In this document: one piece after another, positions 1 to 39,032 of the stretch
Layout of the letters: the number at the start of each line of letters is the position of its first letter
How positions within the stretch are numbered: position 1 is the stretch's first letter
Virus record (IMG/VR): IMGVR_UViG_649989948_000008
Coordinates: 1 to 39,032 of that record
From: a virus
Taxonomy: Duplodnaviria; Heunggongvirae; Uroviricota; Caudoviricetes
Length of the DNA stretch: 39,032 nt
Reading direction: 5' to 3' (one strand)
The notes under the pieces: model-generated
Databases searched by the model: none
What the model was told of the DNA's origin: nothing
The model's input: the letters and a program-made list of their open reading frames with translations, nothing else
Made by a program: the position numbers and the translations under genes

Positions 1-232
1 CGGAAAGAAAAACTTTATGTTCTTTGGCAGCGATCACGGCGGCGAGCGTGGAGCACTGTTGTACGGGCTGATCGGCACCTGCCGTCTGAACGGTATCGAT
101 CCGGAAGCGTATCTGCGCCATATCCTGAGCGTACTGCCGGAATGGCCTTCCAACCGAGTTGATGAACTCCTGCCATGGAACGTAGTACTCACCAATAAAT
201 AAGCGTCAATACGGTGCTCCGTTGACGCTTAC
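1..232 (+). mobile_element. IS66-family insertion sequence, right end (transposase 3' fragment plus terminal inverted repeat ending ...GTTGACGCTTAC at 232)
   Basis: Protein tail ...GGERGALLYGLIGTCRLNGIDPEAYLRHILSVLPEWPSNRVDELLPWN is typical of the IS66 TnpC C-terminus; the 30 bp after the stop contain an internal 9-bp inverted repeat and end with the reverse complement of GTAAGCG, as I recall for IS66 termini. Confidence 0.6.
2..202 (+). CDS. IS66-family transposase, C-terminal fragment (5' end lies outside the window)
   Basis: Open frame from window edge to TAA at 200-202; conserved IS66 TnpC C-terminal motif. Confidence 0.6.
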   Translation, partial: GKKNFMFFGSDHGGERGALLYGLIGTCRLNGIDPEAYLRHILSVLPEWPSNRVDELLPWNVVLTNK

Positions 233-1828
233 GAATTTGTCGCGATACTCACCTTTTTTAGTGACATCCATCGTCGACCACTCAGCAGTAATATTCCCGT
301 CAGACAACGTATTGAGATACTCGGCAGTGCGTGTATTCAGGAAAGGCGTAACAGACGTCAAAATATGAGAACGCACCCCGGCAGGAGAGTAGACCTGACG
401 AGCTTTTTCCAATAGCAACGTTTGTTCCTGAATAGCCTTCAGCTCATCTTTTAAGGACTTGAAGGTAGACTTACTGGATACCAGGTTATCTTCGTGTCTG
501 GCGATAAGAGCAATAAACGGATTAATCTCTTTTGATATACGATCGACCTCAGTACGAGCACGAGTCACAAGAGACTCAATAGCAACAACCTCCTTCTCAC
601 GATGACGCAAAGATGAGAGTTGTTTCGTAAGCTCTTCAATCCGGGCAATGATAGCCGTTACATCAGGTGTCGTTTTAACAAGGGCAGACTCAATGCTTAA
701 CGCTTTCTCAAGATTCGTTTTGTGTTTAGCCATTGCCTCTGCAAGTGTCTTCGCCTGACCAATTTCCTGACGTGCTTGTTCAATGAAATTCTCCTTCACC
801 GTTGATAGATCTTCTTCGCAGTAGGCTTTGCCACAAGTAGGGCATGGTGATCCCACTTTAGTACCAACCTCTTCTGCTTTGGTCTTAAAATTACGCGCGC
901 GGTTCATTGCATCAGCCTGACTATTTTCTGTAGCTTTGATGCTTGCCCGAATATCAGTTATCGCACCACGAACTTTGAGCAACTTGGCGTCATGTTCTTC
1001 TTTTGAGGCTAACTTTTTGCGCTCACTTTCGATTGCCTTCTCGGTATCACGGATCTGTTCGGGAAGAGTGCGGATCTCAAGTTCAACTTCCGTTAACTCA
1101 ACTTCGGCACTTGCCAGCCCAGCCAGGGCATCGTCATAACGTTTAGAACGCTCTTGTTCCCATGATTCAGAAGAGGCTTTCGCGGACTCAATTTCTGACT
1201 GTGTTGCCTCAATGGTCGAGATTGTCGACTCCAATTTGGTTTTAACCACGTCCATGCGTGCGGCAGCTGCGTTAGCTCGTTCACGAGCAATAGCGTAGGC
1301 GCGTGTCAGTCTGTCAACGCCAGCGGCTTCTTCTACGATGGTTTTGAGGTTTTTGTCGGACATTCCAGGTAAATCTGGCATAGCTTCTTGGCTCGCATAG
1401 ATGGAAGCCATGAAAACCTCTTTAGATGCACCGATCAGACGCTCGACGAACTCTTGCGTCAGCGCATCTTTGCCTTTCGTCATATCGCCGTCTTCACCAC
1501 GAACGATAAGCCGATTTTTGAACTCTTTGTGTTTACGGTGACGAATGATCGCATATCTTTTGCCTTCATCCTCGATGGTTACTGCAACACGACAGTTCTT
1601 TTCATGGTCGGTAGACAACACATCGTCACCCTTCACACCATGAGCTGTTTCGCCATAAAGACACCACATCAGGCTATTCATTAGCGTTGACTTTCCAGAG
1701 CCATTACTTGATGCGGAACTATCATCACTATTAACACCCTGAATGAGCACTAAACCACGCTGATCTAACTCGACCTCCGCGCTGGCGATAGCCATAAAAT
1801 TCTCAACCTGGAGCTTTAAAAACTTCAT
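206..1828 (-). CDS. sbcC: SbcC/Rad50-like SMC ATPase, apparently C-terminally truncated by the IS66 end
   Basis: N-terminal Walker A (NGSGKSTLMNSL), long coiled-coil, central zinc hook CPTCG at residues ~329-333, second coiled-coil; the C-terminal ATPase lobe (signature motif, Walker B) is absent and the last 9 codons fall within the IS terminal sequence. ATG at 1828 preceded by AAGGTG. Confidence 0.65.
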   Translation of the reverse strand: MKFLKLQVENFMAIASAEVELDQRGLVLIQGVNSDDSSASSNGSGKSTLMNSLMWCLYGETAHGVKGDDVLSTDHEKNCRVAVTIEDEGKRYAIIRHRKHKEFKNRLIVRGEDGDMTKGKDALTQEFVERLIGASKEVFMASIYASQEAMPDLPGMSDKNLKTIVEEAAGVDRLTRAYAIARERANAAAARMDVVKTKLESTISTIEATQSEIESAKASSESWEQERSKRYDDALAGLASAEVELTEVELEIRTLPEQIRDTEKAIESERKKLASKEEHDAKLLKVRGAITDIRASIKATENSQADAMNRARNFKTKAEEVGTKVGSPCPTCGKAYCEEDLSTVKENFIEQARQEIGQAKTLAEAMAKHKTNLEKALSIESALVKTTPDVTAIIARIEELTKQLSSLRHREKEVVAIESLVTRARTEVDRISKEINPFIALIARHEDNLVSSKSTFKSLKDELKAIQEQTLLLEKARQVYSPAGVRSHILTSVTPFLNTRTAEYLNTLSDGNITAEWSTMDVTKKGEYRDKFVSVNGAPY

Positions 1829-2057
1829 ATAACACCTTTGATACCGTGTGTTAGCTTTTGACCTTCTTTCAATCTGAACTCCGTATGCGCCGGGAAGGAT
1901 CTGCGCCTCAATACGCCTTTTCTGGTTAACCTTCCAAGATAAAACGCTACGGGATTTCCTTGTGGCGGGTAGGGCTTGTGAAACATCACCGTCTGGCCTC
2001 GTTCAAGTCTTTTCATCGTGATGGCAAAGTCTCGAAAGCTCCCATAACGACTTTGCC

Positions 2058-3143
2058 TCACACAGCCTCCGAACTCTCCGCTTCGGTGAGGATTTCCTGA
2101 CACAAAATATCCAACTTGCTCAGATCAAATCCGCCGTCAGTATCGTGGACAATCTTGCAATAAGCAGATACCGACTCTCCCAGGCTATCGATTTTGCTGG
2201 TTTCCGTTGTGCTTGCTGTCCCTTCCATCATTGATGACTTACGGATGAAGTTGCACACGACACCTTTTGCACCCATTGTTTTGAGGATGTTCTGGTACTT
2301 AATGCCTTCTTCATCGTTCTCAATTACGGCGCGGAAACGCACGTAGTTGCCGCGAATTTGGTCATCGGCAACATAATCTTCCAGGTTAATGAATTTAGGC
2401 GCACTGGTTTCGTAGTGACTGAAACTGCCGTCCGGGTTTACGATCATGTAACCAGCCAGAGATCCAACATCTCCCCAATTTTGATGGGTCAGCGCACCGA
2501 CACTGATAACTCCAGGAATGACCTCTTTGTGGTTGTGGTAATGCCCACTAAGCACGAGACGAAAGCCGATATCCTTTAACTCCTGCGCATCGATACCGAC
2601 GTCAGGCATTGTTGGAATGGCTTTGTTAATGGATGTATGGATAACAACGTCATGATTATCACCTTCTACGCTCTTACGTAATGCTTTCAGATCGCTGATA
2701 AGCTCCGCATGATTGTTACGCCAGCTAATCAGGTGGACAGTCACATCACCAATTTTTATTGAGTGTGGGCGTTTGCCACATACGATTACCACGCCGATAG
2801 AACTCAGCGATGCTGCTGCGTTGGCGCTATATACTGAATCGTTGGTTTCAAGATCGTGATTACCGGCCAGCATTACTACTGTCAGATCAAGCTCGTTGAT
2901 AATCCACTTGTACGTTTCAGTTACGTAATGCAAAACAGAAGGGGACACAGTTCCTCGGACGTGAAATGTATCACCGGCAACCAACATGTACTTACAACCG
3001 GCCTTCTTCATGGCGATGGCTGCTTCTTTCGTTGCTTCCAACTGTATTTCAAGTCTGGAGTTAAGCCCCTCTGCGTTCGTCGTGGAGAACGCATCCCATT
3101 TGTGGTAGTGGCAGTCAGAAATGACGCCGTATGGCAAAGTCAT
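2058..3143 (-). CDS. sbcD: SbcD/Mre11-like calcineurin-type phosphoesterase (nuclease)
   Basis: Metallophosphoesterase motifs: D-x-H near N-terminus (SDCHYH), GDTFH, GNHD, GHYH. ATG at 3143 in the conserved start context. Confidence 0.7.
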   Translation of the reverse strand: MTLPYGVISDCHYHKWDAFSTTNAEGLNSRLEIQLEATKEAAIAMKKAGCKYMLVAGDTFHVRGTVSPSVLHYVTETYKWIINELDLTVVMLAGNHDLETNDSVYSANAAASLSSIGVVIVCGKRPHSIKIGDVTVHLISWRNNHAELISDLKALRKSVEGDNHDVVIHTSINKAIPTMPDVGIDAQELKDIGFRLVLSGHYHNHKEVIPGVISVGALTHQNWGDVGSLAGYMIVNPDGSFSHYETSAPKFINLEDYVADDQIRGNYVRFRAVIENDEEGIKYQNILKTMGAKGVVCNFIRKSSMMEGTASTTETSKIDSLGESVSAYCKIVHDTDGGFDLSKLDILCQEILTEAESSEAV

Positions 3144-3407
3144 GTGTTTTTCCTTTGTGGTTATTTTGATACAAATTTTAAGAGCAATGAGAAGGTAAAC
3201 AACTATGCATAACGGTATGTTAGGAATGAAACGAGCATCTTAATATACAAAATTTATAAGTAAGTATATACCTATTTATCGTGGCGCAACTTTGCTTGTC
3301 TGTATGACTAAAAATAAGACAGGATCACTGTAGAACGCTATGAGAGCTATTTTGAGGAGGCGTAGATTCTATCTACGCCTATATACGATCTGGAGGGTTA
3401 CAGCGCG

Positions 3408-4043
3408 TCAGTGGGCTTTTTTACGCGCTGCGTTTATGCTTATGACGCCAGCTTTTGGACGTGGGTCAACAAGGTTAAGCTCTTCTTCGCTGTGGTATTC
3501 GAGGTCGAACTCACGTTTTACATGTCTGATGTAGATTGCGGTGAGCAGGCTATCTTTGGTCAGAAAGTGTCCGTAGGATTTGCGGATCACTTCTTCTACC
3601 TTCTCGATTTTCTCACCACCCATACAGAGATGATTAAACCGGCTGTGTTTCCGCAACATTTCGTCTACTGGGCCTGAGTAAACCTTGTCTACTTTCCCAA
3701 AACGGATGATTTTCCCTGTGTCTGCGGATACGAGGCAAATCAGCTTGTCTGGTGATAAACGATCTCGCCACGTCACACCTGAACGGAGTGTGTTGAAGTA
3801 GGGAGCATCCAATCCGATGATCGGTTTACGAAATGCGAGTAATGGAACGTACCTGATGCAACTGTTTAAATGAAAATTCACACCAGCCTTATCAAGTTTA
3901 ATTCTGGTTTCGTAGATCGGGCACTTCGCCGCTATACCGCAGATGTCACAAAGCAACTTCTGCTTATTCAGGTTGGAATTTGATTCGATAGTGTAGGAGC
4001 CGTCTTCAAGACGACGAACCCAGCGCGTGCGTTTTAGATCCAT
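3408..4043 (-). CDS. hypothetical Cys-containing protein next to the replication origin
   Basis: 211-aa ORF with ATG start; Cys cluster CDICGIAAKC; no family recognised by eye. Confidence 0.4.
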   Translation of the reverse strand: MDLKRTRWVRRLEDGSYTIESNSNLNKQKLLCDICGIAAKCPIYETRIKLDKAGVNFHLNSCIRYVPLLAFRKPIIGLDAPYFNTLRSGVTWRDRLSPDKLICLVSADTGKIIRFGKVDKVYSGPVDEMLRKHSRFNHLCMGGEKIEKVEEVIRKSYGHFLTKDSLLTAIYIRHVKREFDLEYHSEEELNLVDPRPKAGVISINAARKKAH

Positions 4044-4121
4044 ATGTCATTTTTCTGTGATTGTTAGCCGAGGCAACGATAACCCACCAGGTGCGCCGAA
4101 GGTAGTAAATGCCTGTTTTAA

Positions 4122-4138
4122 TTATTCACATATCCACA
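4122..4138 (+). promoter_or_regulatory. tandem DnaA boxes (TTATTCACA and ATATCCACA)
   Basis: First 9-mer matches the TTATNCACA consensus exactly, the second with one mismatch; located just upstream of the GATC cluster and iterons. Confidence 0.55.
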
Positions 4139-4143
4139 GGATA

Positions 4144-4202
4144 GATCCTAATAAAGAGATCCATAGATAGATCCTTATATAGATCAAATAAGATCCCCGA
4201 TC
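4144..4202 (+). promoter_or_regulatory. cluster of six GATC (Dam) sites in short AGATCC-type repeats; origin-like
   Basis: GATC at 4144, 4158, 4170, 4182, 4192 and 4199 within 59 bp; same arrangement as the P1 oriR methylation-dependent repeats. Confidence 0.55.
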
Positions 4203-4242
4203 GCTGTAAGCCGCGCCACGACTGGTCTGAAGTCATGTTCAT

Positions 4243-4344
4243 GTATGCTGTCAGCGGTAATTGATAGTCTGTCAGCGGTTCACCGTATGCTGCCAACTGT
4301 TTTTGGTATTCTGTCAGCGGCAAATCAAGTATGCTGTCAGCGGT
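4243..4344 (+). repeat. upstream iteron array (about 5 copies of TATGCTGTCAGCGGT-like repeats), incC/origin-like
   Basis: Copies at 4243-4258, 4265-4279, 4284-4300 (degenerate), 4305-4321 and 4328-4344, immediately 5' of repA. Confidence 0.7.
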
Positions 4345-4364
4345 TGAATGACAAAGGTGTCCAC

Positions 4365-5459
4365 ATGTCCACAAAAAATAAAAAAGGTAAAAATAACAAA
4401 GAAGTAGAAGATAACATCGACAACTTTGAAGAAGGTTCCCTTGAATTGTACACAGGGGAACTTGTCCCTAATAGCAACAATACAGTCCAACCAATTGCGT
4501 TGATGCGACTGGGGTTGTTCGTCCCCACGCTTAAGGGAACAAAATACAGTAAACGTAACAAGCCAAATGAGATCGATGCTTCAAAGGAGCTTGTCCAGCT
4601 CGAAGTAGCCCGTTCTGAAGGCTATTCCGATATCAAGATAACCGGTCCTCGTCTCGACATGGATCATGATTTCAAAACGTGGGTGGGCGTTGTGCGTTCG
4701 CTGGCAGAATACGGCGAACCTAACGGTCGTGTCGAGTTAAGCATCACGAAATTTGCTAAGTTTTGTGGCTATCCATCGTCACAGATCCGCAAAACACTCC
4801 GCGACCGGCTTACAAACAGTCTTTTGAAGATCATGCGTACAACTCTGTCTTTCCAGAGAACGTATGAAGAAAAGAACGTCGACGGCTCTAACAAGATCTC
4901 GCTTCTGATGGTGCACCTCATCAATAGCGTGGACTACAACGAGCAGAAAGATACGGTGGTGTTCTATGCAGAACCGAAGCTGGCCGAACTATATCGCTTT
5001 GACCATAAGGTTCTTTTGCAGTTAAAGGTTATCAATAAGCTACCACGCAAAGAAACAGCACAGGCTCTGTACACCTTCATCGAAAGTCTTCCAACCAAGC
5101 CTGCGCCGGTATCGCTTGCTCGATTGCGTGCGCGACTCAATTTGAGTAGCAGAAATGTCAGCTCGCAGAATCAGACTATACGTAACGGCTTAAAAGCTCT
5201 CCAAGATTTGGGCTATCTCGAATACAGCGAGATTAAGCGTGGGCGGTCGATCTATATCCAGATTCACAGCCGCAATCCAAAACTCAAAGTCGCACCGCCA
5301 AAACCTGAAGACATCGAACCCAAAAAACCAGATGAGAAAGCTGGGGAAATTGATGCCAAACAGAACATTATCAACAAGATAACCGAACTTTCGCAGAATT
5401 TGACGCCTGAAAATATCAAGATGATTGAGATCCTTTCCAATAGTCTCAAACTGCTTTGA
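4365..5459 (+). CDS. repA: iteron-binding replication initiator RepA (P1/RepFIB-like)
   Basis: 364-aa ORF flanked on both sides by iteron arrays; start chosen at the ATG at 4365 because the upstream in-frame part of the track ORF runs through the iterons. Family assignment rests on architecture and recollection. Confidence 0.65.
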   Translation: MSTKNKKGKNNKEVEDNIDNFEEGSLELYTGELVPNSNNTVQPIALMRLGLFVPTLKGTKYSKRNKPNEIDASKELVQLEVARSEGYSDIKITGPRLDMDHDFKTWVGVVRSLAEYGEPNGRVELSITKFAKFCGYPSSQIRKTLRDRLTNSLLKIMRTTLSFQRTYEEKNVDGSNKISLLMVHLINSVDYNEQKDTVVFYAEPKLAELYRFDHKVLLQLKVINKLPRKETAQALYTFIESLPTKPAPVSLARLRARLNLSSRNVSSQNQTIRNGLKALQDLGYLEYSEIKRGRSIYIQIHSRNPKLKVAPPKPEDIEPKKPDEKAGEIDAKQNIINKITELSQNLTPENIKMIEILSNSLKLL

Positions 5460-5576
5460 TATGCTGTCAGCGGTGAAATGTATGCTATCAGCGGCTATTT
5501 TTCTGAAAAGTATGCTGTGAACGGTTAAAGATATGCTACCAGCGGTATAGTGAGATGAACGTATGCTGTGAGCGGT
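5460..5576 (+). repeat. downstream iteron block 1 (5 copies), incA-like
   Basis: TATGCT(G/A)(T/C)(C/G)A(G/A)CGG(T/C) copies at 5460, 5481, 5511, 5533 and 5561. Confidence 0.7.
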
Positions 5577-5736
5577 AAATCATCTATCACCACTCAATGC
5601 TCTGTCATACCTCCCCAGTGGTTACTAACCTCGAAGAGTGCATTCCATATAGGTTTGCGCTCACTAACATTCTATTGCTATTGCGCTGATTGCTTGTAGT
5701 GAAAGGCATTTATTGCCTGCTACTCCCTGATAGAAC

Positions 5737-5991
5737 GTATGCTGTCAGCGGTGTTTTATTGAGGAATTTTTGTTTGGATATGCTATCAGCGGTAATTAAT
5801 GGTATATGTCAGACATTCGTATGCTGCCAGCGGTAATTTTGTTCTGGTTATACCCATACCGGGACACATTATTCATGCAATTTCTTAAGTATGCTGTCAG
5901 CGGTAAAAAATCGAGTAAAGTATGCTGTGAGCGGTGAGATAGACTCTCGATATGCTATCAGCGGTAGTTGATTGTGTATGCTGTCAGCGGT
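5737..5991 (+). repeat. downstream iteron block 2 (7 copies), incA-like
   Basis: Copies starting at 5737, 5779, 5819, 5889, 5920, 5951 and 5976; separated from block 1 by a 160-bp spacer. Confidence 0.7.
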
Positions 5992-6008
5992 GACGACTAT
6001 GAAATATG

Positions 6009-6030
6009 ACTGCGGAACGTGCCGCAGTCA
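6009..6030 (-). terminator. hairpin GACTGCGG-n6-CCGCAGTC just 3' of the 70-aa gene (weak U-tract)
   Basis: 8-bp perfect stem; the following T-run on the minus strand is poor. Confidence 0.3.
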
Positions 6031-6038
6031 GTTTGCAT

Positions 6039-6251
6039 TTAGTGTATTTTCTTTAACAGACCCCAAAGTGTTCCGGCTTTTGTAGTCAGTTTTCCTGTTT
6101 CTGGATCGTACATACGCCATTCACGCCGCTGGTGGACGATATACCCATCTTCACGTTCCAGACGCTCAAGAATGCCAGGCTGCTTGAAACCCTTAGCACG
6201 CCAGTAGCCGCTTGTTTTCTCGATTTCCAGACCTGCCAGTGTTAATGCCAT
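6039..6251 (-). CDS. hypothetical protein (70 aa)
   Basis: ATG start sharing one nucleotide with the stop of the upstream gene (TAATG). Confidence 0.4.
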   Translation of the reverse strand: MALTLAGLEIEKTSGYWRAKGFKQPGILERLEREDGYIVHQRREWRMYDPETGKLTTKAGTLWGLLKKIH

Positions 6252-6586
6252 TACCCAACCTCCTTGCAGTCATCGAAAAGGTAGCTTTGCTGAGAAGCGT
6301 GAACGCCATAGAAGCCCTTGTATTTGTTGTATACGAAGTGGTCTTCTCCGACGCCGGTTAATTTGCCATTACGATTTGTGAGATATGGGGATGACAACAC
6401 TCGATCGTCACGCACAACATAGAACTGGTCGCCGCTGTCTACGACCATCGCTCCATATGGTGCTTTTATGACGTCGGTAAGAGTGCCATTCTTAACGTCG
6501 GCTACAGACATTTCACACTGATAAACAGTGGTGTCGGCCACAACGATCGAAGAAAGAAACAACAGCGCGAATGGGATGGTCTTCAT
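6251..6586 (-). CDS. hypothetical secreted protein with N-terminal signal peptide
   Basis: MKTIPFALLFLSSIVVA signal-like N-terminus; RBS GAGGTGG upstream of the ATG. Confidence 0.5.
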   Translation of the reverse strand: MKTIPFALLFLSSIVVADTTVYQCEMSVADVKNGTLTDVIKAPYGAMVVDSGDQFYVVRDDRVLSSPYLTNRNGKLTGVGEDHFVYNKYKGFYGVHASQQSYLFDDCKEVG

Positions 6587-6762
6587 GCTGCCACCTCTTT
6601 GATTACATCAAATGCTGAATTAAATACGAGCACGATAGCCAAAGCGTTTATGACTACGTCGTGCACCGGGGAAAAGACTTTACGAATGACACCAGTGAAA
6701 ATGCAGTCGATGACAAAAGCTATTGAAACGATGAGTAACAAGTATTCAATAAAAATCTTCAT
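6583..6762 (-). CDS. small hydrophobic membrane protein (59 aa, below the ORF-track cutoff)
   Basis: Hand-translated MKIFIEYLLLIVSIAFVIDCIFTG...; stop overlaps the next start (ATGA). Confidence 0.35.
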   Translation of the reverse strand: MKIFIEYLLLIVSIAFVIDCIFTGVIRKVFSPVHDVVINALAIVLVFNSAFDVIKEVAA

Positions 6763-6875
6763 GATAGGTAGATACTAACTTATATAAACTTTACTGTAAA
6801 CTCACTCAAAAGTGCTGATGCTTAAAATACGCTCAAGATGTTCAGCATCTTCATTACTGATTTGTTGAGTCTCTT

Positions 6876-7076
6876 CTACGTCCAACAGTTGCCGTTATGC
6901 CAACAAACACCATCATCATCAACCATCACTGAATCAGCGTCATGACCTGTATATTCAACAAGAGTACGCTGGATCAGCGCGTCAGTTTCTTCATCGTTAA
7001 GGCCATCGACTTTGACCATAAAAAGCGGAAACACGTCATAGACAGTGCTGGTAACGATTCGAACTAAAACTCTCAT
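6876..7076 (-). CDS. hypothetical protein (66 aa)
   Basis: ATG at 7076 in the conserved CACAAAGGAAAAACACATG-type start context. Confidence 0.4.
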   Translation of the reverse strand: MRVLVRIVTSTVYDVFPLFMVKVDGLNDEETDALIQRTLVEYTGHDADSVMVDDDGVCWHNGNCWT

Positions 7077-7131
7077 GTGTTTTTCCTTTTTTGGTTAGTG
7101 TTTACTTATTTTGTTAGTTATGAATAGGCGA

Positions 7132-7557
7132 TCAATCTTCTTGGTTAGGGAAAAACTGTTCAATAACTCTGTCAACGGCTGTGTCTATATGGAGTAGATG
7201 CCACACAACCATATCTTTGCTTCCCATGCCTTGTGTGAATATCACGTCATACTTACGCCATGCGCAGTGGAACCAATATGCTGAGTCATCAATTGGTAAA
7301 TCCTCTCCCGCCTCTTTGAAGTATTTCAGCAGCATTGCCTGCTCTGCCGTTGGCGTTGGACCTATTTCCTGAGCGTACATACGGATGAATCGCTGCCAGT
7401 CTGTCTCGTCGGGGGTTGGATCTGGTGGGGTCATTTCTGCGATAGCGTTTCGTAGCTGATGCGCCCAATCAGGTTCAGGAAAGCCTTTTGCTACTTCATC
7501 ATCAATAACATCCAGAGCCACGTTTGCGGCATCGTAGAGTTTCTTAATAACTGTCAT
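7132..7557 (-). CDS. hypothetical protein (141 aa)
   Basis: ATG start preceded by the AAACAAATTGTTTTCTTA motif. Confidence 0.5.
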   Translation of the reverse strand: MTVIKKLYDAANVALDVIDDEVAKGFPEPDWAHQLRNAIAEMTPPDPTPDETDWQRFIRMYAQEIGPTPTAEQAMLLKYFKEAGEDLPIDDSAYWFHCAWRKYDVIFTQGMGSKDMVVWHLLHIDTAVDRVIEQFFPNQED

Positions 7558-7606
7558 GTTTTCTTATCCTTTTAAACAAATTGTTTTCTTAATAAGATAA
7601 TTTCGA

Positions 7607-7632
7607 TAAAAAAGGCGTCCAACTGGACGCCT
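7607..7632 (-). terminator. rho-independent terminator after the SPFH gene
   Basis: Stem AGGCGTCC/GGACGCCT with a 4-nt loop, followed by a T-run on the minus strand. Confidence 0.6.
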
Positions 7633-7648
7633 GAACTTTTTAGGGGAG

Positions 7649-8479
7649 TTATTTCACTGTAATGAAAGGAGTGTTAGCCCCTTGAGTCATGTACTGCGGT
7701 AACTGGCCATTCCATTTATTGATGGCTTCCAGTTCCATAACGTTCGGGTTTTGACGCAGAGCTTCACCGCGCAGACGAATGGCGTCTGCTTCTGCTTGCG
7801 CACGAGCACGGATAGCATCAGCTTCACCATTAGCCTGTTCACGTAGCATATTCGCCTCAGCTTTACGTTGTTCAACTTCCTGCTGACGTTGCAGAGTACG
7901 CTGGTTAGCCGTTACTTTGGCGTTGATAGATTCAATGACGGTTTTTGGGTAATCAGGCTTTCCAACCCATGACAGGCTCAGTACCTCAATACCAACCGGA
8001 GACATCTCTTTCTGAATGTCTTTCAGTGCGTTGTCCAGCAATTGCGCCTTACCACCGTCGATAAATGAGTCAGTGGTCATACGGCTGGCCAAACGGTTTA
8101 GAGAGTCGGCAATTTTCTGACGCAGATCTGATTCGGTGATATCGTCTACGCCTTTGCGATAGGTCTGGAACACCGTCGTTACCTTGTCACGATTAACCAG
8201 ATACGCAACGCCAATTTTGTGACCAATAGCAGTACCGTCACTCATCTGGAATGTGAACGGTTCGTCGTAGGTCTTCATTTGTTTGAAGGTCGGGAATACG
8301 TAAAGTTCGGTGTTAAGACCTGTCCATTGGCGACCAACGCCAACCACTTCACCGATCCCTTTGTCTTCACCTAATTTGTTTACTTTGATGCCAACGTATC
8401 CAGGCTCCACGCGATCACAGCCAGTAAGACCCATTGTGCAAATAGCCGCCAGAGCAACTGCAAGTAAACCTTTCTTCAT
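7649..8479 (-). CDS. SPFH/band-7 (prohibitin/flotillin-like) domain lipoprotein
   Basis: Signal peptide with lipobox LTGC; C-terminal Ala/Glu/Arg-rich helix QRKAEANMLREQANGEADAIRARAQAEADAIRLRGEA typical of band-7 proteins. Confidence 0.65.
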   Translation of the reverse strand: MKKGLLAVALAAICTMGLTGCDRVEPGYVGIKVNKLGEDKGIGEVVGVGRQWTGLNTELYVFPTFKQMKTYDEPFTFQMSDGTAIGHKIGVAYLVNRDKVTTVFQTYRKGVDDITESDLRQKIADSLNRLASRMTTDSFIDGGKAQLLDNALKDIQKEMSPVGIEVLSLSWVGKPDYPKTVIESINAKVTANQRTLQRQQEVEQRKAEANMLREQANGEADAIRARAQAEADAIRLRGEALRQNPNVMELEAINKWNGQLPQYMTQGANTPFITVK

Positions 8480-8482
8480 TAC

Positions 8483-8683
8483 TTATTTCCCCTTTGCTTT
8501 GATTAATGAGTTGATAAACTTACGACCAGCAATAAGACCGATTACAGGAGCACCAAAACCAACGATAACTCCAAACATGACGGCTAAATCACTCTTGGTA
8601 GAAATCAGCGACGGAACCAGTAAACCGTAGATGAGAGCCACTGAAACGCCTGTGGCTACTGCCAATAGATAGATTTTGATCAT
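8483..8683 (-). CDS. small two-helix membrane protein, possible partner of the SPFH protein
   Basis: 66 aa, two hydrophobic segments; 3-bp gap to the SPFH gene; conserved start context. Confidence 0.45.
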   Translation of the reverse strand: MIKIYLLAVATGVSVALIYGLLVPSLISTKSDLAVMFGVIVGFGAPVIGLIAGRKFINSLIKAKGK

Positions 8684-8746
8684 GTGTTTTCCTATGTGGT
8701 TGTTATGCGAAAATAATAAGTAAGTACTTATATATTTTCAAGAGAT

Positions 8747-8772
8747 AAAAAAGGCGTCCTGTGGACGCCTTG
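8747..8772 (-). terminator. rho-independent terminator after the RecA-like gene
   Basis: Stem AAGGCGTCC/GGACGCCTT followed by a T-run on the minus strand. Confidence 0.6.
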
Positions 8773-8775
8773 TGT

Positions 8776-11115
8776 TTACTCTTCTACTGACTCGGTGGGG
8801 TTGTCTTTTGCTCTTCGGTCGTCGATTGCCTGCAAAGCCGCAATGATTTCAGCCAGTGGCTTCTCCCGATACATCTCGACGATCTGCGATTTGGTGTATT
8901 TCTTGTCACCAATTTCAACTCGCCCGCTGGCGTTCTTTGGCAGGTATCCTTCTTCCAGCATGTACTCGACGAGCGATTCGATAACGTCGAGGCCACGAGT
9001 AGGATCGAAGTAGAATTTCCAGGTGCATTTGCCATACGGTGGTGCAACTTTGTTTTTGATGCATTCTGCGCCTACGTCCTGGCCGATCTTCTCTTTACCA
9101 TCCTTCATCACCGATGCACCAAGACGGATACGTACAGAAGCGTAGAACTTCGGTGAATCTCCACCTGGCGACGTAGTAGGGTCGCCAAACATTACACCGA
9201 TTTTTGTGCGAACCTGATTCAAGAAGATGATGCAGGCGTTGTATTTGCGTGCCCACAAAGCCAGAGTAGGGAAGTTCGCACTCGTCGCACGAGCCAGTGC
9301 CGTATTGTCGTTCATGTTTAGCTGATCTTTGTCTTTGGCTGTGCCTTCAGCCATCTTTTCGAACTTCTCGGCTTTGGAGTTCGGAACCATAGACGCAAGA
9401 GAGTCAGCCACGATACAGATAGGTGCTGATTCGGGGATAAGCTCTTCATCACGAACCAATTTAAGTATTGTGCCGATCAACTCTACAGAGTCTTCGAAGG
9501 TATCTGGCTGCTTGTATACCCACTGACCGTCATCCTCATCTGCGTTCAGGCCATTGGCTACAGCCAGGCCAACGTCAAAACTGTTTTCATGATCGAGGAA
9601 TACCGCCAGACCATCTTGTTTTTGAGCGGAGATCATCGCTGCTGTTGCAAGGAATGTGTTGTGGCTGATAATCCCGTTAGACCAGAAAGAGTGTGTTTCC
9701 GGCATCGCTACGTCGAACGTTGGTGCTTCACCTTCCTCAATAGCCACGACTTCGTCGTAGAACAAGTTAGAGCCAATTACCGCTGCCAGTTGTGCAAACA
9801 GATGCTCGTTAAAACGATTCTTTCTGCCAATGAAGGAGACATAGATTTCTCGCAGTTTGTCTATTCCGACACGATCGCCGCGGCCAATAACGTGGTCTAC
9901 CAGAGCGTAGTCTTCACGGGTGGTCTTGGTGAGCGACTCGTAGAGTGATTTCACTAAGCCGCTGATGTGCGGAACATAGCCTGAGTAAGTGCGGTCAAAA
10001 CCAATGTCCCGTTTGGTTGCCACTGATAAACGTGCCGGAGATTCGAAACCAATCGTTGACAGAAAAAGGTCGTAATTAGAGCCACTGAATGACAGCCGGT
10101 AATATGTATTTTCATAACCCGCGACGTGTTTTTCAGAGATAGTTGACGTAATCCCCAGATTCAGGAGCATGAGGCGAATTTGCTGTAGCAGCAGCCCACT
10201 CGCGCTCACAACCTCAATGCAGCGACCATCATTGACGTGGCATTCCAGCTCAAAGTAGCCGCGAAGGAATGCAATTTGAGCCTCGCTATTGGCGCGACGC
10301 ACACTCAACGGAACCTGCTTGCCAGCAGCTTTCTCATACTCCAGACCATATTCTTTAAAAAGCAGCGAACGCACCTCTTTGCTAAACAGCACATGGTCTT
10401 CCGAGCCGTTATGTTTTCTCGTAACTGGCATCTTGTCTGATACCAGCGAAATGAGGCGGTAGTACTCATCCTTGATGAAAGGATCTGTGTTAGAAAAATT
10501 CACTGAATTTTCAGAGGCCACGTATCCGTCAGCAATTAAATAGCCCATCAGTTTTGCGATATTGGCATCCAGGTGCTGATCGCCGAATTGATGTGTGCCA
10601 ACCATTGAAGGAATCGTGTCGCCTACACTGATTTTTTCAGCATGTCGCCAGACGACATTACCTAAGTCGTCAACCACACGGATTGGGTGACGGAACGTAG
10701 CCTCGATATAACCGCCTGATGCCAGCTTAATACGCTTGAATTTGCGACGGTTGTTCCATGTCAGGTGTGAGGTCTTCTCTATCACGCCATTTTCATTGAT
10801 GAGTCCAACGTTATGCTCTACATCGCGAGTAGTGCATGTCGCTTTGTACCCTTCAATCTCAAACAACTCTTTCACTGTTACCATTCCACGCTCCGTCAGC
10901 AGCATGGTGTCTGCGGTAACACATTTCCCCGCGCTTGGTGGCCCGAATACTTCTACGATACGACCACATGGGAAACCGCCATCGTAACGACCGGAAATCG
11001 CTTTGTTTAACGGAGGAAAGCCTGTGTCAATCCAATGAGTTACTTTCTGAATTTCGTCGTTGCTACCGATTTTCTTTTTCAGAGCAAGTGCCAGTGCGGA
11101 TTTTCCTTTTGCCAT
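8776..11115 (-). CDS. recA: RecA-family recombinase interrupted by an intein (779-aa precursor, ~357-aa predicted mature protein)
   Basis: Exteins resemble RecA: GRIVEVFGPPSAGK|..|TFLA (Walker A), VFLDHENSFD, VMFGDPTTSPGGDSPKFYASVRIRLG; ATG with AGGAG RBS. Confidence 0.8.
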   Translation of the reverse strand: MAKGKSALALALKKKIGSNDEIQKVTHWIDTGFPPLNKAISGRYDGGFPCGRIVEVFGPPSAGKCVTADTMLLTERGMVTVKELFEIEGYKATCTTRDVEHNVGLINENGVIEKTSHLTWNNRRKFKRIKLASGGYIEATFRHPIRVVDDLGNVVWRHAEKISVGDTIPSMVGTHQFGDQHLDANIAKLMGYLIADGYVASENSVNFSNTDPFIKDEYYRLISLVSDKMPVTRKHNGSEDHVLFSKEVRSLLFKEYGLEYEKAAGKQVPLSVRRANSEAQIAFLRGYFELECHVNDGRCIEVVSASGLLLQQIRLMLLNLGITSTISEKHVAGYENTYYRLSFSGSNYDLFLSTIGFESPARLSVATKRDIGFDRTYSGYVPHISGLVKSLYESLTKTTREDYALVDHVIGRGDRVGIDKLREIYVSFIGRKNRFNEHLFAQLAAVIGSNLFYDEVVAIEEGEAPTFDVAMPETHSFWSNGIISHNTFLATAAMISAQKQDGLAVFLDHENSFDVGLAVANGLNADEDDGQWVYKQPDTFEDSVELIGTILKLVRDEELIPESAPICIVADSLASMVPNSKAEKFEKMAEGTAKDKDQLNMNDNTALARATSANFPTLALWARKYNACIIFLNQVRTKIGVMFGDPTTSPGGDSPKFYASVRIRLGASVMKDGKEKIGQDVGAECIKNKVAPPYGKCTWKFYFDPTRGLDVIESLVEYMLEEGYLPKNASGRVEIGDKKYTKSQIVEMYREKPLAEIIAALQAIDDRRAKDNPTESVEE
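9658..10923 (-). mobile_element. intein with LAGLIDADG homing-endonuclease domain (422 aa) inserted in the RecA P-loop
   Basis: Starts with Cys (CVTADTMLL), TxxH block (ATFRH), LAGLIDADG blocks (LMGYLIADGYV, FLRGYFELECHV), ends ...ISHN followed by Thr; junction codons checked by hand. Confidence 0.8.
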
Positions 11116-11117
11116 GA

Positions 11118-11390
11118 TCAGGCTCCTTTTGTTTCGTTGATTCGTTTTAAAGCGGCGGATTCGTCGAATACAATCGCATCGTGGTTAAGGAGTCTGGATA
11201 CACGAGCGAGGATTTTTACGACCTGCTCGCTGACTAATCCAAACTCGCGATCTGTCGCTTTCATTCCGGCAGCGCCTAGAATTGACGGCAGTGCGATGAC
11301 AGCGTACTCACCGTGATAAAAGACAATCTCTTTTGCCAGTTGGGCAGGGGTGGTTGTAGCGCCATTAATAATCGATTTAAGCATTAGCAA
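11118..11390 (-). CDS. hypothetical protein (90 aa)
   Basis: ORF between the exonuclease and the RecA-like gene; no motif recognised. Confidence 0.35.
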   Translation of the reverse strand: MLMLKSIINGATTTPAQLAKEIVFYHGEYAVIALPSILGAAGMKATDREFGLVSEQVVKILARVSRLLNHDAIVFDESAALKRINETKGA

Positions 11391-12328
11391 TACCTTTCGA
11401 ATGGAAGAACAAACACTTCAAGGTCTTCAAGGAACGAACGGAAATTCAGCTCGTAGCACAGTTGCTCGAATGCTTTCACGTCACGATTGCCTTTGATTGT
11501 TTCGATTTCGGTAGGCGGAAACTTCGTCTCAATCAGGTTCATTAGCGTGATGTTTCTCTTGAACGCTTCGAGCATTCGACAGCCTGTTTTCTCGTTGAAG
11601 GCATTCTTCGCTAGTTTGTTGAAGGCGGTCTTATGGCGTCCTTTGTCAACCACGATTGAGCCGTCGTTGATGCCGCGTACCATCGTTGCGACACTTCCCC
11701 ATTCATGCAGCAGCTCTTTCGCACCGCCAGCACCAATGCCACCAACACCGCTAATGTTGTCCGATTTATCGCCTTGTAATGCTTTTGCTTCCAAAAATGC
11801 GCGAGGAGTAGCGAATCCTGTCAGCTCCGCAAATTGCTCAAAATTAACCTGCTTGTTTTTGGCGTCTTCGCGCAGGCTTACCCAGCTTACGTTTTCGCGA
11901 ACTAACTGAAGCCAGTCGCTATCGCCTGTTAACAGATAGATGTGTTCAACGATTGGCTGCGGTGCAATGCTGGCTACCAGCAGCCCGGCCAGATCATCCG
12001 CTTCTGCATCTTTTGCAATGAGTTGGGTAACTCCAAGCGCGGTCATCATTTTGAGGATGTATGGCTTCTGGATAGCAAAGCCTTCCTTCATCTTTTTCAT
12101 ATCAGGATCGTCGTCGCGATTTGCTTTGTAGTCCGGGTAAAAGTCGCGACGCTTGTCACTAAATCCATCCCAAAGAATCATAGGTCGGGCATGGAGGATG
12201 GAGGCATAACGACGGACGTTCTTAACAAAGCCGAAAGCAGCCTGTACTTCCATTTCGCCGTTGTGCAATTTGTCAGATTGTTGGTGGTAATAACCCAGGC
12301 TATTGCCATCTACGAAGAGATAATTCAC
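11384..12328 (-). CDS. 5'-3' exonuclease / flap endonuclease (T4 RNase H / T5 D15-like)
   Basis: N-terminal LFVDGNSLGYY and H3TH motif GDKSDNISGVGGIGAGGAKELL. The track ORF starts at 12379, but that part overlaps a terminator hairpin; a GTG at 12328 with RBS GGAAGGA is the more likely start. Confidence 0.7.
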   Translation of the reverse strand: MNYLFVDGNSLGYYHQQSDKLHNGEMEVQAAFGFVKNVRRYASILHARPMILWDGFSDKRRDFYPDYKANRDDDPDMKKMKEGFAIQKPYILKMMTALGVTQLIAKDAEADDLAGLLVASIAPQPIVEHIYLLTGDSDWLQLVRENVSWVSLREDAKNKQVNFEQFAELTGFATPRAFLEAKALQGDKSDNISGVGGIGAGGAKELLHEWGSVATMVRGINDGSIVVDKGRHKTAFNKLAKNAFNEKTGCRMLEAFKRNITLMNLIETKFPPTEIETIKGNRDVKAFEQLCYELNFRSFLEDLEVFVLPFERYC

Positions 12329-12343
12329 CGGTACATTCCTTCC

Positions 12344-12372
12344 AAAAAGTAAGGCGTCCGTAGACGCCTTAC
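12344..12372 (-). terminator. terminator hairpin between the SSB-like and exonuclease genes
   Basis: Stem GTAAGGCGTC/GACGCCTTAC with loop CGTA and a T-run on the minus strand. Confidence 0.55.
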
Positions 12373-12388
12373 TGGTCACGTAATGGGA

Positions 12389-13417
12389 TTACAGAGAGTC
12401 CAGCTCTCTCAGTAGGTCATCCAGACCTTCATCTTCCGTCGCAGATGCGGCTGCTACAGATGTCGCTGCGACTGCTTCAGACTCTTTGACTGATACTGCA
12501 ACGGCAGCGGAACTTGCTTCTGGTTTAAATTCAGTTTCAACGGCACGGAGGATTTCTTCATCAACCAGACTGGTTGGTTCAGAAGCTGGGGTATGAGCGG
12601 TAGCTACAGCAGTCGCACCCTCCGTATGACCAGTGACAGAGCCAAATCCAGGTAGTGCCGCAGCCGATGTTTTCGCGGTTGAGGAAATTGCTGGTGCAGA
12701 TGCTGCGGCAGTTGGTGCAGCGATGCCAATCAGACGACCCATAGTGCGAACTGTCGACAGAAGACGAGTTTCATCAGCCTGATTTGCGTATGCGATCAGA
12801 TCATGCTGGGTATTCCAGAATTTATCTTCGATATCGCCTTTGTAGACTTTACGCTTAGGCGAGACGTCATATTTGGTATCGCGACCAGAGCCAGTACGTT
12901 TAATCAGGAATGCGTAGCCTTCCTCTTTGCTCAGTGGATTGCCGATATCATCAGCGATGTCTTCGGTGATTGCTTTGCAGATATCATCGAATACAGTAGA
13001 CGGCAGCTCGATTAACTGGCATTTCTCAGCATCTGCGAAATCCTCACGAGCAGAAAGAATGCCGTTGACCAGGTAGCGAGGAGTGGCACGCATTTGACCG
13101 ATGCGTTCTTCCATTGCTTTGTTACCCTTGTGACGAGCGCGACCTTCCATCACCATTTCGCATAGCTGACAAGCGCGACCGTGAGTATGTTGCTCACAAA
13201 TATAAGCGTTGGTTGCTTCTTTACCTTCCTCGTTCTGATACTTAACGTAGTGCATACCGAAAGTCTGGAAGAACTTACCGTTTGGGTCGTCTTTATTCGG
13301 GAAGATGCGGATATAGTTGACGCCGTCTTTTAAGCGAGTCAGATCAACGTTGTTACCACGTTTGGCGGCAATGTCTTCACGAGTTTTGTTAAGCAAATCA
13401 AGTAATGTCTTAGACAT
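12389..13417 (-). CDS. putative ssDNA-binding protein, T4 gp32-like zinc-binding type with acidic C-terminal tail
   Basis: His ... C-x9-C-x2-C spacing (MHYV ... CEQHTHGRACQLC) matches my recollection of the gp32 Zn site; Ala/Ser-rich linker and acidic end EDEGLDDLLRELDSL; sits in a recombination/replication cluster. Confidence 0.5.
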   Translation of the reverse strand: MSKTLLDLLNKTREDIAAKRGNNVDLTRLKDGVNYIRIFPNKDDPNGKFFQTFGMHYVKYQNEEGKEATNAYICEQHTHGRACQLCEMVMEGRARHKGNKAMEERIGQMRATPRYLVNGILSAREDFADAEKCQLIELPSTVFDDICKAITEDIADDIGNPLSKEEGYAFLIKRTGSGRDTKYDVSPKRKVYKGDIEDKFWNTQHDLIAYANQADETRLLSTVRTMGRLIGIAAPTAAASAPAISSTAKTSAAALPGFGSVTGHTEGATAVATAHTPASEPTSLVDEEILRAVETEFKPEASSAAVAVSVKESEAVAATSVAAASATEDEGLDDLLRELDSL

Positions 13418-13534
13418 GTGTTTCTCCTTGTTGTGATTTGGCCGATGGCGCTATGCGCGTTGGGCTTTCGTTCATTCGTGGCTCTTTCGAGCTGTTAAAT
13501 GATAGATCAGTACTTACTTATTATCTATCAAAAA

Positions 13535-13966
13535 TCAACGGGGAGTAATAAAGCGTTCAGAGCCTAATCGCTCTAATTCAACGATGGCCATCTTTGACGC
13601 CTGAACGATCATGTCTCGGCGATGCGAAAAGGCGGCGACAGCATGTTTGTATATGTCTGCGATGTGCCGTGCTTCATCCAACTTCTGCCTTTTAGACAGA
13701 TACTGTGGGTTTGTTTTAACCTTAGCGTCCAGTACAGATTCGTTGAACTTAATGCCGTTCATACTCAAGTTCTTACGCTCTGTGTCGTATAGCTTTGCTT
13801 CAACAGCTTCAAGGTTAAGTTTTGCCTCTGCGACACTTCTTTCTGCATGAGCGAGTTTTGAGCCATACTCCATTAAAAGGCGGGGTTGTCTACGCCAGAC
13901 TTCCTCCAGATTGTCTCGGTCAAACTCGAGATCAGACATTATTTTCTCGTAAATATCGGTGATCAT
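13535..13966 (-). CDS. hypothetical protein (143 aa, helical)
   Basis: ATG in conserved start context; no motif recognised. Confidence 0.4.
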   Translation of the reverse strand: MITDIYEKIMSDLEFDRDNLEEVWRRQPRLLMEYGSKLAHAERSVAEAKLNLEAVEAKLYDTERKNLSMNGIKFNESVLDAKVKTNPQYLSKRQKLDEARHIADIYKHAVAAFSHRRDMIVQASKMAIVELERLGSERFITPR

Positions 13967-14091
13967 GTGCTTTCCTTTTTACTTATCATCTTATATTGAT
14001 TATATCATTGTGATGATAAGGCAAGGAGTTCGAGGATAGGGGATATGAGGGGATAAGAGAAAACATGGCCATAGAGGCCATGTTTATTGGA

Positions 14092-15261
14092 TCACGACTT
14101 AATAGTTTCTGCTACGTCGGCTAATATCGCTTCTAGTCGTTCTCCCTCTTCAGGTCTGAAGTAAAGAATGTTGGGGTTAAACCCGTAAAAGACAGTAACG
14201 TCAAGGTCTGGAAGATACTCCTTCCTGCCGACCAAATCGGATGGCTTGTTTTTGTTGTTAAACAATGCCGTTGCCCGGCTACCACACGTCAGCACATAGG
14301 TCGGGCGCACCAGATTGATCTCTTCACGCATAAAGTCGGTGAACTGGCCGATCTCGTCTTTGGTGTAGTCCTTTTCTTTGTCTTTCACCTTTTTGCAAAC
14401 GCCTGTGACATAGAGATCGCCCATGCGCAAATCCCCAGCCGTCAACAGCTTGGCCTTAAAATCGTCGTATCCGTTCTCCATAAAGTAACCGGTTCGAGCA
14501 TCATTGCCGTTCGCATTGTCCAGAATGATCATGATTTTCGGCTTAATACCAATGCTGGGGCGGATTAGTTCATCACCTAAGCCCATTTCAGCCGCCATCC
14601 GCGTCATGAGTACGTTAATCTCAGCCGAACGTTTGGGGTTCATCTCAAACGGACGTGACGCTTTAACTGCGTCTATGACAAGGTTTCCCATCAATTCAGC
14701 CTGGTCGCGTAGGCGCTCTGGATCAGTTGCTGGCAGACTACCTGGCTCGATGGATGCAAACGCCCCTACTTTTTGCAGCGATTCGCGCACTCGACTATTA
14801 CAGGCACGTTTCTCGACAGCTTCTTCGAATTGCGCCAGTGACTCGAATTTGCCGCCAACTTTTTCTCGCGCTCTCATGATGGCTTGGCAGCCATTCTCAG
14901 AACACCCTTTCACAGCAGAGAAGGGCGCATACAGCACCTGGCTGCCATCTTCAAGCGTGCGGATCTCGATTCGGTTAGATGACACGTTAACGTCTGGTGG
15001 CAATACGCGAATACCATAGGTCAGCGCATCTTTAACCAGCCCCTGGTGTTTATCTTCGCCAAGAATAGTGAGAGCAGCAGCGAAGAACTCCGCGGGATAA
15101 TGAGTTTTCAACCACATAGATTGATAACTGATTAAGGAGTAAGCAACAGAGTGTGATTTGTTGAAGGCATACGCGCCGGATTTCTCAAACATATTCCAGA
15201 TTTCTTCGGCTCGTTCGTGCGTCAGGCCATTGCTCTCTTCGACAACACCGGTAATTTTCAT
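14092..15261 (-). CDS. dnaE: DNA polymerase III alpha-like (DnaE), C-terminal fragment of a split gene
   Basis: Begins within the conserved region AYAFNKSHSVAYSLISYQSMWLKTHYPAEFFAA; its ATG overlaps the HNH gene stop (ATGA). Confidence 0.75.
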   Translation of the reverse strand: MKITGVVEESNGLTHERAEEIWNMFEKSGAYAFNKSHSVAYSLISYQSMWLKTHYPAEFFAAALTILGEDKHQGLVKDALTYGIRVLPPDVNVSSNRIEIRTLEDGSQVLYAPFSAVKGCSENGCQAIMRAREKVGGKFESLAQFEEAVEKRACNSRVRESLQKVGAFASIEPGSLPATDPERLRDQAELMGNLVIDAVKASRPFEMNPKRSAEINVLMTRMAAEMGLGDELIRPSIGIKPKIMIILDNANGNDARTGYFMENGYDDFKAKLLTAGDLRMGDLYVTGVCKKVKDKEKDYTKDEIGQFTDFMREEINLVRPTYVLTCGSRATALFNNKNKPSDLVGRKEYLPDLDVTVFYGFNPNILYFRPEEGERLEAILADVAETIKS

Positions 15262-15992
15262 GCAGTCACCTCATCAATCTTCACGAACTCATACCCATTG
15301 GAGGCCAGCCAGTTCCGTTGGCGCTCCCAGCTCCATATCTCTTCACGCATTTCACTATGCAGGCGAATGTGGGCGTCTTCTGGAAGTGCTACAAGATTCC
15401 CAGGGGCGTTATCTATCGTATCGCGGTTAATATGGTGGACATGTTCATCGTCACGTAGCTCCCGACCGAGACGTTCTTTCGCTATCAATCGATGAACGTA
15501 TTCGTATTGCGAAACGCCATTGTTACCAACCAGCTGCATCATGTAGCCGTTGGTTTTTACGATGATGCCACCTTTGTAGTTGTTCGCTTCTTCTCCGATC
15601 TTTCCGCGTTTGGCAGCCGCCAGCTTTTCCTTCGTCTCCGCGCGGATTGTTCTGCCGGTTAGCTTTTTCGAAACGGTGGCCACTCGCTCATCGATATCAG
15701 CACGCAGACCGGCATTCCACGAGGTTTTCCCATACATAGGGTTGCCAGTGCCAGTCCGGGCTTCGGAGAGACGCTTCATACGTTCGTCATTATTTTTGTT
15801 TTTGCCACGATTCCAGGCTGGGGTAGCGGAGATCCGCGCGCTTCCGCGCCTGATCCCCCATTTGGCTAATAAGCGGTCAATATTTGCCTTGCTGCAACCA
15901 GCTTCGGCGGCAATGTCTTCTTTTCTCATCAGGTCAACCATGTAACGCTGACGTAACCATTCTTCTGTGATTTTGTACTTCGTACTCGGCAT
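15258..15992 (-). CDS. HNH homing endonuclease inserted between the two DnaE fragments
   Basis: HNH motif EHVHHINRDTIDNAPGNLVALPEDAHIRLH, NUMOD-like repeats and an N-terminal HTH-like segment; preceded by its own AAACAAATTGTTTTCTTA motif. Confidence 0.75.
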   Translation of the reverse strand: MPSTKYKITEEWLRQRYMVDLMRKEDIAAEAGCSKANIDRLLAKWGIRRGSARISATPAWNRGKNKNNDERMKRLSEARTGTGNPMYGKTSWNAGLRADIDERVATVSKKLTGRTIRAETKEKLAAAKRGKIGEEANNYKGGIIVKTNGYMMQLVGNNGVSQYEYVHRLIAKERLGRELRDDEHVHHINRDTIDNAPGNLVALPEDAHIRLHSEMREEIWSWERQRNWLASNGYEFVKIDEVTA

Positions 15993-16040
15993 TTCTAAGA
16001 CTCACTAAACAAATTGTTTTCTTATCTTATAAATTAATTC

Positions 16041-18404
16041 TCAAATATCGAAGCTCGTTATGTCGGCATTTATTGCCATTGCTTCGGCATAAGTGCGACG
16101 CTCACCATCAGCACAAAGTAGGCGTGCTGCTTTATGGATTTTTCTCGTAGAACCATCATCCAGTGACACTGTCACCCAGCCTTCCTCCGCTCGCTTAATG
16201 AAGTCGCCGCCAATGGATTTCATTTTCTCCATATCTTTTTTCCCGATCGCTTTCCTGACCGAGTCTGCTTCCGCCATTGAGAACCCCGCCAAGATTCGCG
16301 TAGCAGCCATGATCTGTTCCTGATAAATCAGAACTCCGTTTGTGTCGCGAGAGATGTCGTCCAGCATTGGGTGTAAGGAATGTGGGGCCATGAAGCCTTT
16401 GGCCACGGACACATAATCGTCCAACATGCCGGATTGAATCGGGCCAGGTCGGAAGAGCGCAGTTGTAGCGACGACCGTTTTAAAGCTCATTGGCTCAATT
16501 CCACCACCTAAATCTTTAAGCAGCTTGCGCATTGGGCCTGATTCAAGCTGGAATACGCCCTGTGTATACCCTGCAGCAAAACCATCCAGCACCTTGCGAT
16601 CTTCAAGAGAAATGGCATCAAGATTGATATCTTCACCTGTGTTCTCTTTTATGTAGCGTTTTGCACTATCGAGCAAATCGAGAGTTGCCAGGCCAAGCAC
16701 GTCCAGCTTAATTAGGCCCATAGCCTCGCAGTAACGCTTGTCAAATGCGATACAACGCGCGTCACCACGGCGTTCAACCGGTGTACGTTCTGTCAGAGGA
16801 ACACCTGCTACGATCATCCCTGCCGCATGTCTACCAAAGCCACGCATAAGGCTTTGTAACTTGCAGGCTGCATTGAATGCATCAGGATATTTTGTTGCGT
16901 ATTTGTCGAGACTTGCCAGTTGTTCGCGCAGCTCTTCCAATGGAAGGCTATCATCCTCGACGTTCTTCAGTTCTTTTGATACCGCCATATCTGCGGACTC
17001 CACACCATAAATACGAGCGGTGTCACGTAGTGCAGAGGCTGCGCCCAGGTAGGTGAAGTTCGGAATGCCTGCAACGTAATCTTCGCCGTAGCGTTCATTC
17101 AGATACTCGATCACCTCATGGCGACGTGCCTGGCTGAAGTCCAAGTCCGCATCCGGCAAGTCGAGACGCTCAGGGTTGATGAAACGCTCAAACAGAAGAC
17201 CGTGACGGATTGGGTCGACGTTGGTTATGCCTATGCACCACGCCACCAGAGAACCGGCAGAGGAACCACGACCAGGCCCAACGGGAATGCCAGTTTCACG
17301 ACTATGATTCATCAGATCGCGCACCATCAGGAAGTAACCACAGAATCCCAGGCGAGTCAGCGTGTCCATTTCGTACTTTAGCCGCTCAACATAAACCCTG
17401 TTCTCAGAAGCAGGTGGTGTGTAGCCAAACTCTTTTGTGGTAAGACGTTTACGCAGCCCTGCAACAGCCAGTTTCATAAGCGTTGCAGGCTCGTCGTCTG
17501 CCATCTTGGGCAGTGCTGGTGGCAATTCATGCCAGCGCCATGTGCAGGCATCGATAATGGAGTCCTGCGTTGTTGAGGCCATTGCAGCTGTTACTGGCAC
17601 ATCCATGCGAACGGAGAAGGCTTTAAGCGCCTCAAGGAGATGGCGACGACCATTGATGGCGTTATCTCGCTGGTGGGGGATACGCAGACGATGCGGCTGG
17701 TCGATTTTTATGTTGTTCGTAACCATGTGCGCAATGTCTTTAATGTCAGCATCGTCGATCGATTCGTAATAAGCGGGATAGAACGCTACTGGCTCTATTT
17801 TCAGTGCGCTGGCGACTTTCATCGCCCGGACGTTAATCTGGTCGTAGAATGGGGTAGGGTGCGGATAGACCACACTATAGAAGTTGTCTTTTCCACCCGC
17901 TGTAATCAGTGTGCTTATGATTTTTGCAAAATCGTTGCGTTGGAACACGCTACCGATGTCGGAAGTAAGCAGGATGATGTTGCCTTTGGCATATGTAGAA
18001 ACCAACTGTTCGAGCGAGAGACGCGGTACAAAGTAGAACTGTTCTCGTGTGTTGGCCACCGTCATTAGTTCGCAGATGTCGCGATATCCTTGCTCATTTT
18101 TAATTAGAGCGGTAAACGAGTAGTTACGTCCCCGCTCTAATGATTCCATACATCTCATAGATTCTTTAGCAAGTTTAGCCCGGTGCTCGTATGTGGGATC
18201 ATCAACAATGTTTAGTTTCACACCACAAATAACCGCCATGTCGTCACCAGCGGCACGTTGTAGTGGAATAACGCTCGCAATATTCATGCTATCTGCTGAA
18301 ATTACAGCGGTGTAGCCAGCTTCTCTGGCAATCTTCACCGCGTTTTCTGCTTTTAGAGCCGACTCCCCAAGTGAGAAGTCAGTTCGAACCATCAGTGCCT
18401 TCAT
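16041..18404 (-). CDS. dnaE: DNA polymerase III alpha-like (DnaE), N-terminal fragment (PHP and polymerase core)
   Basis: GRGSSAGSLVAWCIGITNVDPIRHGLLFERFINPERLDLPDADLDF and RHAAGMIVAG match the Pol III alpha core; ends just after RKAIGKKDMEKMKSIGGDFIKRAEEG. Confidence 0.8.
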   Translation of the reverse strand: MKALMVRTDFSLGESALKAENAVKIAREAGYTAVISADSMNIASVIPLQRAAGDDMAVICGVKLNIVDDPTYEHRAKLAKESMRCMESLERGRNYSFTALIKNEQGYRDICELMTVANTREQFYFVPRLSLEQLVSTYAKGNIILLTSDIGSVFQRNDFAKIISTLITAGGKDNFYSVVYPHPTPFYDQINVRAMKVASALKIEPVAFYPAYYESIDDADIKDIAHMVTNNIKIDQPHRLRIPHQRDNAINGRRHLLEALKAFSVRMDVPVTAAMASTTQDSIIDACTWRWHELPPALPKMADDEPATLMKLAVAGLRKRLTTKEFGYTPPASENRVYVERLKYEMDTLTRLGFCGYFLMVRDLMNHSRETGIPVGPGRGSSAGSLVAWCIGITNVDPIRHGLLFERFINPERLDLPDADLDFSQARRHEVIEYLNERYGEDYVAGIPNFTYLGAASALRDTARIYGVESADMAVSKELKNVEDDSLPLEELREQLASLDKYATKYPDAFNAACKLQSLMRGFGRHAAGMIVAGVPLTERTPVERRGDARCIAFDKRYCEAMGLIKLDVLGLATLDLLDSAKRYIKENTGEDINLDAISLEDRKVLDGFAAGYTQGVFQLESGPMRKLLKDLGGGIEPMSFKTVVATTALFRPGPIQSGMLDDYVSVAKGFMAPHSLHPMLDDISRDTNGVLIYQEQIMAATRILAGFSMAEADSVRKAIGKKDMEKMKSIGGDFIKRAEEGWVTVSLDDGSTRKIHKAARLLCADGERRTYAEAMAINADITSFDI

Positions 18405-18584
18405 GTGTTTTTACCTTTCTGGTTTTTTTGATTTTGTCATTGGGGAAGCCTACGAACTTCCCATGCATCGAAATCGCAACTTCTTTTGCTGATTGGTGAC
18501 AATCGGGCTTGTCTGGACACACCAGACAAGCCTTACCAGTTTCAGAAGCAGCGATAAGAGAGCCGAAACATCCTTTACGCACGA

Positions 18585-27771: not shown

Positions 27772-28062
27772 TTATTCGGTTGTGACTTTTTTGATCAAGG
27801 CCACTCTACGACTAGGTGTTCTTGTAATGGTGGCAGTGAATCGTTTCGCTTGGATAGTAATGGTTTCGTTCTCCTTAAGTTGCCCGTAGCGAGTTTCCAC
27901 TAGGGTGCCAAGACGCCACAGACCATCATCGATACGTTTATGACTAGCAAATTTAATCAGCAACAGTTTTACGACTAACTGACCTACGTAAAAGGCGAAT
28001 GCGACTCCGGCCGCTAAGAAATAGGTGGCCAACCACCATTCCCAAGAAGTTAAATTGCTCAT
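27772..28062 (-). CDS. hypothetical membrane protein (96 aa, N-terminal transmembrane helix)
   Basis: WWLATYFLAAGVAFAFYVGQLVV hydrophobic segment; start overlaps the stop of the upstream small ORF. Confidence 0.45.
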   Translation of the reverse strand: MSNLTSWEWWLATYFLAAGVAFAFYVGQLVVKLLLIKFASHKRIDDGLWRLGTLVETRYGQLKENETITIQAKRFTATITRTPSRRVALIKKVTTE

Positions 28063-28211
28063 TTTTTCACCTTTATTTCATGAACTACCCGATACACACG
28101 CTTTCCGATGCACAGTGTTTTGGTTTTAAGTTCCTGCTTAATTAAATCACGACAGATGCCGAAGCCGATAAGGAAGCCACCCATAAAAGCTAATGAGATG
28201 TATGGAATCAT
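28059..28211 (-). CDS. small membrane protein (50 aa, below track cutoff)
   Basis: Hand-translated MIPYISLAFMGGFLIGFGICRDL...; ATGA overlaps at both ends; the start codon lies inside the repeated TGTATGGAATCAT motif. Confidence 0.35.
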   Translation of the reverse strand: MIPYISLAFMGGFLIGFGICRDLIKQELKTKTLCIGKRVYRVVHEIKVKK

Positions 28212-28423
28212 TTTAACACTCCTGATTCTACTAATTGCTGTAGCAATACTTTCCCTTTATCAGTTAACTGGTAGTTGGCCGAACACCACGTTTCAGAAAC
28301 GTTTGCAACCAACCCTAAACGCTCTAACTTAGCTCGCGTTTTAGGCTTCCAGTACTCAGGGAACTCCGGCCACTTACTGATTTCATGAAGCGTTTCCTTC
28401 TCCCGTTTACTTAATACGATCAT
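28208..28423 (-). CDS. hypothetical small protein (71 aa)
   Basis: Charged helical ORF with ATG start, translationally coupled to the downstream ORF. Confidence 0.4.
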   Translation of the reverse strand: MIVLSKREKETLHEISKWPEFPEYWKPKTRAKLERLGLVANVSETWCSANYQLTDKGKVLLQQLVESGVLK

Positions 28424-28586
28424 CCTTAATCTCCTTCAGGGTGTTGGTTATTTCTACAATGCGATAAATACGACCGCGTCTTTCTATAACACCGCTTTTA
28501 ATGTAGTCATTGATGCAACTGGACATCACCACAATACCTATGAAAAAACCAACTGCTAAAAATGCAATCATCCAGCCGAGCATCAT
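28407..28586 (-). CDS. small membrane protein (59 aa, below track cutoff)
   Basis: Hand-translated MMLGWMIAFLAVGFFIGIVVMSSC...; its ATG overlaps the ligase stop (ATGA). Confidence 0.35.
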   Translation of the reverse strand: MMLGWMIAFLAVGFFIGIVVMSSCINDYIKSGVIERRGRIYRIVEITNTLKEIKDDRIK

Positions 28587-29905
28587 TCTTTATCTCCGAT
28601 TCGATCTTCTGTATCGCGTAAGCAACGCGGCCATTTCAGTCGTGGGTGGCGTAAGCTGCCGTCCGGTGTTTTCTCGTGACAATGAACCTCGACAATACGA
28701 CCACGGTACTTCTCTTTGTTGTTCCAGATCTCATCCAGATATTTATGCTTAATGCCGCTCGCACGAACGATGACGCCGTTTTCAAGACGAATAACAATTT
28801 TTCCAAGTGTGTTGGCAAAACCAGAGTCCGGGTCGCCCGGCTCAAAGTCGATAATTTCACCATCTTCTGAATCTTCGTCTTTTAACTTCCACCAGCTGCG
28901 GGTACGTTTAAACTCGTAAACAGAGTTCGGATCTTTGCCCATCTCCCCTTCTTCGTTATCGTCCAGGCGTTTCATGAAGCGTTCGATGAAGTCTTCGTGG
29001 CTATGGATGATATAGAACGGATGCAGGTGAATGTCTTGTGTGTAGCCTTCACTGCGATCGTTTTTGAACAACGCCACCAGCATAGCCAGGCGCTCTTTCA
29101 GCTTCATACCTGTCTTTGCATACTCTTTGGATTTAGCCTGTGCTCGCCATTCCGGTAGGAAGAAGTCGAAAACATGATAAATAGCGCCAATTGCCTGCAC
29201 GTTCTTTTTGCGCAATGCAGATACGGACTGGTTAAATGAACCGGCAGTTCCTTCACCATCGAAGAAGATGTGTTTGTGGCCTGAAAGTTTGCCTAATTCG
29301 AGCATTGCTGGCTTTAGGTGATCGAGAGACGTGATTGGATTACCAGTACGAGAAAGGAAGTTAACCTCTTCCTCGTCAACAATAACCTCGCAAATTACTC
29401 GCAAACCATCGAGCTTAAGACTGCCAATCATCGGCCATTTTGCTTTAGGATTTGGCTTGAAGGGGTATTTGTCGCCTTTTTCTTTATACGGTGACGCCAG
29501 CTGCACCTCGAATTTCGGAATGGGATTTTCAAAAACCTTGTTGCATAGGCTAATCCCAACACCTGCTTTCGGGTCTTTTAAGAGGAAACGACGGAACACG
29601 TCCTGCCCATCGGCGCACATTGACGCCACGATAGACTCAACAGCTGCTATTGCTGCGTTCCCCGTTAGCTCGCGAGAGGCCAGCTTATTCAGTACATCAA
29701 TGGCTTTTTCGTCACTTGGGATGGACTCACTAAGCGGCTCTGCCACTTTGTATTTCTTTACCCCAAAACGGATGAAAGGGTTGAGCATCAATGAAACCAT
29801 GCTTTGCTCGAAGTCATCCATGTTGGCCAATGCCTCTTTTTTTGCATTGGTTCCCATAGCTTTCATTTCGTCCAGCTTATGCTTAAGTGCGATCAACTTT
29901 TTCAT
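28583..29905 (-). CDS. ATP-dependent DNA ligase
   Basis: Nucleotidyltransferase motif I KLDGLR, motif III FFDGEGT, motif IV EGEMGK, motif V WWKLK, then an OB-fold-sized C-terminus. Confidence 0.7.
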   Translation of the reverse strand: MKKLIALKHKLDEMKAMGTNAKKEALANMDDFEQSMVSLMLNPFIRFGVKKYKVAEPLSESIPSDEKAIDVLNKLASRELTGNAAIAAVESIVASMCADGQDVFRRFLLKDPKAGVGISLCNKVFENPIPKFEVQLASPYKEKGDKYPFKPNPKAKWPMIGSLKLDGLRVICEVIVDEEEVNFLSRTGNPITSLDHLKPAMLELGKLSGHKHIFFDGEGTAGSFNQSVSALRKKNVQAIGAIYHVFDFFLPEWRAQAKSKEYAKTGMKLKERLAMLVALFKNDRSEGYTQDIHLHPFYIIHSHEDFIERFMKRLDDNEEGEMGKDPNSVYEFKRTRSWWKLKDEDSEDGEIIDFEPGDPDSGFANTLGKIVIRLENGVIVRASGIKHKYLDEIWNNKEKYRGRIVEVHCHEKTPDGSLRHPRLKWPRCLRDTEDRIGDKE

Positions 29906-30384
29906 TGTTGTTTTACCTCCATATGTTGATCGATTTGCTCATGTGTTTCTTTTGTTGTTTCTTCAAGCAACGCCGCATACACGTCAGTGATCGCTGTTTG
30001 TGATGTGGTGCTCTTCTTAACCATGCTATTAATCGTTACACTGTCACGTTTTCGTTTTAAAGTTCTGGCTTGTTTATTCCGTTCTTCAACCTCCTTAATG
30101 AGCACGGTCATATCTTCGAAATACAGAGATTCTCCTTTACGAATCTCTTCAACCATCATTTTTAACGCCTTGCATTTGCCTGCTTTGATAGCGGTTGCGC
30201 ACGACTGGAATGAAGTTCGAGGAAGACGGTTTTCTTTGAAGGCAAGAATGGTGTGCTGGCAAACGGAGTAGCTGCAATATGCCGACTCACCGTTTATCTT
30301 TACTTCCTCACAACGAAGTGAATAACCATTATTTCCTGAAATAGAGGGGATTTTTGACAAATCAGCTTTCACAACTACCGCCAT
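29902..30384 (-). CDS. hypothetical protein (160 aa)
   Basis: ATG start; stop overlaps the ligase start (ATGA). Confidence 0.45.
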   Translation of the reverse strand: MAVVVKADLSKIPSISGNNGYSLRCEEVKINGESAYCSYSVCQHTILAFKENRLPRTSFQSCATAIKAGKCKALKMMVEEIRKGESLYFEDMTVLIKEVEERNKQARTLKRKRDSVTINSMVKKSTTSQTAITDVYAALLEETTKETHEQIDQHMEVKQQ

Positions 30385-30439
30385 AAATAATCTTGTACTT
30401 ACCTATCGTTATTTGCGTAAAAAACGACGCGCGGAGAGA

Positions 30440-31216
30440 TTACCAACTTCCCCAGCTAATCATCTTGCGCTGATTGCTTTCTAAGCGATAGGGGGCAAGA
30501 AGCTCTGTGATATGATTGGTGGCGTATGATTTAGCCTCTTGCTCTATCATCGGTAATTCGTTAGCAATCCTGACCACCTTCCAAGCAAATTCCGCCATTA
30601 CGCCATCACATGCCTTCCCAGCATCAATAACGATATGCACCAGATCCAACTGGCTTTTGCACATGTCGCAAAGAGACGCATACTCACTCTCTCTGATTAC
30701 ATTTACGGCATCATTAGCCCCTTTATTAAGCAAGACTTCCAACAGATTTTTCGGGGTAACGAAATCTGCTTTCAGAGATAATGTCTTTTCACCACTTATC
30801 GAACGCAAGTACTCTTCGTAGTTATTCTTCATCAAACCGCTGCTGCGCATTGCTAGAACTGCTTCTTGAATGGCCGCTTCAATAGTTTCGTCGTTTGAAA
30901 GACAAAAAACGGTATTTGTGTAGATCACTCTGCCATCAAGCCATGCTCCAACCTGCACTTTAAGACTGAGCGGGTTTTCTTTGCTAATAAAAACAACTAA
31001 TGCAGAACGTCGTGCACAAGAAGGTTCACCCCATACGTGTAACTTAACCTTCAGATAAGGTAGCCCCGGTAGCGGGATCTCGACCAAACGAGTGGCGATA
31101 TGATCCATTGCTGTTTTTACCGCTTTTTCAATGATGTCTAGTCGATTGCTCTCGCTGATTTCTAAACCAGTTTTATCAATGATGTCGCAGGCTAATTTCT
31201 GAATTTCGTCTTTCAT
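30440..31216 (-). CDS. hypothetical protein (258 aa)
   Basis: ATG start preceded by an ATAAGTA-n6-TACTTAT palindrome. Confidence 0.5.
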   Translation of the reverse strand: MKDEIQKLACDIIDKTGLEISESNRLDIIEKAVKTAMDHIATRLVEIPLPGLPYLKVKLHVWGEPSCARRSALVVFISKENPLSLKVQVGAWLDGRVIYTNTVFCLSNDETIEAAIQEAVLAMRSSGLMKNNYEEYLRSISGEKTLSLKADFVTPKNLLEVLLNKGANDAVNVIRESEYASLCDMCKSQLDLVHIVIDAGKACDGVMAEFAWKVVRIANELPMIEQEAKSYATNHITELLAPYRLESNQRKMISWGSW

Positions 31217-31291
31217 ACCAACTCCTAGCTAACAGATGAAAGTATTCTCACAGAAAGATAAGTAATCGTCTACTTATTTTAAAGGTGATTG

Positions 31292-32473
31292 TTATGATAG
31301 AGCCTTAATGCCCAAAACCTTGCTTTGCAACTCCAACTGTTTGGTATACGGTTTTGCCCGATAATAGGCTTTGATAATTTGTTCTGGCGTTGCACCGCCC
31401 GGGTCGAGTCCTTCCTCACCCAAACACGCAACTTTGACATTAAGACCGATACTGGTCAGTCGCCTGGCTGCGGCCATCGTGTTGCGTATAGCTTGCTTTT
31501 CACTATCCCACATCATGATCACATTACGTAATCCACGCGCCTTGAGCGTCAGGAACGCGCCTAACTGATCTTCTGCATCCTGAGTGGTGTTACCAGATAG
31601 ATGCATCCCGAACGTTCCTATTGGTTCCACGTAATCACGTAATGTTTCTTCGTCAAAAATAGCTCGTTTAACCCCCATAACATCGAACGCCCCCTCACAG
31701 ACAACTACAGTCTGTTTGCCGACTGCATTATGGCCGTTGTAGAGAAACTTACCTGAAGCTGGAAGTTGCATAGGAAAGAGGTAGCGGCGTTCTGCTGTAC
31801 CGGTAATGTCTCGTCCCTGAAATGTCTTCATTACCCCATCCAGATCGTAAACCGGTATCAGTATTCGCATATCGAATATCTGTCCTTTAACCTGATCTGT
31901 ATACGGATCTACATAGGCGTGCTTGCCTTCGACGCAGTATCGTAGGTCAAAATACTTTGCCATTTCAGGCGATATGTTTCGTTCAACCAGATAGTCTGGA
32001 AGACGGCCATCTATAGGAAGCTCGTAATGACGAGGGAGTGCAACTGGCTCCTCTAACTCGACTGTGCTTGCAAGCACTAGCTCTTCTTTCTTTGGTGCCC
32101 ACCCCTGGGAAAGAAGGGCGTTCTGCACATATTCCTCGAACTGTCGTCGTGATTTGCCGCTGTAGTGCTTGAGGAAGACCAGCTTATTGAACTGAATCTC
32201 TTCGGGATGATCACCAGCGAAGCATTTACCGACGCCACTGGTCAGATTGAAATATACCTTCCAGTTGGAGCTGCCGCATACCGGACACTCCTTGATATTC
32301 ACTTCACGACCGCGAGTACTCACGCCTCCACGTCGATAAACGATACCTTCAGTATCCAACCATTGTTCAAAATCTAATTCGGTAATTAGCTCTTTCAGCT
32401 CGCTCACGATAATTCCACTTTTAACAGGCAATATTGTGACCAACCTAAATGTTGATATAACATAAAGGCTCAT
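31292..32473 (-). CDS. DNA primase (zinc-ribbon plus TOPRIM)
   Basis: Zinc ribbon CPVCGSSNWKVYFNLTSGVGKCFAGDH and TOPRIM acidic motif VVVCEGAFDVMGV. Start placed at the ATG at 32473, which has the conserved start context (track ORF begins at 32545). Confidence 0.65.
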   Translation of the reverse strand: MSLYVISTFRLVTILPVKSGIIVSELKELITELDFEQWLDTEGIVYRRGGVSTRGREVNIKECPVCGSSNWKVYFNLTSGVGKCFAGDHPEEIQFNKLVFLKHYSGKSRRQFEEYVQNALLSQGWAPKKEELVLASTVELEEPVALPRHYELPIDGRLPDYLVERNISPEMAKYFDLRYCVEGKHAYVDPYTDQVKGQIFDMRILIPVYDLDGVMKTFQGRDITGTAERRYLFPMQLPASGKFLYNGHNAVGKQTVVVCEGAFDVMGVKRAIFDEETLRDYVEPIGTFGMHLSGNTTQDAEDQLGAFLTLKARGLRNVIMMWDSEKQAIRNTMAAARRLTSIGLNVKVACLGEEGLDPGGATPEQIIKAYYRAKPYTKQLELQSKVLGIKALS

Positions 32474-32554
32474 GTGTTTTTCTTTTGTGGTTTGGCAAAA
32501 GAAAAGTTGTTTCACCAATGAATCAAGCGTGGAGGTGTTCTCCACGCTTATTTT

Positions 32555-33895
32555 TTAGGTAACGTCTAAGATTCGCTCAATGAAGCGCATTTGTTCGAGG
32601 TTTTGTTTAACGCGAATGCTGATCCCTCCCTGCTGGTTACGTGAACCGGCAAAGTAGAGACGAGCCTCTCCTTTCGCTTCTTCTTCTTCGGTTTTGTTGA
32701 TCGTTATTACCAGGTCAGCAATACGTACTTTTTCGATGTTGTCGGCAGCGTGCATCATTGTGGCAACTTCTGACGCGCCACCTTCACGGTTTGTCTGCGA
32801 TGCCGTGATCCCAGCAACGTTATGCTTGTCATAAAGAGCACGTAAATCGGTGTAGATACTACGAATGTTGGCGCGATCATCACGAAGGTCATAACTGGCA
32901 CGCATCAAATCTGCGTAGTCGACAACAACCATGTCAGGTACCATGCCGTTGGCTTTCATGCTGTTAAGCATACGGTCCAGATCTGCCGGTGACATACTTC
33001 CTGACGGACGCTCAACCACCCACAAACTACCAATCCCCTTCGTGGCTCCCAACTCTGCCAACTTACGATGAACCTCATCGCGCCGTTCCACCAGCTTGGA
33101 CATTTCTGTCTCCGACAATCTTGCATCAAAACGGTCGGATAAAATGGTGGTGTGAACCTCCAGCGAGAGATACAGAACATTGTAGCCAGCAAGCGTTGCG
33201 TTTATGGAAAACTCACCCATTGCGGTCGATTTACCGGATTTAGCGAACCCCATGAAGAGCACCATTTCGCGCTTTGCCCAGCCTTTTTGGTACAGCAACC
33301 TATCGAGAAGAGGGAGTCCAGTTGTAATACTGTTTGGTACATACTCCTCTGAAGCCTCATATTCACGCGCTTTCAATCGCTCACTTGCGGAGGTGTAGTA
33401 GTCATAGATTCCGGTCGCTTCGTTCGATCCAATCTGCTGAACCCTGGCCATGATTGCCATCGCCCCCTGAAAGTCGCCTTTCTCTTTCAGTTCAGCAGCC
33501 TTAATCAGAGCATCATCAAACGCTACACTTTTTGCGAAGGTTGATACCTGGTCAACCATGTACGAGGTATCGGACAATTTTTCTGCAAGAATGCGCTTAA
33601 ACGCAGCAACAACATCGGCGAATAGTTCCTCACGGATAGTCTTATCGCGTTTCGCACGCTTAAGCATATCCAGAATTGCAGATGAAGAGGGCGCGCTCTT
33701 GTACATACGGTAATAGCCCGAAACCATATTAACCAATATGGCATTGGCCGCATTGGCAAACTGGCTAGGCACAACCAGATCTCCCGCACGAGTAAGAAAC
33801 TCGTGATCACGACAAAAATATGCCGTCAGTCTGTTCTGGAAATCTTCATCAAACTCTTCGGACAGCCCGCGTCCTGTATGGCAAAGTTCGGTCAT
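32555..33895 (-). CDS. dnaB: DnaB-family replicative helicase
   Basis: Walker A GFAKSGKST, Walker B VVVDYADLM, and ITASQTNREG resembling the DnaB SQLNR motif. Confidence 0.75.
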   Translation of the reverse strand: MTELCHTGRGLSEEFDEDFQNRLTAYFCRDHEFLTRAGDLVVPSQFANAANAILVNMVSGYYRMYKSAPSSSAILDMLKRAKRDKTIREELFADVVAAFKRILAEKLSDTSYMVDQVSTFAKSVAFDDALIKAAELKEKGDFQGAMAIMARVQQIGSNEATGIYDYYTSASERLKAREYEASEEYVPNSITTGLPLLDRLLYQKGWAKREMVLFMGFAKSGKSTAMGEFSINATLAGYNVLYLSLEVHTTILSDRFDARLSETEMSKLVERRDEVHRKLAELGATKGIGSLWVVERPSGSMSPADLDRMLNSMKANGMVPDMVVVDYADLMRASYDLRDDRANIRSIYTDLRALYDKHNVAGITASQTNREGGASEVATMMHAADNIEKVRIADLVITINKTEEEEAKGEARLYFAGSRNQQGGISIRVKQNLEQMRFIERILDVT

Positions 33896-33938
33896 GTGCT
33901 TTCCTTTGTTTTTTAAACAAATTGTTTTCTAGTGTTAG

Positions 33939-34679
33939 TTAATTAGATAGGGGATCAATAAACCGCCGTGCTTCTTCCAGTTCTTCTGGAAAGTGGGCGG
34001 AAATAAGGCGCTCTGGAACGATTTCCATTAGCCAGATAGCGGAGAAAATTGCGCGTATGCGCTTGCTGCGAGGGATGGTGCGCAAACGCTCCAGAATCCA
34101 CTCAAAATAGCTTTCCTGAATCGGGTTGAACTGCATGTCTCCCATATGCTTAAAGCTAACCAGAGAGTCATCCAGACGGGTTGTTGCGCGTCTGGCTAAT
34201 TTCTCTTCAAATATCTCAATCAGTTCTGGCTGCCACAAATGCTGTGGGCGCGGCAGCTTGTTCCACAGCCGTCGTGCAGCTGCGGAAAGAACGGTGGAGA
34301 TAAAGTAGTCGTATGAGCAGCAATAGCGATCCGCAAACTGGCGTGCTTTCCATAGCGACGTTTTATTGGCAGTCGACAACTCCTGATAAGGCAGGCGTTT
34401 TAACCCGGTGGTGAACGGAGCTGTTTCAAAGTGTTCGCGACCGTGCGTCAGCATGATATTTGAGTACTGACGTTTGTATGCCTCCGTAAAAAGACAGGTG
34501 GCCATGAGAGGATGCATGTCGCGGTAATCAAACCACTTCGTCTCGAAGAGTTCAGCCTCGTCTTTACAGCGCGACAAACCAATGTTTTCAGCGACCCACT
34601 TGTCCATAACAGCGGTATTCCACTCTGTCATGAAGTCGTACTGGTCGTTGTCGATGGTATCGAAAAAGATTTGGCTCAT
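33939..34679 (-). CDS. hypothetical protein upstream of the helicase (possible helicase-associated factor)
   Basis: ATG at 34679 with AGGTGA RBS (track ORF starts at a GTG at 34688); no motif recognised. Confidence 0.45.
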   Translation of the reverse strand: MSQIFFDTIDNDQYDFMTEWNTAVMDKWVAENIGLSRCKDEAELFETKWFDYRDMHPLMATCLFTEAYKRQYSNIMLTHGREHFETAPFTTGLKRLPYQELSTANKTSLWKARQFADRYCCSYDYFISTVLSAAARRLWNKLPRPQHLWQPELIEIFEEKLARRATTRLDDSLVSFKHMGDMQFNPIQESYFEWILERLRTIPRSKRIRAIFSAIWLMEIVPERLISAHFPEELEEARRFIDPLSN

Positions 34680-34961
34680 GTGGCTCACCTGGTAGGTAGT
34701 TACTTACTTATCACAATGAGCGGATGATAGCGACTGGTGGCAGTTTTTGGAAGTGGAAACGGAAGGGAGTTGTTCTGGTGGTGTCTTTTAAAAGACCTGC
34801 TTCCGTATATATTTAATAAGTTACTTATTATTTATATATACAGAAGCAGGCATAACTTGTCGTCTTAGACGCCCAGAAGCTCTACACTTTGAGCCTGTTA
34901 AATTGATTAAAAACTTATGTGTAAAATAGAACGCATTAGTCAGTAGCAAAGAGATGCAATA

Positions 34962-35729
34962 ATGGACGATTTATCGGTATACGCGAGATCATTGGATAAG
35001 GCTAAATACTATGTTTACTGTCTCTATGATACAGAAGACAAGATGAAAAGACCGTTTTACATAGGAAAAGGCAAATCGACTCGTTGTCTCGATCACATCA
35101 AGTATCCCGATGACTCTCCCAAATCCATGCGGATCAAAGAACTTTTGGCTAATAAAAAATTAGGCATAGATATACTTCGTCATGGTATGGATGAAACCAC
35201 AGCCAAACTTGTTGAGGCGACATGCATCGACCTTATGGGGGTCGGAGAGCTTACGAATAAGGTACGAGGAAGTGGTTCCATGATGGGCAGAATATCACTA
35301 GACGCCTACCATCACTTAGTGCTGCAAGAGGAAACTGAAATTGCTCCTGAGCACGCCGGTCTTGCCTTCCTGCTAAACAGCACCTACAAGTCAGGAATGT
35401 CCGCTCTGGCATTATATGAAGCTACGCGTGGCGTATGGGCAAAGGTTCCAAGAGACGAGAATCTCAAATATGCCTACGCTACATATGGTGGGCTGATAAT
35501 GGAAGTTTATCAGATTGAATGCTGGGTCAAAGCCGGCTCTCAGCAGTACTTTACAAGGGATATAGCTCTTGGCCCCGACACAAAACGTTATGAATTTGTT
35601 GGCAGAATAGCCGATGAGCATATTAGAAAACTGTATGTAGGCAAATTAATCAAGAAGCCACCAAGCTACGGTAGCCCTTTTGTGAAGGTTGGGGTGGTTA
35701 GGACTGAACATAGTGTTAGCGCGGCATAA
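34962..35729 (+). CDS. GIY-YIG nuclease-domain protein with uncharacterised C-terminal domain
   Basis: YYVYCLYD ... PFYIGKGKSTRCLDH (GIY and YIG elements, Arg), later LVEATCID (Glu) and LTNKVRG (Asn); one of the few plus-strand genes. Confidence 0.6.
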   Translation: MDDLSVYARSLDKAKYYVYCLYDTEDKMKRPFYIGKGKSTRCLDHIKYPDDSPKSMRIKELLANKKLGIDILRHGMDETTAKLVEATCIDLMGVGELTNKVRGSGSMMGRISLDAYHHLVLQEETEIAPEHAGLAFLLNSTYKSGMSALALYEATRGVWAKVPRDENLKYAYATYGGLIMEVYQIECWVKAGSQQYFTRDIALGPDTKRYEFVGRIADEHIRKLYVGKLIKKPPSYGSPFVKVGVVRTEHSVSAA

Positions 35730-35745
35730 AGCTGACACTGTAGTT

Positions 35746-35783
35746 ATGCATTGGCGCAATGTACGCGCCAATGCATGATTTTT
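35746..35783 (+). terminator. hairpin terminator between the convergent GIY-YIG and ParB-like genes
   Basis: Perfect 12-bp arms ATGCATTGGCGC/GCGCCAATGCAT with a 7-nt loop, followed by TTTTT on the plus strand. Confidence 0.55.
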
Positions 35784-36141
35784 AACCTTTCTTCATCAAC
35801 TCTCGTTTGATTTCATCGGTACGCATCGTGACATCGGCAGCGGTGATCGCCTCATTCAATTTCACGATGTCCTCGATTTCCTGCGGTGACTTCTCTGCCA
35901 GATGGAAAATGGCTGCTCGAATCACGTCAGAACGAGTGAACTTCTCGAAGCGAGGGATGAACTTCATCATCTCCAGCAGTTCGAAGTATTCGTCCTCCAG
36001 TGACATTGTGCGGCTTTTAATTTTCTCTTTGCCACGAGTCGGGCGTCCCTGTGGTCTGACTGGTTGGCGCAAAGGAGTTGTGTTCTTAGCCGGTGCATCA
36101 GGCTCTTTGCGCTTTGCTAGGTCACCCATTTTCATGGACAT
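35782..36141 (-). CDS. small partition-associated DNA-binding protein (ParB/ParG-like)
   Basis: 119-aa basic protein immediately downstream of parA and translationally coupled (TAATG); identity inferred from position and size only. Confidence 0.45.
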   Translation of the reverse strand: MSMKMGDLAKRKEPDAPAKNTTPLRQPVRPQGRPTRGKEKIKSRTMSLEDEYFELLEMMKFIPRFEKFTRSDVIRAAIFHLAEKSPQEIEDIVKLNEAITAADVTMRTDEIKRELMKKG

Positions 36142-36809
36142 TATTCTTCTTCCTCCAGACTCAACAGATAATCTACAAATTCTTCAAACTCGGCTTCAGC
36201 CTTTTTGTCGCGCTCGCTACCGGTCATTTCGAAGATAGAACGACCAGACTCTTCCGCATCATCGTAGACGTTGCGGTTATATAGATTGACTGGCGCAGAC
36301 TCGATGCCAAACGTCTCGACAATCTCTTTAGCCGCCAGAATGCGAGACACTTGTGATGGCAAAGCCGGGCACTGGTTCATGACCGCGCGGACCTTCACTT
36401 TATCGTTTACATTACGAACATTGTCGATAATAGGATCGATGTCACGCAGAGATTTCAAATCACGACGCTTAGGACGAAGCGGGATAATGATAACGTCGGC
36501 CATCAGCATCGCTTGTCGCTGAATTTCGGAGTCAAAGCCACCAGCATCTACCACTACAAACTCAGCTCTACCCTGAAGCGATTTTAGGTGCTTAATGATG
36601 TCATCCTGAACGTATGCAAAAGGAATCAGCTCAAGGTCTTCGTTCTGTCGACGGTCTTCACACCAGCTTGTTGTCGTGCGCTGAATATCTATATCAGTGA
36701 TATAAACCTTCTTCTTCTTTTTGACTTTCAGGCAAACGGCAATTTGCTGGGCAACAGTGGATTTGCCAGGCCCGCCCTTTGTGCCGCCAACCACAAAGAT
36801 CTTGGTCAT
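36141..36809 (-). CDS. parA: ParA/Soj-family partition ATPase (small, type Ib-like)
   Basis: Deviant Walker A GGTKGGPGKST at the N-terminus; 222 aa; preceded by the AAACAAcTTGTTTTCTTA motif. Confidence 0.75.
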   Translation of the reverse strand: MTKIFVVGGTKGGPGKSTVAQQIAVCLKVKKKKKVYITDIDIQRTTTSWCEDRRQNEDLELIPFAYVQDDIIKHLKSLQGRAEFVVVDAGGFDSEIQRQAMLMADVIIIPLRPKRRDLKSLRDIDPIIDNVRNVNDKVKVRAVMNQCPALPSQVSRILAAKEIVETFGIESAPVNLYNRNVYDDAEESGRSIFEMTGSERDKKAEAEFEEFVDYLLSLEEEE

Positions 36810-36954
36810 TGGAGAGTTCCCTTTGCGTCTATTATTATTGTCTGAAACAACTTGTTTTCTTATATGTGATATAGCCTAAATGCCTACGGCTGCTGTGTAA
36901 AGGTTAAATGGTAGGTGCTGCCTTAGAATTTTTAGGCGAGAATCAATGGCTGTT

Positions 36955-36980
36955 AACAAAAAAGGCGACCGAAGTCGCCT
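36955..36980 (-). terminator. rho-independent terminator upstream of the parA promoter region
   Basis: Stem AGGCGAC/GTCGCCT with loop CGAA and a T-run on the minus strand. Confidence 0.55.
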
Positions 36981-36985
36981 AATTG

Positions 36986-37738
36986 TTAATCTTTTAGATA
37001 TAAACCAACTGGGGTTCTTGTTTTGCGGGAGATGATAAGTACGATAAATTTCTCAACGTTAACTTGCACCTTATTTGGAAACCAAGAGCTTAATTCTGGA
37101 TCAAGTAACAATCCTCTGTTCCACGGCAAAAAGCCGGTTTCTTTTCCCATCCCATATTCGCCTAACACATCCTCGAACGTCTCAGTTTTTGCGTTGTAAA
37201 TTCTTACATCACCTGTTCGCATTAATGGACCGGCCCAGATTTTTGCGCCAGGAATGGTCTGATTGTAATCACAGACAAGATGTTCGTACCAATGAAGGAG
37301 GAAGCGATACGTGAGGTTGCACAGTCCCCTTTGCCTTATTGCTCTTTCTGTCTCAACACCTGCAATCTGATAGCAGTCAATCTCTACCCCATCCTCGATG
37401 AATGTGTATTCACGCAATGCAATTCTGCCTGCTATCGTGTTTCTGCTCTGATCGAGCATGTCGGAACGCAGAATTGCTTGAATAATGTCCGAATCAGACA
37501 TTCCATCTTCGCCTCTGTCCAGAATGAAGTCCATCAGTTCACCCTGATCTCGTGCTCCAACTTTCTCCATCAGGATATACAGACAGATATCATCATCAGG
37601 CTCGATAATGGTTATTTCGGATATTTTGAAAAGCGATGCTTCGTTGATGAGGTAGCCAAAACGTGAAACGCGAGTTTCCCCACGGTGAGGAAACTCATAA
37701 AGATTTTTAGAGTATGTGCGTTCTAGTGTAGGTGCCAT
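36986..37738 (-). CDS. hypothetical protein (250 aa)
   Basis: ATG start confirmed by hand; no motif recognised. Confidence 0.5.
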   Translation of the reverse strand: MAPTLERTYSKNLYEFPHRGETRVSRFGYLINEASLFKISEITIIEPDDDICLYILMEKVGARDQGELMDFILDRGEDGMSDSDIIQAILRSDMLDQSRNTIAGRIALREYTFIEDGVEIDCYQIAGVETERAIRQRGLCNLTYRFLLHWYEHLVCDYNQTIPGAKIWAGPLMRTGDVRIYNAKTETFEDVLGEYGMGKETGFLPWNRGLLLDPELSSWFPNKVQVNVEKFIVLIISRKTRTPVGLYLKD

Positions 37739-38106
37739 CTTAGAGCAGTACCATCAGCAGTTGTATTGCTGACAATGCTACCATGAGTATTAAGAAAGCG
37801 GCGAATTGCACTCTCAATAATTTCAGAGAATTGGTCACTAAACCGTGCTAATTCAGGGTATTGTTTTGCTGGCTTCACAATGAAACGAACACGATCGTTC
37901 AGGAAAATCGCTTCAGCCAACGGTTTTACACTGGCACCAGCATTCTCAACATCGTCTTTGAAAGTTACGATGAAGCGAGTGTCTTTTGGCGCAGTCGCAT
38001 CGTTGTTAAGTTTACGCACCTCAAGTTTGCGCTTATTCAGCACATGAGTTGCGATAACACTCGTGCAATCGCGAATTGTTTGTATAGAACGTTTTTCGTT
38101 CAGCAT
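37723..38106 (-). CDS. hypothetical protein (127 aa)
   Basis: ATG start; 16-nt overlap with the downstream gene. Confidence 0.45.
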   Translation of the reverse strand: MLNEKRSIQTIRDCTSVIATHVLNKRKLEVRKLNNDATAPKDTRFIVTFKDDVENAGASVKPLAEAIFLNDRVRFIVKPAKQYPELARFSDQFSEIIESAIRRFLNTHGSIVSNTTADGTALRWHLH

Positions 38107-38283
38107 GTGTCCACCTTAGCCGGTATTAACTTAATGTCATAGCGGCAACCCTTGTCAGGGTTTAGAGGCTACGAGTATGCGTCGCAGCATTAATGCAAGG
38201 GATGATTTACTTGACATCCATGTGCCAAATCTACCTTGTGCTCTAATAATATGCAAATTTTATGTTAGAAAACTCCTCTTCTG

Positions 38284-38514
38284 TTATGGTACTTTTCTGC
38301 CCCATCCACACAATCGCTCCCCTATCATATTGTGAAAAAGCACCTCTCTTTCAGTCTCTTCTGTCATGAGATCATCACGGCTGATGTATAGCGGTGTAGC
38401 CGCATCGCAGAAAAGCACACCAGCGGGTTGAGGCTTAATCACGCAACCACTTATTGTGCAACTCATGATGAACAGTAGAAGCATCCTTGCTCCGTAACTC
38501 ATCAAGTGTTTCAT
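38284..38514 (-). CDS. small lipoprotein, possible o-spanin (Rz1-like)
   Basis: Lipobox ISGC after a hydrophobic leader; gene begins inside the 3' end of the upstream membrane protein gene in another frame. Confidence 0.35.
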   Translation of the reverse strand: MKHLMSYGARMLLLFIMSCTISGCVIKPQPAGVLFCDAATPLYISRDDLMTEETEREVLFHNMIGERLCGWGRKVP

Positions 38515-38686
38515 TTTTGACGTCCAATGTGCTTTGAAGTCGTTTCCTGTCTTCCTGTTTTGCCTTCTCTTCTATTGCTCGTCGCGCCGCATTTCCGCCC
38601 ATCGTGTAAGCGCCGACCAGAACGAAAAGAACGGCAGCCAGCGTAATCAAAGCAACTTTTAGCTTTGTCATCAGGCTGCCTAGCAT
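38435..38686 (-). CDS. single-pass membrane protein with charged helical tail, possible i-spanin (Rz-like) or holin-type protein
   Basis: N-terminal TM (KLKVALITLAAVLFVLVGAY) followed by EEKAKQEDRKRLQSTLDVKNETLDELR; overlaps the lipoprotein gene by 80 bp. Confidence 0.35.
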   Translation of the reverse strand: MLGSLMTKLKVALITLAAVLFVLVGAYTMGGNAARRAIEEKAKQEDRKRLQSTLDVKNETLDELRSKDASTVHHELHNKWLRD

Positions 38687-38687
38687 A

Positions 38688-39032
38688 TTAGACCATCCCT
38701 TTCTGGTGTTTTCTTACCTGCGACCAGGCAATGAATCCTGCCACAACAATAGTGGCAATACCGAAGATGATGCGTACTGTATCCCCGCTAGAGATATGAC
38801 CTTGTGCTTTATCCATAGCAGCGGAAACCTGCGGCATAACATCGGCCAGCTGCGCCAGACCAATACCTGCTGTAACAGTTGCGCCTGCAGTTTCTTTAGT
38901 TACAGGAACAGCCTTCACGGTTTTCACCGGCTTAACAACGCCAGCTCGACGCAGACCTTCCTCAATAACTTCTGCCGCATACCAGGTGTTCAGCGTTTTT
39001 AGCGGGCCTCGACCATTCTCGTGGCGAATGAT
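38688..39032 (-). CDS. lysis-associated protein with C-terminal transmembrane helix, partial (5' end beyond window)
   Basis: The reading frame stays open to the window edge upstream of the GTG that the track uses as start; C-terminal hydrophobic helix IIFGIATIVVAGFIAW; directly upstream of the spanin-like pair. Confidence 0.3.
   Translation of the reverse strand: MIRHENGRGPLKTLNTWYAAEVIEEGLRRAGVVKPVKTVKAVPVTKETAGATVTAGIGLAQLADVMPQVSAAMDKAQGHISSGDTVRIIFGIATIVVAGFIAWSQVRKHQKGMV

Follow-up and report, generated by a model that had tools for sequence, protein, structure and literature searches.

An SbcC-like gene split by ISEc23 at a probable cointegrate junction between an SSU5-like phage-plasmid and an IncC plasmid of Escherichia coli MS 145-7

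An SbcC/Rad50-like ATPase gene that runs directly into the end of an insertion sequence (IS) raises two questions, namely what the gene has lost and which DNA lies on the far side of the IS. The window, i.e., the whole stretch of 39,032 bp analyzed here, is a contig (ADWS01000042.1) from the 2010 draft assembly of E. coli MS 145-7. Its position 1 is a draft contig break within a repeated IS, not a biological end. A sequence-only reading of this DNA had proposed that an IS66-family end truncates the SbcC-like gene, that the corresponding SbcCD-like nuclease is probably inactive, and that the site marks an accessory-DNA junction. The features that bear on these proposals are listed in Table 1.

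Table 1. Features at and around the ISEc23 junction (positions are those of the window unless the record NZ_CP146657.1 is named)
Feature	Position	Strand	Basis or comment
ISEc23 right-hand 232 bp (IS66 family, full element 2,532 bp)	1..232	+	100% match, annotated ISEc23 of NZ_CP146657.1
TnpC, IS66-family DDE transposase: final 66 codons + stop	2..202	+	Pfam PF13817; annotated WP_000080200.1
IS-encoded tail of chimeric ORF: VSVNGAPY (8 codons) + TGA stop	206..232	-	reverse complement of ISEc23 IRR
ISEc23 right terminal inverted repeat (IRR), 24 bp	209..232	+	IRL/IRR comparison
SbcC/Rad50-like SMC-type ABC ATPase gene, 5' fragment, 532 codons	233..1828	-	phrog_77, Pfam AAA_23, Rad50/SbcC NCBIfam and PDB Rad50 matches
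Target-site duplication GAATTTGT, 8 bp, one copy	233..240	no strand	partner copy adjoins left end of second ISEc23, outside window
92-aa ORF, conserved phage protein, between SbcD-like and SbcC-like genes	1825..2103	-	phrog_37951, E=6.7e-38; WP_001348682.1
SbcD/Mre11-like metallophosphoesterase, intact	2058..3143	-	Pfam Metallophos E=8.3e-10; phrog_100 'SbcD-like subunit' E=2.4e-92
Rep3-type initiator	4245-5459		Pfam search
ISEc23 copy 1	record 21972-24503		left flank CTGTAGAA, right flank GAATTTGT
ISEc23 copy 2	record 107129-109660		left flank GAATTTGT, right flank CTGTAGAA

The IS at the start of the window, labelled ISEc23 by PGAP, is a typical member of the IS66 family. Window positions 2-202 (+) are translated without a stop up to ...GIDPEAYLRHILSVLPEWPSNRVDELLPWNVVLTNK and its stop codon; this translation matches PF13817 (DDE_Tnp_IS66_C, the IS66 C-terminal element; E=1.6e-17, Pfam) and is 100% identical to the ISEc23 tnpC annotated in NZ_CP146657.1. 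The boundary of ISEc23 is base 232, at the letters ...GTTGACGCTTAC (...ATACGGTGCTCCGTTGACGCTTAC), and the repeat ends with CGCTTAC, so that the transposase tail and the terminal repeat described from the sequence alone are both corroborated. IS66-family elements have imperfect terminal inverted repeats of 20-30 bp that start with GTAAGCG (PMC11946415). The reverse complement of the ISEc23 IRR opens with GTAAGCG, the IRR and the left repeat (IRL) are identical at 20 of the 24 positions, and the two share the start GTAAGCGT. In the source record, tnpA (426 nt), tnpB (351 nt) and tnpC (1,614 nt) are annotated, with tnpA and tnpB present in both ISEc23 copies, outside the window. All the family hallmarks examined are found in ISEc23, i.e., the tnpA-tnpB-tnpC layout, GTAAGCG repeats, 8-bp duplications and the C-terminal transposase domain. 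The element itself does not differ from known ones; what is unusual is its position, the exchange of its duplications and the second replicon that it brackets.

Several lines of evidence indicate that the junction is real. When window positions 1-3300 (3.3 kb) were compared with 72,556 plasmids by megablast, the whole query was matched at 100% by NZ_CP146657.1 (E. coli MS 145-7 plasmid unnamed1, 198,406 bp), and 439 records covered at least 80% of it. Base 233 is the exact start of the match in all 39 non-source records among the best 40 listed (99.4-99.8% identity), and the IS end maps to base 232, exactly the boundary proposed from the sequence alone. A 300-bp junction probe was found whole in one of the 72,556 plasmids and in one of 5,426 complete E. 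coli genomes, and the same counts were obtained for each of the two IS junctions. Two further assemblies, the 2010 draft contig and a Logan assembly of SRR088910, contain the junction with its chimeric ORF. These single-record counts and the presence in both assemblies indicate that the junction is real and strain-specific.

On the minus strand, the only long ORF at window positions 206-1828 is chimeric. Residues 1-532 of its 540 aa are native (window 233-1828), and residues 533-540 are IS-derived; the nine IS-derived codons counted previously are correct when the stop is included (eight codons and TGA). The Walker A motif and the putative zinc hook reported for this ORF were located as NGSGKST (aa 42-48, window 1685-1705) and CPTC (aa 329-332, window 833-844), respectively. 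The Q-loop region corresponds to window 1382-1399, and residues 5-151 align with the N-lobe of T. maritima Rad50 (3qf7). CPTC lies midway between two stretches (~aa 170-320 and 337-476) that, as judged by composition only, are poor in Pro and Gly, rich in charged residues and helix-prone. The content of the 5' fragment is an N-lobe, two putative coiled-coil arms, CPTC and the initial part of a C-lobe. Inspection for C-lobe motifs detected no signature motif and no Walker B in the 540-aa ORF, as the sequence-only reading had claimed, whereas both are present in the 638-aa intact homologue; the ORF ends at native residue 532, ahead of the LSGG signature, Walker B, D-loop and H-loop that make up a complete C-lobe. 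In RefSeq/PGAP, record positions 20376-21971 (window 233-1828; V9Z36_RS23450) are annotated as a pseudogene, 'AAA family ATPase, incomplete, missing C-terminus', and record positions 109660-109989 as the matching ATPase pseudogene fragment 'missing N-terminus'. Judged from its sequence, the ATPase gene in the window is a pseudogene fragment of a family member and not a functional member.

Comparison with intact SbcC-like genes, a check proposed with the original claim, demonstrates how much is missing. The uninterrupted gene in NZ_CP062914.1 is 1,917 nt long and encodes 638 aa, and intact homologues of 638 aa occur in ~440 plasmids and in SSU5-like phages. Past ...GEYRDKF, the intact protein of NZ_CP062914.1 runs on as NISVQKKGSSKSFQTLSGGEKRKVRIACSLALQDLVSNRASKNIDLFIGDEIDDALDTAGLERLMGILESKARERGTVLIISHKEMK..., and homologues thus extend 106 aa beyond the break. 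The lost 106 residues include the LSGGE signature, Walker B (DLFIGDE), the D-loop and the H-loop (ISH); these C-lobe motifs lie at residues ~546-616 of the 638-aa homologue and are also found in the detached 3' fragment. In T. maritima Rad50 (3qf7), the lost tail has its counterparts in the signature, Walker B, D-loop and His-loop; the tail also aligns with positions 930-1042 of the SbcC model TIGR00618 (1,043 positions), whereas the truncated ORF has no such matches. The intact protein is matched end to end by phrog_77, 'SbcC-like subunit of palindrome specific endonuclease' (E=8.9e-165, 552 bits).

The tail alone matches 791 phage records (tblastn), and most of the annotated matches are named recombination-related exonuclease or SbcC-like, with SPO1-, K- and Bastille-type phages represented. 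This conservation indicates that the tail is an old part of the family, which does not end at residue 532. Source record aside, the region is uninterrupted beyond base 233 in every relative inspected or listed. Natural short homologues are ruled out by the 638-aa length of the intact relatives and the conservation of the tail in the 791 phage records. Decay of the gene before the insertion is likewise ruled out, because joining the two fragments minus one duplication yields a full 638-aa ORF; a comparison of translations revealed that this restored ORF differs from the NZ_CP062914.1 protein at one residue.

The intact homologue resembles phage SbcCD/Rad50-Mre11 nucleases in its Walker A, signature, Walker B and H-loop and in a putative coiled coil with a CxxC hook, and it shares the metallophosphoesterase neighbour and the setting in a replication/nucleotide-metabolism block with phage SbcCD-type nucleases (PHROG 77, 100). 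Nucleases of this type include the T4 gp46/gp47 and T5 D13/D12 class and E. coli SbcCD. The intact form, with its 638 aa, falls far short of the length of E. coli SbcC, for which the TIGR00618 profile spans 1,043 positions, and compared with T. maritima Rad50 it carries a 9-residue insertion before the P-loop. Unlike phage SbcCD-type ATPases, the copy in the window lacks the final 106 aa and hence the signature, Walker B, D-loop and H-loop.

Each ATP site of an ABC/SMC ATPase pairs the Walker A of one lobe with the C-lobe motifs Walker B, signature and His. Insertion of ISEc23 leaves 532 of the 638 native codons and adds eight IS codons and a stop, and the product retains the Walker A N-lobe and the putative coiled coil and zinc hook but not the signature, Walker B, D-loop or H-loop. 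Because the composite ABC site needs the lost C-lobe motifs in the Rad50/SbcC architecture, the 540-aa product would be unable to hydrolyze ATP. The ATP-dependent SbcCD-like nuclease should therefore be inactive, as had been suspected, given the loss of these motifs and the Rad50/SbcC architecture. The intact SbcD-like subunit could retain some ATP-independent activity.

The 540-aa product might instead be a natural or functional short form, serving as a scaffold for the SbcD-like subunit or regaining function together with a C-terminal fragment expressed on its own from within the second IS copy. The 3' fragment is itself undamaged, its open frame reaches into the left end of the IS by a few codons and offers possible GTG/TTG starts there, and the catalytic domains of Rad50 have been crystallized as separate N- and C-terminal chains (matches 1f2t_B, 1ii8_B). 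However, the break is inside the C-lobe, just ahead of the signature motif, and not in the coiled coil; the gene fragments are ~85 kb apart, the 3' piece having no demonstrated promoter or ribosome-binding site; and all relatives inspected or listed are uninterrupted past position 233, with this allele occurring only in MS 145-7 within the collections searched. A functional short form is thus exceedingly improbable, and interruption of the gene by ISEc23 is the preferred explanation.

The neighbouring genes are consistent with a phage recombination nuclease. The ATPase fragment has an adjacent metallophosphoesterase of Mre11/SbcD type, and the 92-aa ORF between the two overlaps both flanking genes, which suggests a coupled operon. 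The wider gene block contains nrdAB, thymidylate synthase, DNA polymerase III alpha (dnaE) and ligase, i.e., genes for phage replication and nucleotide metabolism.

The gene pair could also be regarded as an anti-phage or anti-plasmid defence with a Lamassu-like SMC ATPase, the disruption of which was selected for coexistence with IncC. The intact ATPase has a weak PADLOC match to LmuB (E=4.6e-23, 80 bits), and an SSU5-like plasmid lowered plasmid uptake in Klebsiella, an effect attributed there to a restriction-modification system (PMC8969562); that paper makes no mention of SbcCD. At 552 bits, the phrog_77 match is far stronger than the 80-bit LmuB match, the partner is a metallophosphoesterase of Mre11/SbcD type with no PADLOC match, the gene lies within the phage replication/nucleotide-metabolism block, and the homologues are 'recombination-related exonuclease' genes of large lytic phages. 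A Lamassu system comprises LmuB with an LmuA effector and LmuC, whereas here the LmuB match is weak and the neighbours have no PADLOC matches. Lamassu, Dnd and Pbe readings based on SMC ATPases were rejected as weak generic SMC similarity only, and a defence role for the pair is very unlikely. The pair is accordingly treated below as a phage SbcCD-type nuclease.

The DNA on the native side of the junction belongs to a phage-plasmid. For window positions 233-6000, DNA identity is 76% with Salmonella phage SSU5 and reaches 96.8-99.5% with Escherichia phages Cyrano, CMS-2020a and PhiR41_1. On the basis of this identity, the gene order and the plasmid replication gene, the backbone is classed as an SSU5-like phage-plasmid.

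The complete plasmid record reveals what lies beyond the IS. The two ISEc23 copies in NZ_CP146657.1 are each 2,532 bp, 100% identical and on the same strand, and an IncC backbone of 82,625 bp lies between them. This part carries a RepB-family replication initiator (IncC is the type assigned to the record), a MobH relaxase, MPF_F tra genes, with traD, traLEKBVA and traFHG, and parAB. The 321 nt missing from the 3' end of the ATPase gene adjoin the left end of the second ISEc23, ~85 kb away, and are followed by two hypothetical genes, nrdA and nrdB, in the same order as in intact relatives.

The 8-bp flanking sequences are exchanged between the two copies. At each junction the phage-plasmid side carries GAATTTGT and the IncC side carries CTGTAGAA; GAATTTGT occurs only once in the uninterrupted gene of NZ_CP062914.1, and CTGTAGAA only once in the uninterrupted IncC site. 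The sequence-only reading had called for an 8-bp target-site duplication at the other end of the IS, outside the window. A second GAATTTGT does exist outside the window, but at copy 2 and not at the other end of this copy. A matching duplication at both ends of the same copy is ruled out, since IncC DNA with CTGTAGAA lies to the left of copy 1.

Both parent sites can be reconstructed. An IncC empty-site query of 400 nt, rebuilt with one CTGTAGAA, is matched at 100% over all 400 nt in plasmids among the matches listed; coverage reaches at least 80% in 507 records and identity at least 99% in 499, almost all of these plasmids being typed as conjugative. In silico removal of the IS-IncC-IS segment and one duplication yields the 638-aa ORF and a phage-plasmid of 110,709 bp, a size that falls in the reported range of 85-134 kb for SSU5-like phage-plasmids. 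The site is indeed an accessory-DNA junction, as had been claimed; the accessory DNA is an entire IncC conjugative plasmid, and the site is one of two cointegrate junctions.

Overall, ISEc23 splits the SbcC-like gene, and the two IS copies very probably join an SSU5-like phage-plasmid and an IncC plasmid as a cointegrate. In the complete record, two identical, direct ISEc23 copies bracket the 82.6-kb IncC plasmid within the 110.7-kb phage-plasmid, and the X-IS-Y...Y-IS-X exchange of duplications represents the classical footprint of an IS-mediated cointegrate. Known IS cointegrates have the same structure of two replicons and two identical direct IS copies, the two halves of each duplicated pair lying at different junctions. 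For resistance plasmids, the IS26 copy-in route (PMC6952201) is an example of IS-mediated cointegration; in contrast to that IS26-family route, the MS 145-7 fusion involves the IS66 family.

Two routes could have produced this structure. ISEc23 resident in one replicon might have moved into the other by replicative (copy-in) transposition, or two independent simple insertions, one per replicon, might have been followed by homologous recombination between the IS copies. Homologous recombination between pre-existing copies explains the structure equally well as replicative transposition. Single-insertion precursors (X-IS-X and Y-IS-Y) were found neither in PLSDB nor in the complete E. coli genomes searched, and because of this the sequence does not decide between the routes. 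A literature search identified no report establishing cointegrate formation by replicative transposition for the IS66 family. The identity of the 2,532-bp copies indicates a recent event, and within the collections searched the fusion appears, from the sequence comparisons, to be specific to strain MS 145-7.

The long-range topology of the cointegrate is that of one complete assembly (NZ_CP146657.1). The cell might instead contain two separate plasmids, each with one ISEc23, the 198-kb circle being an assembly fusion across the 2.5-kb repeat or a minor recombinant; the phage-plasmid would then have GAATTTGT on either side of the IS within its SbcC-like gene. Separate plasmids and cointegrate may also exist in equilibrium. 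The IS copies are identical and direct, which would allow RecA to convert one form into the other; both parts possess separate replication initiator genes; and the draft contig stops inside the IS, so that short reads are not decisive. On the other hand, the deposited complete assembly is a single circle with exchanged duplications, and MOB-suite types one record with both replicons. Two separate plasmids are hence considered unlikely, and the cointegrate remains the preferred structure. Because the IS repeats are direct and identical, and replication genes are present on both parts, resolution of the cointegrate could yield a phage-plasmid::IS of ~113 kb plus an IncC::IS of ~85 kb. The SbcC-like gene stays interrupted whether the replicons are fused or resolved.

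Three consequences of the insertion are likely, i.e., the loss of the phage recombination nuclease, the separation of two hypothetical genes and nrdAB from the upstream operon and, in the fused form, a genome far larger than those of SSU5-type phage-plasmids. Co-integrates of phage-plasmids and plasmids are expected to keep the plasmid and conjugative lifestyles, with the lytic cycle impaired (PMC12977533), and the oversized fused genome fits this view of co-integrates as impaired phages. A further-reaching proposal sees in the 198-kb molecule a stable conjugative phage-plasmid, proficient in transfer, that gained IncC conjugation in one step of IS66-family replicative cointegration and in which the loss of the SbcC-like protein blocks the lytic cycle. 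This proposal is tentative and rather doubtful; if it were true, the molecule would be a natural snapshot of a phage-plasmid becoming a plasmid and would provide indirect evidence for IS66-family cointegrates formed via copy-in transposition.

Gene disruption by ISs and co-integrates of phage-plasmids with plasmids are already known, and both gene halves are flagged as pseudogenes by RefSeq. A literature search on strain MS 145-7 found no paper describing plasmid NZ_CP146657.1. The plasmid adds an undescribed case to a known class and does not define a new one; the event is ordinary, and the fusion raises no new question on its own. For annotation, the 540-aa ORF should be labelled a pseudogene fragment whose tail derives from the IS. 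The MS 145-7 plasmid provides a clean, fully reconstructible fusion in which an IS66-family element links an SSU5-like phage-plasmid to a conjugative IncC plasmid of the resistance type. Such hybrids confuse phage-plasmid detection tools and could carry phage-plasmid DNA by conjugation.

The whole window is identical to ADWS01000042.1, a contig of 39,032 bp in the 2010 draft assembly of E. coli MS 145-7 (GCA_000179115.1). On the left, it stops where the draft contig breaks off within the repeated IS66-family element ISEc23, and not at a biological boundary.

ISEc23 also breaks a second gene, the IncC gene for a large Ig-like/DUF4165 protein downstream of traA, the pieces of which lie in L001 and L009, two loci outside the window (see table). 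The distal piece is annotated by PGAP as a complete CDS of 810 aa (24472-26904 in the plasmid record NZ_CP146657.1). ISEc23 reaches to record position 24503, and its left end takes in the first 32 nt of this CDS, start codon included; therefore, the CDS is a chimeric ORF mis-called as intact. The far end of the same ORF is cut by IS26.

In the phage-plasmid backbone, dnaE, encoding DNA polymerase III alpha, is annotated as two pieces (window 14092-18404, - strand) with an HNH endonuclease gene between them; the interruption resembles a split of the homing-endonuclease or intron type more than gene decay. The ORF labeled solely as a LAGLIDADG family homing endonuclease may be an intein-containing host protein, as 779 aa is long for a free-standing enzyme of this type. 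The backbone also carries four clustered tRNA genes.

Features of the window and of the split IncC gene
Feature	Position	Strand	Source
VNSDDSSASS insertion, SbcC-like protein	aa 32-41, window 1706-1735	-	alignment
Conserved 92-aa ORF	window 1825-2103	-	phrog_37951
779-aa ORF, 'LAGLIDADG family homing endonuclease'	window 8776-11115	-	annotation
dnaE piece, 'missing N-terminus'	window 14092-15210	-	annotation
HNH endonuclease gene	window 15258-15992		annotation
dnaE piece	window 16041-18404	-	annotation
tRNA genes (Asn, Tyr, Thr, Ser)	window 26443-26993	-	annotation
IncC Ig-like/DUF4165 gene, split	L001 3300-5732 and L009 745-1128 (outside window)

Alignment with T. maritima Rad50 reveals that the SbcC-like protein has a Ser/Asp-rich insertion of about nine residues directly N-terminal to the P-loop, which is absent from the T. 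maritima protein. Between the SbcD-like and SbcC-like genes, the conserved 92-aa ORF overlaps both neighbors, by 46 nt with the SbcD-like 3' end and by 4 nt with the SbcC-like start, which suggests that the SbcD-like gene, this ORF and the SbcC-like gene constitute a translationally coupled three-gene unit.

Follow-up and report, generated by a model that had tools for sequence, protein, structure and literature searches.

The window analysed here, a 39,032-nucleotide stretch of a virus record (IMGVR_UViG_649989948_000008), covers the early region of an E. coli SSU5-like phage-plasmid, with its replication and recombination genes. The palindromes dispersed through its intergenic spacers are copies of one 20-bp symmetric protein-binding site, placed at predicted promoters of silent lytic genes and most likely serving as operators of the element's own repressor. 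This operator circuit is undescribed for the SSU5-like family, though familiar in kind, and full-text literature searches returned nothing on lysis-lysogeny control in SSU5-like phage-plasmids. To this group belong pHCM2 (S. Typhi), pMT1 (Y. pestis) and several hundred plasmids of Klebsiella, E. coli and Enterobacter; its members are common among clinical Enterobacteriaceae and can carry resistance genes. They are also SOS-inducible (PMC9928086, PMC9600943). With the 20-bp site defined, about 28 putative target promoters mapped and a candidate repressor named, the lysis-lysogeny switch of these elements is open to direct test, and the site provides a simple sequence signature with which to annotate their transcription units.

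The palindromes are copies of one 20-bp dyad

The original prediction had listed ten places with palindromes built on TAAGTA and TACTTA half-sites, separated by a spacer that seemed to vary from 0 to 6 bp, which it considered odd for a single dimeric repressor. The described sequences are present at all ten places, but the variable spacing is an artefact that vanishes once the sites are aligned to a single 20-bp palindrome with the halves ATARGTAAGT and ACTTACYTAT. Each half-site has a 4-nt periodicity, and this internal repeat (ARGT-AAGT/ACTT-ACYT) yields TAAGTA hexamers in two registers, giving the impression of a variable spacer. The geometry of the site is constant, at 20 bp with GTAC in the centre, and lends no support to a spacing odd for one dimer.

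Within the window, ATAAGT-Nk-ACTTAT with at most one mismatch occurs at k=4 (n=4) and k=8 (n=5) and at no other spacing, compared with about 0.05 matches per k in 200 dinucleotide shuffles. Allowing up to 5 mismatches, the 20-mer ATARGTAAGTACTTACYTAT gave 16 raw matches, corresponding to 13 loci, against 0.3 raw matches in shuffles. Because both counts lie far above the shuffles, base composition is excluded as the cause, and the palindromes thus withstand the shuffled-sequence control for AT-rich composition that had been proposed for them. All 13 loci are intergenic, non-coding sequence making up 12.9% of the window, and 11 of the 27 intergenic gaps of at least 25 bp contain one. In a position frequency matrix of 68 SSU5-group sites, the dyad halves are conserved as sequence and not as base pairs: no covariation was seen, the two halves vary independently (R4/Y17, Fisher p=0.24), and deviations from the consensus break pairing in 173 cases and keep it in 66. 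This independence argues for a DNA site bound by a symmetric dimer rather than for an RNA hairpin.

The sites of the window are listed below, with syntenic counterparts in Cyrano (E. coli), SSU5 (Salmonella) and pJN2-26 (Klebsiella; pJN in the list). Unless a strand is given, none was assigned.

3256 to 3275: motif site, 2 mismatches; reads ATAGGTATATACTTACTTAT on the minus strand; 112 nt ahead of an sbcD-like gene (start 3143); at its counterparts (Cyrano 63199, SSU5 63080, pJN 343) an extended -10 of the TGnCATAAT type comes next
6764 to 6783: motif site, 3 mismatches; overlaps a promoter-like TTTACA-17-TAGTAT; syntenic with Cyrano 59399, SSU5 58074 and pJN 104805
7090 to 7109: weak motif site, 5 mismatches; within a 55-nt spacer
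8716 to 8735: motif site, 2 mismatches; fills the 17-bp spacer between TTGAAA (8741-8736) and TATTAT (8718-8713), directly after a terminator hairpin (8751-8771)
13502 to 13521: motif site, 2 mismatches; lies between the hexamers of TAGATA-17-TATCAT, ahead of a gp32-like SSB gene
19879 to 19898: weak site, 6 mismatches; upstream of a CobS-like ATPase gene; weak syntenic counterparts at SSU5 45120 and pJN 93368
24698 to 24717: motif site, 2 mismatches; lies inside a 30-bp palindrome (24693-24722) as its core; comparison with relatives shows a mosaic break point here
27742 to 27761: motif site, 2 mismatches; upstream of a tRNA cluster (26993-26443, minus strand); syntenic with Cyrano 38252, SSU5 41773 and pJN 83366
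30387 to 30406: motif site, 4 mismatches; after a T-tract and 2 nt from an ORF start (30384)
31244 to 31277, minus strand: motif site (31258-31277; 5 central mismatches, perfect outer arms), then a conserved extended -10, TGtGAGAAT (31252-31244)
34692 to 34729, minus strand: motif site with 3 mismatches (34711-34692), covering about +7 to +26, 12 nt after a -10 TATCAT (34729-34724)
34809 to 34828: doubtful member, 5 mismatches; centre of a 56-bp palindrome, CCTGCTTCYGTATATAT...ATATATACRGAAGCAGG

Three of these sites (6764-6783, 30387-30406 and the weaker 7090-7109) had been overlooked, and the copy near 3256, previously described as weaker, is a good match to the 20-mer. The reverse applies to two others: the sequence reported at 19883-19898 exists, but it fits the 20-mer poorly, and the one at 34815-34829, likewise real, coincides with the AT-rich centre of a different class of palindrome, of which relatives carry three long examples per genome.

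The sites overlap predicted core promoters in several registers

As had been proposed, the sites are associated with promoters: they lie within about -40 to +26 of predicted core promoters. In one register the motif occupies the spacer of a predicted TTGAAA-17-TATNAT; in another it covers the -35 zone of conserved, predicted extended -10 promoters (TGTAAGAAT); elsewhere it lies at +1 of the predicted promoter of a helix-turn-helix (HTH) gene and at +7 of the replication operon. At the 8716 locus, alignment showed that terminator, -35, motif and -10 are all kept in Cyrano and SSU5. The replication operon, which encodes a 249-aa protein, a helicase and a primase, has its Shine-Dalgarno sequence and ATG directly after the 34692 site, and TATCAT/TATGAT plus site are kept at SSU5 33600 and pJN2-26 74983. 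Since the extended -10 follows the 31258 site, the motif there spans about -40 to -21 in a four-genome alignment; in this register, 12 extended -10 elements were counted on the gene strand and none on the opposite strand.

In the commonest register, kept in three diverged families, a -10-like TATnAT (TATAAT in pABTJ2) follows the dyad centre at a distance of about 7 bp. A -35 consensus at any fixed distance is absent from most sites, with no TTG signal among 68 SSU5-group and 29 Acinetobacter sites. At several sites the next start codon is only 1-17 nt away, a misfit to a simple promoter in the main register. MerR-type activator sites, in which the dyad sits in an over-long spacer of 19-20 bp between good -35 and -10 hexamers, were considered and rejected: those sites that do have a -35 show a 17-bp spacer, and no TTG signal was found at 19-20 bp.

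Near-consensus predicted promoters (10/12 positions) of capsid and membrane genes bear strong sites; these promoters must be shut off in the plasmid state. Genes expressed during Cyrano lysogeny include toxin-antitoxin modules, parA, repA and others (PMC9928086). Upstream of these genes we found no motif site, the best matches having 8-10 mismatches.

The motif is specific to SSU5-like elements

Motif loci number 27 in Cyrano, 28 in SSU5 and 30 in pJN2-26, each a genome of about 105 kb, and the same spacers carry the motif in all three while the flanks have diverged. The perfect 20-mer was found at 39 places on viral contigs of 37-112 kb, often several times per contig; this is the size of SSU5-like elements. 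Across 185,579 species-representative genomes (596 Gb), it occurred only as 13 scattered singletons, none of them in enterobacterial records.

Two Acinetobacter phage-plasmid groups encode diverged homologues of the HTH protein (48% and 30% identity), and each has its own dispersed palindrome of the same architecture, ATCAGTCAGT/ACTGACTGAT and TAGTAAGC/GCTTACTA. These parallel motifs suggest that the design is general for the phage-plasmid supergroup; since all proteins have diverged from one family to the next, the joint change of HTH and motif is not specific. Group-1 Acinetobacter plasmids also carry a gene annotated as Hfq.

A small HTH protein is the candidate repressor

The immunity region of the window contains the following features.

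22512 to 22557, plus strand: predicted promoter of the HTH gene (TTTACA 22512-17, 16-nt spacer, TAATAT 22534-39)
22586 to 22972, plus strand: XRE/lambda-Cro-type HTH protein, 128 aa, candidate repressor, with HTH_19 and phrog_8 matches

The sequence GGTAAGcaCTTACC before this gene had been taken for a related motif, and rightly so: it is the 14-bp core of the same 20-mer, directly 3' of a conserved TTTACA-16-TAATAT. The core, GGTAAGCACTTACC (22541-22554), covers about -5 to +9 of the predicted promoter. Promoter and core form a block of the immunity region that is conserved between E. coli and Klebsiella pJN2-26, and in the latter the core is a perfect palindrome, GGTAAGTACTTACC.

The protein is predicted to adopt a 5-helix XRE fold followed by C-terminal helices. 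Fold comparison gave weak hits to 434 Cro and lambda cI, and also to a Salmonella phage repressor, HigA and C-proteins. Its gene is expressed in the Cyrano lysogen of LF82 (PMC9928086). Only SSU5-like replicons carry members of this family, which share an invariant recognition helix, matching the invariant motif. Essentially every SSU5-like plasmid has it, at about one copy per helicase (Klebsiella 348 vs 345; Escherichia 230 vs 223; Salmonella 49 vs 49). The sole element without it is SSU5, a free phage isolate; Enterobacter plasmids match the SSU5 left flank at 99.1-99.4% identity up to the break where SSU5 lacks the module, and one of them, NZ_CP134668.1, has an annotated HTH homologue beside an integrase about 5 kb past that break.

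We therefore favour, at somewhat better than even confidence, a reading of the motif as dispersed operators of this 128-aa XRE repressor (22586-22972) in a P1-C1-like network. An element-encoded symmetric dimer, most likely the HTH protein, would bind the 20-bp dyad. During lysogeny, when the element is a plasmid, it would sit on about 13 sites within the window and on about 28 across the element. Each occupied site would overlap the core promoter of a lytic transcription unit and so shut out host RNA polymerase, and the weaker 14-bp core over +1 of the repressor's own promoter would confer negative autoregulation. The role of the HTH protein as binder, the repressive effect of binding and the true positions of the transcription starts are inferred.

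Alternative readings of the motif

Binding of the sites by the HTH regulator, as its operators, is the best-supported reading. The main rival, possible though we doubt it, is that the palindrome instead replaces the -35 hexamer, and that a phage-encoded dimeric activator distinct from the lysogeny HTH brings host sigma-70 polymerase to a -10 standing alone, in the manner of Lpa at the late promoters of P1. Copies downstream of sigma-70 promoters (HTH gene, replication operon) would then be repressing sites in lytic growth. The lack of a fixed-distance -35 signal in both site collections fits such an activator, and the main register looks like an activator-dependent class such as P1 late. The TATnAT overlaps the gene-proximal end of the site, with a strand asymmetry that is strong in Acinetobacter (C3 93% vs G18 55%); pABTJ2 sites end in a perfect TATAAT; and full-promoter predictions with -10 start positions 18 and 21 fall on the gene strand by 17 to 4. 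Sites often come directly after terminators with no other promoter in view, lysogeny-expressed genes have canonical -35/-10 promoters without the motif, and P1 late promoters share both the plan and the AAGT/ACTT half-sites (AAGTNACTT-N4-TANNNT). However, no Lpa (PF25716) homologue was found, the best E values being 0.97 by tblastn and 0.64 with an HMM built from 11 Lpa homologues and run against all ORFs of three genomes. The one candidate activator is a weak winged-helix protein. The registers also differ (-40 to -21 at extended -10 promoters, +1, +7), near-consensus TTGAAA-17-TATGAT promoters, on which some of the best sites lie, would fire constitutively in lysogens if no repressor bound there, and the motif is the only conserved palindrome at the HTH promoter. 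Equally tentative is the corollary that the palindrome defines a phage-plasmid-specific promoter class (A-rich tract, 16-20-bp dyad near -19, -10 and no -35) read by a putative element-encoded dimer. Such an architecture with family-specific dyads occurs in SSU5-like elements and the two Acinetobacter groups and echoes the P1 Lpa box; if this is true, phage-plasmids would widely drive whole lytic programmes in a non-homologous, 'Lpa-like' manner.

The sites could also be operators of another element-encoded protein, acting alone or sharing them with the HTH, but this seems improbable. One candidate, the 88-aa winged-helix CYRAN_123/SSU5_130, has a weak LexA-type match and is conserved in SSU5, pJN2-26 and Acinetobacter group 1, yet it belongs to a motif-preceded operon in the lytic direction, is not reported as lysogen-expressed and is tied to the sites by no motif-independent evidence. 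The other, a Cro-like 70-aa product of 22123-22335, is encoded divergently from the HTH gene, in the classical cro position, but has no recognisable DNA-binding domain. We give very little credence to a role as hairpins at the RNA level (processing, termination or translational control, for instance by the FljA-like CYRAN_114) or to a by-product of AT-rich composition or multi-frame stops. Several sites do adjoin Shine-Dalgarno sequences or start codons, and the FljA-family protein (PF03614, 1e-80), which has a weak Hfq-like segment, is kept in the three enterobacterial elements examined. Still, the dyads lack compensatory variation, their stem is AT-rich without a T-tract, they come after terminators rather than form them, and BLAST detected no FljA-like gene in Acinetobacter. 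Composition is ruled out by the shuffles, and as stop signals the 20-mer closes only two frames, which Acinetobacter variants lose. A host transcription factor common to Enterobacteriaceae is just as hard to credit: E. coli, Salmonella and Klebsiella elements do share one identical motif, but the perfect form is missing from enterobacterial chromosomes among the species representatives, and Acinetobacter relatives use other palindromes alongside diverged element genes. The motif is not known to match any host site consensus.

Comparison with known phage regulatory systems

The proposed repressor network resembles that of P1 C1, in which a plasmid-prophage with many small transcription units, about 45 (PMC10695390), repeats a repressor site on individual promoters, including that of the repressor gene; in the P1 record, C1 operators are annotated at lpa, c1, coi and cre. 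The P1 operators, which are asymmetric, are annotated as 17-bp 'monovalent' or 'bivalent' sites, whereas here there is one 20-bp perfect dyad, and the candidate repressor is a small XRE-fold protein; the resemblance is functional only. Moreover, the roughly 28 sites here also cover structural-gene promoters, which in P1 depend on Lpa.

Eleven Lpa-type late promoters are known in P1 (PMC10695390); they combine a 9-bp inverted repeat centred on the Lpa box position of about -22 with a -10 and have no -35. Most sites here have an AAGT/ACTT palindrome directly upstream of a predicted -10 without a -35 (AAGTACTT-N3-TATnAT inside the 20-mer). They differ in being 20 bp rather than 9 bp long, in lacking a central base and in a dyad centre that is nearer to the -10 by about 1.5 bp. 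Other copies of the motif sit at +1, at +7 or across the -35 zone of extended -10 promoters, and the motif precedes replication as well as late genes.

The CI and Cro proteins of lambda, 434 and P22 are XRE-fold HTH dimers that bind 14-18-bp dyad operators. The predicted 5-helix fold, the dyad at the repressor's own promoter and the small divergent gene all recall these phages, but the sites here are spread over the genome instead of clustered in one immunity region. We found no S24 peptidase domain in the HTH protein, a further difference from the lambda-type repressors, so SOS induction must go through something else. The element shares with temperate repressor/operator systems a dyad of 14-20 bp and an element-encoded, lysogen-expressed HTH protein with a putative operator at its own promoter.

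The sites are not LexA (SOS) boxes, as they do not fit CTGT-N8-ACAG. That pattern has a single match in the window, at 24099-24114, a genuine LexA-like box, and the ATAAGTA at 24103, absent from the original list, is part of this box and not a copy of the motif.

Identity of the window and its gene content

By megablast, the window falls among the SSU5-like phage-plasmids, with 96-98% identity to the E. coli phages Cyrano, PhiR41_1, and CMS-2020a and ~79% identity to Salmonella phage SSU5 and Klebsiella phage-plasmids. Set against the Cyrano annotation, it corresponds in reverse complement to the ParA-SbcCD stretch, which encodes replication and recombination proteins (helicase, primase, ligase, DnaE, UvsY, a gp32-like SSB, RecA, RepA, and SbcCD) along with tRNAs, an integrase, a 'putative repressor', and CobT/CobS-like genes. 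Nearly all genes in the window are on the minus strand. Its dnaE (14092-18404), intact in Cyrano, is interrupted by an HNH/NUMOD3 homing-endonuclease gene (15258-15992), and RecA (8776-11115) is a 779-aa protein that includes a LAGLIDADG-containing intein, compared with 358 aa in SSU5. Positions 1-232 correspond to an IS/'mobile element protein' sequence that lambda-like records also contain, and the SbcC-like ORF beside it (206-1828, 540 aa) appears shortened relative to that of Cyrano (~638 aa).

A single 20-bp palindrome recurs in intergenic spacers

The original prediction described palindromes with TAAGTA / TACTTA half-sites separated by a variable spacer, and the stated sequence is present at every place it listed. 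The window has 16 exact copies of ATAAGTA, of which 15 fall between genes; the copy at 24103 is part of a LexA box. When we searched for ATAAGT-Nk-ACTTAT with at most one mismatch, only k=4 and k=8 were enriched, with 4 and 5 copies in the window (~0.05 in dinucleotide shuffles), 8 and 8 in Cyrano, and 8 and 11 in SSU5. The 4-bp step between these classes arises from an internal repeat within the motif, and a gapless alignment fits every site to a single palindrome, ATARGTAAGT-ACTTACYTAT (hyphen at the dyad centre). The variable spacer is therefore an artefact.

Allowing up to five mismatches to this 20-mer, the window contains 16 raw matches, or 13 loci, compared with 0.3 in shuffles, and the same search of Cyrano, SSU5, and the Klebsiella element pJN2-26 returned 31, 36, and 34 raw matches, each against 0.25-0.4. 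Dinucleotide shuffles thus rule out composition or chance, the explanation that a shuffled control had been proposed to address. Non-coding sequence makes up 12.9% of the window and holds all 13 loci, which occupy 11 of the 27 intergenic gaps of at least 25 bp. The list of sites needed amendment: the copy at 3256, called weaker, is a good site, and three others (6764, 30387, and a weak one at 7090) had been missed. The supposed copy at 34815 is really the centre of a 56-bp palindrome, CCTGCTTCYGTATATAT...ATATATACRGAAGCAGG (34795-34850), flanked by the replication operon and a divergent GIY-YIG ORF (34962-35729, plus strand). This palindrome is a separate class of element, present in three copies per genome in Cyrano (~31.17, 78.1, and 108.35 kb), SSU5, and pJN2-26; could it be an origin, packaging, or partition site?

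The motif resembles a DNA site for an element-encoded protein

The motif is kept in the same syntenic spacers across the E. coli, Salmonella, and Klebsiella elements, where the adjoining spacer sequence has diverged. Its halves vary independently: R4 and Y17 are uncorrelated (Fisher p=0.24; 17 A/C combinations), and non-consensus pairs disrupt pairing in 173 cases and retain it in 66. Such independence points to recognition of the DNA by a two-fold symmetric protein rather than to an RNA or cruciform structure, and the lack of covariation between halves led us to reject an RNA hairpin or terminator. We also rejected a three-frame stop signal, as the 20-mer stops in two frames only and its Acinetobacter variants do not retain these stops.

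The perfect 20-mer was found at 39 places on viral contigs of 37-112 kb, often several per contig. A search of 596 Gb of species-representative genomes produced 13 scattered singletons, none in enterobacterial records. Given this near-absence from host genomes, the binder is predicted to be encoded by the element itself, and the regulon of a host transcription factor was set aside because host chromosomes are without the perfect motif.

Homology with relatives ends at 24201 (PhiR41_1), 24515 (Cyrano), and 24689-24696 (Klebsiella elements), and these breaks directly adjoin a strong site at 24698-24717. Conserved 20-mers may serve as recombination joints between modules.

Motif sites overlap predicted core promoters

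The sites had been placed in promoter-like spacers, and they do overlap predicted core promoters; the register differs from site to site.

Motif sites relative to predicted core promoters
8716: register a, within the 17-bp spacer and overlapping the -10; terminator, TTGAAA, 17 bp, TATTAT; conserved in three genomes
13502: register a; TAGATA-17-TATCAT
Outside the window, 3' end of the portal gene: register a; TTGAAA-17-TATGAT; best-conserved site overall
31258: register b, over the -35 zone of a conserved extended -10; TGtGAGAAT or TGTAAGAAT; four-genome alignment
XRE-type regulator (HTH) gene: register c, over the predicted transcription start; TTTACA-16-TAATAT, then directly GGTAAG(C/T)ACTTACC
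34692: register d, ~+7 to +26; after a conserved TATCAT/TATGAT, immediately 5' of the replication-operon ribosome-binding site

Across 68 sites, TATnAT appears at positions 18-23 (A22 57%, T23 66%), and these sites have no -35 consensus at any fixed distance from the motif. On the gene strand, -10 starts of 18, 21, and -3 are over-represented among full-promoter predictions, and TGn-hexamers starting at motif-relative positions 27-30 number 12 on the gene strand and 0 on the other. A MerR-type site was rejected, the spacer length being wrong. The related palindrome predicted just upstream of the HTH gene is indeed there and, with its promoter, forms the sole block conserved from E. coli to Klebsiella in that upstream region.

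The mazG-thyX spacer (4452-4650 in the Cyrano region L004; SSU5 72341-72560; pJN2-26 9606-9835) holds two motif sites. Downstream of the first, 70-100 nt of variable sequence lead to a strong, conserved terminator (TGGTGGCC...GGCCACCATTTTTTT), and this unit could be the source of a small non-coding transcript; the second is immediately 5' of the thyX ribosome-binding site.

The HTH protein is a candidate binder

22586-22972, plus strand: ORF for a 128-aa protein with an XRE-type helix-turn-helix

The predicted structure has a five-helix domain and C-terminal helices, and places the protein in the lambda/434 XRE fold class. Fold matches were all generic (C-proteins, HigA, phage repressors, 434 Cro), with nothing about operators that could be transferred, and a sequence search of solved structures gave one marginal match only, an entry labelled as a LexA-type SOS repressor. 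A single-sequence query against genome contigs returned no matches. The homologues found lie almost exclusively on Enterobacteriaceae contigs of 100-116 kb, and in PLSDB the protein matches the element's helicase in number of plasmids within each genus, pHCM2 and pMT1 being among its carriers. From E. coli to Klebsiella, neither its helix-turn-helix segment (…GYKNxNNLSLIKSGK…) nor the motif changes.

In Cyrano lysogens, the HTH gene is expressed ~10-fold over local background (PMC9928086). We found no motif upstream of lysogen-expressed genes (toxin-antitoxin pairs, parA, repA, and others), where the best matches have 8-10 mismatches; the HTH gene, itself expressed in the lysogen, has a weak core-only copy. 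The phage isolate SSU5 presents an apparent objection, retaining the motif without the integrase-HTH module. Enterobacter plasmids, however, align with its left flank (99.1-99.4% identity) as far as the place of the missing module, and one of them, NZ_CP134668.1, has an HTH homologue annotated beside an integrase ~5 kb past that break. This makes SSU5 a recent deletion derivative, which fits a plaque-forming isolate having lost its repressor and disposes of the objection.

Repressor or activator

On balance, we favour the motif copies being operators of the candidate HTH repressor. A full-text search of the literature found no description of the motif or of any SSU5-group operator; functionally, the closest system is the dispersed network of operators for C1, the P1 repressor. 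P1 late promoters offer a different model, that of an activator-type element: they consist of AAGTNACTT, 4 nt, and TANNNT with no -35, and many motif sites are similar in architecture, with a fixed main register, no -35, and terminator, motif, and gene in direct succession. Neither tblastn nor HMM searches, however, found a homologue of the P1 late-promoter activator Lpa in the element. The motif also lies at -40 to -21, +1, and +7, positions that a repressor tolerates but an activator does not. Some of the best sites are in near-consensus sigma-70 promoters of capsid and membrane genes; without repression at these places, such promoters would be constitutively active in the plasmid state. The motif is the only conserved dyad at the HTH gene's own promoter. 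These points make the activator reading, a strong competitor, less likely than the operator reading, and it is more improbable still that the sites serve another element-encoded binder, such as the conserved 88-aa winged-helix protein or a Cro-like partner. With the motif and its candidate repressor, the switch between lysis and lysogeny becomes testable in a plasmid family that is common in clinical settings; the two would be conceptually surprising only if the activator reading were true.

Acinetobacter relatives have their own palindromes

Acinetobacter phage-plasmids encode HTH homologues and carry dispersed palindromes of their own. In group 1 (NZ_CP115642.1), the homologue is 48% identical, with helix RPNVLSMIKSGE, and the palindrome ATCAGTCAGT-ACTGACTGAT occurs at 28 loci; like the SSU5 motif, it spans 20 bp with a central GTAC and 4-nt periodicity. 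The group 2 (pABTJ2) homologue is ~30% identical to the group-1 protein, and its palindrome, TAGTAAGC-GCTTACTA, usually continues into a perfect TATAAT. The dyad centre in both groups is ~7 bp upstream of a -10-like hexamer, with an A-rich tract alone at the -35 place. These sequences show a palindrome design that is apparently ancient and general within the supergroup. The binder is not revealed by them, since every protein differs between groups; the covariation of HTH and motif across SSU5 and the two groups is real but non-specific.

An annotated sigma-70-family protein in these elements (18154-18819 in the pABTJ2 region; 79397-80065 in NZ_CP115642.1) is encoded between a MoxR/CobS-like ATPase gene and dnaE; no homologue was found in SSU5-like elements.

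A possible SOS link and a conserved FljA-family protein

Ciprofloxacin induces Cyrano (PMC9928086), and mitomycin C induces other SSU5-like elements (PMC9600943). The candidate HTH repressor is without a peptidase domain. The integrase gene, which starts at 24070 on the minus strand, is preceded at 27 nt by a LexA-box-like sequence, CACTGTATAAGTAAACAGTA (24097-24116; 16/20 to consensus), that is conserved in Cyrano (41046) and pJN2-26 (88948, 18/20). The integrase gene runs towards the HTH gene and shares positions 22967-22972 with its 3' end, so SOS-induced transcription would run antisense into the putative repressor gene, a possible route of induction.

An FljA-family protein ('repressor of phase-1 flagellin', PF03614, E=1e-80), whose own gene is without a motif site, is conserved as CYRAN_114 (L004 32791-33312), SSU5_121, and pJN226_0046. 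Its C-terminus has a weak Hfq-like match.

Follow-up and report, generated by a model that had tools for sequence, protein, structure and literature searches.

The plasmid replicon of the myovirus P1 is arranged in the order oriR-incC, repA and incA. Its five origin iterons (GATGTGTGCTGGAGGGAAA) are phased at 21, 21, 21 and 22 bp, its origin contains five GATC sites, and its RepA initiator is 286 aa long. The control iterons of incA, nine in number (a single block of three direct iterons followed by six inverted ones), adjoin the repA stop codon and have parA-parB-parS as their neighbor. The same RepA family includes RepFIB of F and P307 and of the P1-like phages RCS47 and SJ46, in which iterons flank repA on both sides. 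Other relatives are the replicons of the SSU5 group and those of the Klebsiella pKPHS1 type (IncpKPHS1), and in the published description of the latter just four downstream iterons and a RepA without a known domain were noted (PMC6735626).

Here, we compare with these systems a locus in the IMG/VR virus record IMGVR_UViG_649989948_000008, the whole analyzed stretch of which (39,032 nucleotides) is referred to as the window. Positions 4122–6030 very probably constitute the replicon by which an E. coli SSU5-like phage-plasmid is maintained as a low-copy plasmid, a replicon that belongs to the P1 RepA/RepFIB iteron family. Its carrier is a siphovirus of the SSU5-like kind, in contrast to the P1-like myoviruses. 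The replicon is ordinary in kind and was previously poorly annotated; no experiments on it were found in the accessible literature.

Origin core and the RepA initiator

The outer edge of the origin is formed by two overlapping DnaA boxes on the plus strand (4122–4138), TTATTCACA (4122–4130) and ATATCCACA (4130–4138), each one mismatch from TTATCCACA, which agrees with the tandem boxes proposed in the initial annotation. They represent two of the seven matches to TTATCCACA at no more than one mismatch on both strands of the 39 kb, and the annotated DnaA-binding site of P1 oriR aligns with them. The adjacent AT-rich stretch (4139–4202, plus strand; GC content 30–32%) contains GATC (Dam) sites at 4144, 4158, 4170, 4182, 4192 and 4199, mostly within (T)AGATCC heptamers. 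The initial count of six GATC in 59 bp is exact (4144–4202), as compared with five sites in P1, and this cluster is the only one in the window with at least four GATC per 62 bp, the mean density in the whole window being 4.07 per kb. GATC columns are common to the aligned origins of P1, SSU5, Klebsiella and Cronobacter, and the sites here match, in the alignment, the Dam sites annotated in P1. Presumably, this stretch is the region of both unwinding and sequestration by SeqA. Between it and the iterons sits a GC-rich box, GCCGCGCCACGACTGG (4210–4225, plus strand), which is nearly identical to GCCGCGCCACGTCTGG at the equivalent position in P1. The whole 130-bp origin core could be aligned column by column with the annotated P1 oriR over the DnaA boxes, the GATC heptamers, the AGATCCCCGATCG motif and the GC-rich box GCCGCGCCACGNCTGG.

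Two DnaA-box-like 9-mers, GTGTCCACA and ATGTCCACA (4357–4373, plus strand; two mismatches each), lie at the inner end of the origin and overlap the repA start codon, and a box at −8 from the repA ATG is kept in relatives L089–L092. Similar motifs can be read between incC and repA in the P1 sequence, whose records annotate the outer DnaA site only. Sites matching the IHF or Fis consensus were absent from 4000–6100.

The repA gene (4365–5459, plus strand), preceded by the Shine–Dalgarno sequence AAAGG at 4351–4355, encodes a protein of 364 aa, which is extended at both the N- and the C-terminus compared with P1 RepA and has the predicted features of a WH1–WH2 iteron-binding initiator. Its disordered, Lys-rich residues 1–41 are followed by the WH1 (about 65–210) and WH2 (about 214–303) domains of an AlphaFold2 model (mean pLDDT 71.5), by a Pro/charged linker (310–327) and by a C-terminal helical hairpin (327–363). 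The Pfam Rep3_N family (PF01051) was matched with an E-value of 3.9e-9 and 37.5 bits (cutoff 22.4), while NCBIfam gave no match, and neither did a PDB sequence search at E up to 1. The best PDB matches of the model in Foldseek were RctB, RepE, pi and TrfA. Although the predicted tandem winged-helix fold is closest in the PDB to those of Vibrio cholerae chromosome 2 RctB, F RepE and R6K pi, the sequence identity of these proteins to RepA is only 12–14%, and their origins and control sites differ. The Pfam match, the model and its Foldseek matches support the assignment of RepA to the Rep_3/WH1–WH2 iteron initiators.

In a tblastn search, RepA was 43.5% identical to the product of P1/P7 repA over residues 32–309 (E 2e-64), and many columns of its alignment with P1 RepA are invariant. 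The identity is 47.9% to SSU5 RepA and 41.2% to RepFIB-annotated proteins, some database records annotate this repA gene as repFIB, and within the family, neither the RepFIB nor the SSU5 branch is closer to the replicon than the other. These comparisons show, at the level of sequence, that RepA is homologous to P1 RepA and the origin core to P1 oriR.

Iterons on both sides of repA

The iteron core TATGCTGTCAGCGGT has 17 matches at no more than three mismatches in 4244–5991, all 17 on the plus strand, and two strays elsewhere in the window. In 100 dinucleotide-preserving shuffles, the mean number of matches was 0.82 and the largest was 7, so that none reached 19 (0/100). Moreover, the 17 iterons had position-weight-matrix scores of 19–30, as compared with 15 for the next best site. 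The module was thus shown to comprise 17 co-oriented repeats, which are putative binding sites of the initiator. Their core shares the TrTGCTG half alone with the P1 iteron, and it is unlike that of every sampled relative outside its own clade.

Upstream of repA, where about five iterons had been claimed, there are exactly five (4244–4344). These origin iterons, the equivalent of incC (4243–4346, plus strand), start at 4244, 4265, 4286, 4307 and 4330, and their spacing of 21, 21, 21 and 23 bp differs from the P1 phasing only in the last interval. Iterons 2–4 are degenerate copies. Downstream, block 1 of the control array (5459–5578, plus strand) runs from the repA stop codon onward, as incA does in P1, and consists of five direct iterons starting at 5460, 5481, 5511, 5532 and 5562. 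An iteron-free spacer of 161 bp (5577–5737) separates it from block 2 (5737–5993, plus strand), whose seven direct iterons start at 5738, 5779, 5820, 5890, 5921, 5951 and 5977, at spacings of 41, 41, 70, 31, 30 and 26 bp. The total of 12 downstream iterons (5460–5991, all direct, 5+7) bears out the twelve iterons in two blocks, with a spacer of about 160 bp, that had been counted initially. Array spacing is roughly 30–40 bp both here and in P1. The P1-type oriR-incC/repA/incA layout, which had also been proposed, is essentially correct and is backed by homology, namely by the identity of RepA, the alignment of the origin core, the phasing of the iterons and the position of the array. However, as the array differs from that of P1 in the number and orientation of iterons and in its bipartite form, it may not act exactly like incA.

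In the spacer between the blocks, neither an ORF nor a significant promoter, an RNA family or an IHF site was found, and the alignment of seven relatives revealed no conserved element in it. Its length across the clade ranges between 69 and 161 bp, and its sequence is not conserved; terminator-like hairpins occur in it in only two of the seven aligned relatives. The replicon ends with a hairpin that resembles a bidirectional terminator, TGACTGCGG-AACGTG-CCGCAGTCA (6007–6030), and that stands between the replicon and convergent small genes. It was the single useful match of the promoter/terminator scan, the counts of which were not above those in shuffles. A search of 3800–6400 against Rfam (E up to 1) gave no RNA family.

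In GenBank MZ779062 (Klebsiella phage pJN2-26), two of the repeats are labeled attR and attL, as if the repeats flanking repA were phage attachment or recombination sites. The labels coincide with iteron copies that we found at that locus. Rather than two, there are 13–17 copies with helical phasing, and next to the repeats is the DnaA/GATC core of an origin that is homologous to P1 oriR. Additionally, the elements are circular plasmids and never chromosomal. By copy number, phasing, origin core and plasmid state, the attachment-site annotation is effectively refuted, and its probability is negligible.

Another function that might be ascribed to block 2 is that of a partition centromere instead of a copy-control element. 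In contrast to P1, no par operon or parS adjoins the replicon, the place of parA-parB-parS next to the array being taken by the small convergent genes, and a ParA/MipZ-like ATPase is encoded about 30 kb away (36141–36809), which would leave room for such a role. However, as the repeats of block 2 match the origin iterons, RepA is their expected ligand, and three of them are dispensable in the phage PhiR41_1, in which exactly 87 bp (5890 to 5977) are missing and the array is reduced to nine iterons. This makes a centromere extremely unlikely.

Relatives and carrier elements

SSU5, pHCM2, pMT1 and pLF82 (Cyrano) share the neighborhood of the replicon, with SbcCD-like and ASCH-like genes upstream and small genes downstream. 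Their RepA likewise has a C-terminal tail, and their origin core is the same, but their iteron, AACCACTGTAGAGAGTA, is unlike TATGCTGTCAGCGGT, and iterons of both orientations occur in their downstream arrays. In SSU5 and Y. pestis pMT1, the origin core is duplicated, with two upstream iteron sets. The RepFIB members, most of which have a C-terminal tail, also differ in iteron specificity. In contrast, the Klebsiella pKPHS1-type replicons belong to the same clade (RepA 79–87% identical) and have in common with the locus studied here the iteron core, the five upstream iterons and the all-direct, two-block downstream array, although their arrays consist of 4+4 or 4+5 iterons with a spacer of 69–85 bp.

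Replicons that agree with this one in both architecture and iteron were found in Salmonella (RepA 92% identity) and Klebsiella (79–85%). A relative whose RepA is 61% identical has another iteron, CTATTCTGTAGG, in the same layout of five upstream iterons and a two-block downstream array, indicating that repeat and protein co-vary. Both the layout and the way it co-varies with RepA were shown to be preserved among relatives. Judging by the arrays compared, the all-direct bipartite form is specific to the clade, as the arrays of P1 and of most relatives include iterons in both orientations.

Of 5,426 complete E. coli genomes, 120 (about 2%) carry the replicon, always on a plasmid and never on the chromosome, and the full 661-bp array is kept in 120 of 124 PLSDB matches. 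The match in NZ_CP023851.1 is 26 bp longer than the query. It is also carried by the inducible phage record PhiR41_1. The molecule studied here is a fusion of the replicon with an IncC plasmid, and so the replicon need not be the one in use. Its PlasmidFinder type is probably IncFIB(H89-PhagePlasmid), which is a typing label and not an incompatibility test; the type p0111 was rejected, as it denotes P1-like elements. Public annotations are erroneous or sparse: in them, repA was made to start inside an iteron, and iterons were named attL/attR.

As genes for a DnaB-like helicase, a primase and a ligase are part of the element itself, the region could double as a lytic (vegetative) origin, with the array tuning the switch between plasmid and lytic replication, and the extra C-terminal helical domain in the RepA model would be a candidate partner-binding part. 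However, a non-phage plasmid of Rosenbergiella bears the same replicon next to parAB, and thus the replicon is a self-contained plasmid module. In P1, too, the lytic replicon is separate. We therefore consider a lytic role of the region very unlikely.

Proposed copy control and significance of the replicon

Established work on P1 and other iteron plasmids suggests how a plasmid-maintenance replicon of this kind would operate. RepA monomers, probably activated by DnaK/DnaJ/GrpE, would fill the five origin iterons, which are phased at two helical turns, and host DnaA on the flanking boxes would help to open the AT-rich region of GATC heptamers and to load DnaB. By homology with P1, firing would need full Dam methylation, after which SeqA would hold the hemimethylated origin. 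RepA bound to the origin iterons would also repress its own promoter located inside them. The 12 downstream iterons would be incA-like, binding RepA and, by handcuffing in cis or in trans, pairing with the origin iterons, and this pairing, with some titration, would keep the copy number low and cause incompatibility.

With regard to autorepression, a relaxed scan gave two candidate repA promoters inside the iterons on the plus strand, neither of them strong: TTGATA-19-TATGCT (4261–4291) and TTGGTA-18-AAGTAT (4303–4332). The latter is, by the coordinates of the P1 record, the positional homologue of P1 PrepA. A stricter scan found none on the plus strand, and as neither scan yielded a convincing sigma-70 promoter within the origin iterons, the geometry of autorepression is putative.

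Alternatively, the layout could be P1-like while the downstream array is for the most part a passive RepA-titrating sink and does not act by pairing with the origin. Twelve high-quality sites would compete well for RepA with five partly degenerate origin sites, and block 2, all direct and widely spaced, has no obvious pairing geometry. Nevertheless, the homologous protein and layout favor the P1 mechanism, and for P1 it was established that titration by itself does not suffice, as RepA is autoregulated. We consider a mainly passive array unlikely.

We regard as quite improbable another reading, in which the all-direct bipartite array and the two-helix C-terminal domain of RepA would be a clade-specific redesign of control and not neutral drift, with a copy-control geometry unlike that of P1. 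Looping in cis between the blocks might then buffer handcuffing, analogously to the competing sites in Vibrio ori2, or the RepA tail might link replication to the phage lytic switch or to the partition machinery. If this were true, gain or loss of iterons, as in the nine-iteron PhiR41_1 variant, could shift the copy number.

Handcuffing-based control of the P1 type thus remains the preferred reading, in a replicon that has its own repeat sequence and, within the P1 replicon family, an unusual one-direction control array. The phage-plasmid lineage that the replicon maintains occurs in about 2% of complete E. coli genomes, in Shigella sonnei and in relatives from Salmonella and Klebsiella, and surveillance studies have noted the replicon as a typing label only. 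Resistance genes have been reported in members of the wider SSU5 group. A correct cis-map provides exact targets for incompatibility-based curing and for mini-replicon vectors, as well as for the reading of copy-number variants. While opening no new question, the replicon adds a natural all-direct, bipartite variant to the classic P1 paradigm of copy control.

Origin core and iterons of the replicon

The initial annotation placed tandem DnaA boxes upstream of repA, and these were found as two overlapping 9-mers, TTATTCACA (4122) and ATATCCACA (4130), each with one mismatch to the DnaA box TTATCCACA; only 7 matches at that level occur on both strands of the 39-kb window. The six GATC sites within 59 bp could likewise be counted (4144, 4158, 4170, 4182, 4192, and 4199), as compared with 4.07 sites per kb overall, and the origin is the only stretch of the window with at least four GATC sites per 62 bp. 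The GC content of this stretch is 30–32%, versus about 45–50% in its flanks. A 130-bp stretch that starts at the DnaA boxes and reaches the first iteron can be aligned position by position with the annotated oriR of P1. The features that correspond are both DnaA boxes, the GATC heptamers, the motif AGATCCC(C/T)GATCG, and the GC-rich box GCCGCGCCACG(A/T)CTGG; with its sixth GATC site, the cluster has one more than P1. A further conserved DnaA box overlaps the repA ATG (4357–4373), and flanks the origin opposite the outer pair.

The 15-mer TATGCTGTCAGCGGT, with up to three mismatches, has 17 matches in 4244–5991, all on the + strand. In 100 dinucleotide-preserving shuffles the mean number of matches was 0.82, and none reached the window-wide total of 19 (the 17 and two stray ones). 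A position weight matrix gives the 17 iterons scores of 19–30, and no other site in the window scores above 15; conservation extends over about 16–17 nt, (G/A)TATGCTGTCAGCGGT(A). The expectation of about five iterons upstream of repA was met by exactly 5, spaced by 21, 21, 21, and 23 bp, which repeats the two-turn phasing of P1. The iteron specificity differs from that of P1. Downstream, the anticipated twelve iterons in two blocks around a spacer of about 160 bp are resolved into 5 in 5460–5576 and 7 in 5738–5991 (+ strand), with a gap of 161 bp. As with incA in P1, the stop codon of repA marks the beginning of the array. Scanning of the spacer between the blocks for RNA, ORF, and promoter- or terminator-type features found nothing; it contains a weak 5-bp hairpin (5705–5719) without a T-run.

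The RepA initiator and the start of its gene

The ORF between the arrays (4365–5459, + strand) encodes a protein of 364 aa with the Pfam Rep3_N domain. In tblastn searches it was 43.5% identical to RepA of P1 and P7 over residues 32–309 (E 2e-64), 47.9% to RepA of SSU5 and Cyrano, 41% to proteins annotated as RepFIB in P1-like phages, and 85–87% to RepA of Klebsiella phage-plasmids. An AlphaFold2 model built from 46 homologues (mean pLDDT 71.5) contains two winged-helix domains, roughly residues 65–210 and 214–303, and in the PDB it most resembles RctB domains 2–3, RepE, a WH1 domain, pi, and TrfA. As modelled, RepA would have the fold of an iteron initiator. It is 78 residues longer than P1 RepA, from which it also differs by a disordered, Lys-rich N-terminus and by residues 310–364 (5292–5456), a Pro/charged linker followed by a confidently predicted two-helix C-terminal hairpin. 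Most RepFIB-like relatives have a short, helical C-terminal tail in some form, which P1 RepA lacks. Taken together, the RepA homology, the alignment of the oriR core, the iteron phasing, and the array at the repA stop bear out the proposed P1-type oriR-incC/repA/incA layout.

RefSeq/PGAP places the repA start at 4245, at an ATG inside iteron 1, giving a protein of 404 aa whose gene spans the whole set of five origin iterons. Translation from 4365, by contrast, is preceded by the Shine-Dalgarno sequence AAAGG and yields an N-terminus that agrees with the Klebsiella one, and many assemblies are rotated to begin there. The 404-aa call looks like a longest-ORF artefact. In Klebsiella phage pJN2-26 (MZ779062.1), the sequences labelled attR/attL at 2378–2397 and 3648–3667 are really iterons of a 13-copy family flanking repA. 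The cis-anatomy of the replicon appears to have been undescribed until now; for the sister Klebsiella type, the single paper that we found (PMC6735626) gives four iterons and no recognised domain.

The downstream array among relatives

We surveyed 89 loci encoding RepA relatives, 80 from one-genome-per-species contigs and the remaining ones from phage and plasmid collections, and called iterons de novo, locus by locus. Most of them have one or two DnaA boxes, 4–6 GATC sites clustered within 70 bp, about five phased iterons upstream, and a downstream array. Mixed orientation is nearly universal in these arrays, typically with a handful of direct copies ahead of many that are inverted; in P1, as read from the sequence, three direct iterons precede six inverted ones. 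The exception is the clade of the window, in which all downstream copies are direct and the array is in two blocks, so that the 12 control sites of the window are arranged unlike those of P1. With the gap measured between blocks from iteron start to iteron start, the window (E. coli, RepA 100%) has 5+7 iterons and a gap of 176 bp, the Salmonella relative (RepA 92%) 5+7 and 174 bp, Klebsiella (85%) 4+4 and 87 bp, K. oxytoca (79%) 4+5 and 85 bp, Rosenbergiella (78%) 2+2 and 74 bp, and the metagenomic relative L092 (61%) 3+3 and 105 bp. Neither the sequence nor the length of the spacer is conserved across the clade. A terminator-like spacer hairpin, GC-rich and with a T-run, is present in two relatives (L090, ~3735–3765; L092, ~3725–3760). 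The iteron of L092 is a different one, CTATTCTGTAGG, but the layout is unchanged; therefore, the repeat co-varies with RepA, as would be expected of a RepA binding site.

The control array is stable: a 661-bp array query was covered by at least 80% in 120 of 124 plasmid matches, and nearly all of the matches listed span exactly 661 bp. In NZ_CP023851.1 the match is 26 bp longer than the query. Phage PhiR41_1 (PV340561.1) has an exact 87-bp deletion, equivalent to 5890–5976, which runs from one to the other of two identical copies (5890 and 5977); it thus lacks three control iterons, leaving nine downstream instead of 12. This is a natural contraction of the array by iteron–iteron recombination.

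The origin core (DnaA box and GATC region) is duplicated in SSU5 (1780–1823 and 2155–2198) and in a Y. pestis pMT1-like locus. This SSU5/pMT1 branch has two upstream iteron sets about 300–375 bp apart, whereas the replicon of the window has just one.

Genomic setting, distribution, and expected copy control

The replicon is neighboured by SbcCD-like genes, an ASCH-like gene, and a row of small genes, beyond which lie SPFH-domain, RecA-like, and exonuclease genes; this is the SSU5 arrangement. The window starts inside ISEc23 (IS66 family; 1–205), which truncates the SbcC-like AAA ATPase gene to an ORF of 540 aa, versus 638 aa in relatives. The RecA-like gene (8776–11115, − strand) encodes 779 aa and is labelled a LAGLIDADG homing endonuclease in RefSeq; its counterpart in p09EL50 has only ~357 aa, which points to an inserted intein or homing endonuclease. 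Further along are an HNH endonuclease ORF (15258–15992) and four clustered tRNA genes for Ser-TGA, Thr-TGT, Tyr-GTA, and Asn-GTT (26443–26993, − strand). The intervals 22967–24070, 28583–29905, and 31292–33895 contain genes for a tyrosine recombinase, an ATP-dependent DNA ligase, a primase, and a DnaB-like helicase, likely a lytic replication module. Inspection of the neighbouring genes revealed no par operon adjoining the replicon, and a ParA/MipZ-like ATPase is encoded about 30 kb away (36141–36809). In contrast, the Rosenbergiella relative of the same clade (L091, 59–2238; RepA 78%) adjoins a divergent P1-type parA–parB. That locus is carried by a non-phage plasmid; the module is therefore exchanged between ordinary plasmids and phage-plasmids.

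About 120 PLSDB plasmids, ~105–115 kb in size, carry the 2.1-kb region at ≥95% identity. Their hosts are E. coli, Shigella sonnei, E. albertii, and E. fergusonii, and two of the plasmids are p09EL50, from O104:H4, and that of strain H89; phage records with the region are PhiR41_1 and CMS-2020a. Among complete E. coli genomes, 120 of 5,426 have the replicon, always on plasmids. NZ_CP146657.1, a 198-kb cointegrate of this phage-plasmid and an IncC conjugative plasmid, is 100% identical to the first 22 kb of the window (1–22000). The MOB-suite type is rep_cluster_488, and we infer that the PlasmidFinder type is IncFIB(H89-PhagePlasmid), a label in use in 25 papers; over the array, identity to the H89 plasmid record is 98.9%.

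The homology of the initiator and the origin core, and the repeat architecture with its conservation and co-variation, are established here. By analogy with P1 and other iteron plasmids, RepA monomers would fill the five origin iterons, and DnaA bound to the flanking boxes (the outer pair and the repA-ATG box) would aid opening of the GATC-heptamer region. Firing would need Dam methylation, after which SeqA would sequester the hemimethylated origin. RepA would repress its own promoter; a scan of the iterons for a repA promoter gave just two poor candidates, and the promoter is the weakest link of the mechanism. The downstream array would limit copy number by handcuffing, i.e., pairing with origins, and by titration, and would also set incompatibility. 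As a system the replicon is of a textbook kind, and it is already typed routinely; the control array is a modest, clade-specific variation on that known system.

Follow-up and report, generated by a model that had tools for sequence, protein, structure and literature searches.

A dispersed 17-bp palindrome as a candidate operator in SSU5-like phage-plasmids

According to our analysis, the short palindrome AAACAA-N-TTGTTT, which recurs upstream of genes in a 39,032-nt virus record (IMG/VR IMGVR_UViG_649989948_000008; the whole of this stretch is called the window), is probably the core of a palindromic operator for a dimeric repressor encoded by the element itself, which would keep lytic-cycle promoters off in the plasmid state; we put the probability of this reading at about 0.6. 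The DNA studied is the arm of an SSU5-like phage-plasmid that serves replication, recombination and partition. It is 97% identical to Escherichia phage Cyrano, and was compared with Cyrano, with SSU5 and with a Klebsiella oxytoca plasmid whose helicase is 68% identical. Phage-plasmids of the SSU5/pHCM2 type are common in E. coli, Klebsiella, Salmonella and Enterobacter, 781 records of a plasmid collection match the window region, and some of these carry resistance genes, CMY-2 among them. Lysis-lysogeny control in this group has in essence been little characterised to date; our literature search found no paper with the AAACAA-N-TTGTTT motif and none on SSU5 regulation.

Results

The original prediction placed five copies of the motif in the window, each shortly upstream of a minus-strand start codon and each containing a 6-bp inverted repeat around a single base, and this description proved to be correct: four exact copies and a degenerate one, with the arms AAACAA and TTGTTT around one central base, are found 14-35 nt before start codons (Table 1). 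The full site, which we call class A, is an imperfect 17-bp palindrome, GAAAACAA-N-TTGTTTTC, and reads TAAGAAAACAAnTTGTTTA in the gene (minus) orientation. Degenerate site 3 has two mismatches to the 16-mer and one to the 13-bp core, its gene-proximal arm being the better one. Matches to AAACAANTTGTTTTCT with at most three mismatches number 13 against 2.74 expected, a count reached in 0 of 100 shuffles, and the 13-bp core with at most one mismatch occurs at the five sites and nowhere else in the whole window (shuffle mean 0.13, maximum 1, n = 100 shuffles).

Table 1. Class A sites of the window, the genes that follow them and neighbouring signals
Feature	Position	Strand	Distance to start codon	Remarks
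Class A site 1	7572..7588	-	16 nt (start codon at 7557)	gene orientation GAAAACAATTTGTTTAA; + strand 7574-7591 = AAACAAATTGTTTTCTTA
Class A site 2	16005..16021	-	14 nt (start codon at 15992)	gene orientation GAAAACAATTTGTTTAG; + strand 16007-16024 identical to the site 1 copy
Class A site 3, degenerate	22042..22058	-	20 nt (start codon at 22024)	gene orientation GTAAATAATTTGTTTTC; + strand 22044-22059 = AAACAAATTATTTACT
Class A site 4	33913..33929	-	19 nt (start codon at 33895)	gene orientation GAAAACAATTTGTTTAA; + strand 33915-33930 = AAACAAATTGTTTTCT
Class A site 5	36843..36859	-	35 nt (start codon at 36809)	gene orientation GAAAACAAGTTGTTTCA; + strand 36845-36862 = AAACAACTTGTTTTCTTA
Gene after site 1, 141-aa DUF7238 protein	7132..7557	-		domain match
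Gene after site 2, free-standing HNH_3/NUMOD3 homing endonuclease	15258..15992	-		domain match
Gene after site 3, CobT-like protein	19916..22024	-		CobT + CobT_C
Gene after site 4, DnaB-like helicase	32555..33895	-		Cyrano: DNA Helicase; RefSeq plasmid records: DnaB-like
Gene after site 5 (parA), ParA/MipZ-type ATPase, 222 aa	36141..36809	-		domain match
119-aa gene after parA, Cyrano CYRAN_29 orthologue	35782..36141	-		candidate palindrome binder
Intrinsic terminator	7613..7632	-		AGGCGTCCAGTTGGACGCCT then TTTTTT; 21 nt upstream of site 1
Intrinsic terminator	36963..36980	-		about 100 nt upstream of site 5
Candidate extended -10 of the cobT unit	22069..22077	-		TGcTACATT, inferred from sequence

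The names given earlier to the five genes hold too, domain matches and the annotation of Cyrano and of RefSeq plasmids being in agreement. The homing endonuclease gene interrupts the Pol III alpha gene, and site 2, which lies within this inserted and sporadic HNH cassette, belongs to the cassette and moves with it. Site 1 is preceded by an intrinsic terminator, so that transcription has to restart between the terminator and the ATG; as the class A sites come after terminators, a start of its own is required for each unit.

A regulon of five replication and partition genes, as was supposed at first, is not what the relatives display, since each genome has about 18-20 transcription units headed by this palindrome. 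There are 18 class A sites in Cyrano, 20 in SSU5 and 20 in the K. oxytoca plasmid against 0.2-0.5 in shuffled sequences; in all three they are abundant and intergenic, and in Cyrano and SSU5 the palindrome is the most enriched of all 5+5 palindromes. Among others, it precedes terS, nrdB and a TciA-like gene, and also clustered small genes of unknown function; in this cluster (Cyrano, 93-98.5 kb) a unit of 60-70 bp is repeated, made of a T-run, GATAAT and the palindrome.

The motif scan of relatives confirmed that the motif is shared beyond this element and is conserved in position, the same places in Cyrano, SSU5 and the K. oxytoca relative carrying recurring sites. Site 1 has an identical core at the orthologous place in Cyrano, and in SSU5 it stands ahead of the adjacent DUF2591 gene, itself followed there by the DUF7238 orthologue; the SSU5 orthologue of degenerate site 3 is a perfect GAAAACAAATTGTTTAA. 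Upstream of the helicase gene, in 34 distinct relatives, positions +/-1 to 6 (the 12 core bases) are 100% conserved and positions +/-7 and 8 are 98% conserved, against 53% for the centre base and 67% for the upstream stretch from -30 to -11, and the motif is unchanged in the relative with a helicase just 68% identical. In an exact scan of IMG/VR, the contigs with more than one perfect 17-mer were all SSU5-like and 78-110 kb long; elsewhere matches were single and in AT-rich genomes, and the ones inspected resembled chance hits, two of them being apparently coding.

Class A sites occur in both orientations, and where their arms vary the changes disrupt pairing and are not compensated. Arms that are kept as sequence, together with a free centre and the use of both orientations, fit a dimer bound to double-stranded DNA. 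A structured 5' UTR RNA was considered and rejected, hairpins being weak and inconsistent and pairing being broken without compensation; the Rfam scan returned tRNAs only and no family for the class A site.

A -10-like element precedes the palindrome and the Shine-Dalgarno sequence follows it, mostly after 0-25 nt and in some cases abutting it (TTGTTTAAGGAG). The proposal that the copies form one promoter or operator class is retained for the operator, as one set of promoter-associated sites that is conserved and phased with -10 elements, and abandoned for the sigma-70 promoter itself. At 14-35 nt from the ATG the palindrome is too near to hold both a -35 and a -10; a sigma-70 consensus scan of the gene strand over the whole window gave no -35/-10 match (16-18 nt spacing) covering the five sites, and consensus promoters in the window were fewer than in shuffles. 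A promoter for a single-subunit phage RNA polymerase (T7/N4 type) was also rejected, the site being palindromic and used in both orientations, and no RNA polymerase gene being listed in the annotation of Cyrano, SSU5 or the K. oxytoca plasmid.

The phasing becomes visible when 58 sites are taken together: strong -10 hexamers begin 25 +/- 1 nt upstream of the palindrome centre in 18 of them and 26 nt downstream in another 7, against an expectation of about 0.5 sites per offset. These 25 phased sites of the 58 have the centre near +14 or -38, and four pairs of class A sites are exactly 51 bp apart with GATAAT in between. In the window, the cobT site is the sole one with a clear TGnTAnnnT at the expected offset; it fits the -25 +/- 1 class, and with this candidate -10 the palindrome would be centred near +13 or +14 of the predicted start.

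Expression values of Cyrano prophage genes are available from the supplementary table of an RNA-seq study of the LF82/Cyrano lysogen (PMC9928086). In this table the median for genes that come first after a class A site is 7.5, compared to a prophage median of 9.8, and the units with TGnGATAAT (CYRAN_101, 105, 106, 110 and 111) range from 6.7 to 25.5, whereas the parA operon is an exception at 50-89 (PMC9928086). Genes downstream of class A sites are thus at background in the lysogen, the parA operon excepted, and this silence agrees just as well with a promoter dependent on an activator.

As to the protein that reads the site, the leading candidate is the putative binder encoded after parA, a basic protein of 119 aa whose operon is expressed in the lysogen; CYRAN_123 and CYRAN_37 are the other candidates we can name. 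An HTH regulator of the window (22586-22972), which had been proposed as a binder, is unlikely in this role: its distribution across genomes does not follow that of the motif, for SSU5 keeps the motif and has no match to it in the first 100 kb, all but the final 3.3 kb, and an Acinetobacter relative has it without the motif. The partner protein of ParA, suggested along with it, stays as a candidate. The order of this locus is type Ib-like, with the site, 35 nt, the gene of the 222-aa ParA/MipZ-type protein and then that of the 119-aa basic protein, and a class A site precedes parA in 6 of 6 loci that have the partner gene, out of 11 loci scanned, a small set confounded by phylogeny. The iterated-site array of type Ib loci was looked for near the par operon (34600-37100) and not found, a single palindrome standing before parA.

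The amino acid sequence of the 119-aa protein suggests a possible ribbon-helix-helix core (KSRTMSxEDE..., FTRSDVIRAAI). It had no match in Pfam at a lenient cut-off, in a PDB sequence search or in Foldseek, and its AlphaFold monomer model is poor (pLDDT 63); the helices in it span 48-60 and 70-84. Aligned by hhalign with a generic ribbon-helix-helix consensus it gave a weak match (probability 35%, E 4e-4), and with approximate CopG and ParG sequences results were negative or insignificant. The exhaustive HMMER search with this family collected 18 representatives, of which 0 are annotated. For nine candidate regulators and eight genes that follow class A sites, Pfam and PHROGs made no DNA-binding assignment except HTH_19, which is a weak match of the HTH regulator.

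Discussion

Recurrence at many promoters and conservation in relatives, as well as silence of the controlled genes in the lysogen with the exception of the parA operon, are among the properties to look for in a dispersed repressor operator of a temperate phage or plasmid prophage, and these are found here. We propose that a DNA-binding protein of the SSU5-like phage-plasmid itself, acting as a dimer, would bind GAAAACAA-N-TTGTTTTC where many short transcription units start, which would restart after terminators, the operator being centred near +14 from a sigma-70 type -10 (often the extended TGnGATAAT) and, in some units, near -38 in addition or instead. The bound protein would block binding or escape of RNA polymerase, and lytic-cycle units would thereby be silent in the plasmid-prophage; the parA operon, with its weaker site, would be only partly repressed, and this could be explained if the 119-aa protein were the repressor of its own operon.

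We may even suggest, as a tentative and rather doubtful extension, that this protein is a ribbon-helix-helix partition adaptor which also acts as the global repressor of the phage-plasmid at about 20 GAAAACAA-N-TTGTTTTC sites. If so, one protein would distribute the plasmid, control its own production and keep the lytic genes for replication and packaging silent, resembling omega of pSM19035 but in charge of a phage life cycle. The site pair at the late gene terS, along with a site at the lysogeny gene parA, is an awkward mix for a single simple repressor.

A rival reading is positive control, in which the palindrome with its conserved upstream flank (AATAACACC...) would be a phage-specific middle or late promoter, to which an activator or sigma-like factor of the element recruits the host RNA polymerase; units would stay silent in the lysogen for lack of the activator. 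Besides the silence itself and the site pair heading the late terS operon, many sites, the five of the window included, have no usable -35 and several no good -10, and just upstream of terS lies CYRAN_123 (88 aa, DNA-binding according to the Cyrano record), which is 75% conserved in the K. oxytoca relative. However, in most cases the site is downstream of the -10 and over the expected start, which is the position of a repressor and not of an activator, units with an extended -10 should need no activator and yet are silent, and the annotation of Cyrano, SSU5 and the K. oxytoca plasmid lists no RNA polymerase or sigma factor gene. We infer repression and hold activation to be unlikely.

Action at the RNA level appears very unlikely. 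Here the site would be a 5' sequence of the mRNA, bound by a translational repressor or altering mRNA stability, and the factor could be the FljA-family protein of these elements or something RegA-like. The element does encode a full-length FljA-family protein (PF03614, 1e-80), such proteins are reported to block translation of fliC mRNA (PMC2652032), and the site is just ahead of the Shine-Dalgarno and sometimes touches it. But the palindrome was not found in the E. coli fliC leader, the five window leaders fold at -2.3 to -6 kcal/mol into differing structures with 4 of 5 z-scores insignificant, compensatory variation and an Rfam match are both missing, and copies at -38 or in reverse orientation would fall outside an mRNA leader.

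We find it highly improbable that the sites are primarily dispersed parS-like centromeres of the ParA system and meet promoters only secondarily. All enteric relatives have a site at the parA promoter, no other repeat array is seen near parA, and the Acinetobacter relative has another palindrome (TCTATATAGA) twice before parA and thrice elsewhere; a centromere would not, however, need tight phasing to -10 hexamers and start codons, and the known type Ib centromeres are repeat arrays and not single sites dispersed over 100 kb. That the copies are left over from a mobile repeat or a recombination cassette and have no regulatory role of their own is barely credible, even though the HNH cassette has its own copy and the Cyrano cluster repeats its unit, given 12 core bases invariant at orthologous positions amid diverging flanks and a sequence that is kept where the helicase is only 68% identical.

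Dispersed phage operators are already familiar as a category. The operators of P1 C1 are 17-bp asymmetric sites dispersed over the plasmid prophage. Like class A, for which the overlap is predicted, they are short conserved sites scattered over a phage-plasmid of about 100 kb and overlapping the promoters of many lytic and replication units, that of a DnaB-type helicase gene included, and these units are silent in the lysogen. They differ by their asymmetry from the class A palindrome, and neither a C1-like protein nor sequence similarity was found here. Omega of pSM19035 and ParG of TP228 are ribbon-helix-helix partition adaptors that act as transcriptional repressors too; a small ParA gene followed by that of a small basic protein, and a candidate site at the par promoter, are common to them and to our locus, and the same site at other promoters would couple partition to global control. 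Their targets are arrays of short repeats, direct or inverted, unlike the single 17-bp palindromes of class A, and for the 119-aa protein the ribbon-helix-helix fold is no more than suggested. The proposed operator set of about 20 sites names promoters to map, supplies a bait for the regulator and offers a way to test the link between partition and lytic control.

PeSL (promoter-early stem-loop) cassettes, which Arbiol et al. reportedly described in 2010 in T4-type phages, are similar as units of a terminator-like hairpin and a promoter between small genes of a plastic region, and there also a homing-endonuclease gene has its own copy. These are early sigma-70 promoters with a stem-loop, which are not known to have a palindromic operator downstream of the -10, and both the phage family and the sequence differ from those of SSU5-like elements. 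Operators of the 434 and 16-3 type, ACAA-N(4-6)-TTGT, have the same inverted ACAA/TTGT in arms read by a dimer; in class A these are one base apart and the arms extend to GAAAAC, so the geometry of binding must be different.

Distribution of the class A palindrome

All five class A copies (AAACAA-N-TTGTTT palindromes, in gene orientation TAAGAAAACAAnTTGTTTA) lie exactly where the original prediction had placed them, each 14-35 nt upstream of a start codon. The genes concerned encode a DUF7238 protein, an HNH_3/NUMOD3 endonuclease, a CobT-like protein, a DnaB-like helicase and a ParA/MipZ-type ATPase of 222 aa. They are not explained by chance: allowing up to 3 mismatches, the 16-mer matches the window 13 times (2.74 expected), and allowing at most 1, the 13-bp core has 5 sites (0.13 expected). 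The cobT site is degenerate in the window and has a perfect copy in SSU5.

The annotation of Escherichia phage Cyrano (OV696614) identifies the window as that arm of an SSU5-like phage-plasmid which carries the replication, recombination and partition genes on the minus strand. Its part 28000-39032 is 100% identical to the E. coli plasmid NZ_CP146657.1, 97% identical to Cyrano and 81% to Salmonella phage SSU5, and matches 781 plasmid records from Klebsiella, Escherichia, Enterobacter, Salmonella and other genera.

The five copies are a sample of a far bigger family. A scan for the core AAACAANTTGTTT with at most 1 mismatch gave 18-20 sites per genome, namely 18 in Cyrano (shuffle mean 0.5) and 20 each (shuffle mean 0.2) in the first 100 kb of SSU5 and in the K. 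oxytoca plasmid pCAV1015-111, whose helicase is 68% identical; class A is also the top-enriched 5+5 palindrome in both phages. The idea of a shared class of promoter-associated sites held, and that of a regulon of replication and partition genes proved too narrow, as a tandem pair stands upstream of terS and further sites precede nrdB, a TciA-like gene and, at 93-98.5 kb in Cyrano, a row of small genes without known function. In several more distant relatives the motif was absent or at chance level, namely in an Acinetobacter phage-plasmid whose helicase is 37% identical, in a Massilia contig and in three metagenome bins. Across IMG/VR, the contigs in which the perfect 17-mer occurred more than once were all SSU5-like and 78-110 kb long; the remaining matches were one per contig, and those inspected lay in AT-rich genomes, two of them apparently in coding sequence.

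The terS pair of Cyrano is followed by a GC-rich hairpin and T-run (gagcgcatggacgcgctc tgtgtgtttt) only about 20 nt before the terS start. This hairpin could serve the late operon as an attenuator or antitermination target at its head.

Positions of features in the window and in Cyrano
Feature	Position	Strand	Remark
Class A, DUF7238 gene	7574-7591
Class A, HNH gene	16007-16024
Class A, cobT-like gene	22045-22061		degenerate
Class A, helicase gene	33915-33931
Class A, parA	36845-36862
Intrinsic terminators	7613-7632; 36963-36980		before class A sites
Best sigma-70-like promoters	8713-8741; 13499-13527		class B in spacer
Class B	8716-8731		perfect
Class B	13506-13521; 19883-19898; 27746-27761; 34696-34711; 34816-34831
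RecA/UvsX-like gene	8776-11115	-	779 aa
Region around HNH cassette	14092-18404
HNH_3/NUMOD3 cassette	15212-16161		950 bp
HNH gene	15258-15992
Third palindrome	22541-22554		half-sites ~22364, ~22430
HTH regulator gene	22586-22972
tRNA genes	26750-26993	-	three in tandem
Long inverted repeat	34796-34850
119-aa protein gene	35782-36141	-
terS class A pair, hairpin and T-run	Cyrano 1-8500 (retrieved as L002), 55-134
FljA-family gene	Cyrano 100780-101301	-	43781-44302 of retrieved sequence L003

Conservation and anatomy

The stretch before the helicase gene was compared in 34 distinct sequences. In these, the core (positions +/-1 to 6) was 100% conserved and positions +/-7 and 8 were 98% conserved, against 53% for the centre base and 67% for the upstream stretch from -30 to -11. 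The parA site is retained in all relatives that have the parA operon. An alignment of 58 sites yields an imperfect 17-bp palindrome, GAAAACAA-N-TTGTTTTC, with arms that are usually unequal and the better arm on either side. What is conserved is the sequence of the arms and not a base-paired stem: variants such as AAACAAGTTGGTT and AAATAATTTGTTT occur without compensation, the hairpins predicted by RNA folding of the leaders are weak and vary between sites, and the motif has no match in Rfam. These sequence features indicate that class A would be recognised by a dimer on double-stranded DNA.

Promoter geometry and direction of control

The motif had been suggested to be a shared promoter or operator class. 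In a consensus scan, no canonical sigma-70 promoter was found over any of the five window sites. Across the family, strong -10 hexamers are sharply phased with the palindrome, beginning 25 +/- 1 nt upstream of its centre at 18 of the 58 sites and 26 nt downstream at 7, with about 0.5 sites per offset expected by chance; many are of the extended TGnGATAAT kind. The palindrome would therefore lie either near -38 or near +14, in the latter case with the -10 on one side and the Shine-Dalgarno sequence on the other. Four class A pairs are exactly 51 bp apart with GATAAT between them. Within the window, the cobT site has TGcTACATT at the expected offset and the four others have weak -10-like sequences only. 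Intrinsic terminators often precede the sites, so transcription would have to restart at each unit. Over the whole window (1-39032), sigma-70 consensus matches were fewer than in dinucleotide shuffles (15 vs 24.8 and 12 vs 31.8).

Expression of Cyrano genes in the uninduced lysogen is tabulated in the LF82 study (PMC9928086). In that table, the median is 9.8 for the prophage and 7.5 for genes that come first after a class A site (terS 7.1, cobT 7.8, CYRAN_58 5.7, nrdB 12.9, helicase 21). Units with an extended -10 are likewise low (6.7-25.5), and the parA operon is the exception (50, 89, 55). Extended -10 promoters would be expected to fire unaided, and we infer that the silence of these units favours repression through the palindrome, the sole conserved element overlapping them. 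A promoter that depends on an activator at these sites seems to us rather improbable. It is unlikely that the FljA-like protein uses the motif as an operator at the RNA level, because the E. coli fliC leader lacks the palindrome and copies at -38 and in reverse orientation do not fit. A pure centromere and an inert repeat both fit poorly.

Candidate binding proteins

The HTH regulator, put forward earlier as a binder, is an unlikely one: it has no match in the first 100 kb of SSU5, which retains the motif, and the Acinetobacter relative carries it without having the motif. Directly before the regulator gene stands another palindrome, GGTAAGcaCTTACC, with 4-5 copies of an extended form, TAGGTAAGnnCTTACCTA, in SSU5; this third palindrome may be the regulator's own operator.

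Lysogen-expressed proteins common to the three motif-bearing genomes include ParA and the 119-aa product of the gene that follows parA, as well as RepA, UvsW, an ASCH protein and, at a weak level, an FljA-family protein. The 119-aa protein is our leading candidate, proposed tentatively and with considerable doubt; orthologues of CYRAN_123 and CYRAN_37 and the FljA-like protein would be further candidates. Its KSRTMSxEDE and FTRSDVIRAAI blocks are invariant, with about 30-50% identity elsewhere, and its model-predicted helices match a ribbon-helix-helix layout; hhalign against a generic ribbon-helix-helix consensus gave a weak match (probability 35%), and Pfam, PDB sequence and Foldseek searches gave none. 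It co-occurs with the motif over 9 positive and 5 negative genomes or loci, a pattern confounded by phylogeny.

The FljA-family protein is weakly expressed in the lysogen and conserved in the same three genomes. Encoded outside the window, it is full-length (PF03614, E 1e-80) with a weak Hfq-like match in its C-terminal half, is kept in SSU5 and the K. oxytoca plasmid, and has no tblastn match in the Acinetobacter relative; it may act on host flagellin or phage mRNAs.

Relation to known systems

Class A is a real, conserved and apparently undescribed family of probable operators, and it belongs to a clinically widespread group of phage-plasmids. Four motif strings had no match in the literature searched, and among papers sought on promoters, repressors and operators of SSU5 none described its regulation. 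The closest analogue in working mode would be the dispersed C1 operators of the P1 plasmid prophage, or the omega/ParG partition-plus-repressor proteins if the ParA partner is the binder. The terminator-promoter layout and the copy carried by the HNH cassette likewise seem to resemble the PeSL cassettes of T4-type phages.

Other palindromes and elements of the arm

Class B, ATAAGTA-NN-TACTTAT, ranks next to class A in palindrome enrichment in Cyrano and SSU5. It looks like an operator read by another regulator, occupies the spacer of the window's best sigma-70-like promoters and is also found upstream of structural genes in Cyrano. A long inverted repeat, CCTGCTTCCGTATATAT...ATATATACAGAAGCAGG, with class B-like AATAAGTAACTTATTA at its centre, lies in the gap between a plus-strand ORF and a 249-aa gene.

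The Acinetobacter relative CP015484.1 (retrieved as L088, L091 and L092) uses other palindromes: TAAGCGCTTA in about 13 copies, and TCTATATAGA in five, of which two stand directly before parA and three near 66 kb. Its parA divergent region holds one class A-like site, AAAACAAAATGTTTA, that A. geminorum shares.

In the region that corresponds to the tRNA genes, the Cyrano record has Ser, Thr and Asn tRNAs annotated, and this region is among the highest-expressed parts of the prophage in lysogen RNA-seq. In the RecA/UvsX-like protein, about residues 73-486 form an intein that has a LAGLIDADG endonuclease domain; the protein's SSU5 orthologue has only 358 aa. The Pol III alpha gene is unbroken in Cyrano; here the HNH cassette stands in place of 144 bp of it and cuts it into ORFs of 787 and 389 aa. 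This looks like intron-less homing that gives a gene in pieces. One flank of the cassette has only 83% identity to Cyrano, and the cassette was found in 26 plasmid records only, the overlapping gene being dnaE wherever annotated.

Follow-up and report, generated by a model that had tools for sequence, protein, structure and literature searches.

A predicted SPFH-domain lipoprotein and its two-helix membrane partner in an SSU5/pHCM2-type phage-plasmid of Escherichia coli

Genetic organization of the locus

The window considered here, i.e. the whole stretch of 39,032 nucleotides that was analysed, belongs to an SSU5/pHCM2-type phage-plasmid of E. coli and not to a simple plasmid, which bears out the original prediction that the genes described below reside on a mobile element. 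Two adjacent open reading frames were recovered on the minus strand with exactly the boundaries that had been proposed. They are flanked by the genes for RepA and Cra on one side and by the gene for an intein-containing RecA on the other, which corresponds to the predicted position between replicon and recombination genes. The upstream gene (8483..8683, minus strand) encodes a protein of 66 amino acids, termed hairpin protein in the following, and is preceded by the Shine-Dalgarno sequence AGGA at 8690..8693. The downstream gene (7649..8479, minus strand), the only SPFH gene of the cassette, encodes an SPFH/Band_7 lipoprotein of 276 amino acids. The intergenic gap comprises 3 nt, and the Shine-Dalgarno sequence GGGG of the SPFH gene (8489..8492) is located within the end of the hairpin gene.

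The cassette is composed, in this order, of a terminator, a promoter, the two coupled genes, and a second terminator. Its upstream boundary is formed by the intrinsic terminator of recA (8745..8771, minus strand), which was detected in a terminator scan and consists of a GGCGTCC-aca-GGACGCC stem followed by a T-run, with a folding energy of -14.7 kcal/mol (z -6.65). The stem is conserved, including a compensatory change in plasmid pMT1 of Yersinia pestis, and in the Klebsiella relatives homology starts exactly at this terminator. The closing intrinsic terminator (7605..7632, minus strand), found in the same scan, has a GGCGTCC-agtt-GGACGCC stem with a T-run and a folding energy of -15.1 kcal/mol (z -5.86). 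Both terminators share identical stem arms and tail, a motif that is present only at these two sites of the window, with 0 occurrences expected. The two terminators were also delimited more narrowly, as 8771..8751 and 7632..7613. Between the upstream terminator and the hairpin gene, a sigma-70-type promoter is predicted at 8713..8741 on the minus strand (TTGAAA-17 nt-TATTAT, 10 of 12 matches), which is the best promoter-like site in a scan of positions 5800..11400 and whose core is near-invariant, with variable flanks, in the window, Cyrano, SSU5, an IMG/VR relative, and pMT1. Judged by these elements, the pair is predicted to be an autonomous transcription unit with its own promoter and terminators.

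The promoter spacer harbours a palindrome of 10 bp, TAAGTACTTA (8721..8730), as a candidate operator. Elsewhere in the window only weak matches with two mismatches were found, which gives no indication of a regulon, and the palindrome was rejected as a repeated operator.

The SPFH lipoprotein and the hairpin protein

The assignment of the 276-amino-acid protein as an SPFH/band-7 lipoprotein, for which a Band_7 profile search had been proposed as the decisive check, proved correct. The protein matches the Pfam family Band_7 (PF01145) with E=2.6e-30 and 106.2 bits (cut-off 23.6) over residues 23-209, covering positions 2-176 of the 176 profile positions, and it matches phrog_200 with E=3e-108. 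Its N-terminus, MKKGLLAVALAAICTMGLTG-C21-D22, contains a signal sequence and the lipobox L-T-G-C21 (residues 1-21), in agreement with the search pattern [LVI][ASTVI][GAS]C plus an aspartate at position +2. Cys21, whose codon is located at 8417..8419 on the minus strand, shows a conservation of at least 90% among 81 family members, and a lipobox was found by regular expression in 93 of 143 distant representatives. For lipoproteins of E. coli, an aspartate at position +2 constitutes the rule for retention in the inner membrane. There is thus strong support for a predicted lipoprotein that is tethered to the inner membrane and exposes its SPFH domain to the periplasm. The dN/dS values of the gene among close relatives are 0.00-0.03.

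In the AlphaFold2 (AF2) model of the monomer (pLDDT 92.2), the SPFH domain extends over residues 21-176, with strands in the regions 21-95 and 164-176, and is followed by a single long helix of 65 residues (179-243), a short helix (245-255), and a C-terminus with the conserved motif K-W-N-G-x-L-P, in which W256, G258, and P261 are invariant. A full-length comparison with Foldseek returned HflC/HflK as best matches (2e-14), followed by prohibitin, erlin, stomatin, and QmcA, and the Foldseek probability was 1.00 against HflC/K, prohibitin, erlin, stomatin, and flotillin. Profile searches against the PDB identified PHB1 (2.5e-10) and HflK (2.6e-7). The scores obtained with the NCBIfam models hflC (TIGR01932, 30.2 bits) and hflK (TIGR01933, 18.7 bits) were below the respective equivalog cut-offs of 134.4 and 159.4. 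The modelled protein possesses all elements of a cage former, i.e. anchor, SPFH domain, long helix, short helix, and tail, and this architecture, which is common to the solved cages, suggests that it may assemble into a ring or cage.

An FtsH-type role has been guessed by several authors for phage copies of SPFH proteins (PMC4936722; PMC10269572). A cage mimicking HflK/C might capture or shield FtsH or compete with host HflK/C, and in this way phage regulators (cf. lambda CII and CIII) or host FtsH substrates could be stabilised or destabilised, adjusting lysogeny or the takeover of the host. Among solved structures, HflC/HflK and prohibitin are nearest in both fold and profile comparisons, the weak NCBIfam matches are to hflC and hflK, and the SPFH domain shares its side of the membrane and its N-terminal anchoring with that of HflK/C. 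However, the scores are far under the equivalog cut-offs for HflC and HflK, the sequence identity is just 16-18%, the cassette has only one SPFH gene where HflK/HflC form a pair, and members of the family are frequent in strictly virulent phages, which have no lysogeny decision to take. We consider an HflK/C mimic that controls FtsH quite unlikely.

For the 66-amino-acid protein, a small two-helix membrane protein had been proposed, and the AF2 model (pLDDT 85.9) agrees with this description, showing two helices at residues 2-28 and 32-65. The protein has a hydrophobic core, a basic C-terminal tail, and a turn motif P24-x-x-Φ-S28 in which P24 and S28 are invariant; Pro46 is conserved. It matches phrog_1130 (E=9.3e-26). 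The dN/dS values among close relatives range from 0.11 to 0.43 and, being below 0.5, give no overall sign of positive selection. The hairpin protein nevertheless diverges much faster than the SPFH protein (25% versus 77% identity between the window and P88), and hairpin alleles have been swapped by recombination.

The original prediction had placed the pair in the arrangement of SPFH operons and had suggested a search for an NfeD-like domain. The small protein would then be a minimal NfeD protein located inside the cage, as YbbJ in QmcA, and gene order and co-orientation are indeed those of many NfeD-SPFH operons, the partner is a membrane protein, and QmcA is among the Foldseek matches. Whereas the operon-like adjacency held (a 3-nt gap, and adjacency in 82 of 82 loci), the NfeD identity of the partner did not. 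The hairpin protein gave no Pfam match at E<=0.1, and when 20 diverse hairpin proteins were searched against Pfam at E<=1, NfeD was not among the 25 most-matched families, which represent scattered weak matches to membrane proteins. A search of the PDB at E<=10 retrieved no YbbJ or NfeD chain and no solved chain beyond chance. With 66 amino acids, the protein is also too short to hold the OB-fold domain of NfeD. The SPFH domain of QmcA is cytoplasmic, but that of the window protein is predicted to be periplasmic. An NfeD identity of the hairpin protein was rejected on the grounds of missing PF01957 and YbbJ similarity and of size, and a classical NfeD-SPFH operon is hardly credible here. To judge from its sequence, the hairpin protein is rather a member of a previously undescribed family characterized by the P-x-x-Φ-S turn.

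Conservation, fusions, and membrane topology of the pair

The hairpin gene is located upstream of the SPFH gene in all 82 viral and reference loci inspected, with gaps of +3, -1, -4, or -20 nt; in 34-35 of these loci, an ORF for a hairpin protein of 78 aa overlaps the start of the SPFH gene by 20 nt. Both ORFs are evidently real genes, as indicated by their dN/dS values and by this invariable adjacency. Apparent exceptions in E. coli/Shigella (loci L088 and L089) were traced to an IS1-like insertion between both genes and do not represent a loss of the hairpin gene. In distant genomes, the search for related loci being based on an alignment of 12 sequences, a hairpin was placed by HMM upstream of or fused to the SPFH protein in 61 of 80 cases, and more divergent ones were recognized by eye. 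Among 17 very different phages, the hairpin was clear in 14, weak in two, and absent in one.

Altogether, the pair occurs in hundreds of unrelated phages, temperate as well as virulent. The hairpin is recognisable in N4 (gp19/gp20) and in Stx, P1-like, P2-like, and jumbo phages, and the evidence for the pair is weaker in crAss-like phages. Orthologous pairs include N4 gp19/gp20, SSU5_061/062, P88 gp11/gp12, phi1026b gp49/gp48, and CYRAN_56/57, and in all of them the hairpin protein carries the same turn motif. The SPFH proteins of N4 (gp20), P88, and Cyrano are 64%, 77%, and 100% identical, respectively, to the window protein, and the hairpin protein of Cyrano is 71% identical to that of the window. 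Chromosomal pairs were found in Dyella, between BlaR1/BlaI-like genes and ribonucleotide reductase genes, and in Xenorhabdus, between a gene for an MFS transporter and flhA. Family members without a detectable hairpin occur in Cytophagales loci and in CcrSwift, and so the partner is not universally required. In the databases, homologues of the two proteins are named 'lipoprotein', 'serine protease', 'membrane protein', or 'hypothetical', and the hairpin gene was left unannotated in the records of phiP27, Pokken, and the P1-like MH445381.

Fusions of hairpin and SPFH protein were identified in at least 14 independent lineages that are <50% identical to one another. In these fusions a charged linker connects the hairpin to a further hydrophobic helix, the third, which leads directly into the SPFH domain. 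This layout is compatible only with a hairpin having both termini inside (N-in/C-in) and a periplasmic SPFH domain. The close spacing or overlap of the two genes and their fusion in some lineages suggest co-production, possibly in matched amounts. Taken together, these comparisons strongly support the view that the 66-amino-acid protein is a dedicated partner of the SPFH protein, with both ends predicted in the cytoplasm and the turn in the periplasm.

In its size, its two helices, its N-in/C-in topology, and its basic tail, the hairpin protein also resembles class II holins, and the tight coupling of the hairpin gene to the SPFH gene would suit a permeabilising toxin that is held by the SPFH cage and released in order to time lysis or abort infection. 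Yet the element possesses its own lysis cassette with holin, endolysin, and Rz/Rz1 (spanin) genes at a distance of approximately 30 kb, as seen in the collinear Cyrano genome, and the hairpin protein was rejected as the holin of this cassette by its position, about 30 kb from the endolysin gene. It also has no dual-start motif, and the occurrence of fusions in many lineages does not fit a released toxin. In the passages considered from a preprint on N4 lysis, lysis and lysis-inhibition mutations map to gp61 and gp63, and gp19/gp20 do not figure there. A caged holin-like effector is highly improbable.

Expression, possible function, and comparison with known systems

Expression of the pair can be followed in Cyrano by means of an RNA-seq data set of LF82/Cyrano with two replicates per condition, given as log2(fpkm+5) (PMC9928086, S1 Table). 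The values for the hairpin gene were 2.32/2.32 in LB, 3.48/3.09 after 6 h in medium, and 7.61/7.70 after 6 h in macrophages, and those for the SPFH gene were 4.30/3.02, 5.00/4.76, and 7.25/7.42, respectively (PMC9928086). In the same experiment, RecA stayed at 3.1-4.2 and CYRAN_58 at or below 4.2, and the pair was not among the morons detected in LB (PMC9928086). In the near-identical Cyrano, the pair is thus off in LB and on inside macrophages, with the flanking lytic genes off. The induction is not unique to the pair, since the Cyrano genes for integrase and repressor as well as CYRAN_46 and CYRAN_60 were also up in macrophages (PMC9928086).

Induction within macrophages would be in line with a virulence factor acquired by lysogenic conversion, i.e. 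a lipoprotein that enters outer-membrane vesicles and acts as a TLR1/2 agonist or in capsule formation, adhesion, or serum resistance. Any triacylated lipoprotein activates TLR1/2. Such a role has been claimed for PM0222 of Pasteurella multocida, a prophage-borne, HflK/C-like protein of 25-35 kDa that is found in vesicles and whose deletion attenuates virulence in mice (PMC9872710). However, a location in the inner membrane and not in vesicles is indicated by the aspartate at position +2 and by the fusions to a hairpin of this membrane, and members of the family are also present in virulent phages and in phages whose hosts are environmental bacteria; in these, a role in an animal host makes no sense. 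A virulence function of this kind is very unlikely.

The original prediction had named membrane remodelling, exclusion, and a defence function as possible roles. A further explanation is accordingly superinfection exclusion or anti-phage defence, in which cage and hairpin would block the entry of competitor DNA at the inner membrane and the hairpin would serve as specificity determinant. In virulent phages the pair belongs to the early or middle genes and in temperate phages to early operons, in Moo19 it adjoins a gene annotated as superinfection-exclusion-like, and the hairpin is fast-diverging and swapped by recombination while the SPFH protein remains constant. Furthermore, curing K. pneumoniae of a whole SSU5-like plasmid allowed three lytic phages to plate 10-100-fold higher, an effect of the entire plasmid (PMC8969562). 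On the other hand, PADLOC-DB v2 contained 0 families matching either protein at E<=1, by which a known defence system was rejected, and the dN/dS values of the hairpin below 0.5 show no overall sign of positive selection. The stable presence of chromosomal pairs outside prophages in Dyella and Xenorhabdus also speaks against exclusion. Exclusion genes known from prophages are on in lysogens. The unit, by contrast, is at the read floor in LB-grown Cyrano lysogens, and this silence in ordinary culture speaks against a pair that serves lysogens constitutively for exclusion or defence. Exclusion is in our opinion unlikely. A literature survey on SPFH proteins in connection with prophages, defence, exclusion, and N4 gp20 yielded annotations and guesses only, and a paper of 2026 states that it is unclear why an SPFH protein occurs in phages.

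The reading that we tentatively prefer, giving it slightly less than an even chance, is that the pair forms a self-contained two-component complex of the inner membrane with an HflK/C-like cage that protects the membrane under stress or infection. On the periplasmic side of the inner membrane, the lipoprotein would form a homo-oligomeric ring or dome similar to HflK/C or prohibitin. Its subunits, anchored by lipid, have no transmembrane helices of their own; a ring of such helices would be contributed by the hairpins, and both together would fence off a patch of membrane. As in Cyrano, the unit would be switched on inside macrophages without lytic induction. Its job, the least certain part of the proposal, might be to preserve the function of the inner membrane during envelope stress or phage infection, in that it would confine membrane or a membrane client, possibly for FtsH-type quality control. 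Such a membrane-protecting function would explain why the pair has been kept by temperate and virulent phages and by some chromosomes, and we favour it over superinfection exclusion or control of FtsH. The stress role draws on one transcriptome set, which stems from a relative with a 71% identical hairpin and a conserved promoter core. The rapid divergence of the hairpin and its recombination would also be expected if it determined specificity in a conflict system.

A broader version, possible but rather doubtful, regards the pair as a general phage device, in which a homo-oligomeric cage at the periplasmic face would seize a universal process of the inner membrane. It could seal the membrane against competitor DNA and would then represent a general type of superinfection exclusion that is new, or it could take over quality control of the FtsH type; specificity would reside in the hairpin, which is exchanged rapidly.

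The function of bacterial SPFH proteins is a long-standing question, and the best-understood cases are HflK/C hetero-oligomers or pairs with NfeD. The pair presented here appears to be a compact alternative, predicted to face the periplasm and made up of one SPFH gene and one 66-residue partner, which selection has kept in phages of opposite lifestyles and in some bacterial chromosomes. Its identity with N4 gp19/gp20 opens it to experiments in a classical phage-host system with tractable genetics, and structural biology would gain a homo-oligomeric cage of small size whose membrane co-subunit is defined. Phage-plasmids with the pair occur in clinical E. coli, Salmonella, Klebsiella, and Y. pestis (pMT1), and its induction in macrophages suggests that it may contribute to the fitness of the host. 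A practical aspect is that the hairpin gene is absent from several reference annotations.

Of the systems characterized so far, the HflK/HflC-FtsH complex (PDB 7vhp, 7vhq, 7wi3, 9cz2) is the best full-length structural match to the window protein. N-terminal anchor, periplasmic SPFH domain, long helix, and C-terminal cap segment are common to both, but HflK/HflC are a two-subunit pair anchored by transmembrane helices and have no dedicated two-helix partner, whereas the window protein is encoded by one gene, presumably forms a homo-oligomer, carries a lipid anchor, and shares 16-18% identity with them. Mitochondrial prohibitin PHB1/PHB2 (PDB 8rrh, 9o9z), which comes closest among solved relatives when sequence profiles are compared (E=2.5e-10), likewise forms a bell-shaped cage at the non-cytoplasmic face of an inner membrane; it differs in being a eukaryotic hetero-oligomer with transmembrane anchors and without a hairpin partner. 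SPFH-NfeD operons such as those of QmcA-YbbJ of E. coli (PDB 8z5g) and FloT-YuaF of Bacillus subtilis also combine an SPFH gene with a co-transcribed gene for a small membrane protein, which is thought to reside with or inside the SPFH ring. In contrast to these, the partner in the window has neither PF01957 nor an OB-fold, and the SPFH domain is predicted to face the periplasm instead of the cytoplasm. PM0222 resembles the window protein, by description only, as a prophage-encoded SPFH protein of similar size, but it was reported in outer-membrane vesicles (PMC9872710), whereas inner-membrane retention is predicted for the window protein. A more distant parallel, functional or conceptual only, is provided by Imm and Sp of phage T4, which combine a small protein of the inner membrane with a periplasmic protein but have no relation in sequence or fold to the pair and are not an SPFH system. 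Imm and Sp are produced early by this virulent phage and bring about superinfection exclusion.

Architecture and partnership of the SPFH lipoprotein and its hairpin protein

The cassette consists of a gene for a 66-aa two-helix membrane protein, here termed the hairpin (8483..8683, minus strand), and, starting 3 nt after it, the gene of a 276-aa SPFH lipoprotein (7649..8479, minus strand). The SPFH protein covers the full Pfam Band_7 profile (E=2.6e-30) and matches PHROG 200 ("lipoprotein"; 3e-108); it scores far below the cut-offs of both the hflC and the hflK equivalog, and a comparison with the PADLOC defence models gave no match. The chain begins with a lipoprotein signal, MKKGLLAVALAAICTMGLTG-C-D, in which position +2 is an aspartate, in E. 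coli the signal for retention in the inner membrane, and the lipobox cysteine is conserved in at least 90% of 81 relatives. In the AlphaFold2 model built on the alignment of these relatives (pLDDT 92.2), the anchor helix is followed by the SPFH domain of alpha/beta type (residues 21-176), a single helix of 65 residues (179-243), a second, short one, and an extended tail with an invariant K-W-N-G-x-L-P motif. In Foldseek, the whole chain matched HflC and HflK best (2e-14), followed by prohibitin, erlin, stomatin, flotillin, QmcA, and the major vault protein; by sequence profile, the nearest solved relatives are prohibitin-1 (2.5e-10) and HflK/HflC (1e-7 to 1e-6). Taken alone, the SPFH gene is unremarkable and has been annotated before.

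The hairpin has no Pfam or NCBIfam match and belongs with PHROG 1130 ("membrane protein"; 9e-26). AlphaFold2 predicts helices at residues 2-28 and 32-65 (pLDDT 85.9). The original prediction of a Band_7 lipoprotein with a small two-helix membrane partner was borne out by domain search, lipobox, and models. In alignments of diverse hairpins, Pro24 and Ser28 at the end of helix 1 are invariant (P-x-x-Φ-S), Pro46 in helix 2 is conserved, and the C-terminal tail is basic. Named relatives in a collection of 5.8 billion proteins are nearly all "hypothetical" or "uncharacterised membrane protein", with DUF3149, YdjX, and putative gp37/Gp49 as stray single names. An identity as NfeD was rejected: the family is absent from the Pfam families most frequently matched by 20 diverse hairpin members, and a search of the PDB with the hairpin profile found no YbbJ or NfeD chain.

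Wherever an IMG/VR or reference locus extends far enough upstream (82 of 82 loci), the SPFH gene is immediately preceded by a hydrophobic ORF that carries the turn motif and either ends 3 nt before it (43 loci) or overlaps it by 20 nt (34), 1 nt (4), or 4 nt (1). Among 80 reference-genome loci with SPFH identity down to 31%, a hairpin HMM detected the partner, as an upstream gene or as a fusion, in 61, and visual inspection revealed further divergent or fused hairpins; by both methods together, it is missing only in some Cytophagales and a few others. An exhaustive representative search yielded 2,816 clusters at E<=1e-3 (195 at E<=1e-30), including at least 14 mutually distant hairpin-SPFH fusion proteins of 320-390 aa. 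Their hairpins are partner-like (HMM E=1e-8 to 3e-4) and are followed by a charged linker, a third hydrophobic helix, often still ending in a lipobox, and the SPFH domain. Such natural fusions argue strongly that the two proteins are physical partners, and their layout fixes the predicted topology, with an N-in/C-in hairpin whose turn is periplasmic and a periplasmic SPFH domain.

Some loci depart from this pattern in detail. In one E. coli and one Shigella flexneri chromosome (L088, L089), the hairpin gene is present, and an IS1-like insertion of about 770 bp (5234..6000) with an InsA-like ORF lies exactly between the two genes, uncoupling them and changing the hairpin C-terminus. A third sequence type of the hairpin occurs in two versions, one of 78 aa (L050, 3784..4020; 20-nt overlap with the SPFH start) and one of 72 aa (L079, 1126..1344; 1-nt overlap), which part after ...FFREK; since this point adjoins a run of A's, a frameshift polymorphism is suggested.

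Genomic setting, transcription unit, and exchange of the hairpin gene

Over the 6 kb around the pair, identity is 97.6-97.9% with the Escherichia phages Cyrano and PhiR41_1, about 79% with Salmonella phage SSU5, and 99-100% with many E. coli "plasmids" of 107-113 kb, almost all of them non-mobilizable; by this similarity the window is a phage-plasmid of the SSU5/pHCM2 type. The sole 100%-identical record, NZ_CP146657.1, is an E. coli plasmid of 198 kb, almost twice the usual size, and may represent a cointegrate that includes a second replicon. In the collinear, well-annotated Cyrano, a near-identical phage of E. coli LF82, the hairpin and SPFH genes (CYRAN_56 and CYRAN_57) stand at the end of a long series of co-directional genes for replication and recombination (helicase, primase, ligase, Pol III alpha, UvsY, gp32-like SSB, exonuclease, RecA) and are followed by small genes, then Cra and RepA. 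The Cyrano lysis cassette is located about 30 kb away; that the hairpin is a caged holin-like effector is considered less likely.

Upstream of the pair lies a RecA-like gene (8776..11115, minus strand; 779 aa) with an intein of about 414 aa, which carries a LAGLIDADG homing-endonuclease domain and sits inside the Walker A P-loop (FGPPSAGK / C...SHN / TFLATAA). The intein is polymorphic, since it is missing from SSU5 recA (358 aa), and coverage of the region drops to 79% in some near-identical relatives. The first gene after the cassette encodes a DUF7238 protein (7132..7557, minus strand; E=5e-38; PHROG 1451); a 303-aa database entry (P0018) joining Band_7 to DUF7238 is probably an assembly or gene-calling artefact.

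The cassette is bordered by two strong intrinsic terminators on the minus strand, one closing it (7605..7632; GGCGTCC...GGACGCC-TTTTTTAT; -15.1 kcal/mol, z -5.9) and the recA terminator (8745..8771; same stem arms and tail; -14.7 kcal/mol, z -6.7). The shared motif GGCGTCC-N3-4-GGACGCC-TTTTTTAT is confined to these two places within the 39-kb window (chance expectation 0) and may be a remnant of cassette insertion or a sequence favoured in recombination. Directly after the recA terminator is the region's best sigma-70-like promoter (TTGAAA-17-TATTAT), whose core and 10-bp spacer palindrome form a conserved island between variable bases in the window, Cyrano, SSU5, one IMG/VR relative, and Y. 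pestis pMT1. The SPFH Shine-Dalgarno sequence is located within the 3' end of the hairpin gene, which suggests translational coupling.

The two genes differ in their rate of change. Relative to the P2-like phage P88, SPFH identity is 77% but hairpin identity only 25%; relative to Cyrano, SPFH identity is complete (dS 0.04) and hairpin identity 71% (dS 0.63). Sliding comparison with Cyrano revealed a divergent block (62-86% identity; window ~8480..8880) that begins about 400 nt before the SPFH start codon and ends at it. The block takes in the 3' end of recA, the terminator, the promoter, and the hairpin gene and is sharply bounded by flanks of 96-100%. Hairpin and control region have been swapped as one unit by recombination. 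In Klebsiella SSU5-like phages, megablast homology begins exactly at the recA terminator (~8750). The dN/dS values (hairpin 0.11-0.43, SPFH 0.00-0.03) indicate purifying selection on both genes.

Expression, distribution, and possible functions

In a transcriptome study of LF82, 13 Cyrano "morons" were expressed in LB, CYRAN_56/57 not being listed (PMC9928086). In its supplementary table (log2(fpkm+5), two replicates per condition), CYRAN_56 is at the floor in LB (2.32/2.32), at 4.98/4.89 (1 h) and 3.48/3.09 (6 h) in medium, and at 3.48/5.06 (1 h) and 7.61/7.70 (6 h) in macrophages; CYRAN_57 has 4.30/3.02 in LB, 5.01/5.24 and 5.00/4.76 in medium, and 5.60/5.32 and 7.25/7.42 in macrophages. Because both rise in macrophages while the upstream RecA gene stays at 3.1-4.2 and the downstream CYRAN_58 at <=4.2, the pair is co-regulated without dependence on adjacent genes or on lytic induction, being switched off in ordinary culture and switched on in macrophages. 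The conserved promoter core makes the same pattern probable for the window element. Other Cyrano genes also rise in macrophages, CYRAN_60 even more strongly (2.32 in LB, ~7.0 at 1 h, ~8.6 at 6 h) (PMC9928086); its homologue, a 59-aa hydrophobic ORF (6583..6762, minus strand) with promoter-like sites at 6800..6761, lies about 1 kb downstream of the cassette. That the SPFH pair acts as a virulence factor is judged less likely.

By tblastn, the SPFH protein was found in 377 phage records. Temperate carriers include Stx2a phages, phiP27, a P1-like phage, P88, and Burkholderia phi1026b; strictly virulent ones include N4-like Schitoviridae, Bruynoghevirus, Mydovirus, 340-kb jumbo phages, phiCbK-like phages, a crAss-like phage, and Lak megaphages. 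Coliphage N4 encodes a 68-aa hairpin with LLPSMVSALDS (gp19) and an SPFH protein 64% identical to that of the window (gp20; E=2e-130). Among 17 diverse phages, the hairpin is clear in 14, weak in two (crAss-like, phiEa104), and absent in CcrSwift. It is unannotated in phiP27 (~2290..2480 of L168), Pokken (711..869 of L176), and P1-like MH445381 (723..896 of L177), a systematic gap in the annotation of this small gene in public phage records. One small soluble 54-aa ORF in KpS8 (L166, 2329..2493) and two small soluble ORFs in U47 (L165, 2000..2443) separate hairpin and SPFH genes in these virulent phages; strict adjacency is therefore not essential. Control of FtsH by the pair would agree with the structural neighbours of the SPFH protein, but neither the single SPFH subunit nor the carriage by virulent phages fits. 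The literature offers only guesses at HflK/C-like lysogeny control for phage copies (PMC4936722, PMC10269572) and, in 2026, the remark that why phages have this gene is unclear (PMC13239085).

Bacterial chromosomes, too, carry the pair as a resident module. In Xenorhabdus it is located between an MFS transporter gene and flhA, in two Dyella species between BlaR1/BlaI-like and ribonucleotide reductase genes. At the conserved Dyella locus (L104, L100; 2900..9200) its neighbours are a sensor protease of the BlaR1 type (Peptidase_M56) and a repressor of the BlaI type, a hint that the pair may be connected with the sensing of envelope stress. Such chromosomal copies, like the silence in lysogens, do not fit superinfection exclusion by the pair, a function with which the early-gene position and the fast-swapping hairpin would be in accord.

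Proposed model and comparison with known systems

Firmly supported is a predicted inner-membrane, periplasm-facing SPFH lipoprotein with the full architecture of its cage-forming relatives and a dedicated, co-produced, two-helix non-NfeD partner. The lipoprotein would form a homo-oligomeric ring or dome, in which a ring of hairpin helices may complement the lipid-anchored subunits and enclose a membrane patch. The favoured, and least certain, step is that the pair might maintain the function of the inner membrane when the envelope is stressed or an infection is under way, in view of the macrophage-specific induction, the virulent and temperate carriers, the copies on chromosomes, and the part that HflK/C is known to play in stress (PMC10434171). 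We found no published description of the conserved, fusion-supported hairpin partnership, the periplasmic orientation, or the breadth in phages including N4.

Compared with NfeD-SPFH operons, whose framing the original prediction had adopted, the gene arrangement is similar, but the analogy fails for the partner, which lacks the defining NfeD domain. The structural matches of the SPFH protein, from HflK/C to the major vault protein, all make rings or domes on membranes, and the rings of HflK/C and prohibitin are located on the non-cytoplasmic face, the same side as predicted for the SPFH protein of the window.

Follow-up and report, generated by a model that had tools for sequence, protein, structure and literature searches.

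The locus considered here raises the question of what a long insert is doing within the ATP-binding loop of a recombinase, and of whether the interrupted protein can still work. The window, i.e., the whole stretch of DNA that was analysed (39,032 nucleotides), is an SSU5-like phage-plasmid of Escherichia coli. ORF finding and profile searches place at 8776..11115 the precursor gene of a 779-aa intein-containing RecA/UvsX-like recombinase, encoded on the minus strand together with all the features of this gene described below. An AAGGAG motif precedes the ATG by 8 nt. The translation runs ...EVFGPPSAGK to residue 64, continues as C65VTADTMLL ... NGIISHN to residue 486, and resumes with T487FLATAAM. 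An initial annotation had interpreted this arrangement as an intein within the P-loop of a RecA-like recombinase, and this interpretation is confirmed by Pfam and TIGR profiles, by the predicted fold, and by the existence of empty alleles. Retranslation of the ORF also returned the limits that had been proposed: precursor residues 65-486 correspond exactly to window positions 9658..10923, giving an insert of 422 aa and a remainder of 357 aa.

The N-extein (aa 1-64, 10924..11115) ends with the first seven residues of the Walker A motif, GPPSAGK, which align to ...GPESSGK of E. coli RecA. The C-extein (aa 487-779 and the stop codon, 8776..9657) begins with Thr487 (codon 9655-9657), the putative +1 nucleophile, and completes the motif as GPPSAGKT. 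The insert therefore sits at the Lys|Thr position of Walker A (GPPSAGK|C...HN|T, aligned to GPESSGK|T of E. coli RecA), and it belongs to the P-loop insertion class called "classic" by Kelley et al. 2016 (PMC5050341). The reading favored here, to which a probability of roughly 0.85 can be given, is that a 422-aa class-1 intein with a nested two-motif LAGLIDADG homing endonuclease lies between the invariant Walker A Lys and Thr of the phage-plasmid recombinase, and that it splices and homes.

That the insert is an intein is supported far beyond chance. It matches PF14890 Intein_splicing (E=4e-12, 46.6 bits, cutoff 35.8) and PF14528 LAGLIDADG_3 (E=4e-18) in Pfam, and it passes the cutoffs of TIGR01445 for the intein N-terminus (35.3 bits, cutoff 24.5) and TIGR01443 for the intein C-terminus (16.9-17.8 bits, cutoff 15.6); the comparison with intein HMMs that had been suggested is positive. 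The AlphaFold2 model of residues 65-486 has a mean pLDDT of 81 and a pTM of 0.85. The best PDB matches of this model in Foldseek are all endonuclease-bearing inteins (E=2e-19 to 1e-7), led by the TliVMA intein (7qss, E=2e-19), PI-PfuI (1dq3), PI-PkoII (2cw7), and PI-SceI, and its Hint part is also matched by mini-inteins, including those of Pyrococcus horikoshii (Pho) RadA and Mycobacterium tuberculosis (Mtu) RecA. The Hint fold, on which the initial annotation depended, is present.

The Hint splicing domain consists of two separate parts. The N-terminal part (intein aa 1-115, 10579..10923) is delimited by the TIGR01445 match at residues 1-83, by modelled beta strands at 7-107, and by conservation in 119 full-length relatives; it contains the Cys1 codon (10921-10923) and block B, T76-F-R-H79 (10687-10698). 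The C-terminal part (intein aa 386-422, 9658..9768) is identified by TIGR01443 and by the conservation of D404, H421, and N422. It includes block F, TFDVAMPETHSF (9685-9720), with D404 and H411, and the end of block G, H421-N422 (9658-9663), after which the Thr codon follows. Nested between the two parts is the LAGLIDADG homing endonuclease region (intein aa about 116-385, 9769..10578), recognized by the PF14528 match at residues 215-292, by modelled helices, and by Foldseek similarity to PI-PfuI, PI-PkoII, and TliVMA. Its first motif, LMGYLIADG (residues 125-133, 10525-10551), carries the acid D132 and overlaps a predicted helix at 120-131, while the second, LRGYFELEC (residues 220-228, 10240-10266), carries E227 and overlaps a predicted helix at 213-227. 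The last residue of the second motif is Cys and not Gly; among the 119 relatives, this position holds Cys, Ser, or Gly with similar frequency. Two helices, each with a terminal Asp or Glu, place the region in the double-motif LAGLIDADG type. The initial Cys, the TxxH block, the two LAGLIDADG blocks, and the terminal His-Asn before Thr, all listed previously, can each be located in the translation.

The splicing residues agree with the consensus of the 119 relatives: C1 is found in 118 of them, T76 in 114, H79 in 115, D404 in 119, H411 in 105, H421 in 119, and N422 in 118. An Asp or Glu occupies the endonuclease position 132 in 114/119 relatives and position 227 in 109/119, and the +1 residue of the C-extein is mostly T or S. 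Cys1, Thr+1, blocks B, F, and G, the Hint fold, and precise insertion-free homologues together define a class-1 intein. In the wider set of 160 related proteins, the N-junction is GK|C in 131, of which 96 have RecA-like hosts, and the C-junction is HN|T in 119. This family becomes visible through an exhaustive search of representatives; a word-indexed homologue search gave just 13 proteins.

As regards the host protein, in silico removal of the insert raises the RecA profile score (PF00154) from 125.5 to 145.8 bits and turns the match into a single continuous stretch with the Walker A motif GPPSAGKT restored, so that the spliced sequence contains the RecA ATPase core, as the proposed alignment of the exteins to RecA had anticipated. 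The best PHROG of the exteins is phrog_97, described as UvsX-like (1e-91), and RecA structures match as well. On the other hand, the bacterial RecA equivalog TIGR02012 reaches 153.7 bits against a cutoff of 325.3, which rules out a bacterial RecA orthologue. The earlier term "RecA-like recombinase" holds at the level of the superfamily and requires refinement below it: by its sequence, the host protein is classed as a phage-type RecA/UvsX-like paralogue. The adjoining genes encode a gp32-like SSB and a 5'-3' exonuclease (both from Pfam), together with a protein whose counterpart in phage Cyrano carries the annotation "UvsY mediator."

Intein-free relatives, whose search had also been suggested, exist in several forms. 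The alleles of Escherichia phage CMS-2020a, of SSU5, and of Klebsiella phage ST13-OXA48phi12.3 (phi12.3) lack precisely the 1266-nt insert, and because such precise empty-site alleles exist, the reading of the insert as a native domain of the recombinase is rejected. The CMS-2020a allele is 1074 nt long, and its 357-aa product has the same sequence as the ligated exteins predicted for the window. At the nucleotide level, the allele departs from the spliced window gene at 19 positions, 11 of which are concentrated in the 106 nt that lie upstream next to the junction (binomial P=3e-7).

Filled and empty alleles can be paired in three lineages, namely, E. coli (window and CMS-2020a, 98.2% identical), Klebsiella (CP034047 and phi12.3, 98.5%), and Enterobacter (AP025825 and SSU5, 97.0%). 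Between these lineages the exteins are 81-85% identical, whereas the inteins are about 97% identical, and the synonymous distance (pS) is 0.55-0.76 for the exteins versus 0.085-0.088 for the intein. The junction flanks GCGGGGAAA|ACATTCCT are common to all filled alleles, and each empty allele departs from them at wobble positions. Identity shifts sharply at the junctions, with a shared flank of only about 9 nt moving with the intein. The discordant divergence of intein and exteins, the empty allele in each lineage, and the shared wobble bases indicate repeated recent homing, and the intein is apparently still mobile. Ordinary recombination between phage-plasmids, without the endonuclease, could in principle also have made the intein nearly identical from one lineage to another.

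Purifying selection acts on both the Hint and the endonuclease domains, with pN/pS values of 0.05-0.09 and 0.14-0.21, respectively; for the exteins of filled alleles, the value is 0.015-0.05. No stop codon interrupts any of the four further intein copies that were inspected, and the two junctions are read through in frame in every copy inspected. For E. albertii (CP043255), which has a diverged or rearranged C-extein, only the intein was compared.

Among the complete E. coli genomes, 249 have the gene and 120 of these carry the intein (about 48% filled), always on plasmids, which amounts to about 2% of the whole set (120/5426). Invasion of the host chromosomal recA was considered and discarded, as no chromosomal copy or chromosomal place of the intein was found among the 5426 complete E. 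coli genomes. In PLSDB, the intein is found in 248 of the 736 plasmids having the gene, at least 80% of it being present in 240 of these 248, and many Klebsiella and Enterobacter plasmids are among its carriers. Conversely, it occurs in none of the 63 Yersinia alleles and in 1 of the 42 Salmonella alleles, a pattern that could reflect resistance of the target site or simply a lack of contact. The counts of plasmids and genomes having the gene were obtained by megablast and are minimum figures where lineages are divergent. Cyrano/pLF82, a virion-producing phage-plasmid inducible by ciprofloxacin, bears an almost identical filled allele, and the word "intein" is absent from the paper that describes this phage-plasmid (PMC9928086).

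A sequence of events can be proposed from these data. In the 779-aa precursor, the ATP-binding loop is broken and the protein should be inactive; that recombinase activity would depend on splicing is a sound expectation from the split P-loop. Judging from the motifs, an N-S acyl shift at Cys1 would come first, and the thioester would then pass to the hydroxyl of Thr+1. Cyclisation of Asn422, presumably aided by H421, by T76 and H79 of block B, and by D404 of block F, would be followed by an O-N shift that restores a normal peptide bond. Splicing of this precursor of about 86-87 kDa would release an intein of about 47 kDa and leave a recombinase of 357 aa (about 39 kDa) in which GPPSAGKT is whole again, and the junction peptide of the ligated exteins would read ...GPPSAGKTFLATAAM... 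/ ...VFGPPSAGKTFLATAAMISAQK. The population data suggest that, in a cell containing two related phage-plasmids, the free intein may then act as a homing endonuclease and, at the GGxAAA|ACx junction, cut alleles of this gene that lack the intein. With the filled allele as template, repair would transfer the intein and a few flanking bases into the empty one.

According to homing-cycle theory, the endonuclease decays once the element is fixed. A past-tense version of this account, in which splicing is kept, the endonuclease is no longer active, and the distribution results from past homing followed by ordinary homologous recombination and clonal spread, must also be weighed, and it is judged unlikely. 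Decay after fixation is what the theory leads one to expect, the endonuclease motifs have been deleted in the distant same-site RecA relatives P0007, P0012, and P0013, and the pN/pS of the endonuclease is about double that of the Hint part. Nevertheless, this ratio is well under 1, D132 and E227 are both present and agree with the family consensus, and the locus is polymorphic and not fixed, since about half of the E. coli alleles are filled and both alleles persist in three lineages. In addition, the sharp change of identity and the short shared flank at the junctions favor double-strand-break repair at the site over random recombination.

Beyond selfish homing, the intein might serve as a weapon or a switch between competing phage-plasmids. 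Where two SSU5-like elements come together in a cell, it could break the empty recombinase gene of a rival, disabling and converting the recombination module of that rival (marker exclusion), and/or it could time the recombinase to lytic growth by conditional splicing through Cys1/Cys30 redox chemistry or ssDNA. This proposal is rather doubtful; if true, it would provide a natural homing and conditional-splicing system directly testable in a standard laboratory organism, given a host that is E. coli or Klebsiella and a filled, inducible phage-plasmid, Cyrano/pLF82, that produces virions. The narrower idea that the intein is a conditional switch, with splicing and recombinase activity responsive to redox, temperature, or ssDNA and gating recombination in the plasmid state versus the lytic state, is still harder to sustain. 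RadA inteins inserted in the P-loop provide a documented case of conditional splicing (PMC5790916), which has been suggested for the inteins of P-loop ATPases generally (PMC4760082), and a second cysteine, Cys30, is retained in 59 of the 119 relatives and could pair with Cys1. However, the window protein offers no specific support for this idea, and half of the otherwise near-identical phage-plasmids are without the intein, which implies that it is dispensable. Finally, it is highly improbable that the insert does not splice and marks an inactivated recombinase with a domesticated or decaying endonuclease, as the RefSeq/PGAP product name in most records ("LAGLIDADG family homing endonuclease") might suggest, given that all splicing residues are intact, no copy examined shows a break in frame at either junction, purifying selection on the exteins of filled alleles is strong, and PGAP itself gives the name "intein-containing recombinase RecA" to the Enterobacter copies, which are 97% identical.

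The reading of a splicing and homing class-1 intein concerns a textbook kind of element, an endonuclease-bearing intein at the P-loop Lys|Thr of a recombination protein, which is unsurprising to a specialist. E. coli, Klebsiella, and Enterobacter are usually regarded as intein-free laboratory hosts, and here a natural intein is found in about 2% of complete E. coli genomes and on many plasmids of the other two genera. The locus is caught in mid-invasion: three extein lineages each hold filled and empty alleles, and the co-conversion footprint is clear. In combination with the cultivable and inducible Cyrano/pLF82, it offers a tractable setting for in vivo measurements of homing and splicing. 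There is also a consequence for annotation. In RefSeq, the product name of such proteins is "LAGLIDADG family homing endonuclease" (most records, 779 aa) or "intein-containing recombinase RecA," and PHROGs assigns the 779-aa protein to "unknown function." The endonuclease and "unknown function" labels cover the whole protein, so the recombinase is hidden from surveys of phage-plasmid gene content. No description of the window intein, and no experiment on its splicing or cleavage, was found in the literature on inteins of SSU5 and phage-plasmids or of matching phages; it might figure among the 56 bacterial RecA inteins, some of them from Proteobacteria, listed in the supplementary tables of Novikova et al. 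2016.

Among known systems, the closest are uncharacterised RecA P-loop inteins of bacterial and viral (meta)genomes, such as P0014, P0015, and P0007. They occupy the same GK|C...HN|T site in RecA-family proteins, share the architecture of the window intein, and are 33-48% identical to it over 422 aa. Their hosts include canonical GPESSGKT bacterial RecAs (the RecA that hosts P0007 is encoded chromosomally, on a contig of 550 kb in GCA_027484465.1), whereas the host in the window is a phage-plasmid recombinase with GPPSAGKT. In some of them, endonuclease motifs have been lost. The RadA inteins of Pyrococcus horikoshii and Thermococcus sibericus have a junction that is likewise Lys|Thr. They lie, as here, in the P-loop of the ATPase domain in a RecA-superfamily recombinase (PMC5790916), and their Hint domains resemble that of the window intein structurally (4e2t, E=2e-4) with about 20% identity in the aligned Hint part. 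They are, however, archaeal mini-inteins without an endonuclease, for which conditional splicing has been demonstrated experimentally.

The RecA intein of M. tuberculosis (NCBIfam NF007072, "intein-containing recombinase RecA") is also a LAGLIDADG-type endonuclease intein in RecA with a structurally similar Hint domain (2imz, 2in0), but the RecA part of NF007072 is continuous to about position 253, where its intein follows, while the break in the window protein falls within the P-loop, near position 70 of the profile. The RecA alignment of the window protein is continuous over the Mtu-type site (profile positions 71-253), and the protein scores 100.8 bits against a cutoff of 1024; owing to the different insertion site and this low score, the window intein is not an allele of the Mtu RecA intein. 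Mycobacteriophage TerL1-a inteins differ in having a terminase, and not a recombinase, as host protein and in belonging to phages of actinobacterial hosts. The best structural matches over both domains, TliVMA, PI-PfuI, PI-PkoII, and PI-SceI, share 9-21% sequence identity with the window intein, the first three having query-normalised TM-scores of 0.60-0.68 against its model, and they reside in V-ATPase, ribonucleotide reductase, and DNA polymerase of archaea or yeast.

The window covers the part of an SSU5-like phage-plasmid that is devoted to replication and recombination, and it displays clear synteny with Salmonella phage SSU5. E. coli plasmids of ~105-115 kb carry its recombinase gene at 98-100% identity, and the Escherichia phages PhiR41_1 and Cyrano do so at 98-99%. 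The latter is pLF82 of E. coli LF82, a virion-producing element that ciprofloxacin induces; its published description nowhere mentions an intein (PMC9928086). The window genes comprise a Rep3 initiator, SbcCD-like genes, an SPFH protein, the recombinase, an exonuclease, SSB and DnaE, as well as an integrase, a ligase, a primase, a DnaB-like helicase, a ParA-like ATPase and four tRNA genes on the minus strand (Ser(tga), Thr(tgt), Tyr(gta) and Asn(gtt); 26443..26993). In the reference plasmid NZ_CP103659.1, three small genes lie between the UvsY-like gene and dnaE (9582..11588), namely cspG and two whose annotation in phage Cyrano is HicA/HicB; this stretch has no BLAST match in the window, where only ~180 nt (13946..14125) replace it. 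Window positions 24516..26265 have no counterpart in this plasmid, whose sequence differs there, and a Pfam search with the two ORFs of this segment (270 and 193 aa) gave no match.

The recombinase precursor is encoded by a single ORF of 779 aa on the minus strand (8776..11115; ORF finder), with a Shine-Dalgarno-like AAGGAG 8 nt upstream of its ATG. Its translation reads GRIVEVFGPPSAGK up to residue 64, CVTADTMLLT from Cys65 onwards, FWSNGIISHN up to residue 486 and TFLATAAMIS from Thr487. The initial annotation had described in this ORF a 422-aa intein at 9658..10923, and translation places these coordinates exactly on residues 65-486, the precursor without the insert being 357 aa long. All the motifs that had been listed are located, namely the initial Cys, the TxxH block (TFRH, intein positions 76-79), two LAGLIDADG blocks (LMGYLIADG at 125-133 and LRGYFELEC at 220-228) and the terminal His-Asn followed by Thr, the first residue of the C-extein. 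The observation of a split recombinase ORF is confirmed, and its interpretation as an intein in a recombinase is supported.

In Pfam searches, the full 779-aa protein matches RecA (PF00154) in two pieces, which become one continuous stretch (145.8 bits, E=2e-42) when residues 65-486 are computationally deleted. By itself, the insert matches Intein_splicing (PF14890, E=4e-12) and LAGLIDADG_3 (PF14528, E=4e-18), and all these matches exceed the gathering thresholds. Because the PF14890 match spans residues 9-422, the endonuclease is an internal insertion within the splicing domain. Two NCBIfam models of splicing regions, TIGR01445 for the N-terminal end of inteins and TIGR01443 for the C-terminal end, pass their cutoffs, and many partial matches fall on the intein portions of models for intein-bearing RFC, IF-2, GyrA, RNR, DnaB and V-ATPase. 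In the AlphaFold2 model of the insert (mean pLDDT 81, pTM 0.85), beta strands at 7-107 and 387-421 form the Hint halves and the middle is helical. Its closest likenesses in the PDB are full-length inteins with nested LAGLIDADG endonucleases, with the TliVMA intein (7qss, E=2e-19), PI-PfuI (1dq3, 6e-17), PI-PkoII (2cw7, 3e-16) and PI-SceI as best matches; mini-inteins and Hedgehog Hint domains rank lower and cover the splicing part only. A Hint fold resembling solved inteins is thus predicted for residues 65-486, contrary to the refuting outcome named in the initial annotation, and the intein interpretation therefore stands.

When the exteins are aligned to E. coli RecA, the insertion point falls inside Walker A, between the Lys and Thr of GPESSGK/T (the slash marks the junction). 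The host had been called a RecA-like recombinase; this holds in the sense of a RecA/UvsX-like protein (PF00154), the top PHROG for the exteins being phrog_97, 'UvsX-like recombinase', but not in that of the bacterial RecA equivalog TIGR02012, on which the spliced sequence scores 153.7 bits, under the 325.3 cutoff. Pfam identifies a 5'-3' exonuclease and a gp32-like SSB among the products of the adjoining genes, and the protein from a further neighbouring gene carries the annotation UvsY mediator in phage Cyrano. Given these matches and neighbours, the host protein is the recombinase of a phage recombination module and not cellular RecA.

A precise empty allele occurs in Escherichia phage CMS-2020a, which lacks the 1266 nt and whose 357-aa product is residue for residue the predicted ligated exteins of the window. 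Over 1074 nt, the spliced gene of the window differs from it at 19 positions, 11 of which lie within the 106 nt immediately upstream of the junction, where ~1.9 are expected (binomial P=3e-7). Filled and empty alleles were compared in three extein lineages: E. coli (window and CMS-2020a, extein nucleotide identity 98.2%), Klebsiella (CP034047 and phage ST13-OXA48phi12.3, 98.5%) and Enterobacter/Salmonella (AP025825 and SSU5, 97.0%). Between lineages the exteins share a mere 81-85% identity, whereas the inteins of the other lineages are 96.8-97.0% identical to that of the window, with an abrupt change at both intein junctions; pS is 0.085-0.088 in the intein and 0.55-0.76 in the exteins. All filled alleles have GCGGGGAAA before and ACATTCCT after the insertion point, and the three empty alleles read GCAGGGAAA/ACGTTCCT, GCTGGTAAA/ACCTTCCT and GCCGGTAAA/ACCTTTTT. 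The simplest reading of these alignments is that at least three independent invasions occurred recently, each with short co-conversion tracts, which would be the signature of endonuclease-driven homing. The Hint and endonuclease domains are both under purifying selection (pN/pS 0.05-0.09 and 0.14-0.21, respectively), and no stop codon occurs in the four other intein copies examined.

A more divergent intein copy (94% nucleotide identity) is found on the 62-kb E. albertii plasmid CP043255, with a pS of 0.19 in the intein and only 0.045 in the N-extein. Similarity in its C-extein is lost ~300 nt past the junction and the gene is unannotated. This copy, probably a remnant left by rearrangement, shows that intein lineages of greater age are present in the same extein background.

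By established intein chemistry, splicing would proceed through an N-S shift at Cys1, trans-esterification to Thr+1, and Asn422 cyclisation with an O-N shift, restoring GPPSAGKT. Since 422 residues separate the Walker A Lys from its Thr, the precursor should be unable to bind or hydrolyze ATP, so recombinase activity would depend on splicing. The free intein would then cut empty alleles near GGxAAA/ACx once two related phage-plasmids co-reside, as might happen when a virion infects a lysogen.

Of 5426 complete E. coli genomes, 249 contain the recombinase gene and 120 contain the intein; all copies are plasmid-borne and none is chromosomal. In PLSDB, the recombinase gene matches 736 plasmids, 248 of which have the intein (123 from Escherichia, 71 from Klebsiella, 41 from Enterobacter, 6 from Citrobacter and a few others); the intein is absent or nearly so from the alleles of Yersinia (0/63) and Salmonella (1/42). 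The locus is therefore polymorphic rather than fixed. Public annotation already recognises the intein, and the naming of the precursor is misleading. Most RefSeq records, including WP_001051807.1 and relatives on plasmid records, call the 779-aa protein 'LAGLIDADG family homing endonuclease'; a minority use 'hint domain-containing protein' or 'recombinase RecA', and Enterobacter copies are named 'intein-containing recombinase RecA'. In PHROGs, the full-length precursor forms its own family, phrog_9666, of 'unknown function'. The whole-precursor endonuclease name and this family hide the phage-plasmid recombinase from function-based surveys.

Elsewhere in the window, a free-standing gene for an HNH endonuclease (15258..15992, minus strand; 244 aa, HNH_3 and NUMOD3 domains) divides the dnaE gene for DNA polymerase III alpha (14092..18404, minus strand) into two parts. 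In an alignment with the intact DnaE of NZ_CP103659.1 (1172 aa), the N-terminal part (16041..18404, minus strand; 787 aa), which has the PHP, pol3_alpha and finger domains, matches residues 1-782, and the C-terminal part (14092..15261, minus strand; 389 aa, HHH_6), whose ATG overlaps the HNH stop codon, matches residues 789-1170. DNA identity to this plasmid is 95% upstream of the break and just 83% in the downstream fragment, which suggests that a foreign segment was imported along with the endonuclease gene. Twenty-six PLSDB plasmids contain the insert region (1073 nt); in CP100028.1, both dnaE halves are missing from the gene listing. No split-intein halves are found at the break, which means that the polymerase would need to function as two chains. 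At 34962..35729 (plus strand), an ORF of 255 aa contains a GIY-YIG nuclease domain (PF22945, E=5.5e-7). Flanked by large ORFs on the opposite strand, including a DnaB-like helicase gene immediately upstream, it may encode a third free-standing homing-type endonuclease of the region.

When 1.84 billion representative proteins were searched exhaustively, 189 representatives related to the intein were retrieved at E<=1e-30, the nearest outside the SSU5-like phage-plasmid group being 48% identical. Among 160 related proteins whose junctions were surveyed, 105 have RecA-like exteins, 131 an N-junction GK/C (96 of these in RecA-like hosts) and 119 a C-junction HN/T; one is a canonical RecA (GPESSGK/.../TTL) on a 550-kb bacterial contig. 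On the basis of these junctions and hosts, the window intein is one member of a large RecA P-loop intein family. It carries the consensus of 119 full-length relatives at every catalytic position, both for splicing (C1 in 118, T76 in 114, H79 in 115, D404 in 119, H411 in 105, H421 in 119 and N422 in 118) and for the endonuclease acids D/E (position 132 in 114, position 227 in 109). A second cysteine, Cys30 (10834..10836), is kept in 59 of the 119 and could be a disulfide partner of the catalytic Cys1, acting as a redox trap.

A literature search found no paper devoted to this intein. Its interest is modest, that of a natural, recently mobile-looking intein in E. coli and Klebsiella phage-plasmids, where coexisting filled and empty alleles offer a convenient experimental system. 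The M. tuberculosis RecA intein has a different insertion site, and its allele was rejected for the window protein (NF007072 score 100.8 against a cutoff of 1024; RecA part continuous through profile positions 71-253). Conditional splicing has been proven for the RadA inteins of Pyrococcus horikoshii and Thermococcus sibericus, which are mini-inteins (PMC5790916). RecA is among the top bacterial intein hosts, with 56 inteins, Proteobacteria included, and the clustering of inteins in P-loops has been stressed by Novikova et al. (PMC4760082). The window intein is an ordinary member of this well-known class.

What the first reader, a model, noticed from the sequence alone, without database searches (positions are those of the whole stretch)
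14092..18404. DnaE polymerase gene split into two ORFs by a free-standing HNH homing-endonuclease gene
The 787-aa ORF covers the PHP domain and polymerase core and ends just after ...GKKDMEKMKSIGGDFIKRAEEG plus a 45-aa tail. A 244-aa HNH endonuclease gene with its own upstream motif follows. The 389-aa ORF then resumes at ...THERAEEIWNMFEKSGAYAFNKSHS... and its ATG overlaps the HNH stop. The break lies in the region where E. coli DnaE has ...AEGAEKNG...FNKSHS. The polymerase would have to work as two polypeptides.
Basis: partly seen in the sequence, partly recalled or inferred. Interest (0 to 1): 0.6.

Follow-up and report, generated by a model that had tools for sequence, protein, structure and literature searches.

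The report
Phage-plasmid DNA polymerase gene in two pieces
An SSU5-like phage-plasmid of E. coli carries its own replicative DNA polymerase (DnaE) as two separate genes with a selfish HNH nuclease gene between them, and both halves are intact and strongly conserved, so the enzyme most likely works as two polypeptides with no intron or intein.

Summary
Three minus-strand ORFs are present: dnaE-N (16041-18404, 787 aa), an HNH/NUMOD3 endonuclease (15258-15992, 244 aa) and dnaE-C (14092-15261, 389 aa). The HNH stop and the dnaE-C start share ATGA.

The window is an SSU5-like phage-plasmid. Close relatives (SSU5, PhiR41_1, CMS-2020a) have one uninterrupted 1168-1172-aa gene. I found no intron and no intein. 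Both halves are under strong purifying selection (dN/dS 0.015-0.05).

About 1.2 kb (window ~15166-16386: nuclease gene plus flanking dnaE sequence) is a foreign cassette in a backbone otherwise 96-100% identical to unsplit alleles. That is the signature of homing with co-conversion.

The break is older and more widespread than this nuclease. Diverged lineages carry it with a different nuclease (NUMOD4-HNH, 243 PLSDB plasmids, mostly Klebsiella), a distant homologue of this HNH, an unknown ORF, or only a 65-84-nt spacer.

The "45-aa tail" is not junk. It is most of a small clade-specific beta domain. AlphaFold models of fused relatives place the break at a hairpin turn inside it, which suggests strand pairing holds the halves together.

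This is a new member of the known "genes in pieces" kind. Assembly and nuclease activity are untested.

The parts
16041..18404 (-). dnaE-N: 787-aa N-terminal piece of the C-family (Pol III alpha) polymerase. It holds the PHP domain, the palm/thumb core with the catalytic PDxDxD motif, the first half of the fingers, and a 45-aa tail.
   Evidence: ORF list. Pfam PHP, DNA_pol3_alpha and DNA_pol3_finger. NCBIfam PRK05673 positions 9-726. Aligns to E. coli alpha 557-740. dN/dS 0.03-0.05.
16044..16178 (-). The 45-aa tail (WVTVSLDDGSTRKIHKAARLLCADGERRTYAEAMAINADITSFDI). It forms most of a small clade-specific beta domain that E. coli DnaE and more distant UDG-fused DnaEs lack.
   Evidence: Homologous segments occur in unsplit and split relatives. 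P0161, P0162, P0169 and P0173 lack the insert. AlphaFold models of fused relatives give four strands plus a helix, pLDDT 73-91. No Pfam hit at E<=1.
15993..16040 (-). 48-nt intercistronic spacer. It has three in-frame stops and a palindromic motif (AAAACAATTTGTTT, 16007-16020) shared with four other sites in the window.
   Evidence: Sequence. Motif statistics: 5 sites versus 0.17 expected. Sites lie 16-37 nt upstream of minus-strand start codons. The spacer is retained in HNH-deleted alleles L004 and L018.
15258..15992 (-). Free-standing HNH endonuclease gene (244 aa: N-terminal HTH-like region, NUMOD3, HNH_3). Presumed homing endonuclease.
   Evidence: Pfam. PHROG 21964 'HNH endonuclease', full-length match. 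Present or absent at this site among relatives. dN/dS about 0.2 with a much lower dS than the flanking dnaE. Only five clusters, all at least 88% identical, in the 5.8-billion-protein set. A distant homologue sits at the same site in L008.
15267..15272 (-). Shine-Dalgarno-like GAGGTG, 5 nt upstream of the dnaE-C ATG, embedded in the 3' end of the HNH ORF.
   Evidence: Sequence. The equivalent AAGGTG or AAGAGG is kept before the C-fragment ATG in nuclease-less alleles L004, L018, L011 and L089.
14092..15261 (-). dnaE-C: 389-aa C-terminal piece. It holds a 10-residue head (MKITGVVEES), the rest of the fingers (FNKSHS...), the helix-hairpin-helix/beta-binding region, and a C-terminal family-4-UDG-like domain.
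   Evidence: ORF list. Pfam HHH_6. Aligns to E. coli alpha 732-896. NCBIfam PRK05673 positions 725-886 and UDG_fam4. dN/dS 0.015-0.03. All split lineages start MK[IV].
15166..16386 (.). Imported cassette (co-conversion tract): about 345 nt of dnaE-N 3' end, the spacer, the HNH gene, and about 95 nt of dnaE-C 5' end.
   Evidence: Window versus HNH-less E. coli alleles is 96-100% identical outside this tract and about 65% or unalignable inside it. Boundaries come from mismatch density. The same tract is 93-99% identical to Enterobacter, Cronobacter and Buttiauxella split alleles whose distal dnaE is only 73-85% identical.
14061..14085 (-). Terminator-like hairpin just after dnaE-C. No terminator-like or sigma-70-like site lies between the three ORFs on this strand, so they are probably co-transcribed.
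   Evidence: Consensus scan. This is a pattern match only.

Best explanation
**What it is.** The window comes from an SSU5-like phage-plasmid. Its own C-family replicative polymerase gene is in two pieces, broken inside the fingers domain at a small clade-specific insert. A free-standing HNH endonuclease gene occupies the gap.

**How this lineage got it.** A cassette of about 1.2 kb was copied into a previously uninterrupted E. coli-type dnaE. The cassette comprises the diverged 3' end of dnaE-N with its stop, a 48-nt spacer, the HNH gene, and the start of dnaE-C with its own ribosome-binding site and ATG. The most likely route is nuclease-triggered recombinational repair (homing with co-conversion of flanks).

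**How it is expressed.** The three ORFs are probably transcribed together. dnaE-N terminates at TGA. The HNH gene is translated from its own ATG. dnaE-C is translated from an ATG that overlaps the HNH stop and is preceded by GAGGTG.

**How the enzyme works.** Nothing is spliced at the RNA or protein level. The two polymerase polypeptides associate non-covalently to rebuild the fingers domain. The last strand of the N-fragment tail pairs with the first strand of the C-fragment head, as a beta-hairpin inside the small insert domain.

**Shown:**
- the anatomy;
- the existence of unsplit alleles;
- absence of detectable intron or intein;
- purifying selection on both halves, including in clades with no nuclease gene;
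- the mosaic cassette;
- the recurrence of the same break with different or no occupants.

**Inferred:**
- physical assembly and polymerase activity of the two-piece enzyme;
- the hairpin clasp (from AlphaFold models of fused homologues);
- nuclease activity and target;
- co-transcription.
For: **Anatomy and complementarity.**

**Uninterrupted alleles.** SSU5, PhiR41_1 and CMS-2020a have alleles of 1168-1172 aa.

**Frequency.**
- The split allele with this HNH is in 25 PLSDB plasmids: E. coli, Enterobacter at 94.8% identity and Cronobacter at 90.7%.
- It is in 23 of the 244 complete E. coli genomes that carry an SSU5-type dnaE, always on plasmids.

**No splicing element.**
- Rfam at E<=10 finds no intron family in 13900-18600.
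- Only 48 nt are non-coding.
- Pfam finds no Hint/intein signal in either fragment or in the insert at E<=1.
- Pfam does detect a LAGLIDADG intein in the neighbouring recA-like gene and a split intein elsewhere in dnaE of relatives.

**Selection.**
- N-fragment dN/dS 0.03-0.05 at dS 0.56-1.18. C-fragment 0.015-0.03 at dS 0.69-1.66.
- Within a nuclease-less split clade (L089 vs L091): 30 synonymous vs 7 non-synonymous changes in the N-fragment, and 59.5 vs 3.5 in the C-fragment.

**Mobility.**
- HNH dS is only 0.15-0.38 while flanking dnaE dS is 0.66-1.66.
- The identity profiles show a mosaic.
- The HNH-bearing allele sits at three or more positions in the backbone tree.

**The break persists without the nuclease.**
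- Buttiauxella L004 has a 69-nt gap with an ATGTCATGA remnant.
- L018 has a 65-nt gap that keeps the last ~20 nt of the HNH ORF.
- L011, L089-92, L135 and L136 have 70-84-nt gaps. Their N-fragment protein clusters have 59, 383 and 111 member sequences.

**Other occupants of the same break.**
- A NUMOD4-HNH_3 gene in 243 PLSDB plasmids.
- A 31%-identical homologue of this HNH in a dnaE whose C-fragment is only 39% identical.
- A 184-aa unknown ORF.

**Structure.**
- AlphaFold models of fused relatives have mean pLDDT 86.8 and 87.7.
- They match Pol III alpha structures at TM 0.66-0.82.
- They place the break at the turn between strands EIRIE and KLVKGV in P0147, or within strand YVEIVSEQ in P0055.
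Against: - No direct evidence exists that the two polypeptides are made, bind each other or polymerise DNA.
- I could not model the two-chain complex.
- The nuclease has never been assayed, and its recognition site is unknown.
- No isolated phage in the phage collection carries this particular HNH allele.
- Co-transcription rests only on the absence of consensus promoter or terminator matches. The palindromic motif in the spacer could mark a separate control point.
- Purifying selection shows that each half is useful, not that they act as one enzyme.
Confidence: 0.8

Rival explanations
1. The HNH gene did not create the break. The dnaE of this clade was already split by a short intercistronic spacer (or was split ancestrally), and nuclease genes of different families have repeatedly settled in, and been lost from, that gap. 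Uninterrupted alleles that carry the insert would then be secondary re-fusions.
For: - The same break, with all C-fragments starting MK[IV], occurs with two unrelated HNH families, an unknown ORF, or no ORF, across lineages down to 39% C-fragment identity.
- In the tree of the first 700 residues, the deepest insert-bearing branch is split and most deep branches are split.
- More distant UDG-fused DnaEs lack the insert altogether. The insert and the break could therefore have arisen together.
- Fused alleles read as tail plus head joined in frame.
- A precedent exists: phage 44RR gene 43 is split by an untranslated spacer and phage 25 has a seg gene at the same place (PMC2988022).
Against: - Two nuclease-less alleles (L004, L018) clearly derive from HNH-bearing ones by deletion, so spacer-only states can be secondary.
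- A homologue of this HNH sits at the same site in a very distant dnaE, so this nuclease family may be as old as the break.
- The tree is neighbour-joining on a gene shown to be mosaic, so ancestral states are unreliable.
- In this window's lineage, the break and the HNH gene demonstrably arrived together in an otherwise unsplit-type backbone.
Confidence: 0.4
2. The three ORFs are expressed as one polymerase after removal of the insert, by a group I/II intron, by a (split) intein, or by ribosomal bypass of the gap.
For: - Phage polymerase genes often carry introns and inteins.
- Relatives L008-L010 and L012 do use a split intein plus an HNH gene at another dnaE site.
- The cyanobacterial DnaE split-intein site lies only about 20 residues downstream, before CFNKSHS (own knowledge; PMC2677866 gives the cyanobacterial case).
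- T4 gene 60 bypasses a 50-nt gap next to mobA (PMC2988022).
Against: - Rfam finds no intron family at E<=10. 735 of the 783 intervening bases are ORF.
- Nuclease-less alleles have only 65-84-nt spacers.
- There is no Hint motif. The tail starts with W rather than C/S, there is no TxxH and no HN+C/S/T, and Pfam is negative at E<=1. The tail and head are retained in fused alleles, so they are part of the mature protein.
- Bypass of 779 nt across three in-frame stops is implausible. The C-fragment has its own ATG and SD in every lineage.
Confidence: 0.03
3. The polymerase gene was inactivated by the insertion. The fragments are pseudogenes on a plasmid that replicates with host enzymes.
For: - RefSeq flags the C-fragment as 'incomplete; missing N-terminus' (pseudo) in NZ_CP031136.
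- One tested SSU5-like E. coli element was not inducible (PMC9600943). Its dnaE state is unknown to me.
- No isolated phage in the collection has this HNH allele.
Against: - Both ORFs are full length in every copy examined, across four genera.
- dN/dS is 0.015-0.05 at dS up to 1.66 and stays low within split-only clades.
- Catalytic-motif columns are invariant in the alignment that includes the window protein.
- Split alleles are found in hundreds of plasmids and in three phage records.
Confidence: 0.05

Closest known systems
Aeromonas phage Aeh1 nrdA-a / mobE / nrdA-b (Friedrich et al. 2007; Crona et al. 2011, PMC3045599)
   Same: - A free-standing HNH homing-endonuclease gene lies inside an essential DNA-metabolism gene and splits it into two ORFs.
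- The nuclease ORF overlaps the start of the downstream fragment.
- No intron or intein is involved.
- The fragments carry a C-terminal tail and an N-terminal head, absent from standard homologues, at the break.
- In Aeh1 these tails are essential for assembly of the active enzyme.
   Different: - The host gene here is a C-family DNA polymerase in a temperate phage-plasmid, not a ribonucleotide reductase in a T4-like lytic phage.
- The tail and head here also exist, fused, in uninterrupted relatives, and they form a folded mini-domain in models.
- The break is polymorphic at population scale, with several occupants.
- Function of the two-piece enzyme is untested here.
[quoted passage not shown]
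   Same: - A replicative polymerase (or topoisomerase) is encoded as two cistrons at a fixed break.
- One relative has a homing-endonuclease gene in the gap, and another has only a short untranslated intercistronic spacer.
- The same open question applies: did the nuclease make the break or invade it?
   Different: - The polymerase family (C rather than B), the break position and the host range differ.
- Here at least two HNH families, an unknown ORF and spacer-only states are documented.
- Direct remnants show nuclease-gene deletion (L004, L018).
'Fractured genes': split intein plus free-standing endonuclease gene, including three dnaE loci (Dassa et al. 2009, PMC2677866); cyanobacterial DnaE split intein
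   Same: - dnaE is encoded in two pieces, with (in fractured genes) a free-standing endonuclease gene between them.
- The cyanobacterial break lies about 20 residues from this one.
- Relatives of this element (L008-L010, L012) have a genuine fractured-gene arrangement at a second dnaE site.
   Different: No intein halves flank the break in the window, so the pieces cannot be ligated by trans-splicing and must stay non-covalent.

Membership tests
Free-standing homing endonuclease gene (HNH class) | HNH nuclease domain with intact catalytic motif | tested here: met
   Pfam HNH_3 at 31.9 bits (cut-off 24.8) and NUMOD3 at 27.6 bits (cut-off 20.4). The motif EHVHHINRD...N...AHIRLH is conserved in all copies. 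Full-length match to PHROG 21964.
Free-standing homing endonuclease gene (HNH class) | Present or absent at one fixed site among closely related genomes | tested here: met
   Present in 23 of 244 E. coli genomes with this dnaE type. Uninterrupted alleles are 96-100% identical outside the cassette.
Free-standing homing endonuclease gene (HNH class) | Horizontal spread with co-conversion of flanking sequence | tested here: met
   There is a mosaic tract at 15166-16386. The cassette is 93-99% identical across backbones that are 73-85% identical. HNH dS is far below flank dS. The allele sits at three or more tree positions.
Free-standing homing endonuclease gene (HNH class) | Not embedded in an intron or intein | tested here: met
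   Rfam negative. Pfam shows no Hint domain. The gene has its own ATG after a 48-nt spacer containing in-frame stops.
Free-standing homing endonuclease gene (HNH class) | Site-specific cleavage or nicking of the nuclease-less allele, and biased inheritance | not testable with these tools
   Needs purified protein on PhiR41_1 or CMS-2020a dnaE DNA, and mixed-infection or co-residence crosses.
Genes in pieces (mobile-element-split gene working as separate polypeptides) | Contiguous gene in relatives; fragments together cover the whole protein | tested here: met
   787 + 389 = 1176 aa against 1168-1172 aa. The model coverage is complementary.
Genes in pieces (mobile-element-split gene working as separate polypeptides) | Both fragments maintained by selection, each with its own translation signals | tested here: met
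   dN/dS 0.015-0.07. SD plus ATG precede the C-fragment in all lineages.
Genes in pieces (mobile-element-split gene working as separate polypeptides) | Fragments assemble into an active enzyme | not testable with these tools
   The only support is indirect. AlphaFold models of fused homologues put the break at a beta-hairpin turn.
Split intein / fractured gene | N- and C-intein halves (Hint blocks A, B, F, G; Cys/Ser at position 1; HN plus Cys/Ser/Thr at the C-junction) flanking the break | tested here: not met
   No Pfam intein hit in the fragments or the insert at E<=1. The tail begins with W, there is no HN junction, and the tail plus head total only about 55 aa. Positive controls were detected.
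Group I / II intron carrying an endonuclease ORF | Conserved catalytic RNA core around the ORF | tested here: not met
   No intron family at E<=10 in 13900-18600. Only 48 nt are non-coding. The spacer fold is not better than shuffles (z = -1.22).
DNA polymerase III alpha (C-family, DnaE type) | PHP, palm, thumb, fingers and HhH architecture with conserved catalytic aspartates | tested here: met
   Pfam. TIGR00594 at 513 bits (cut-off 434) for the N-fragment alone. A fused relative's model matches 2HPI, 2HNH and 4JOM at TM 0.66-0.82. The PDxDxD and D555 columns are invariant. One difference from cellular DnaE: the C-terminal OB/tau-binding region is replaced by a UDG-family-4-like fold.

The most novel reading that the evidence does not exclude
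The ~55-residue insert that straddles the break may be a domesticated leftover of the original mobile-element insertion. On this reading it now serves as a beta-hairpin clasp that lets a replicative C-family polymerase work in two pieces. The split state would then be ancestral for the whole SSU5 supergroup. Nuclease genes of several families would come and go in the gap, and the 'normal' one-piece alleles (SSU5 itself) would be secondary re-fusions. Nature would thus toggle an essential polymerase between one-chain and two-chain forms.
Probability: 0.3. Interest if true: 0.7.

Novelty: new member of a known kind. Interest (0 to 1): 0.5.

Why it matters
- **First of its kind for this polymerase family, as far as I could find.** My literature searches found no other C-family replicative polymerase encoded in two pieces with no intein to rejoin them.
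- **A ready-made comparison set.** The break occurs in hundreds of sequenced E. coli, Klebsiella, Enterobacter and Cronobacter phage-plasmids. One-piece, two-piece-with-nuclease and two-piece-without-nuclease alleles coexist in near-identical backbones. This allows direct tests of how a split polymerase assembles, what it costs, and how homing endonucleases spread in temperate elements.
- **A candidate split point and clasp for engineering two-part Pol III alpha enzymes.**
- **An annotation problem.** RefSeq variously labels the C-terminal piece a pseudogene, a 'helix-hairpin-helix protein' or a 'uracil-DNA glycosylase'. Gene-content and pseudogene counts for these clinically common plasmids are distorted as a result.

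Tried and rejected
- **Group I/II intron.** The Rfam E-value scan found only noise.
- **Intein or split intein.** Pfam was negative on the fragments and on the isolated insert.
- **Regulatory hairpin in the spacer.** The fold was not better than shuffles (z = -1.22). I make no claim.
- **Sigma-70 promoter or terminator between the ORFs.** None on the coding strand.
- **Solved-structure relative of the HNH protein by sequence.** None at E<=1.
- **Distant HNH relatives by protein search.** Only clusters at least 88% identical. tblastn in phages gave only generic HNH-domain hits at 27-50% identity.
- **Homologue search with a 229-aa piece.** It returned only short proteins. This was useless for length statistics, but it exposed the three-piece relatives.
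- **Modelling the window's own two fragments as one chain.** I modelled fused homologues instead.
- **Prior description in the literature.** Four searches plus term searches inside two phage-plasmid papers found nothing on a split dnaE in SSU5-like elements. A search for phage vB_KpnS_p4727 found nothing.
- **Ancestral state from a neighbour-joining tree.** Suggestive only, because the gene is mosaic.

Full report
**1. The observation**

The minus strand carries three consecutive ORFs exactly as described: 16041-18404 (787 aa), 15258-15992 (244 aa) and 14092-15261 (389 aa).

- The first ORF ends ...GAT ATT TGA. A 48-nt spacer follows, containing two further in-frame stops. The second ORF starts at 15992.
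- Its TGA overlaps the ATG of the third ORF, as ATGA. That ATG is preceded by GAGGTG at a 5-nt distance.
- Pfam gives PHP, DNA_pol3_alpha and DNA_pol3_finger for the first ORF. It gives HNH_3 and NUMOD3 (both above gathering score) for the second, and HHH_6 plus a weak UDG hit for the third.

The two polymerase pieces abut on full-length models:

| Model | N-fragment | C-fragment |
|---|---|---|
| NCBIfam PRK05673 | 9-726 | 725-886 |
| PHROG 405 | 47-770 | 768-1173 |
| E. coli alpha | up to about 740 | from 732 |

The break is therefore in the fingers domain, at the E. coli ...AEKNG... position and about 20 residues before FNKSHS.

**2. What the element is, and the uninterrupted allele**

The region matches SSU5-like phage-plasmids. 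Salmonella phage SSU5 and Escherichia phages PhiR41_1, Cyrano and CMS-2020a have a single dnaE of 3507-3519 nt (1168-1172 aa) at the same place.

- E. coli plasmids such as pGMI17-003_2 are 100% identical to the window across the junction.
- 244 of 5426 complete E. coli genomes carry this type of dnaE, always on a plasmid.
- 23 of those have the HNH-split allele.
- PLSDB holds 25 such plasmids, including Enterobacter (94.8% identity) and Cronobacter (90.7%).

**3. Not an intron, intein or pseudogene**

- **Intron.** An Rfam E-value scan of 13900-18600 finds no intron family. Only 48 of the 783 intervening bases are non-coding.
- **Intein.** Pfam finds no Hint/intein signal in either fragment or in the isolated tail-plus-head sequence at E<=1. 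The same library does detect a LAGLIDADG intein in the recA-like gene of this window. It also detects a split intein at another dnaE site in relatives.
- **Pseudogene.** The table shows dN/dS for split alleles from E. coli, Enterobacter, Cronobacter and Buttiauxella.

| Gene | dN/dS | dS |
|---|---|---|
| N-fragment | 0.03-0.05 | 0.56-1.18 |
| C-fragment | 0.015-0.03 | 0.69-1.66 |
| HNH | about 0.2 | 0.15-0.38 |

Catalytic-motif columns are invariant in an alignment that includes the window protein. Decay is excluded.

**4. A mobile cassette**

Against the HNH-less E. coli alleles, the window's dnaE is 96-100% identical everywhere except window ~16386 to ~15166. There, identity falls to about 65% or the sequence is unalignable.

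That same tract is 93-99% identical to the Enterobacter, Cronobacter and Buttiauxella split alleles, whose distal dnaE is only 73-85% identical. The HNH gene's dS is several-fold lower than that of the flanking gene. The HNH-bearing allele also appears at three or more positions in a tree of the N-terminal 700 residues.

So the nuclease gene, the stop, the spacer, the downstream start and roughly 345 + 95 nt of diverged dnaE flank move as one unit between backbones. This is the expected footprint of homing with co-conversion. No unsplit allele with flanks of this cassette's type turned up at megablast sensitivity.

**5. The break is older and broader than this nuclease**

I surveyed 80 viral and 40 genome loci, read the genomic context of six related N-fragment proteins (a seventh look-up found nothing), and ran plasmid searches. 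All of the following share the same break, and every C-fragment starts MK[IV]:

| State at the break | Where seen |
|---|---|
| (a) This HNH gene, 779-nt gap | The window and its split relatives |
| (b) This HNH gene deleted | Buttiauxella L004 (69-nt gap, ATGTCATGA remnant); L018 (65-nt gap keeping the last ~20 nt of the HNH ORF) |
| (c) An unrelated NUMOD4-HNH_3-HTH gene, GTG start 5 nt after the N-fragment stop | 243 PLSDB plasmids, mostly Klebsiella, Enterobacter and Citrobacter; three phage records |
| (d) No ORF, 70-84-nt spacer | Several diverged lineages; N-fragment protein clusters of 59, 383 and 111 member sequences |
| (e) A 166-aa ORF, 31% identical to this HNH (E = 9e-19) | A dnaE whose C-fragment is only 39% identical |
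| (f) A 184-aa unknown ORF | L137 |

In state (b) the two deletions are independent, and both keep the split and an AAGGTG before the ATG.

Inside a nuclease-less split clade, selection remains strong: 30 synonymous vs 7 non-synonymous changes in the N-fragment, and 59.5 vs 3.5 in the C-fragment. The two-piece state is therefore stable in its own right.

**6. The tail is part of a small domain**

The 45-aa tail and the first ~10 residues of the C-fragment correspond to a 56-64-aa insert present, fused, in the uninterrupted alleles. More distant DnaE proteins that share the C-terminal UDG-like domain (1114-1130 aa) lack the insert and read like E. coli at this point.

I made AlphaFold models of two fused relatives, P0055 (mean pLDDT 86.8) and P0147 (87.7). 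P0055 matches solved Pol III alpha structures at TM 0.66-0.82.

- The insert is modelled as four short strands, a helix and a final hairpin, with pLDDT 73-91.
- In P0147 the strand ...EIRIE turns at G into KLVKGV.... These align with the window's ...ITSFDI(stop) and (M)KITGVV....
- The break therefore falls at a hairpin turn.

This suggests that the C-fragment's first strand pairs with the N-fragment's last strand. It is an inference from single-chain models; a direct two-chain model could not be run.

**7. Expression**

No consensus promoter or terminator lies between the ORFs on the coding strand. A terminator-like hairpin follows the C-fragment at 14085-14061.

The spacer holds the palindrome AAAACAATTTGTTT. 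This also occurs at four other sites in the window, against 0.17 expected, and all five sites lie 16-37 nt upstream of minus-strand start codons. Related palindromes occur in nuclease-less spacers of L135 and L136. Its role is unknown.

**8. Comparison with known systems**

The arrangement matches the 'genes in pieces' class:

- Aeh1 nrdA-a/mobE/nrdA-b, where tails at the break are essential for assembly (PMC3045599).
- T4 gene 39/60 with mobA.
- Gene 43 of Aeromonas phages 25 (with a seg gene) and 44RR (spacer only) (PMC2988022).

It differs from 'fractured genes' and from cyanobacterial DnaE, which use split inteins (PMC2677866). My searches found no description of a split dnaE in SSU5-like elements.

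**9. Verdict**

I add three points:

- The break is a conserved, population-wide polymorphism with several tenants.
- In this lineage it arrived as a ~1.2-kb cassette.
- The tail belongs to a probable clasp domain.

This is a new member of a known kind. Assembly, activity and nuclease function remain to be shown. Whether the split or the fused state is ancestral is unresolved.

Noticed in passing
window 8776-11115 (- strand): The 779-aa RecA-like gene contains a full intein with a LAGLIDADG endonuclease domain. Pfam finds Intein_splicing spanning residues 73-486, LAGLIDADG_3 at 279-356 and RecA at 484-703. The replication/recombination module thus hosts two different selfish elements.
   Followed up: partly
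window 7573-7587, 16006-16020, 22043-22056, 33914-33928, 36844-36858: The palindromic motif AAAACAANTTGTTT occurs at five sites against 0.17 expected by chance. Each site lies 16-37 nt upstream of a minus-strand start codon, and one is preceded by a terminator-like hairpin. It is possibly an operator or promoter element of the phage-plasmid. Its function is unknown.
   Followed up: partly
window 14095-14589 (- strand; C-fragment residues ~225-389): This DnaE has a family-4 uracil-DNA-glycosylase-like fold where cellular DnaE has the OB/tau-binding C-terminus. Evidence: Foldseek TM 0.73-0.77 to 4ZBY and 1L9G and a sub-threshold NCBIfam UDG_fam4 hit. I did not check whether it is catalytically active.
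   Followed up: partly
L008 3091-8290 (also L009, L010); L012: Distant relatives encode the same polymerase in three pieces. A genuine split intein (N-intein CLAGDS..., C-intein ...IVVHN|S) with an HNH gene between its halves sits at GVFQ(L/F)ES. In addition there is the intein-less break studied here.
   Followed up: partly
L011 4250-6606 (GCA_002978395.1, NRND01000018.1): There is an extra break of the N-fragment into 584 + 201 aa, with a 4-nt overlap. It is not seen in the near-identical L089-L091, where the N-fragment is intact. It could be a real third piece or an assembly frameshift.
   Followed up: no
proteins P0142, P0155, P0172: These are chimeric ORFs in which the dnaE N-part runs directly into RecA-like sequence (Pfam PF00154). 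In P0142 and P0172 the joint carries the intein C-terminal motif (...NGIISHN|T). P0142 breaks off inside the dnaE insert (...GKRRSYSEA|NGIISHN). They look like deletions joining dnaE to recA.
   Followed up: no
RefSeq records NZ_CP031136, NZ_CP041426, NZ_CP082122 and others: The identical C-fragment is annotated inconsistently. It appears as a pseudogene ('incomplete; missing N-terminus'), as 'helix-hairpin-helix domain-containing protein', as 'uracil-DNA glycosylase', or as 'DNA polymerase III subunit alpha'.
   Followed up: yes

Follow-up and report, generated by a model that had tools for sequence, protein, structure and literature searches.

The stretch of DNA analyzed here (the window, 39,032 nt) carries on its minus strand a gene for a 440-aa ATP-dependent DNA ligase (28583..29905; PF01068, E 5.8e-13; phrog_114, E 8e-126), the homologue of which is annotated as DNA ligase in both Cyrano and SSU5, followed on the same strand by four small open reading frames. 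These encode, in the order in which they follow the ligase, a 59-aa bitopic membrane protein (orf59, 28407..28586), a soluble 71-aa protein with a predicted winged helix (orf71, 28208..28423), and two further bitopic membrane proteins of 50 aa (orf50, 28059..28211) and 96 aa (orf96, 27772..28062), and they match phrog_4381, phrog_4054, phrog_6302, and phrog_4507, respectively, over their full lengths. The ligase gene and orf59 share a 4-nt ATGA overlap, orf59 and orf71 overlap by 17 nt, and the orf71/orf50 and orf50/orf96 junctions are again 4-nt ATGA overlaps, while each start is preceded at a distance of 6-8 nt by a Shine-Dalgarno-like site (GGAG, AAGGAG, AGGAG, and AAGGTG). The highest Kyte-Doolittle values over 17-residue windows were 2.59 for orf59, 1.88 for orf50, 2.15 for orf96, and 0.43 for orf71, and the hydropathy means of the families accord with those of the window's own proteins, with one hydrophobic helix in orf59, orf50, and orf96 and none in orf71. 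The first-pass annotation of this DNA had described four small frames downstream of the ligase gene that follow one another with ATGA or short overlaps, three of them with a single hydrophobic helix, and the coordinates, the junctions, and the hydropathy profiles agree with that description. Production of the cassette by translational coupling to the ligase is thus supported.

To assess the reality of the four genes, we compared the codons of eleven relatives, each with the window sequence. The four frames, their ATG starts, the Shine-Dalgarno sites, and the overlapping stop/start junctions were kept in 9-10 of these relatives, including SSU5, pHCM2, Yersinia pestis pMT1, and elements from Klebsiella, Enterobacter, and Cronobacter, at 60-79% amino-acid identity. 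Across the four frames, pN amounted to 0.11-0.30 against pS values of 0.39-0.88, which were often saturated, and the cassette-wide dN/dS was about 0.05-0.3. By gene, dN/dS was 0.06-0.16 for orf59, 0.17-0.5 for orf50, and 0.05-0.12 for orf96, and for orf71 pN was 0.20-0.30 against a saturated pS of 0.74-0.88. Since the frames are intact, the starts, Shine-Dalgarno sites, and overlaps are kept, and pN lies far below pS, chance open reading frames are excluded. Lack of conservation of the frames in relatives had been named in the first-pass annotation among the grounds for refuting the cassette, and all four are in fact intact in divergent relatives with dN/dS well below 1. Furthermore, the PHROG profile matches span each protein from the first to the last residue (E 1e-35 to 1e-58). 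All four PHROGs are listed as of unknown function, and their members (SSU5_045-048, CYRAN_37-39, and hypothetical proteins of pHCM2 and pMT1) are the same genes as those of the cassette. In SSU5, pHCM2, and pMT1 the genes had already been annotated, with the same gene order after the ligase in all three. The four frames are therefore genuine conserved genes, already catalogued as hypothetical.

The 1.2 kb around the cassette shares 98% identity with Escherichia phage Cyrano (pLF82) and with the CMS-2020a records, and 78% with Salmonella phage SSU5. When PLSDB was searched with the cassette DNA, 759 plasmids matched, nearly all of them non-mobilisable, from Klebsiella, Escherichia, Enterobacter, Salmonella (pHCM2), Yersinia pestis (pMT1), Citrobacter, and Cronobacter. 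Because the cassette DNA matches Cyrano, SSU5, and these plasmids, the window is, judged by sequence, part of an SSU5-type phage-plasmid. Such elements are common in clinical Enterobacteriaceae (E. coli, Klebsiella, S. Typhi pHCM2, and Y. pestis pMT1), and their genes are mostly uncharacterised.

We then investigated the relationships among the membrane proteins. The TM segment lies at about residues 3-22 in orf59 and 2-20 in orf50; the tail of orf59 is basic, with RRGRIYRIV, and that of orf50 has a net charge of about +6 and contains IGKRVYRVVHE. The two proteins share an architecture of TM helix, linker, and G-[KR]-R-[IV]-Y-R-[IV]-V hairpin, and the alignment between them is full-length, with a BLASTP E of 1e-4 and an hhalign probability of 75-80% at an E of about 1e-5 (80% at 1.3e-5 for orf59 against the orf50 family). 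The alignments show orf59 and orf50 to be paralogues. A broader reading, with all three membrane proteins paralogous, was dropped, as hhalign found no relation of the orf96 family to the orf50 or orf59 families, though the hairpins look alike by eye. The reading of orf59 as a lipoprotein, raised by its VMSSC motif, was also rejected, since positive charges are missing from its N-terminus and the Cys is not strictly conserved.

The distant SSU5-type contigs L013 and L017 define which part of the cassette is general. In both, the stop codon of a ligase of 74% identity overlaps the start of a gene for one 56-aa membrane protein, which shares 52% identity with orf50 (E 1e-14) and 27% with orf59 (E 5e-5). 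The next gene encodes an orf96-like protein that is 31-33% identical to orf96 and built in the same way, and these post-ligase loci lack both orf59 and orf71. The ATGA junction from the ligase to the first small gene is retained even at this distance of the ligase. Of 21 IMG/VR loci in which the ligase was complete and the sequence after it long enough, all 21 have an orf50-like gene and all 21 an orf96-like gene, whereas orf71 is present in 16 and orf59 in 13-14. Natural variants point the same way. The pSLy3-type E. coli plasmids are without exactly orf59, and orf71 is there joined to the ligase by ATGA. A Klebsiella locus (L010) has lost the ligase, orf59, and orf71 and has kept orf50 and orf96, and another Klebsiella plasmid (L011) has undergone joint replacement of the orf50 tail and the complete orf96. 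Y. pestis pMT1 has kept all four genes although IS100 removed the ligase. The comparison of loci thus shows a universal core that consists of the ligase, an orf50-like gene, and an orf96-like gene, in this order. The presence in 21/21 loci, the distant contigs, and the variants L010 and L011 mark the orf50/orf96 pair as the conserved unit. By the same comparison, orf59 is a diverged duplicate of orf50 and orf71 an insertion between the two copies, both being lineage-specific additions, and the pair orf59 and orf71 would have been gained between the ligase and the core in the Escherichia/Salmonella/Klebsiella branch.

In orf96, a short acidic N-terminus precedes a TM segment (about residues 11-37), and the protein further comprises a long helix, a beta-hairpin (ITIQAKRFTATITR), and a basic tail. 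Its AlphaFold2 model, of low confidence (pLDDT 65), contains a helix at residues 6-60 and a hairpin at 67-80. Foldseek of this low-confidence model against the PDB gave no meaningful match, and a sequence-profile search of the PDB gave nothing significant. An exhaustive profile search among 1.84 billion representatives at 50% identity found 18 clusters, from SSU5-type relatives only, and the family comprised 42 clusters at 90% identity in the protein search. Distant full-length relatives (P0149, P0151, and P0152) retain the architecture; for P0149, no locus was found in viral or genome contigs. Word-indexed protein searches with all four cassette proteins likewise returned SSU5-type relatives only. 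In RefSeq, orf96 bears the name 'C-type natriuretic protein', which we regard as a propagated label, as Pfam, NCBIfam, and protein searches do not support it; a literature search combining this name with 'plasmid' found no papers. Scans of the four proteins with Pfam, NCBIfam, and PADLOC gave nothing above noise except weak winged-helix signals for orf71. Thus, these scans of orf59, orf50, and orf96, together with the Foldseek and profile searches of orf96, found no homology or fold relation to any characterised protein.

The predicted orientation is common to the three membrane families. No K or R precedes the TM segment in any of them, and the net charge of the C-terminal tails is +1.5 in the orf59 family, +6.1 in the orf50 family, and +5.6 in the orf96 family. 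The positive-inside rule, the one basis for this topology, thus predicts an N-out/C-in topology for orf59, orf50, and orf96, which would place the conserved basic hairpins on the cytoplasmic side and leave periplasmic parts of only 1-17 residues.

The AlphaFold2 model of orf71 (pLDDT 77) has the topology H-H-beta-beta-H, and its top Foldseek matches in the PDB are all winged-helix-turn-helix (wHTH) domains, most of them from MarR-family proteins (TM 0.65-0.74, probability up to 1.0, E >= 0.025). Against BFVD, the model resembles many uncharacterised phage proteins of 60-75 aa. Weak wHTH matches appeared at the sequence level (HTH_45, E 0.18; SSO5209, E 0.013; Csa3 C-terminal, E 0.0015), and a sequence-profile search of the PDB was insignificant (E 0.39 or higher). 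The model superposes on the wHTH core of MarR-type proteins, but the MarR dimerisation helices are missing from the 71-aa protein. We thus model orf71 as a minimal winged-helix protein, putatively of a DNA-binding type. The first-pass annotation had missed this fold, the orf59/orf50 paralogy, and the orf50/orf96 core; new in the present analysis are the paralogy, the division into core and lineage-specific parts, the minimal winged-helix model of orf71, and the predicted N-out/C-in topology.

The cassette ends a minus-strand operon that, according to the Cyrano annotation, contains a helicase, a primase, two unknown genes, and the ligase. The lysis genes lie about 10 kb from the cassette, where the window contains Rz1 (38284..38514), Rz (38435..38686), and a partial endolysin (38688-39032), and in Cyrano an annotated holin precedes endolysin/Rz/Rz1. 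A separate lysis cassette is thereby shown to exist, and the four genes are not the lysis genes of the phage. In the RNA-seq data of the LF82 lysogen (PMC9928086, S1 table), CYRAN_36-39 reach 5-7.5 normalised counts, on a par with the silent terminase and capsid genes, as compared with 150-590 in the same study (PMC9928086) for genes that are active in lysogeny; its 'moron' list does not include CYRAN_37-39. The cassette is thus shown to be silent in the Cyrano lysogen, and these background-level counts point to a lytic-cycle function. Of the first-pass interpretation, real coupled genes and three single-pass membrane proteins therefore stand, whereas the roles that it had suggested for them find no such support. 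A holin is disfavoured by the endolysin/Rz/Rz1 genes about 10 kb away with the Cyrano holin beside them and by the position of the cassette at the end of a replication operon, and the background counts of Cyrano genes 36-39 make an exclusion protein expressed in the lysogen unlikely. A small toxin or an exclusion protein of the lytic phase would be conceivable, but Pfam, NCBIfam, and PADLOC gave no significant match in favor of either.

Our preferred explanation, which we put forward tentatively as a possibility still short of probable, is a lytic-phase, cytoplasm-facing membrane module of orf50 and orf96 that acts on phage DNA or on the replication/ligation machinery. As lytic-cycle genes that close the replication operon at its 3' end, the four would be produced with the ligase by translational coupling. 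orf50 and orf96 may then form, as two single-pass inner-membrane proteins, one small membrane complex, the basic, beta-hairpin-containing tails of which would face the cytoplasm, and the module could serve as a membrane tether or organiser for phage DNA or for the replication/ligation machinery during lytic growth. We infer the membrane topology, the heteromeric complex, and the replication link alike, and the tether mechanism would be the least secure part of the explanation. The joint replacement of the orf50 tail and orf96 in L011 and their joint retention in L010 suggest that the two genes work as a core pair, and the predicted wHTH fold of orf71 beside this pair may speak for a link to DNA. 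Since orf50 and orf96 have no characterised homologue or fold match, the replication tether is suggested by gene position, charge, and the neighboring wHTH only, and phage gene order tracks timing more than function. Moreover, because the module is kept in pMT1, which lost its ligase to IS100, and in the ligase-less Klebsiella L010, it has no strict requirement for the ligase, and the persistence of the pair in these two plasmids weakens the link to replication.

A parallel is found in phi29, in which the early membrane proteins p16.7 and p1 organise membrane-associated DNA replication and bind DNA or the replication machinery through their cytoplasmic part. Like the cassette proteins, they are small, encoded with replication genes, and anchored by an N-terminal TM segment, and the cassette is presumably early as well. 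However, we found no sequence or fold similarity to them and no detectable DNA-binding domain in orf50 or orf96, and the host is Gram-negative. The preferred explanation, which draws on all of the observations above, has this purely architectural and positional analogy behind it.

The same features were weighed under other explanations. Small membrane effectors that depolarise the membrane or block division or envelope synthesis during lytic growth, as toxins, Kil-type proteins, or single-gene lysis-like proteins do, would account for the small size, the single TM segment, and the strongly charged tails, and silence in lysogeny is expected for a product harmful to the host; clade-restricted ORFans are, in addition, typical of accessory host-interaction genes. 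The Hok/Gef type I toxins in particular resemble the cassette proteins in having about 50 aa and one TM helix followed by a charged tail. However, the cassette genes are coupled inside a long operon and do not form a stand-alone locus under an antisense RNA, and no antisense-RNA or antitoxin arrangement was seen. Pfam gave no match to Hok/Gef (PF01848) at an E of 1 or less, and neither a holin family nor any other toxin family was matched even at this level. Stable carriage in hundreds of plasmids, some of them apparently defective, further argues against high toxicity if expression leaks, and we regard such host takeover as rather unlikely. A membrane-located role in superinfection exclusion or anti-defence in lytic growth, like that of T4 Imm and Sp, would fit the presence of orf59 and orf71 in some lineages only, as is usual for arms-race genes, and exclusion factors often take the form of small early membrane proteins. 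The cassette resembles Imm and Sp in encoding small membrane proteins for early infection, but it has no homology to them, it is silent in lysogeny, and its tails are predicted to be cytoplasmic. The absence of expression in the lysogen, periplasmic parts as short as those predicted above, and strong purifying selection with no sign of diversifying selection all weigh against exclusion, as do the PADLOC scans, which gave no matches for the three membrane proteins and only a weak Csa3/CARF-type wHTH for orf71, so that this role appears quite improbable.

A part in lysis as a holin, an antiholin, or a lysis-timing component draws on the likeness to lambda S, T4 T/RI, and P1 LydA/LydB, which are also small, with a TM helix and a charged C-terminal tail; this likeness is generic and not diagnostic. 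The cassette, however, lies in the replication operon and not beside the endolysin, the predicted topology leaves its membrane proteins hardly any periplasmic domain and places the tails in the cytoplasm, and no holin family in Pfam or the PHROGs was matched. As Cyrano has a complete lysis cassette elsewhere (holin, endolysin, Rz, and Rz1) and the window has endolysin, Rz, and Rz1 at 38284-39032, we consider a lysis role very unlikely. For functionless chance frames or decaying remnants, one could point to the two frames under 60 aa, the loss of one or more genes from some plasmids, and the truncation of orf96 to 66 aa in Cronobacter. Against this stand a dN/dS well below 1 with saturated synonymous sites, the conserved starts, Shine-Dalgarno sites, and overlaps, the full-length PHROG matches, and the presence of orf50-like and orf96-like genes in 21/21 loci, which make absence of function extremely improbable. 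The cassette is experimentally tractable as a conserved lytic-phase module with a two-gene membrane core that does not serve lysis. Taken alone, it is an ordinary set of small phage ORFans, and the neighboring RNA and lox-like site described below could matter more.

The start of orf50 coincides with a DNA or RNA motif, the 12-mer ATGATTCCATAC (28200..28211, minus strand), which forms codons 1-4 of the gene (MIPY). No relative deviates in the first 15 nt of orf50, ATGATTCCATACATC, and codons 2-5 are free of synonymous changes in all relatives retrieved by protein similarity; a tally of regex-selected sequences agrees. All relatives also carry a second copy of ATGATTCCATACATC in non-coding DNA about 1 kb further downstream (27185-27199), and the short open reading frame that it would start is not conserved among them. 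The 12-mer occurs five times exactly in the window, against 0.26 expected, at 18140 and 24170 on the plus strand and at 24189, 27188, and 28200 on the minus strand, and Cyrano has it at the same five places. The notion that the two direct 12-mer copies bound an exchangeable cassette was discarded, as the end points of the L011 replacement do not coincide with them.

The copies at 24170 and 24189 fall within a lox-like palindrome, AATGATTCCATAC-ATAGTAG-GTATGGAATCATT (24169-24201), the center of which lies 115 nt upstream of the start of the integrase gene (22967..24070). In a search with the arms fixed by the pattern, the palindrome was found in at least 100 IMG/VR contigs, and in 97 of them an integrase homologue of 59-100% identity starts 59-117 nt from its center; the 7-bp spacer differs between lineages. 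This pattern is typical of a tyrosine-recombinase core site and would also be compatible with an operator. It is quite doubtful, in our estimate, that orf50 and orf96 form an unrecognised inner-membrane complex that tethers the replicating or nick-sealing phage-plasmid DNA, or its ligase and replisome, to the membrane and whose production is controlled via the 12-nt motif on the orf50 start. This motif also closes the neighboring tmRNA-like RNA and makes up the lox-like site beside the integrase gene, and if the reading were true, the membrane module, the RNA, and the recombinase would belong to one regulatory circuit.

The 780-nt 'intergenic' stretch between orf96 and tRNA-Asn is more conserved than the flanking genes. 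Its minus-strand RNA folds with a z-score of -7.05, and the consensus structure has 121 pairs, with 98.4% of all cells paired as compared with 30-46% in slid controls. Thirteen pairs show compensatory changes and many conserved G-U pairs are present, and 0/500 shuffles reached the observed values. Near the 5' end of the RNA, from 27679 to 27644, the sequence GCA AAC GAA GAA GTC TAT CTG GCA GTA GCC TAA TAA reads ANEEVYLAVA followed by two stop codons; the ssrA tag of E. coli is ANDENYALAA. The corresponding frames of relatives read ANEDTYLAVA, ANEDAYLAVA, ANEDSYLAVA, ANDNQYLAVA, and ANDTQYLAVA, with synonymous third-position changes (TAT/TAC, GCC/GCT/GCG, GAC/GAT, and ACG/ACA) and no frameshifts. 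The Rfam tmRNA models match the tag region only and stay below threshold. ARAGORN reported no tmRNA in this RNA even at relaxed thresholds, and neither ARAGORN nor Rfam found a tRNA-like domain. The RNA has no nucleotide similarity to E. coli ssrA beyond GCAAACGA, and a literature search found no paper linking tmRNA with SSU5, pHCM2, or pMT1. The element is thus a conserved structured RNA with a tmRNA-like tag frame, and its assignment as a functional, atypical tmRNA is putative. Together with the lox-like site, this RNA bears on translation handling and on the maintenance of SSU5-type plasmids. In L017, the RNA module lies 2.4 kb from the orf96-like gene and still ends with the 12-mer, and this separation indicates that the RNA module is independent of the cassette.

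Directly downstream of orf96, the last of the four small minus-strand genes chained after the ligase gene, we found a conserved, highly structured RNA of ~600 nt (27185-27800, minus strand), with a folding z of -7.05. The consensus structure has 121 pairs, which were kept at a rate of 98.4%, and compensatory changes were detected at 13 of them. The RNA contains a tmRNA-like tag frame (27679 to 27644, minus strand), which reads ANEEVYLAVA followed by two stop codons; in relatives, the frame reads ANEDTYLAVA or ANDNQYLAVA, with third-position changes that are synonymous. The Rfam tmRNA models gave sub-threshold matches confined to this tag region, and neither ARAGORN nor Rfam detected a tRNA-like domain in the RNA.

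The 3' end of orf96, at the codons LIKK, carries TGATCAAA (27790-27797, minus strand), and the same sequence is also kept ~35 nt upstream of the RNA in the distant SSU5-type contigs L013 and L017, where the RNA and orf96 are not adjacent. It is thus likely that the RNA's 5' control region extends into the end of orf96. In L017, the RNA module is separate from the small-gene cassette. The RefSeq name "C-type natriuretic protein" has spread over many plasmid records of the orf96 homologues, membrane proteins of 96-101 aa, and none of the searches in this analysis supported this name for orf96.

At the other end of the cassette, the ligase/orf59 junction (GGAGATAAAGAATGAT, 28583-28600) and the orf59/orf71 junction (GGAGATTAAGGATGAT, 28420-28436) form near-identical 16-nt direct repeats. 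Recombination between GGAGATAAAGAATGAT and GGAGATTAAGGATGAT would give exactly the 163-bp orf59 deletion of the pSLy3-type E. coli plasmids.

A consensus scan of the 8.7 kb at 26300-35000 detected 0 sigma-70-type promoter-like sites, as compared with 12.6 +/- 3.9 in shuffled sequences, which suggests either that internal promoters are selected against in the replication operon or that its promoters are non-canonical.

The 12-mer ATGATTCCATAC occurs in 5 copies in the window, versus 0.26 expected. Two of them build the palindrome AATGATTCCATAC-N7-GTATGGAATCATT (24169-24201), while the single copies lie at 18140-18154 (plus strand), 27185-27199 and 28197-28211 (both minus strand); in all relatives, one single copy covers the start codon of orf50 and another the RNA's 3' end. 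The centre of the palindrome precedes the integrase start by 115 nt, and an integrase homologue was located 59-117 nt from the same palindrome, its arms fixed by the search pattern, in 97 of 100 IMG/VR contigs, among which the spacer varies between lineages. This arrangement may represent a lox/dif-like site or an operator.

Between the tRNA cluster and this palindrome lies a variable cargo region (24200-26993), as revealed by comparison with the phages Cyrano and SSU5. In the window, it holds four tRNAs (Asn, Tyr, Thr and Ser), a 270-aa ORF (24764..25576) and a 193-aa ORF (25584..26165) whose N-terminus (LTGC) appears lipoprotein-like by eye. The Cyrano counterpart instead contains three tRNAs, a glutaredoxin and CYRAN_43, whereas SSU5, which lacks an integrase at this place, has tRNA-Asn alone, followed directly by the cobalamin genes.
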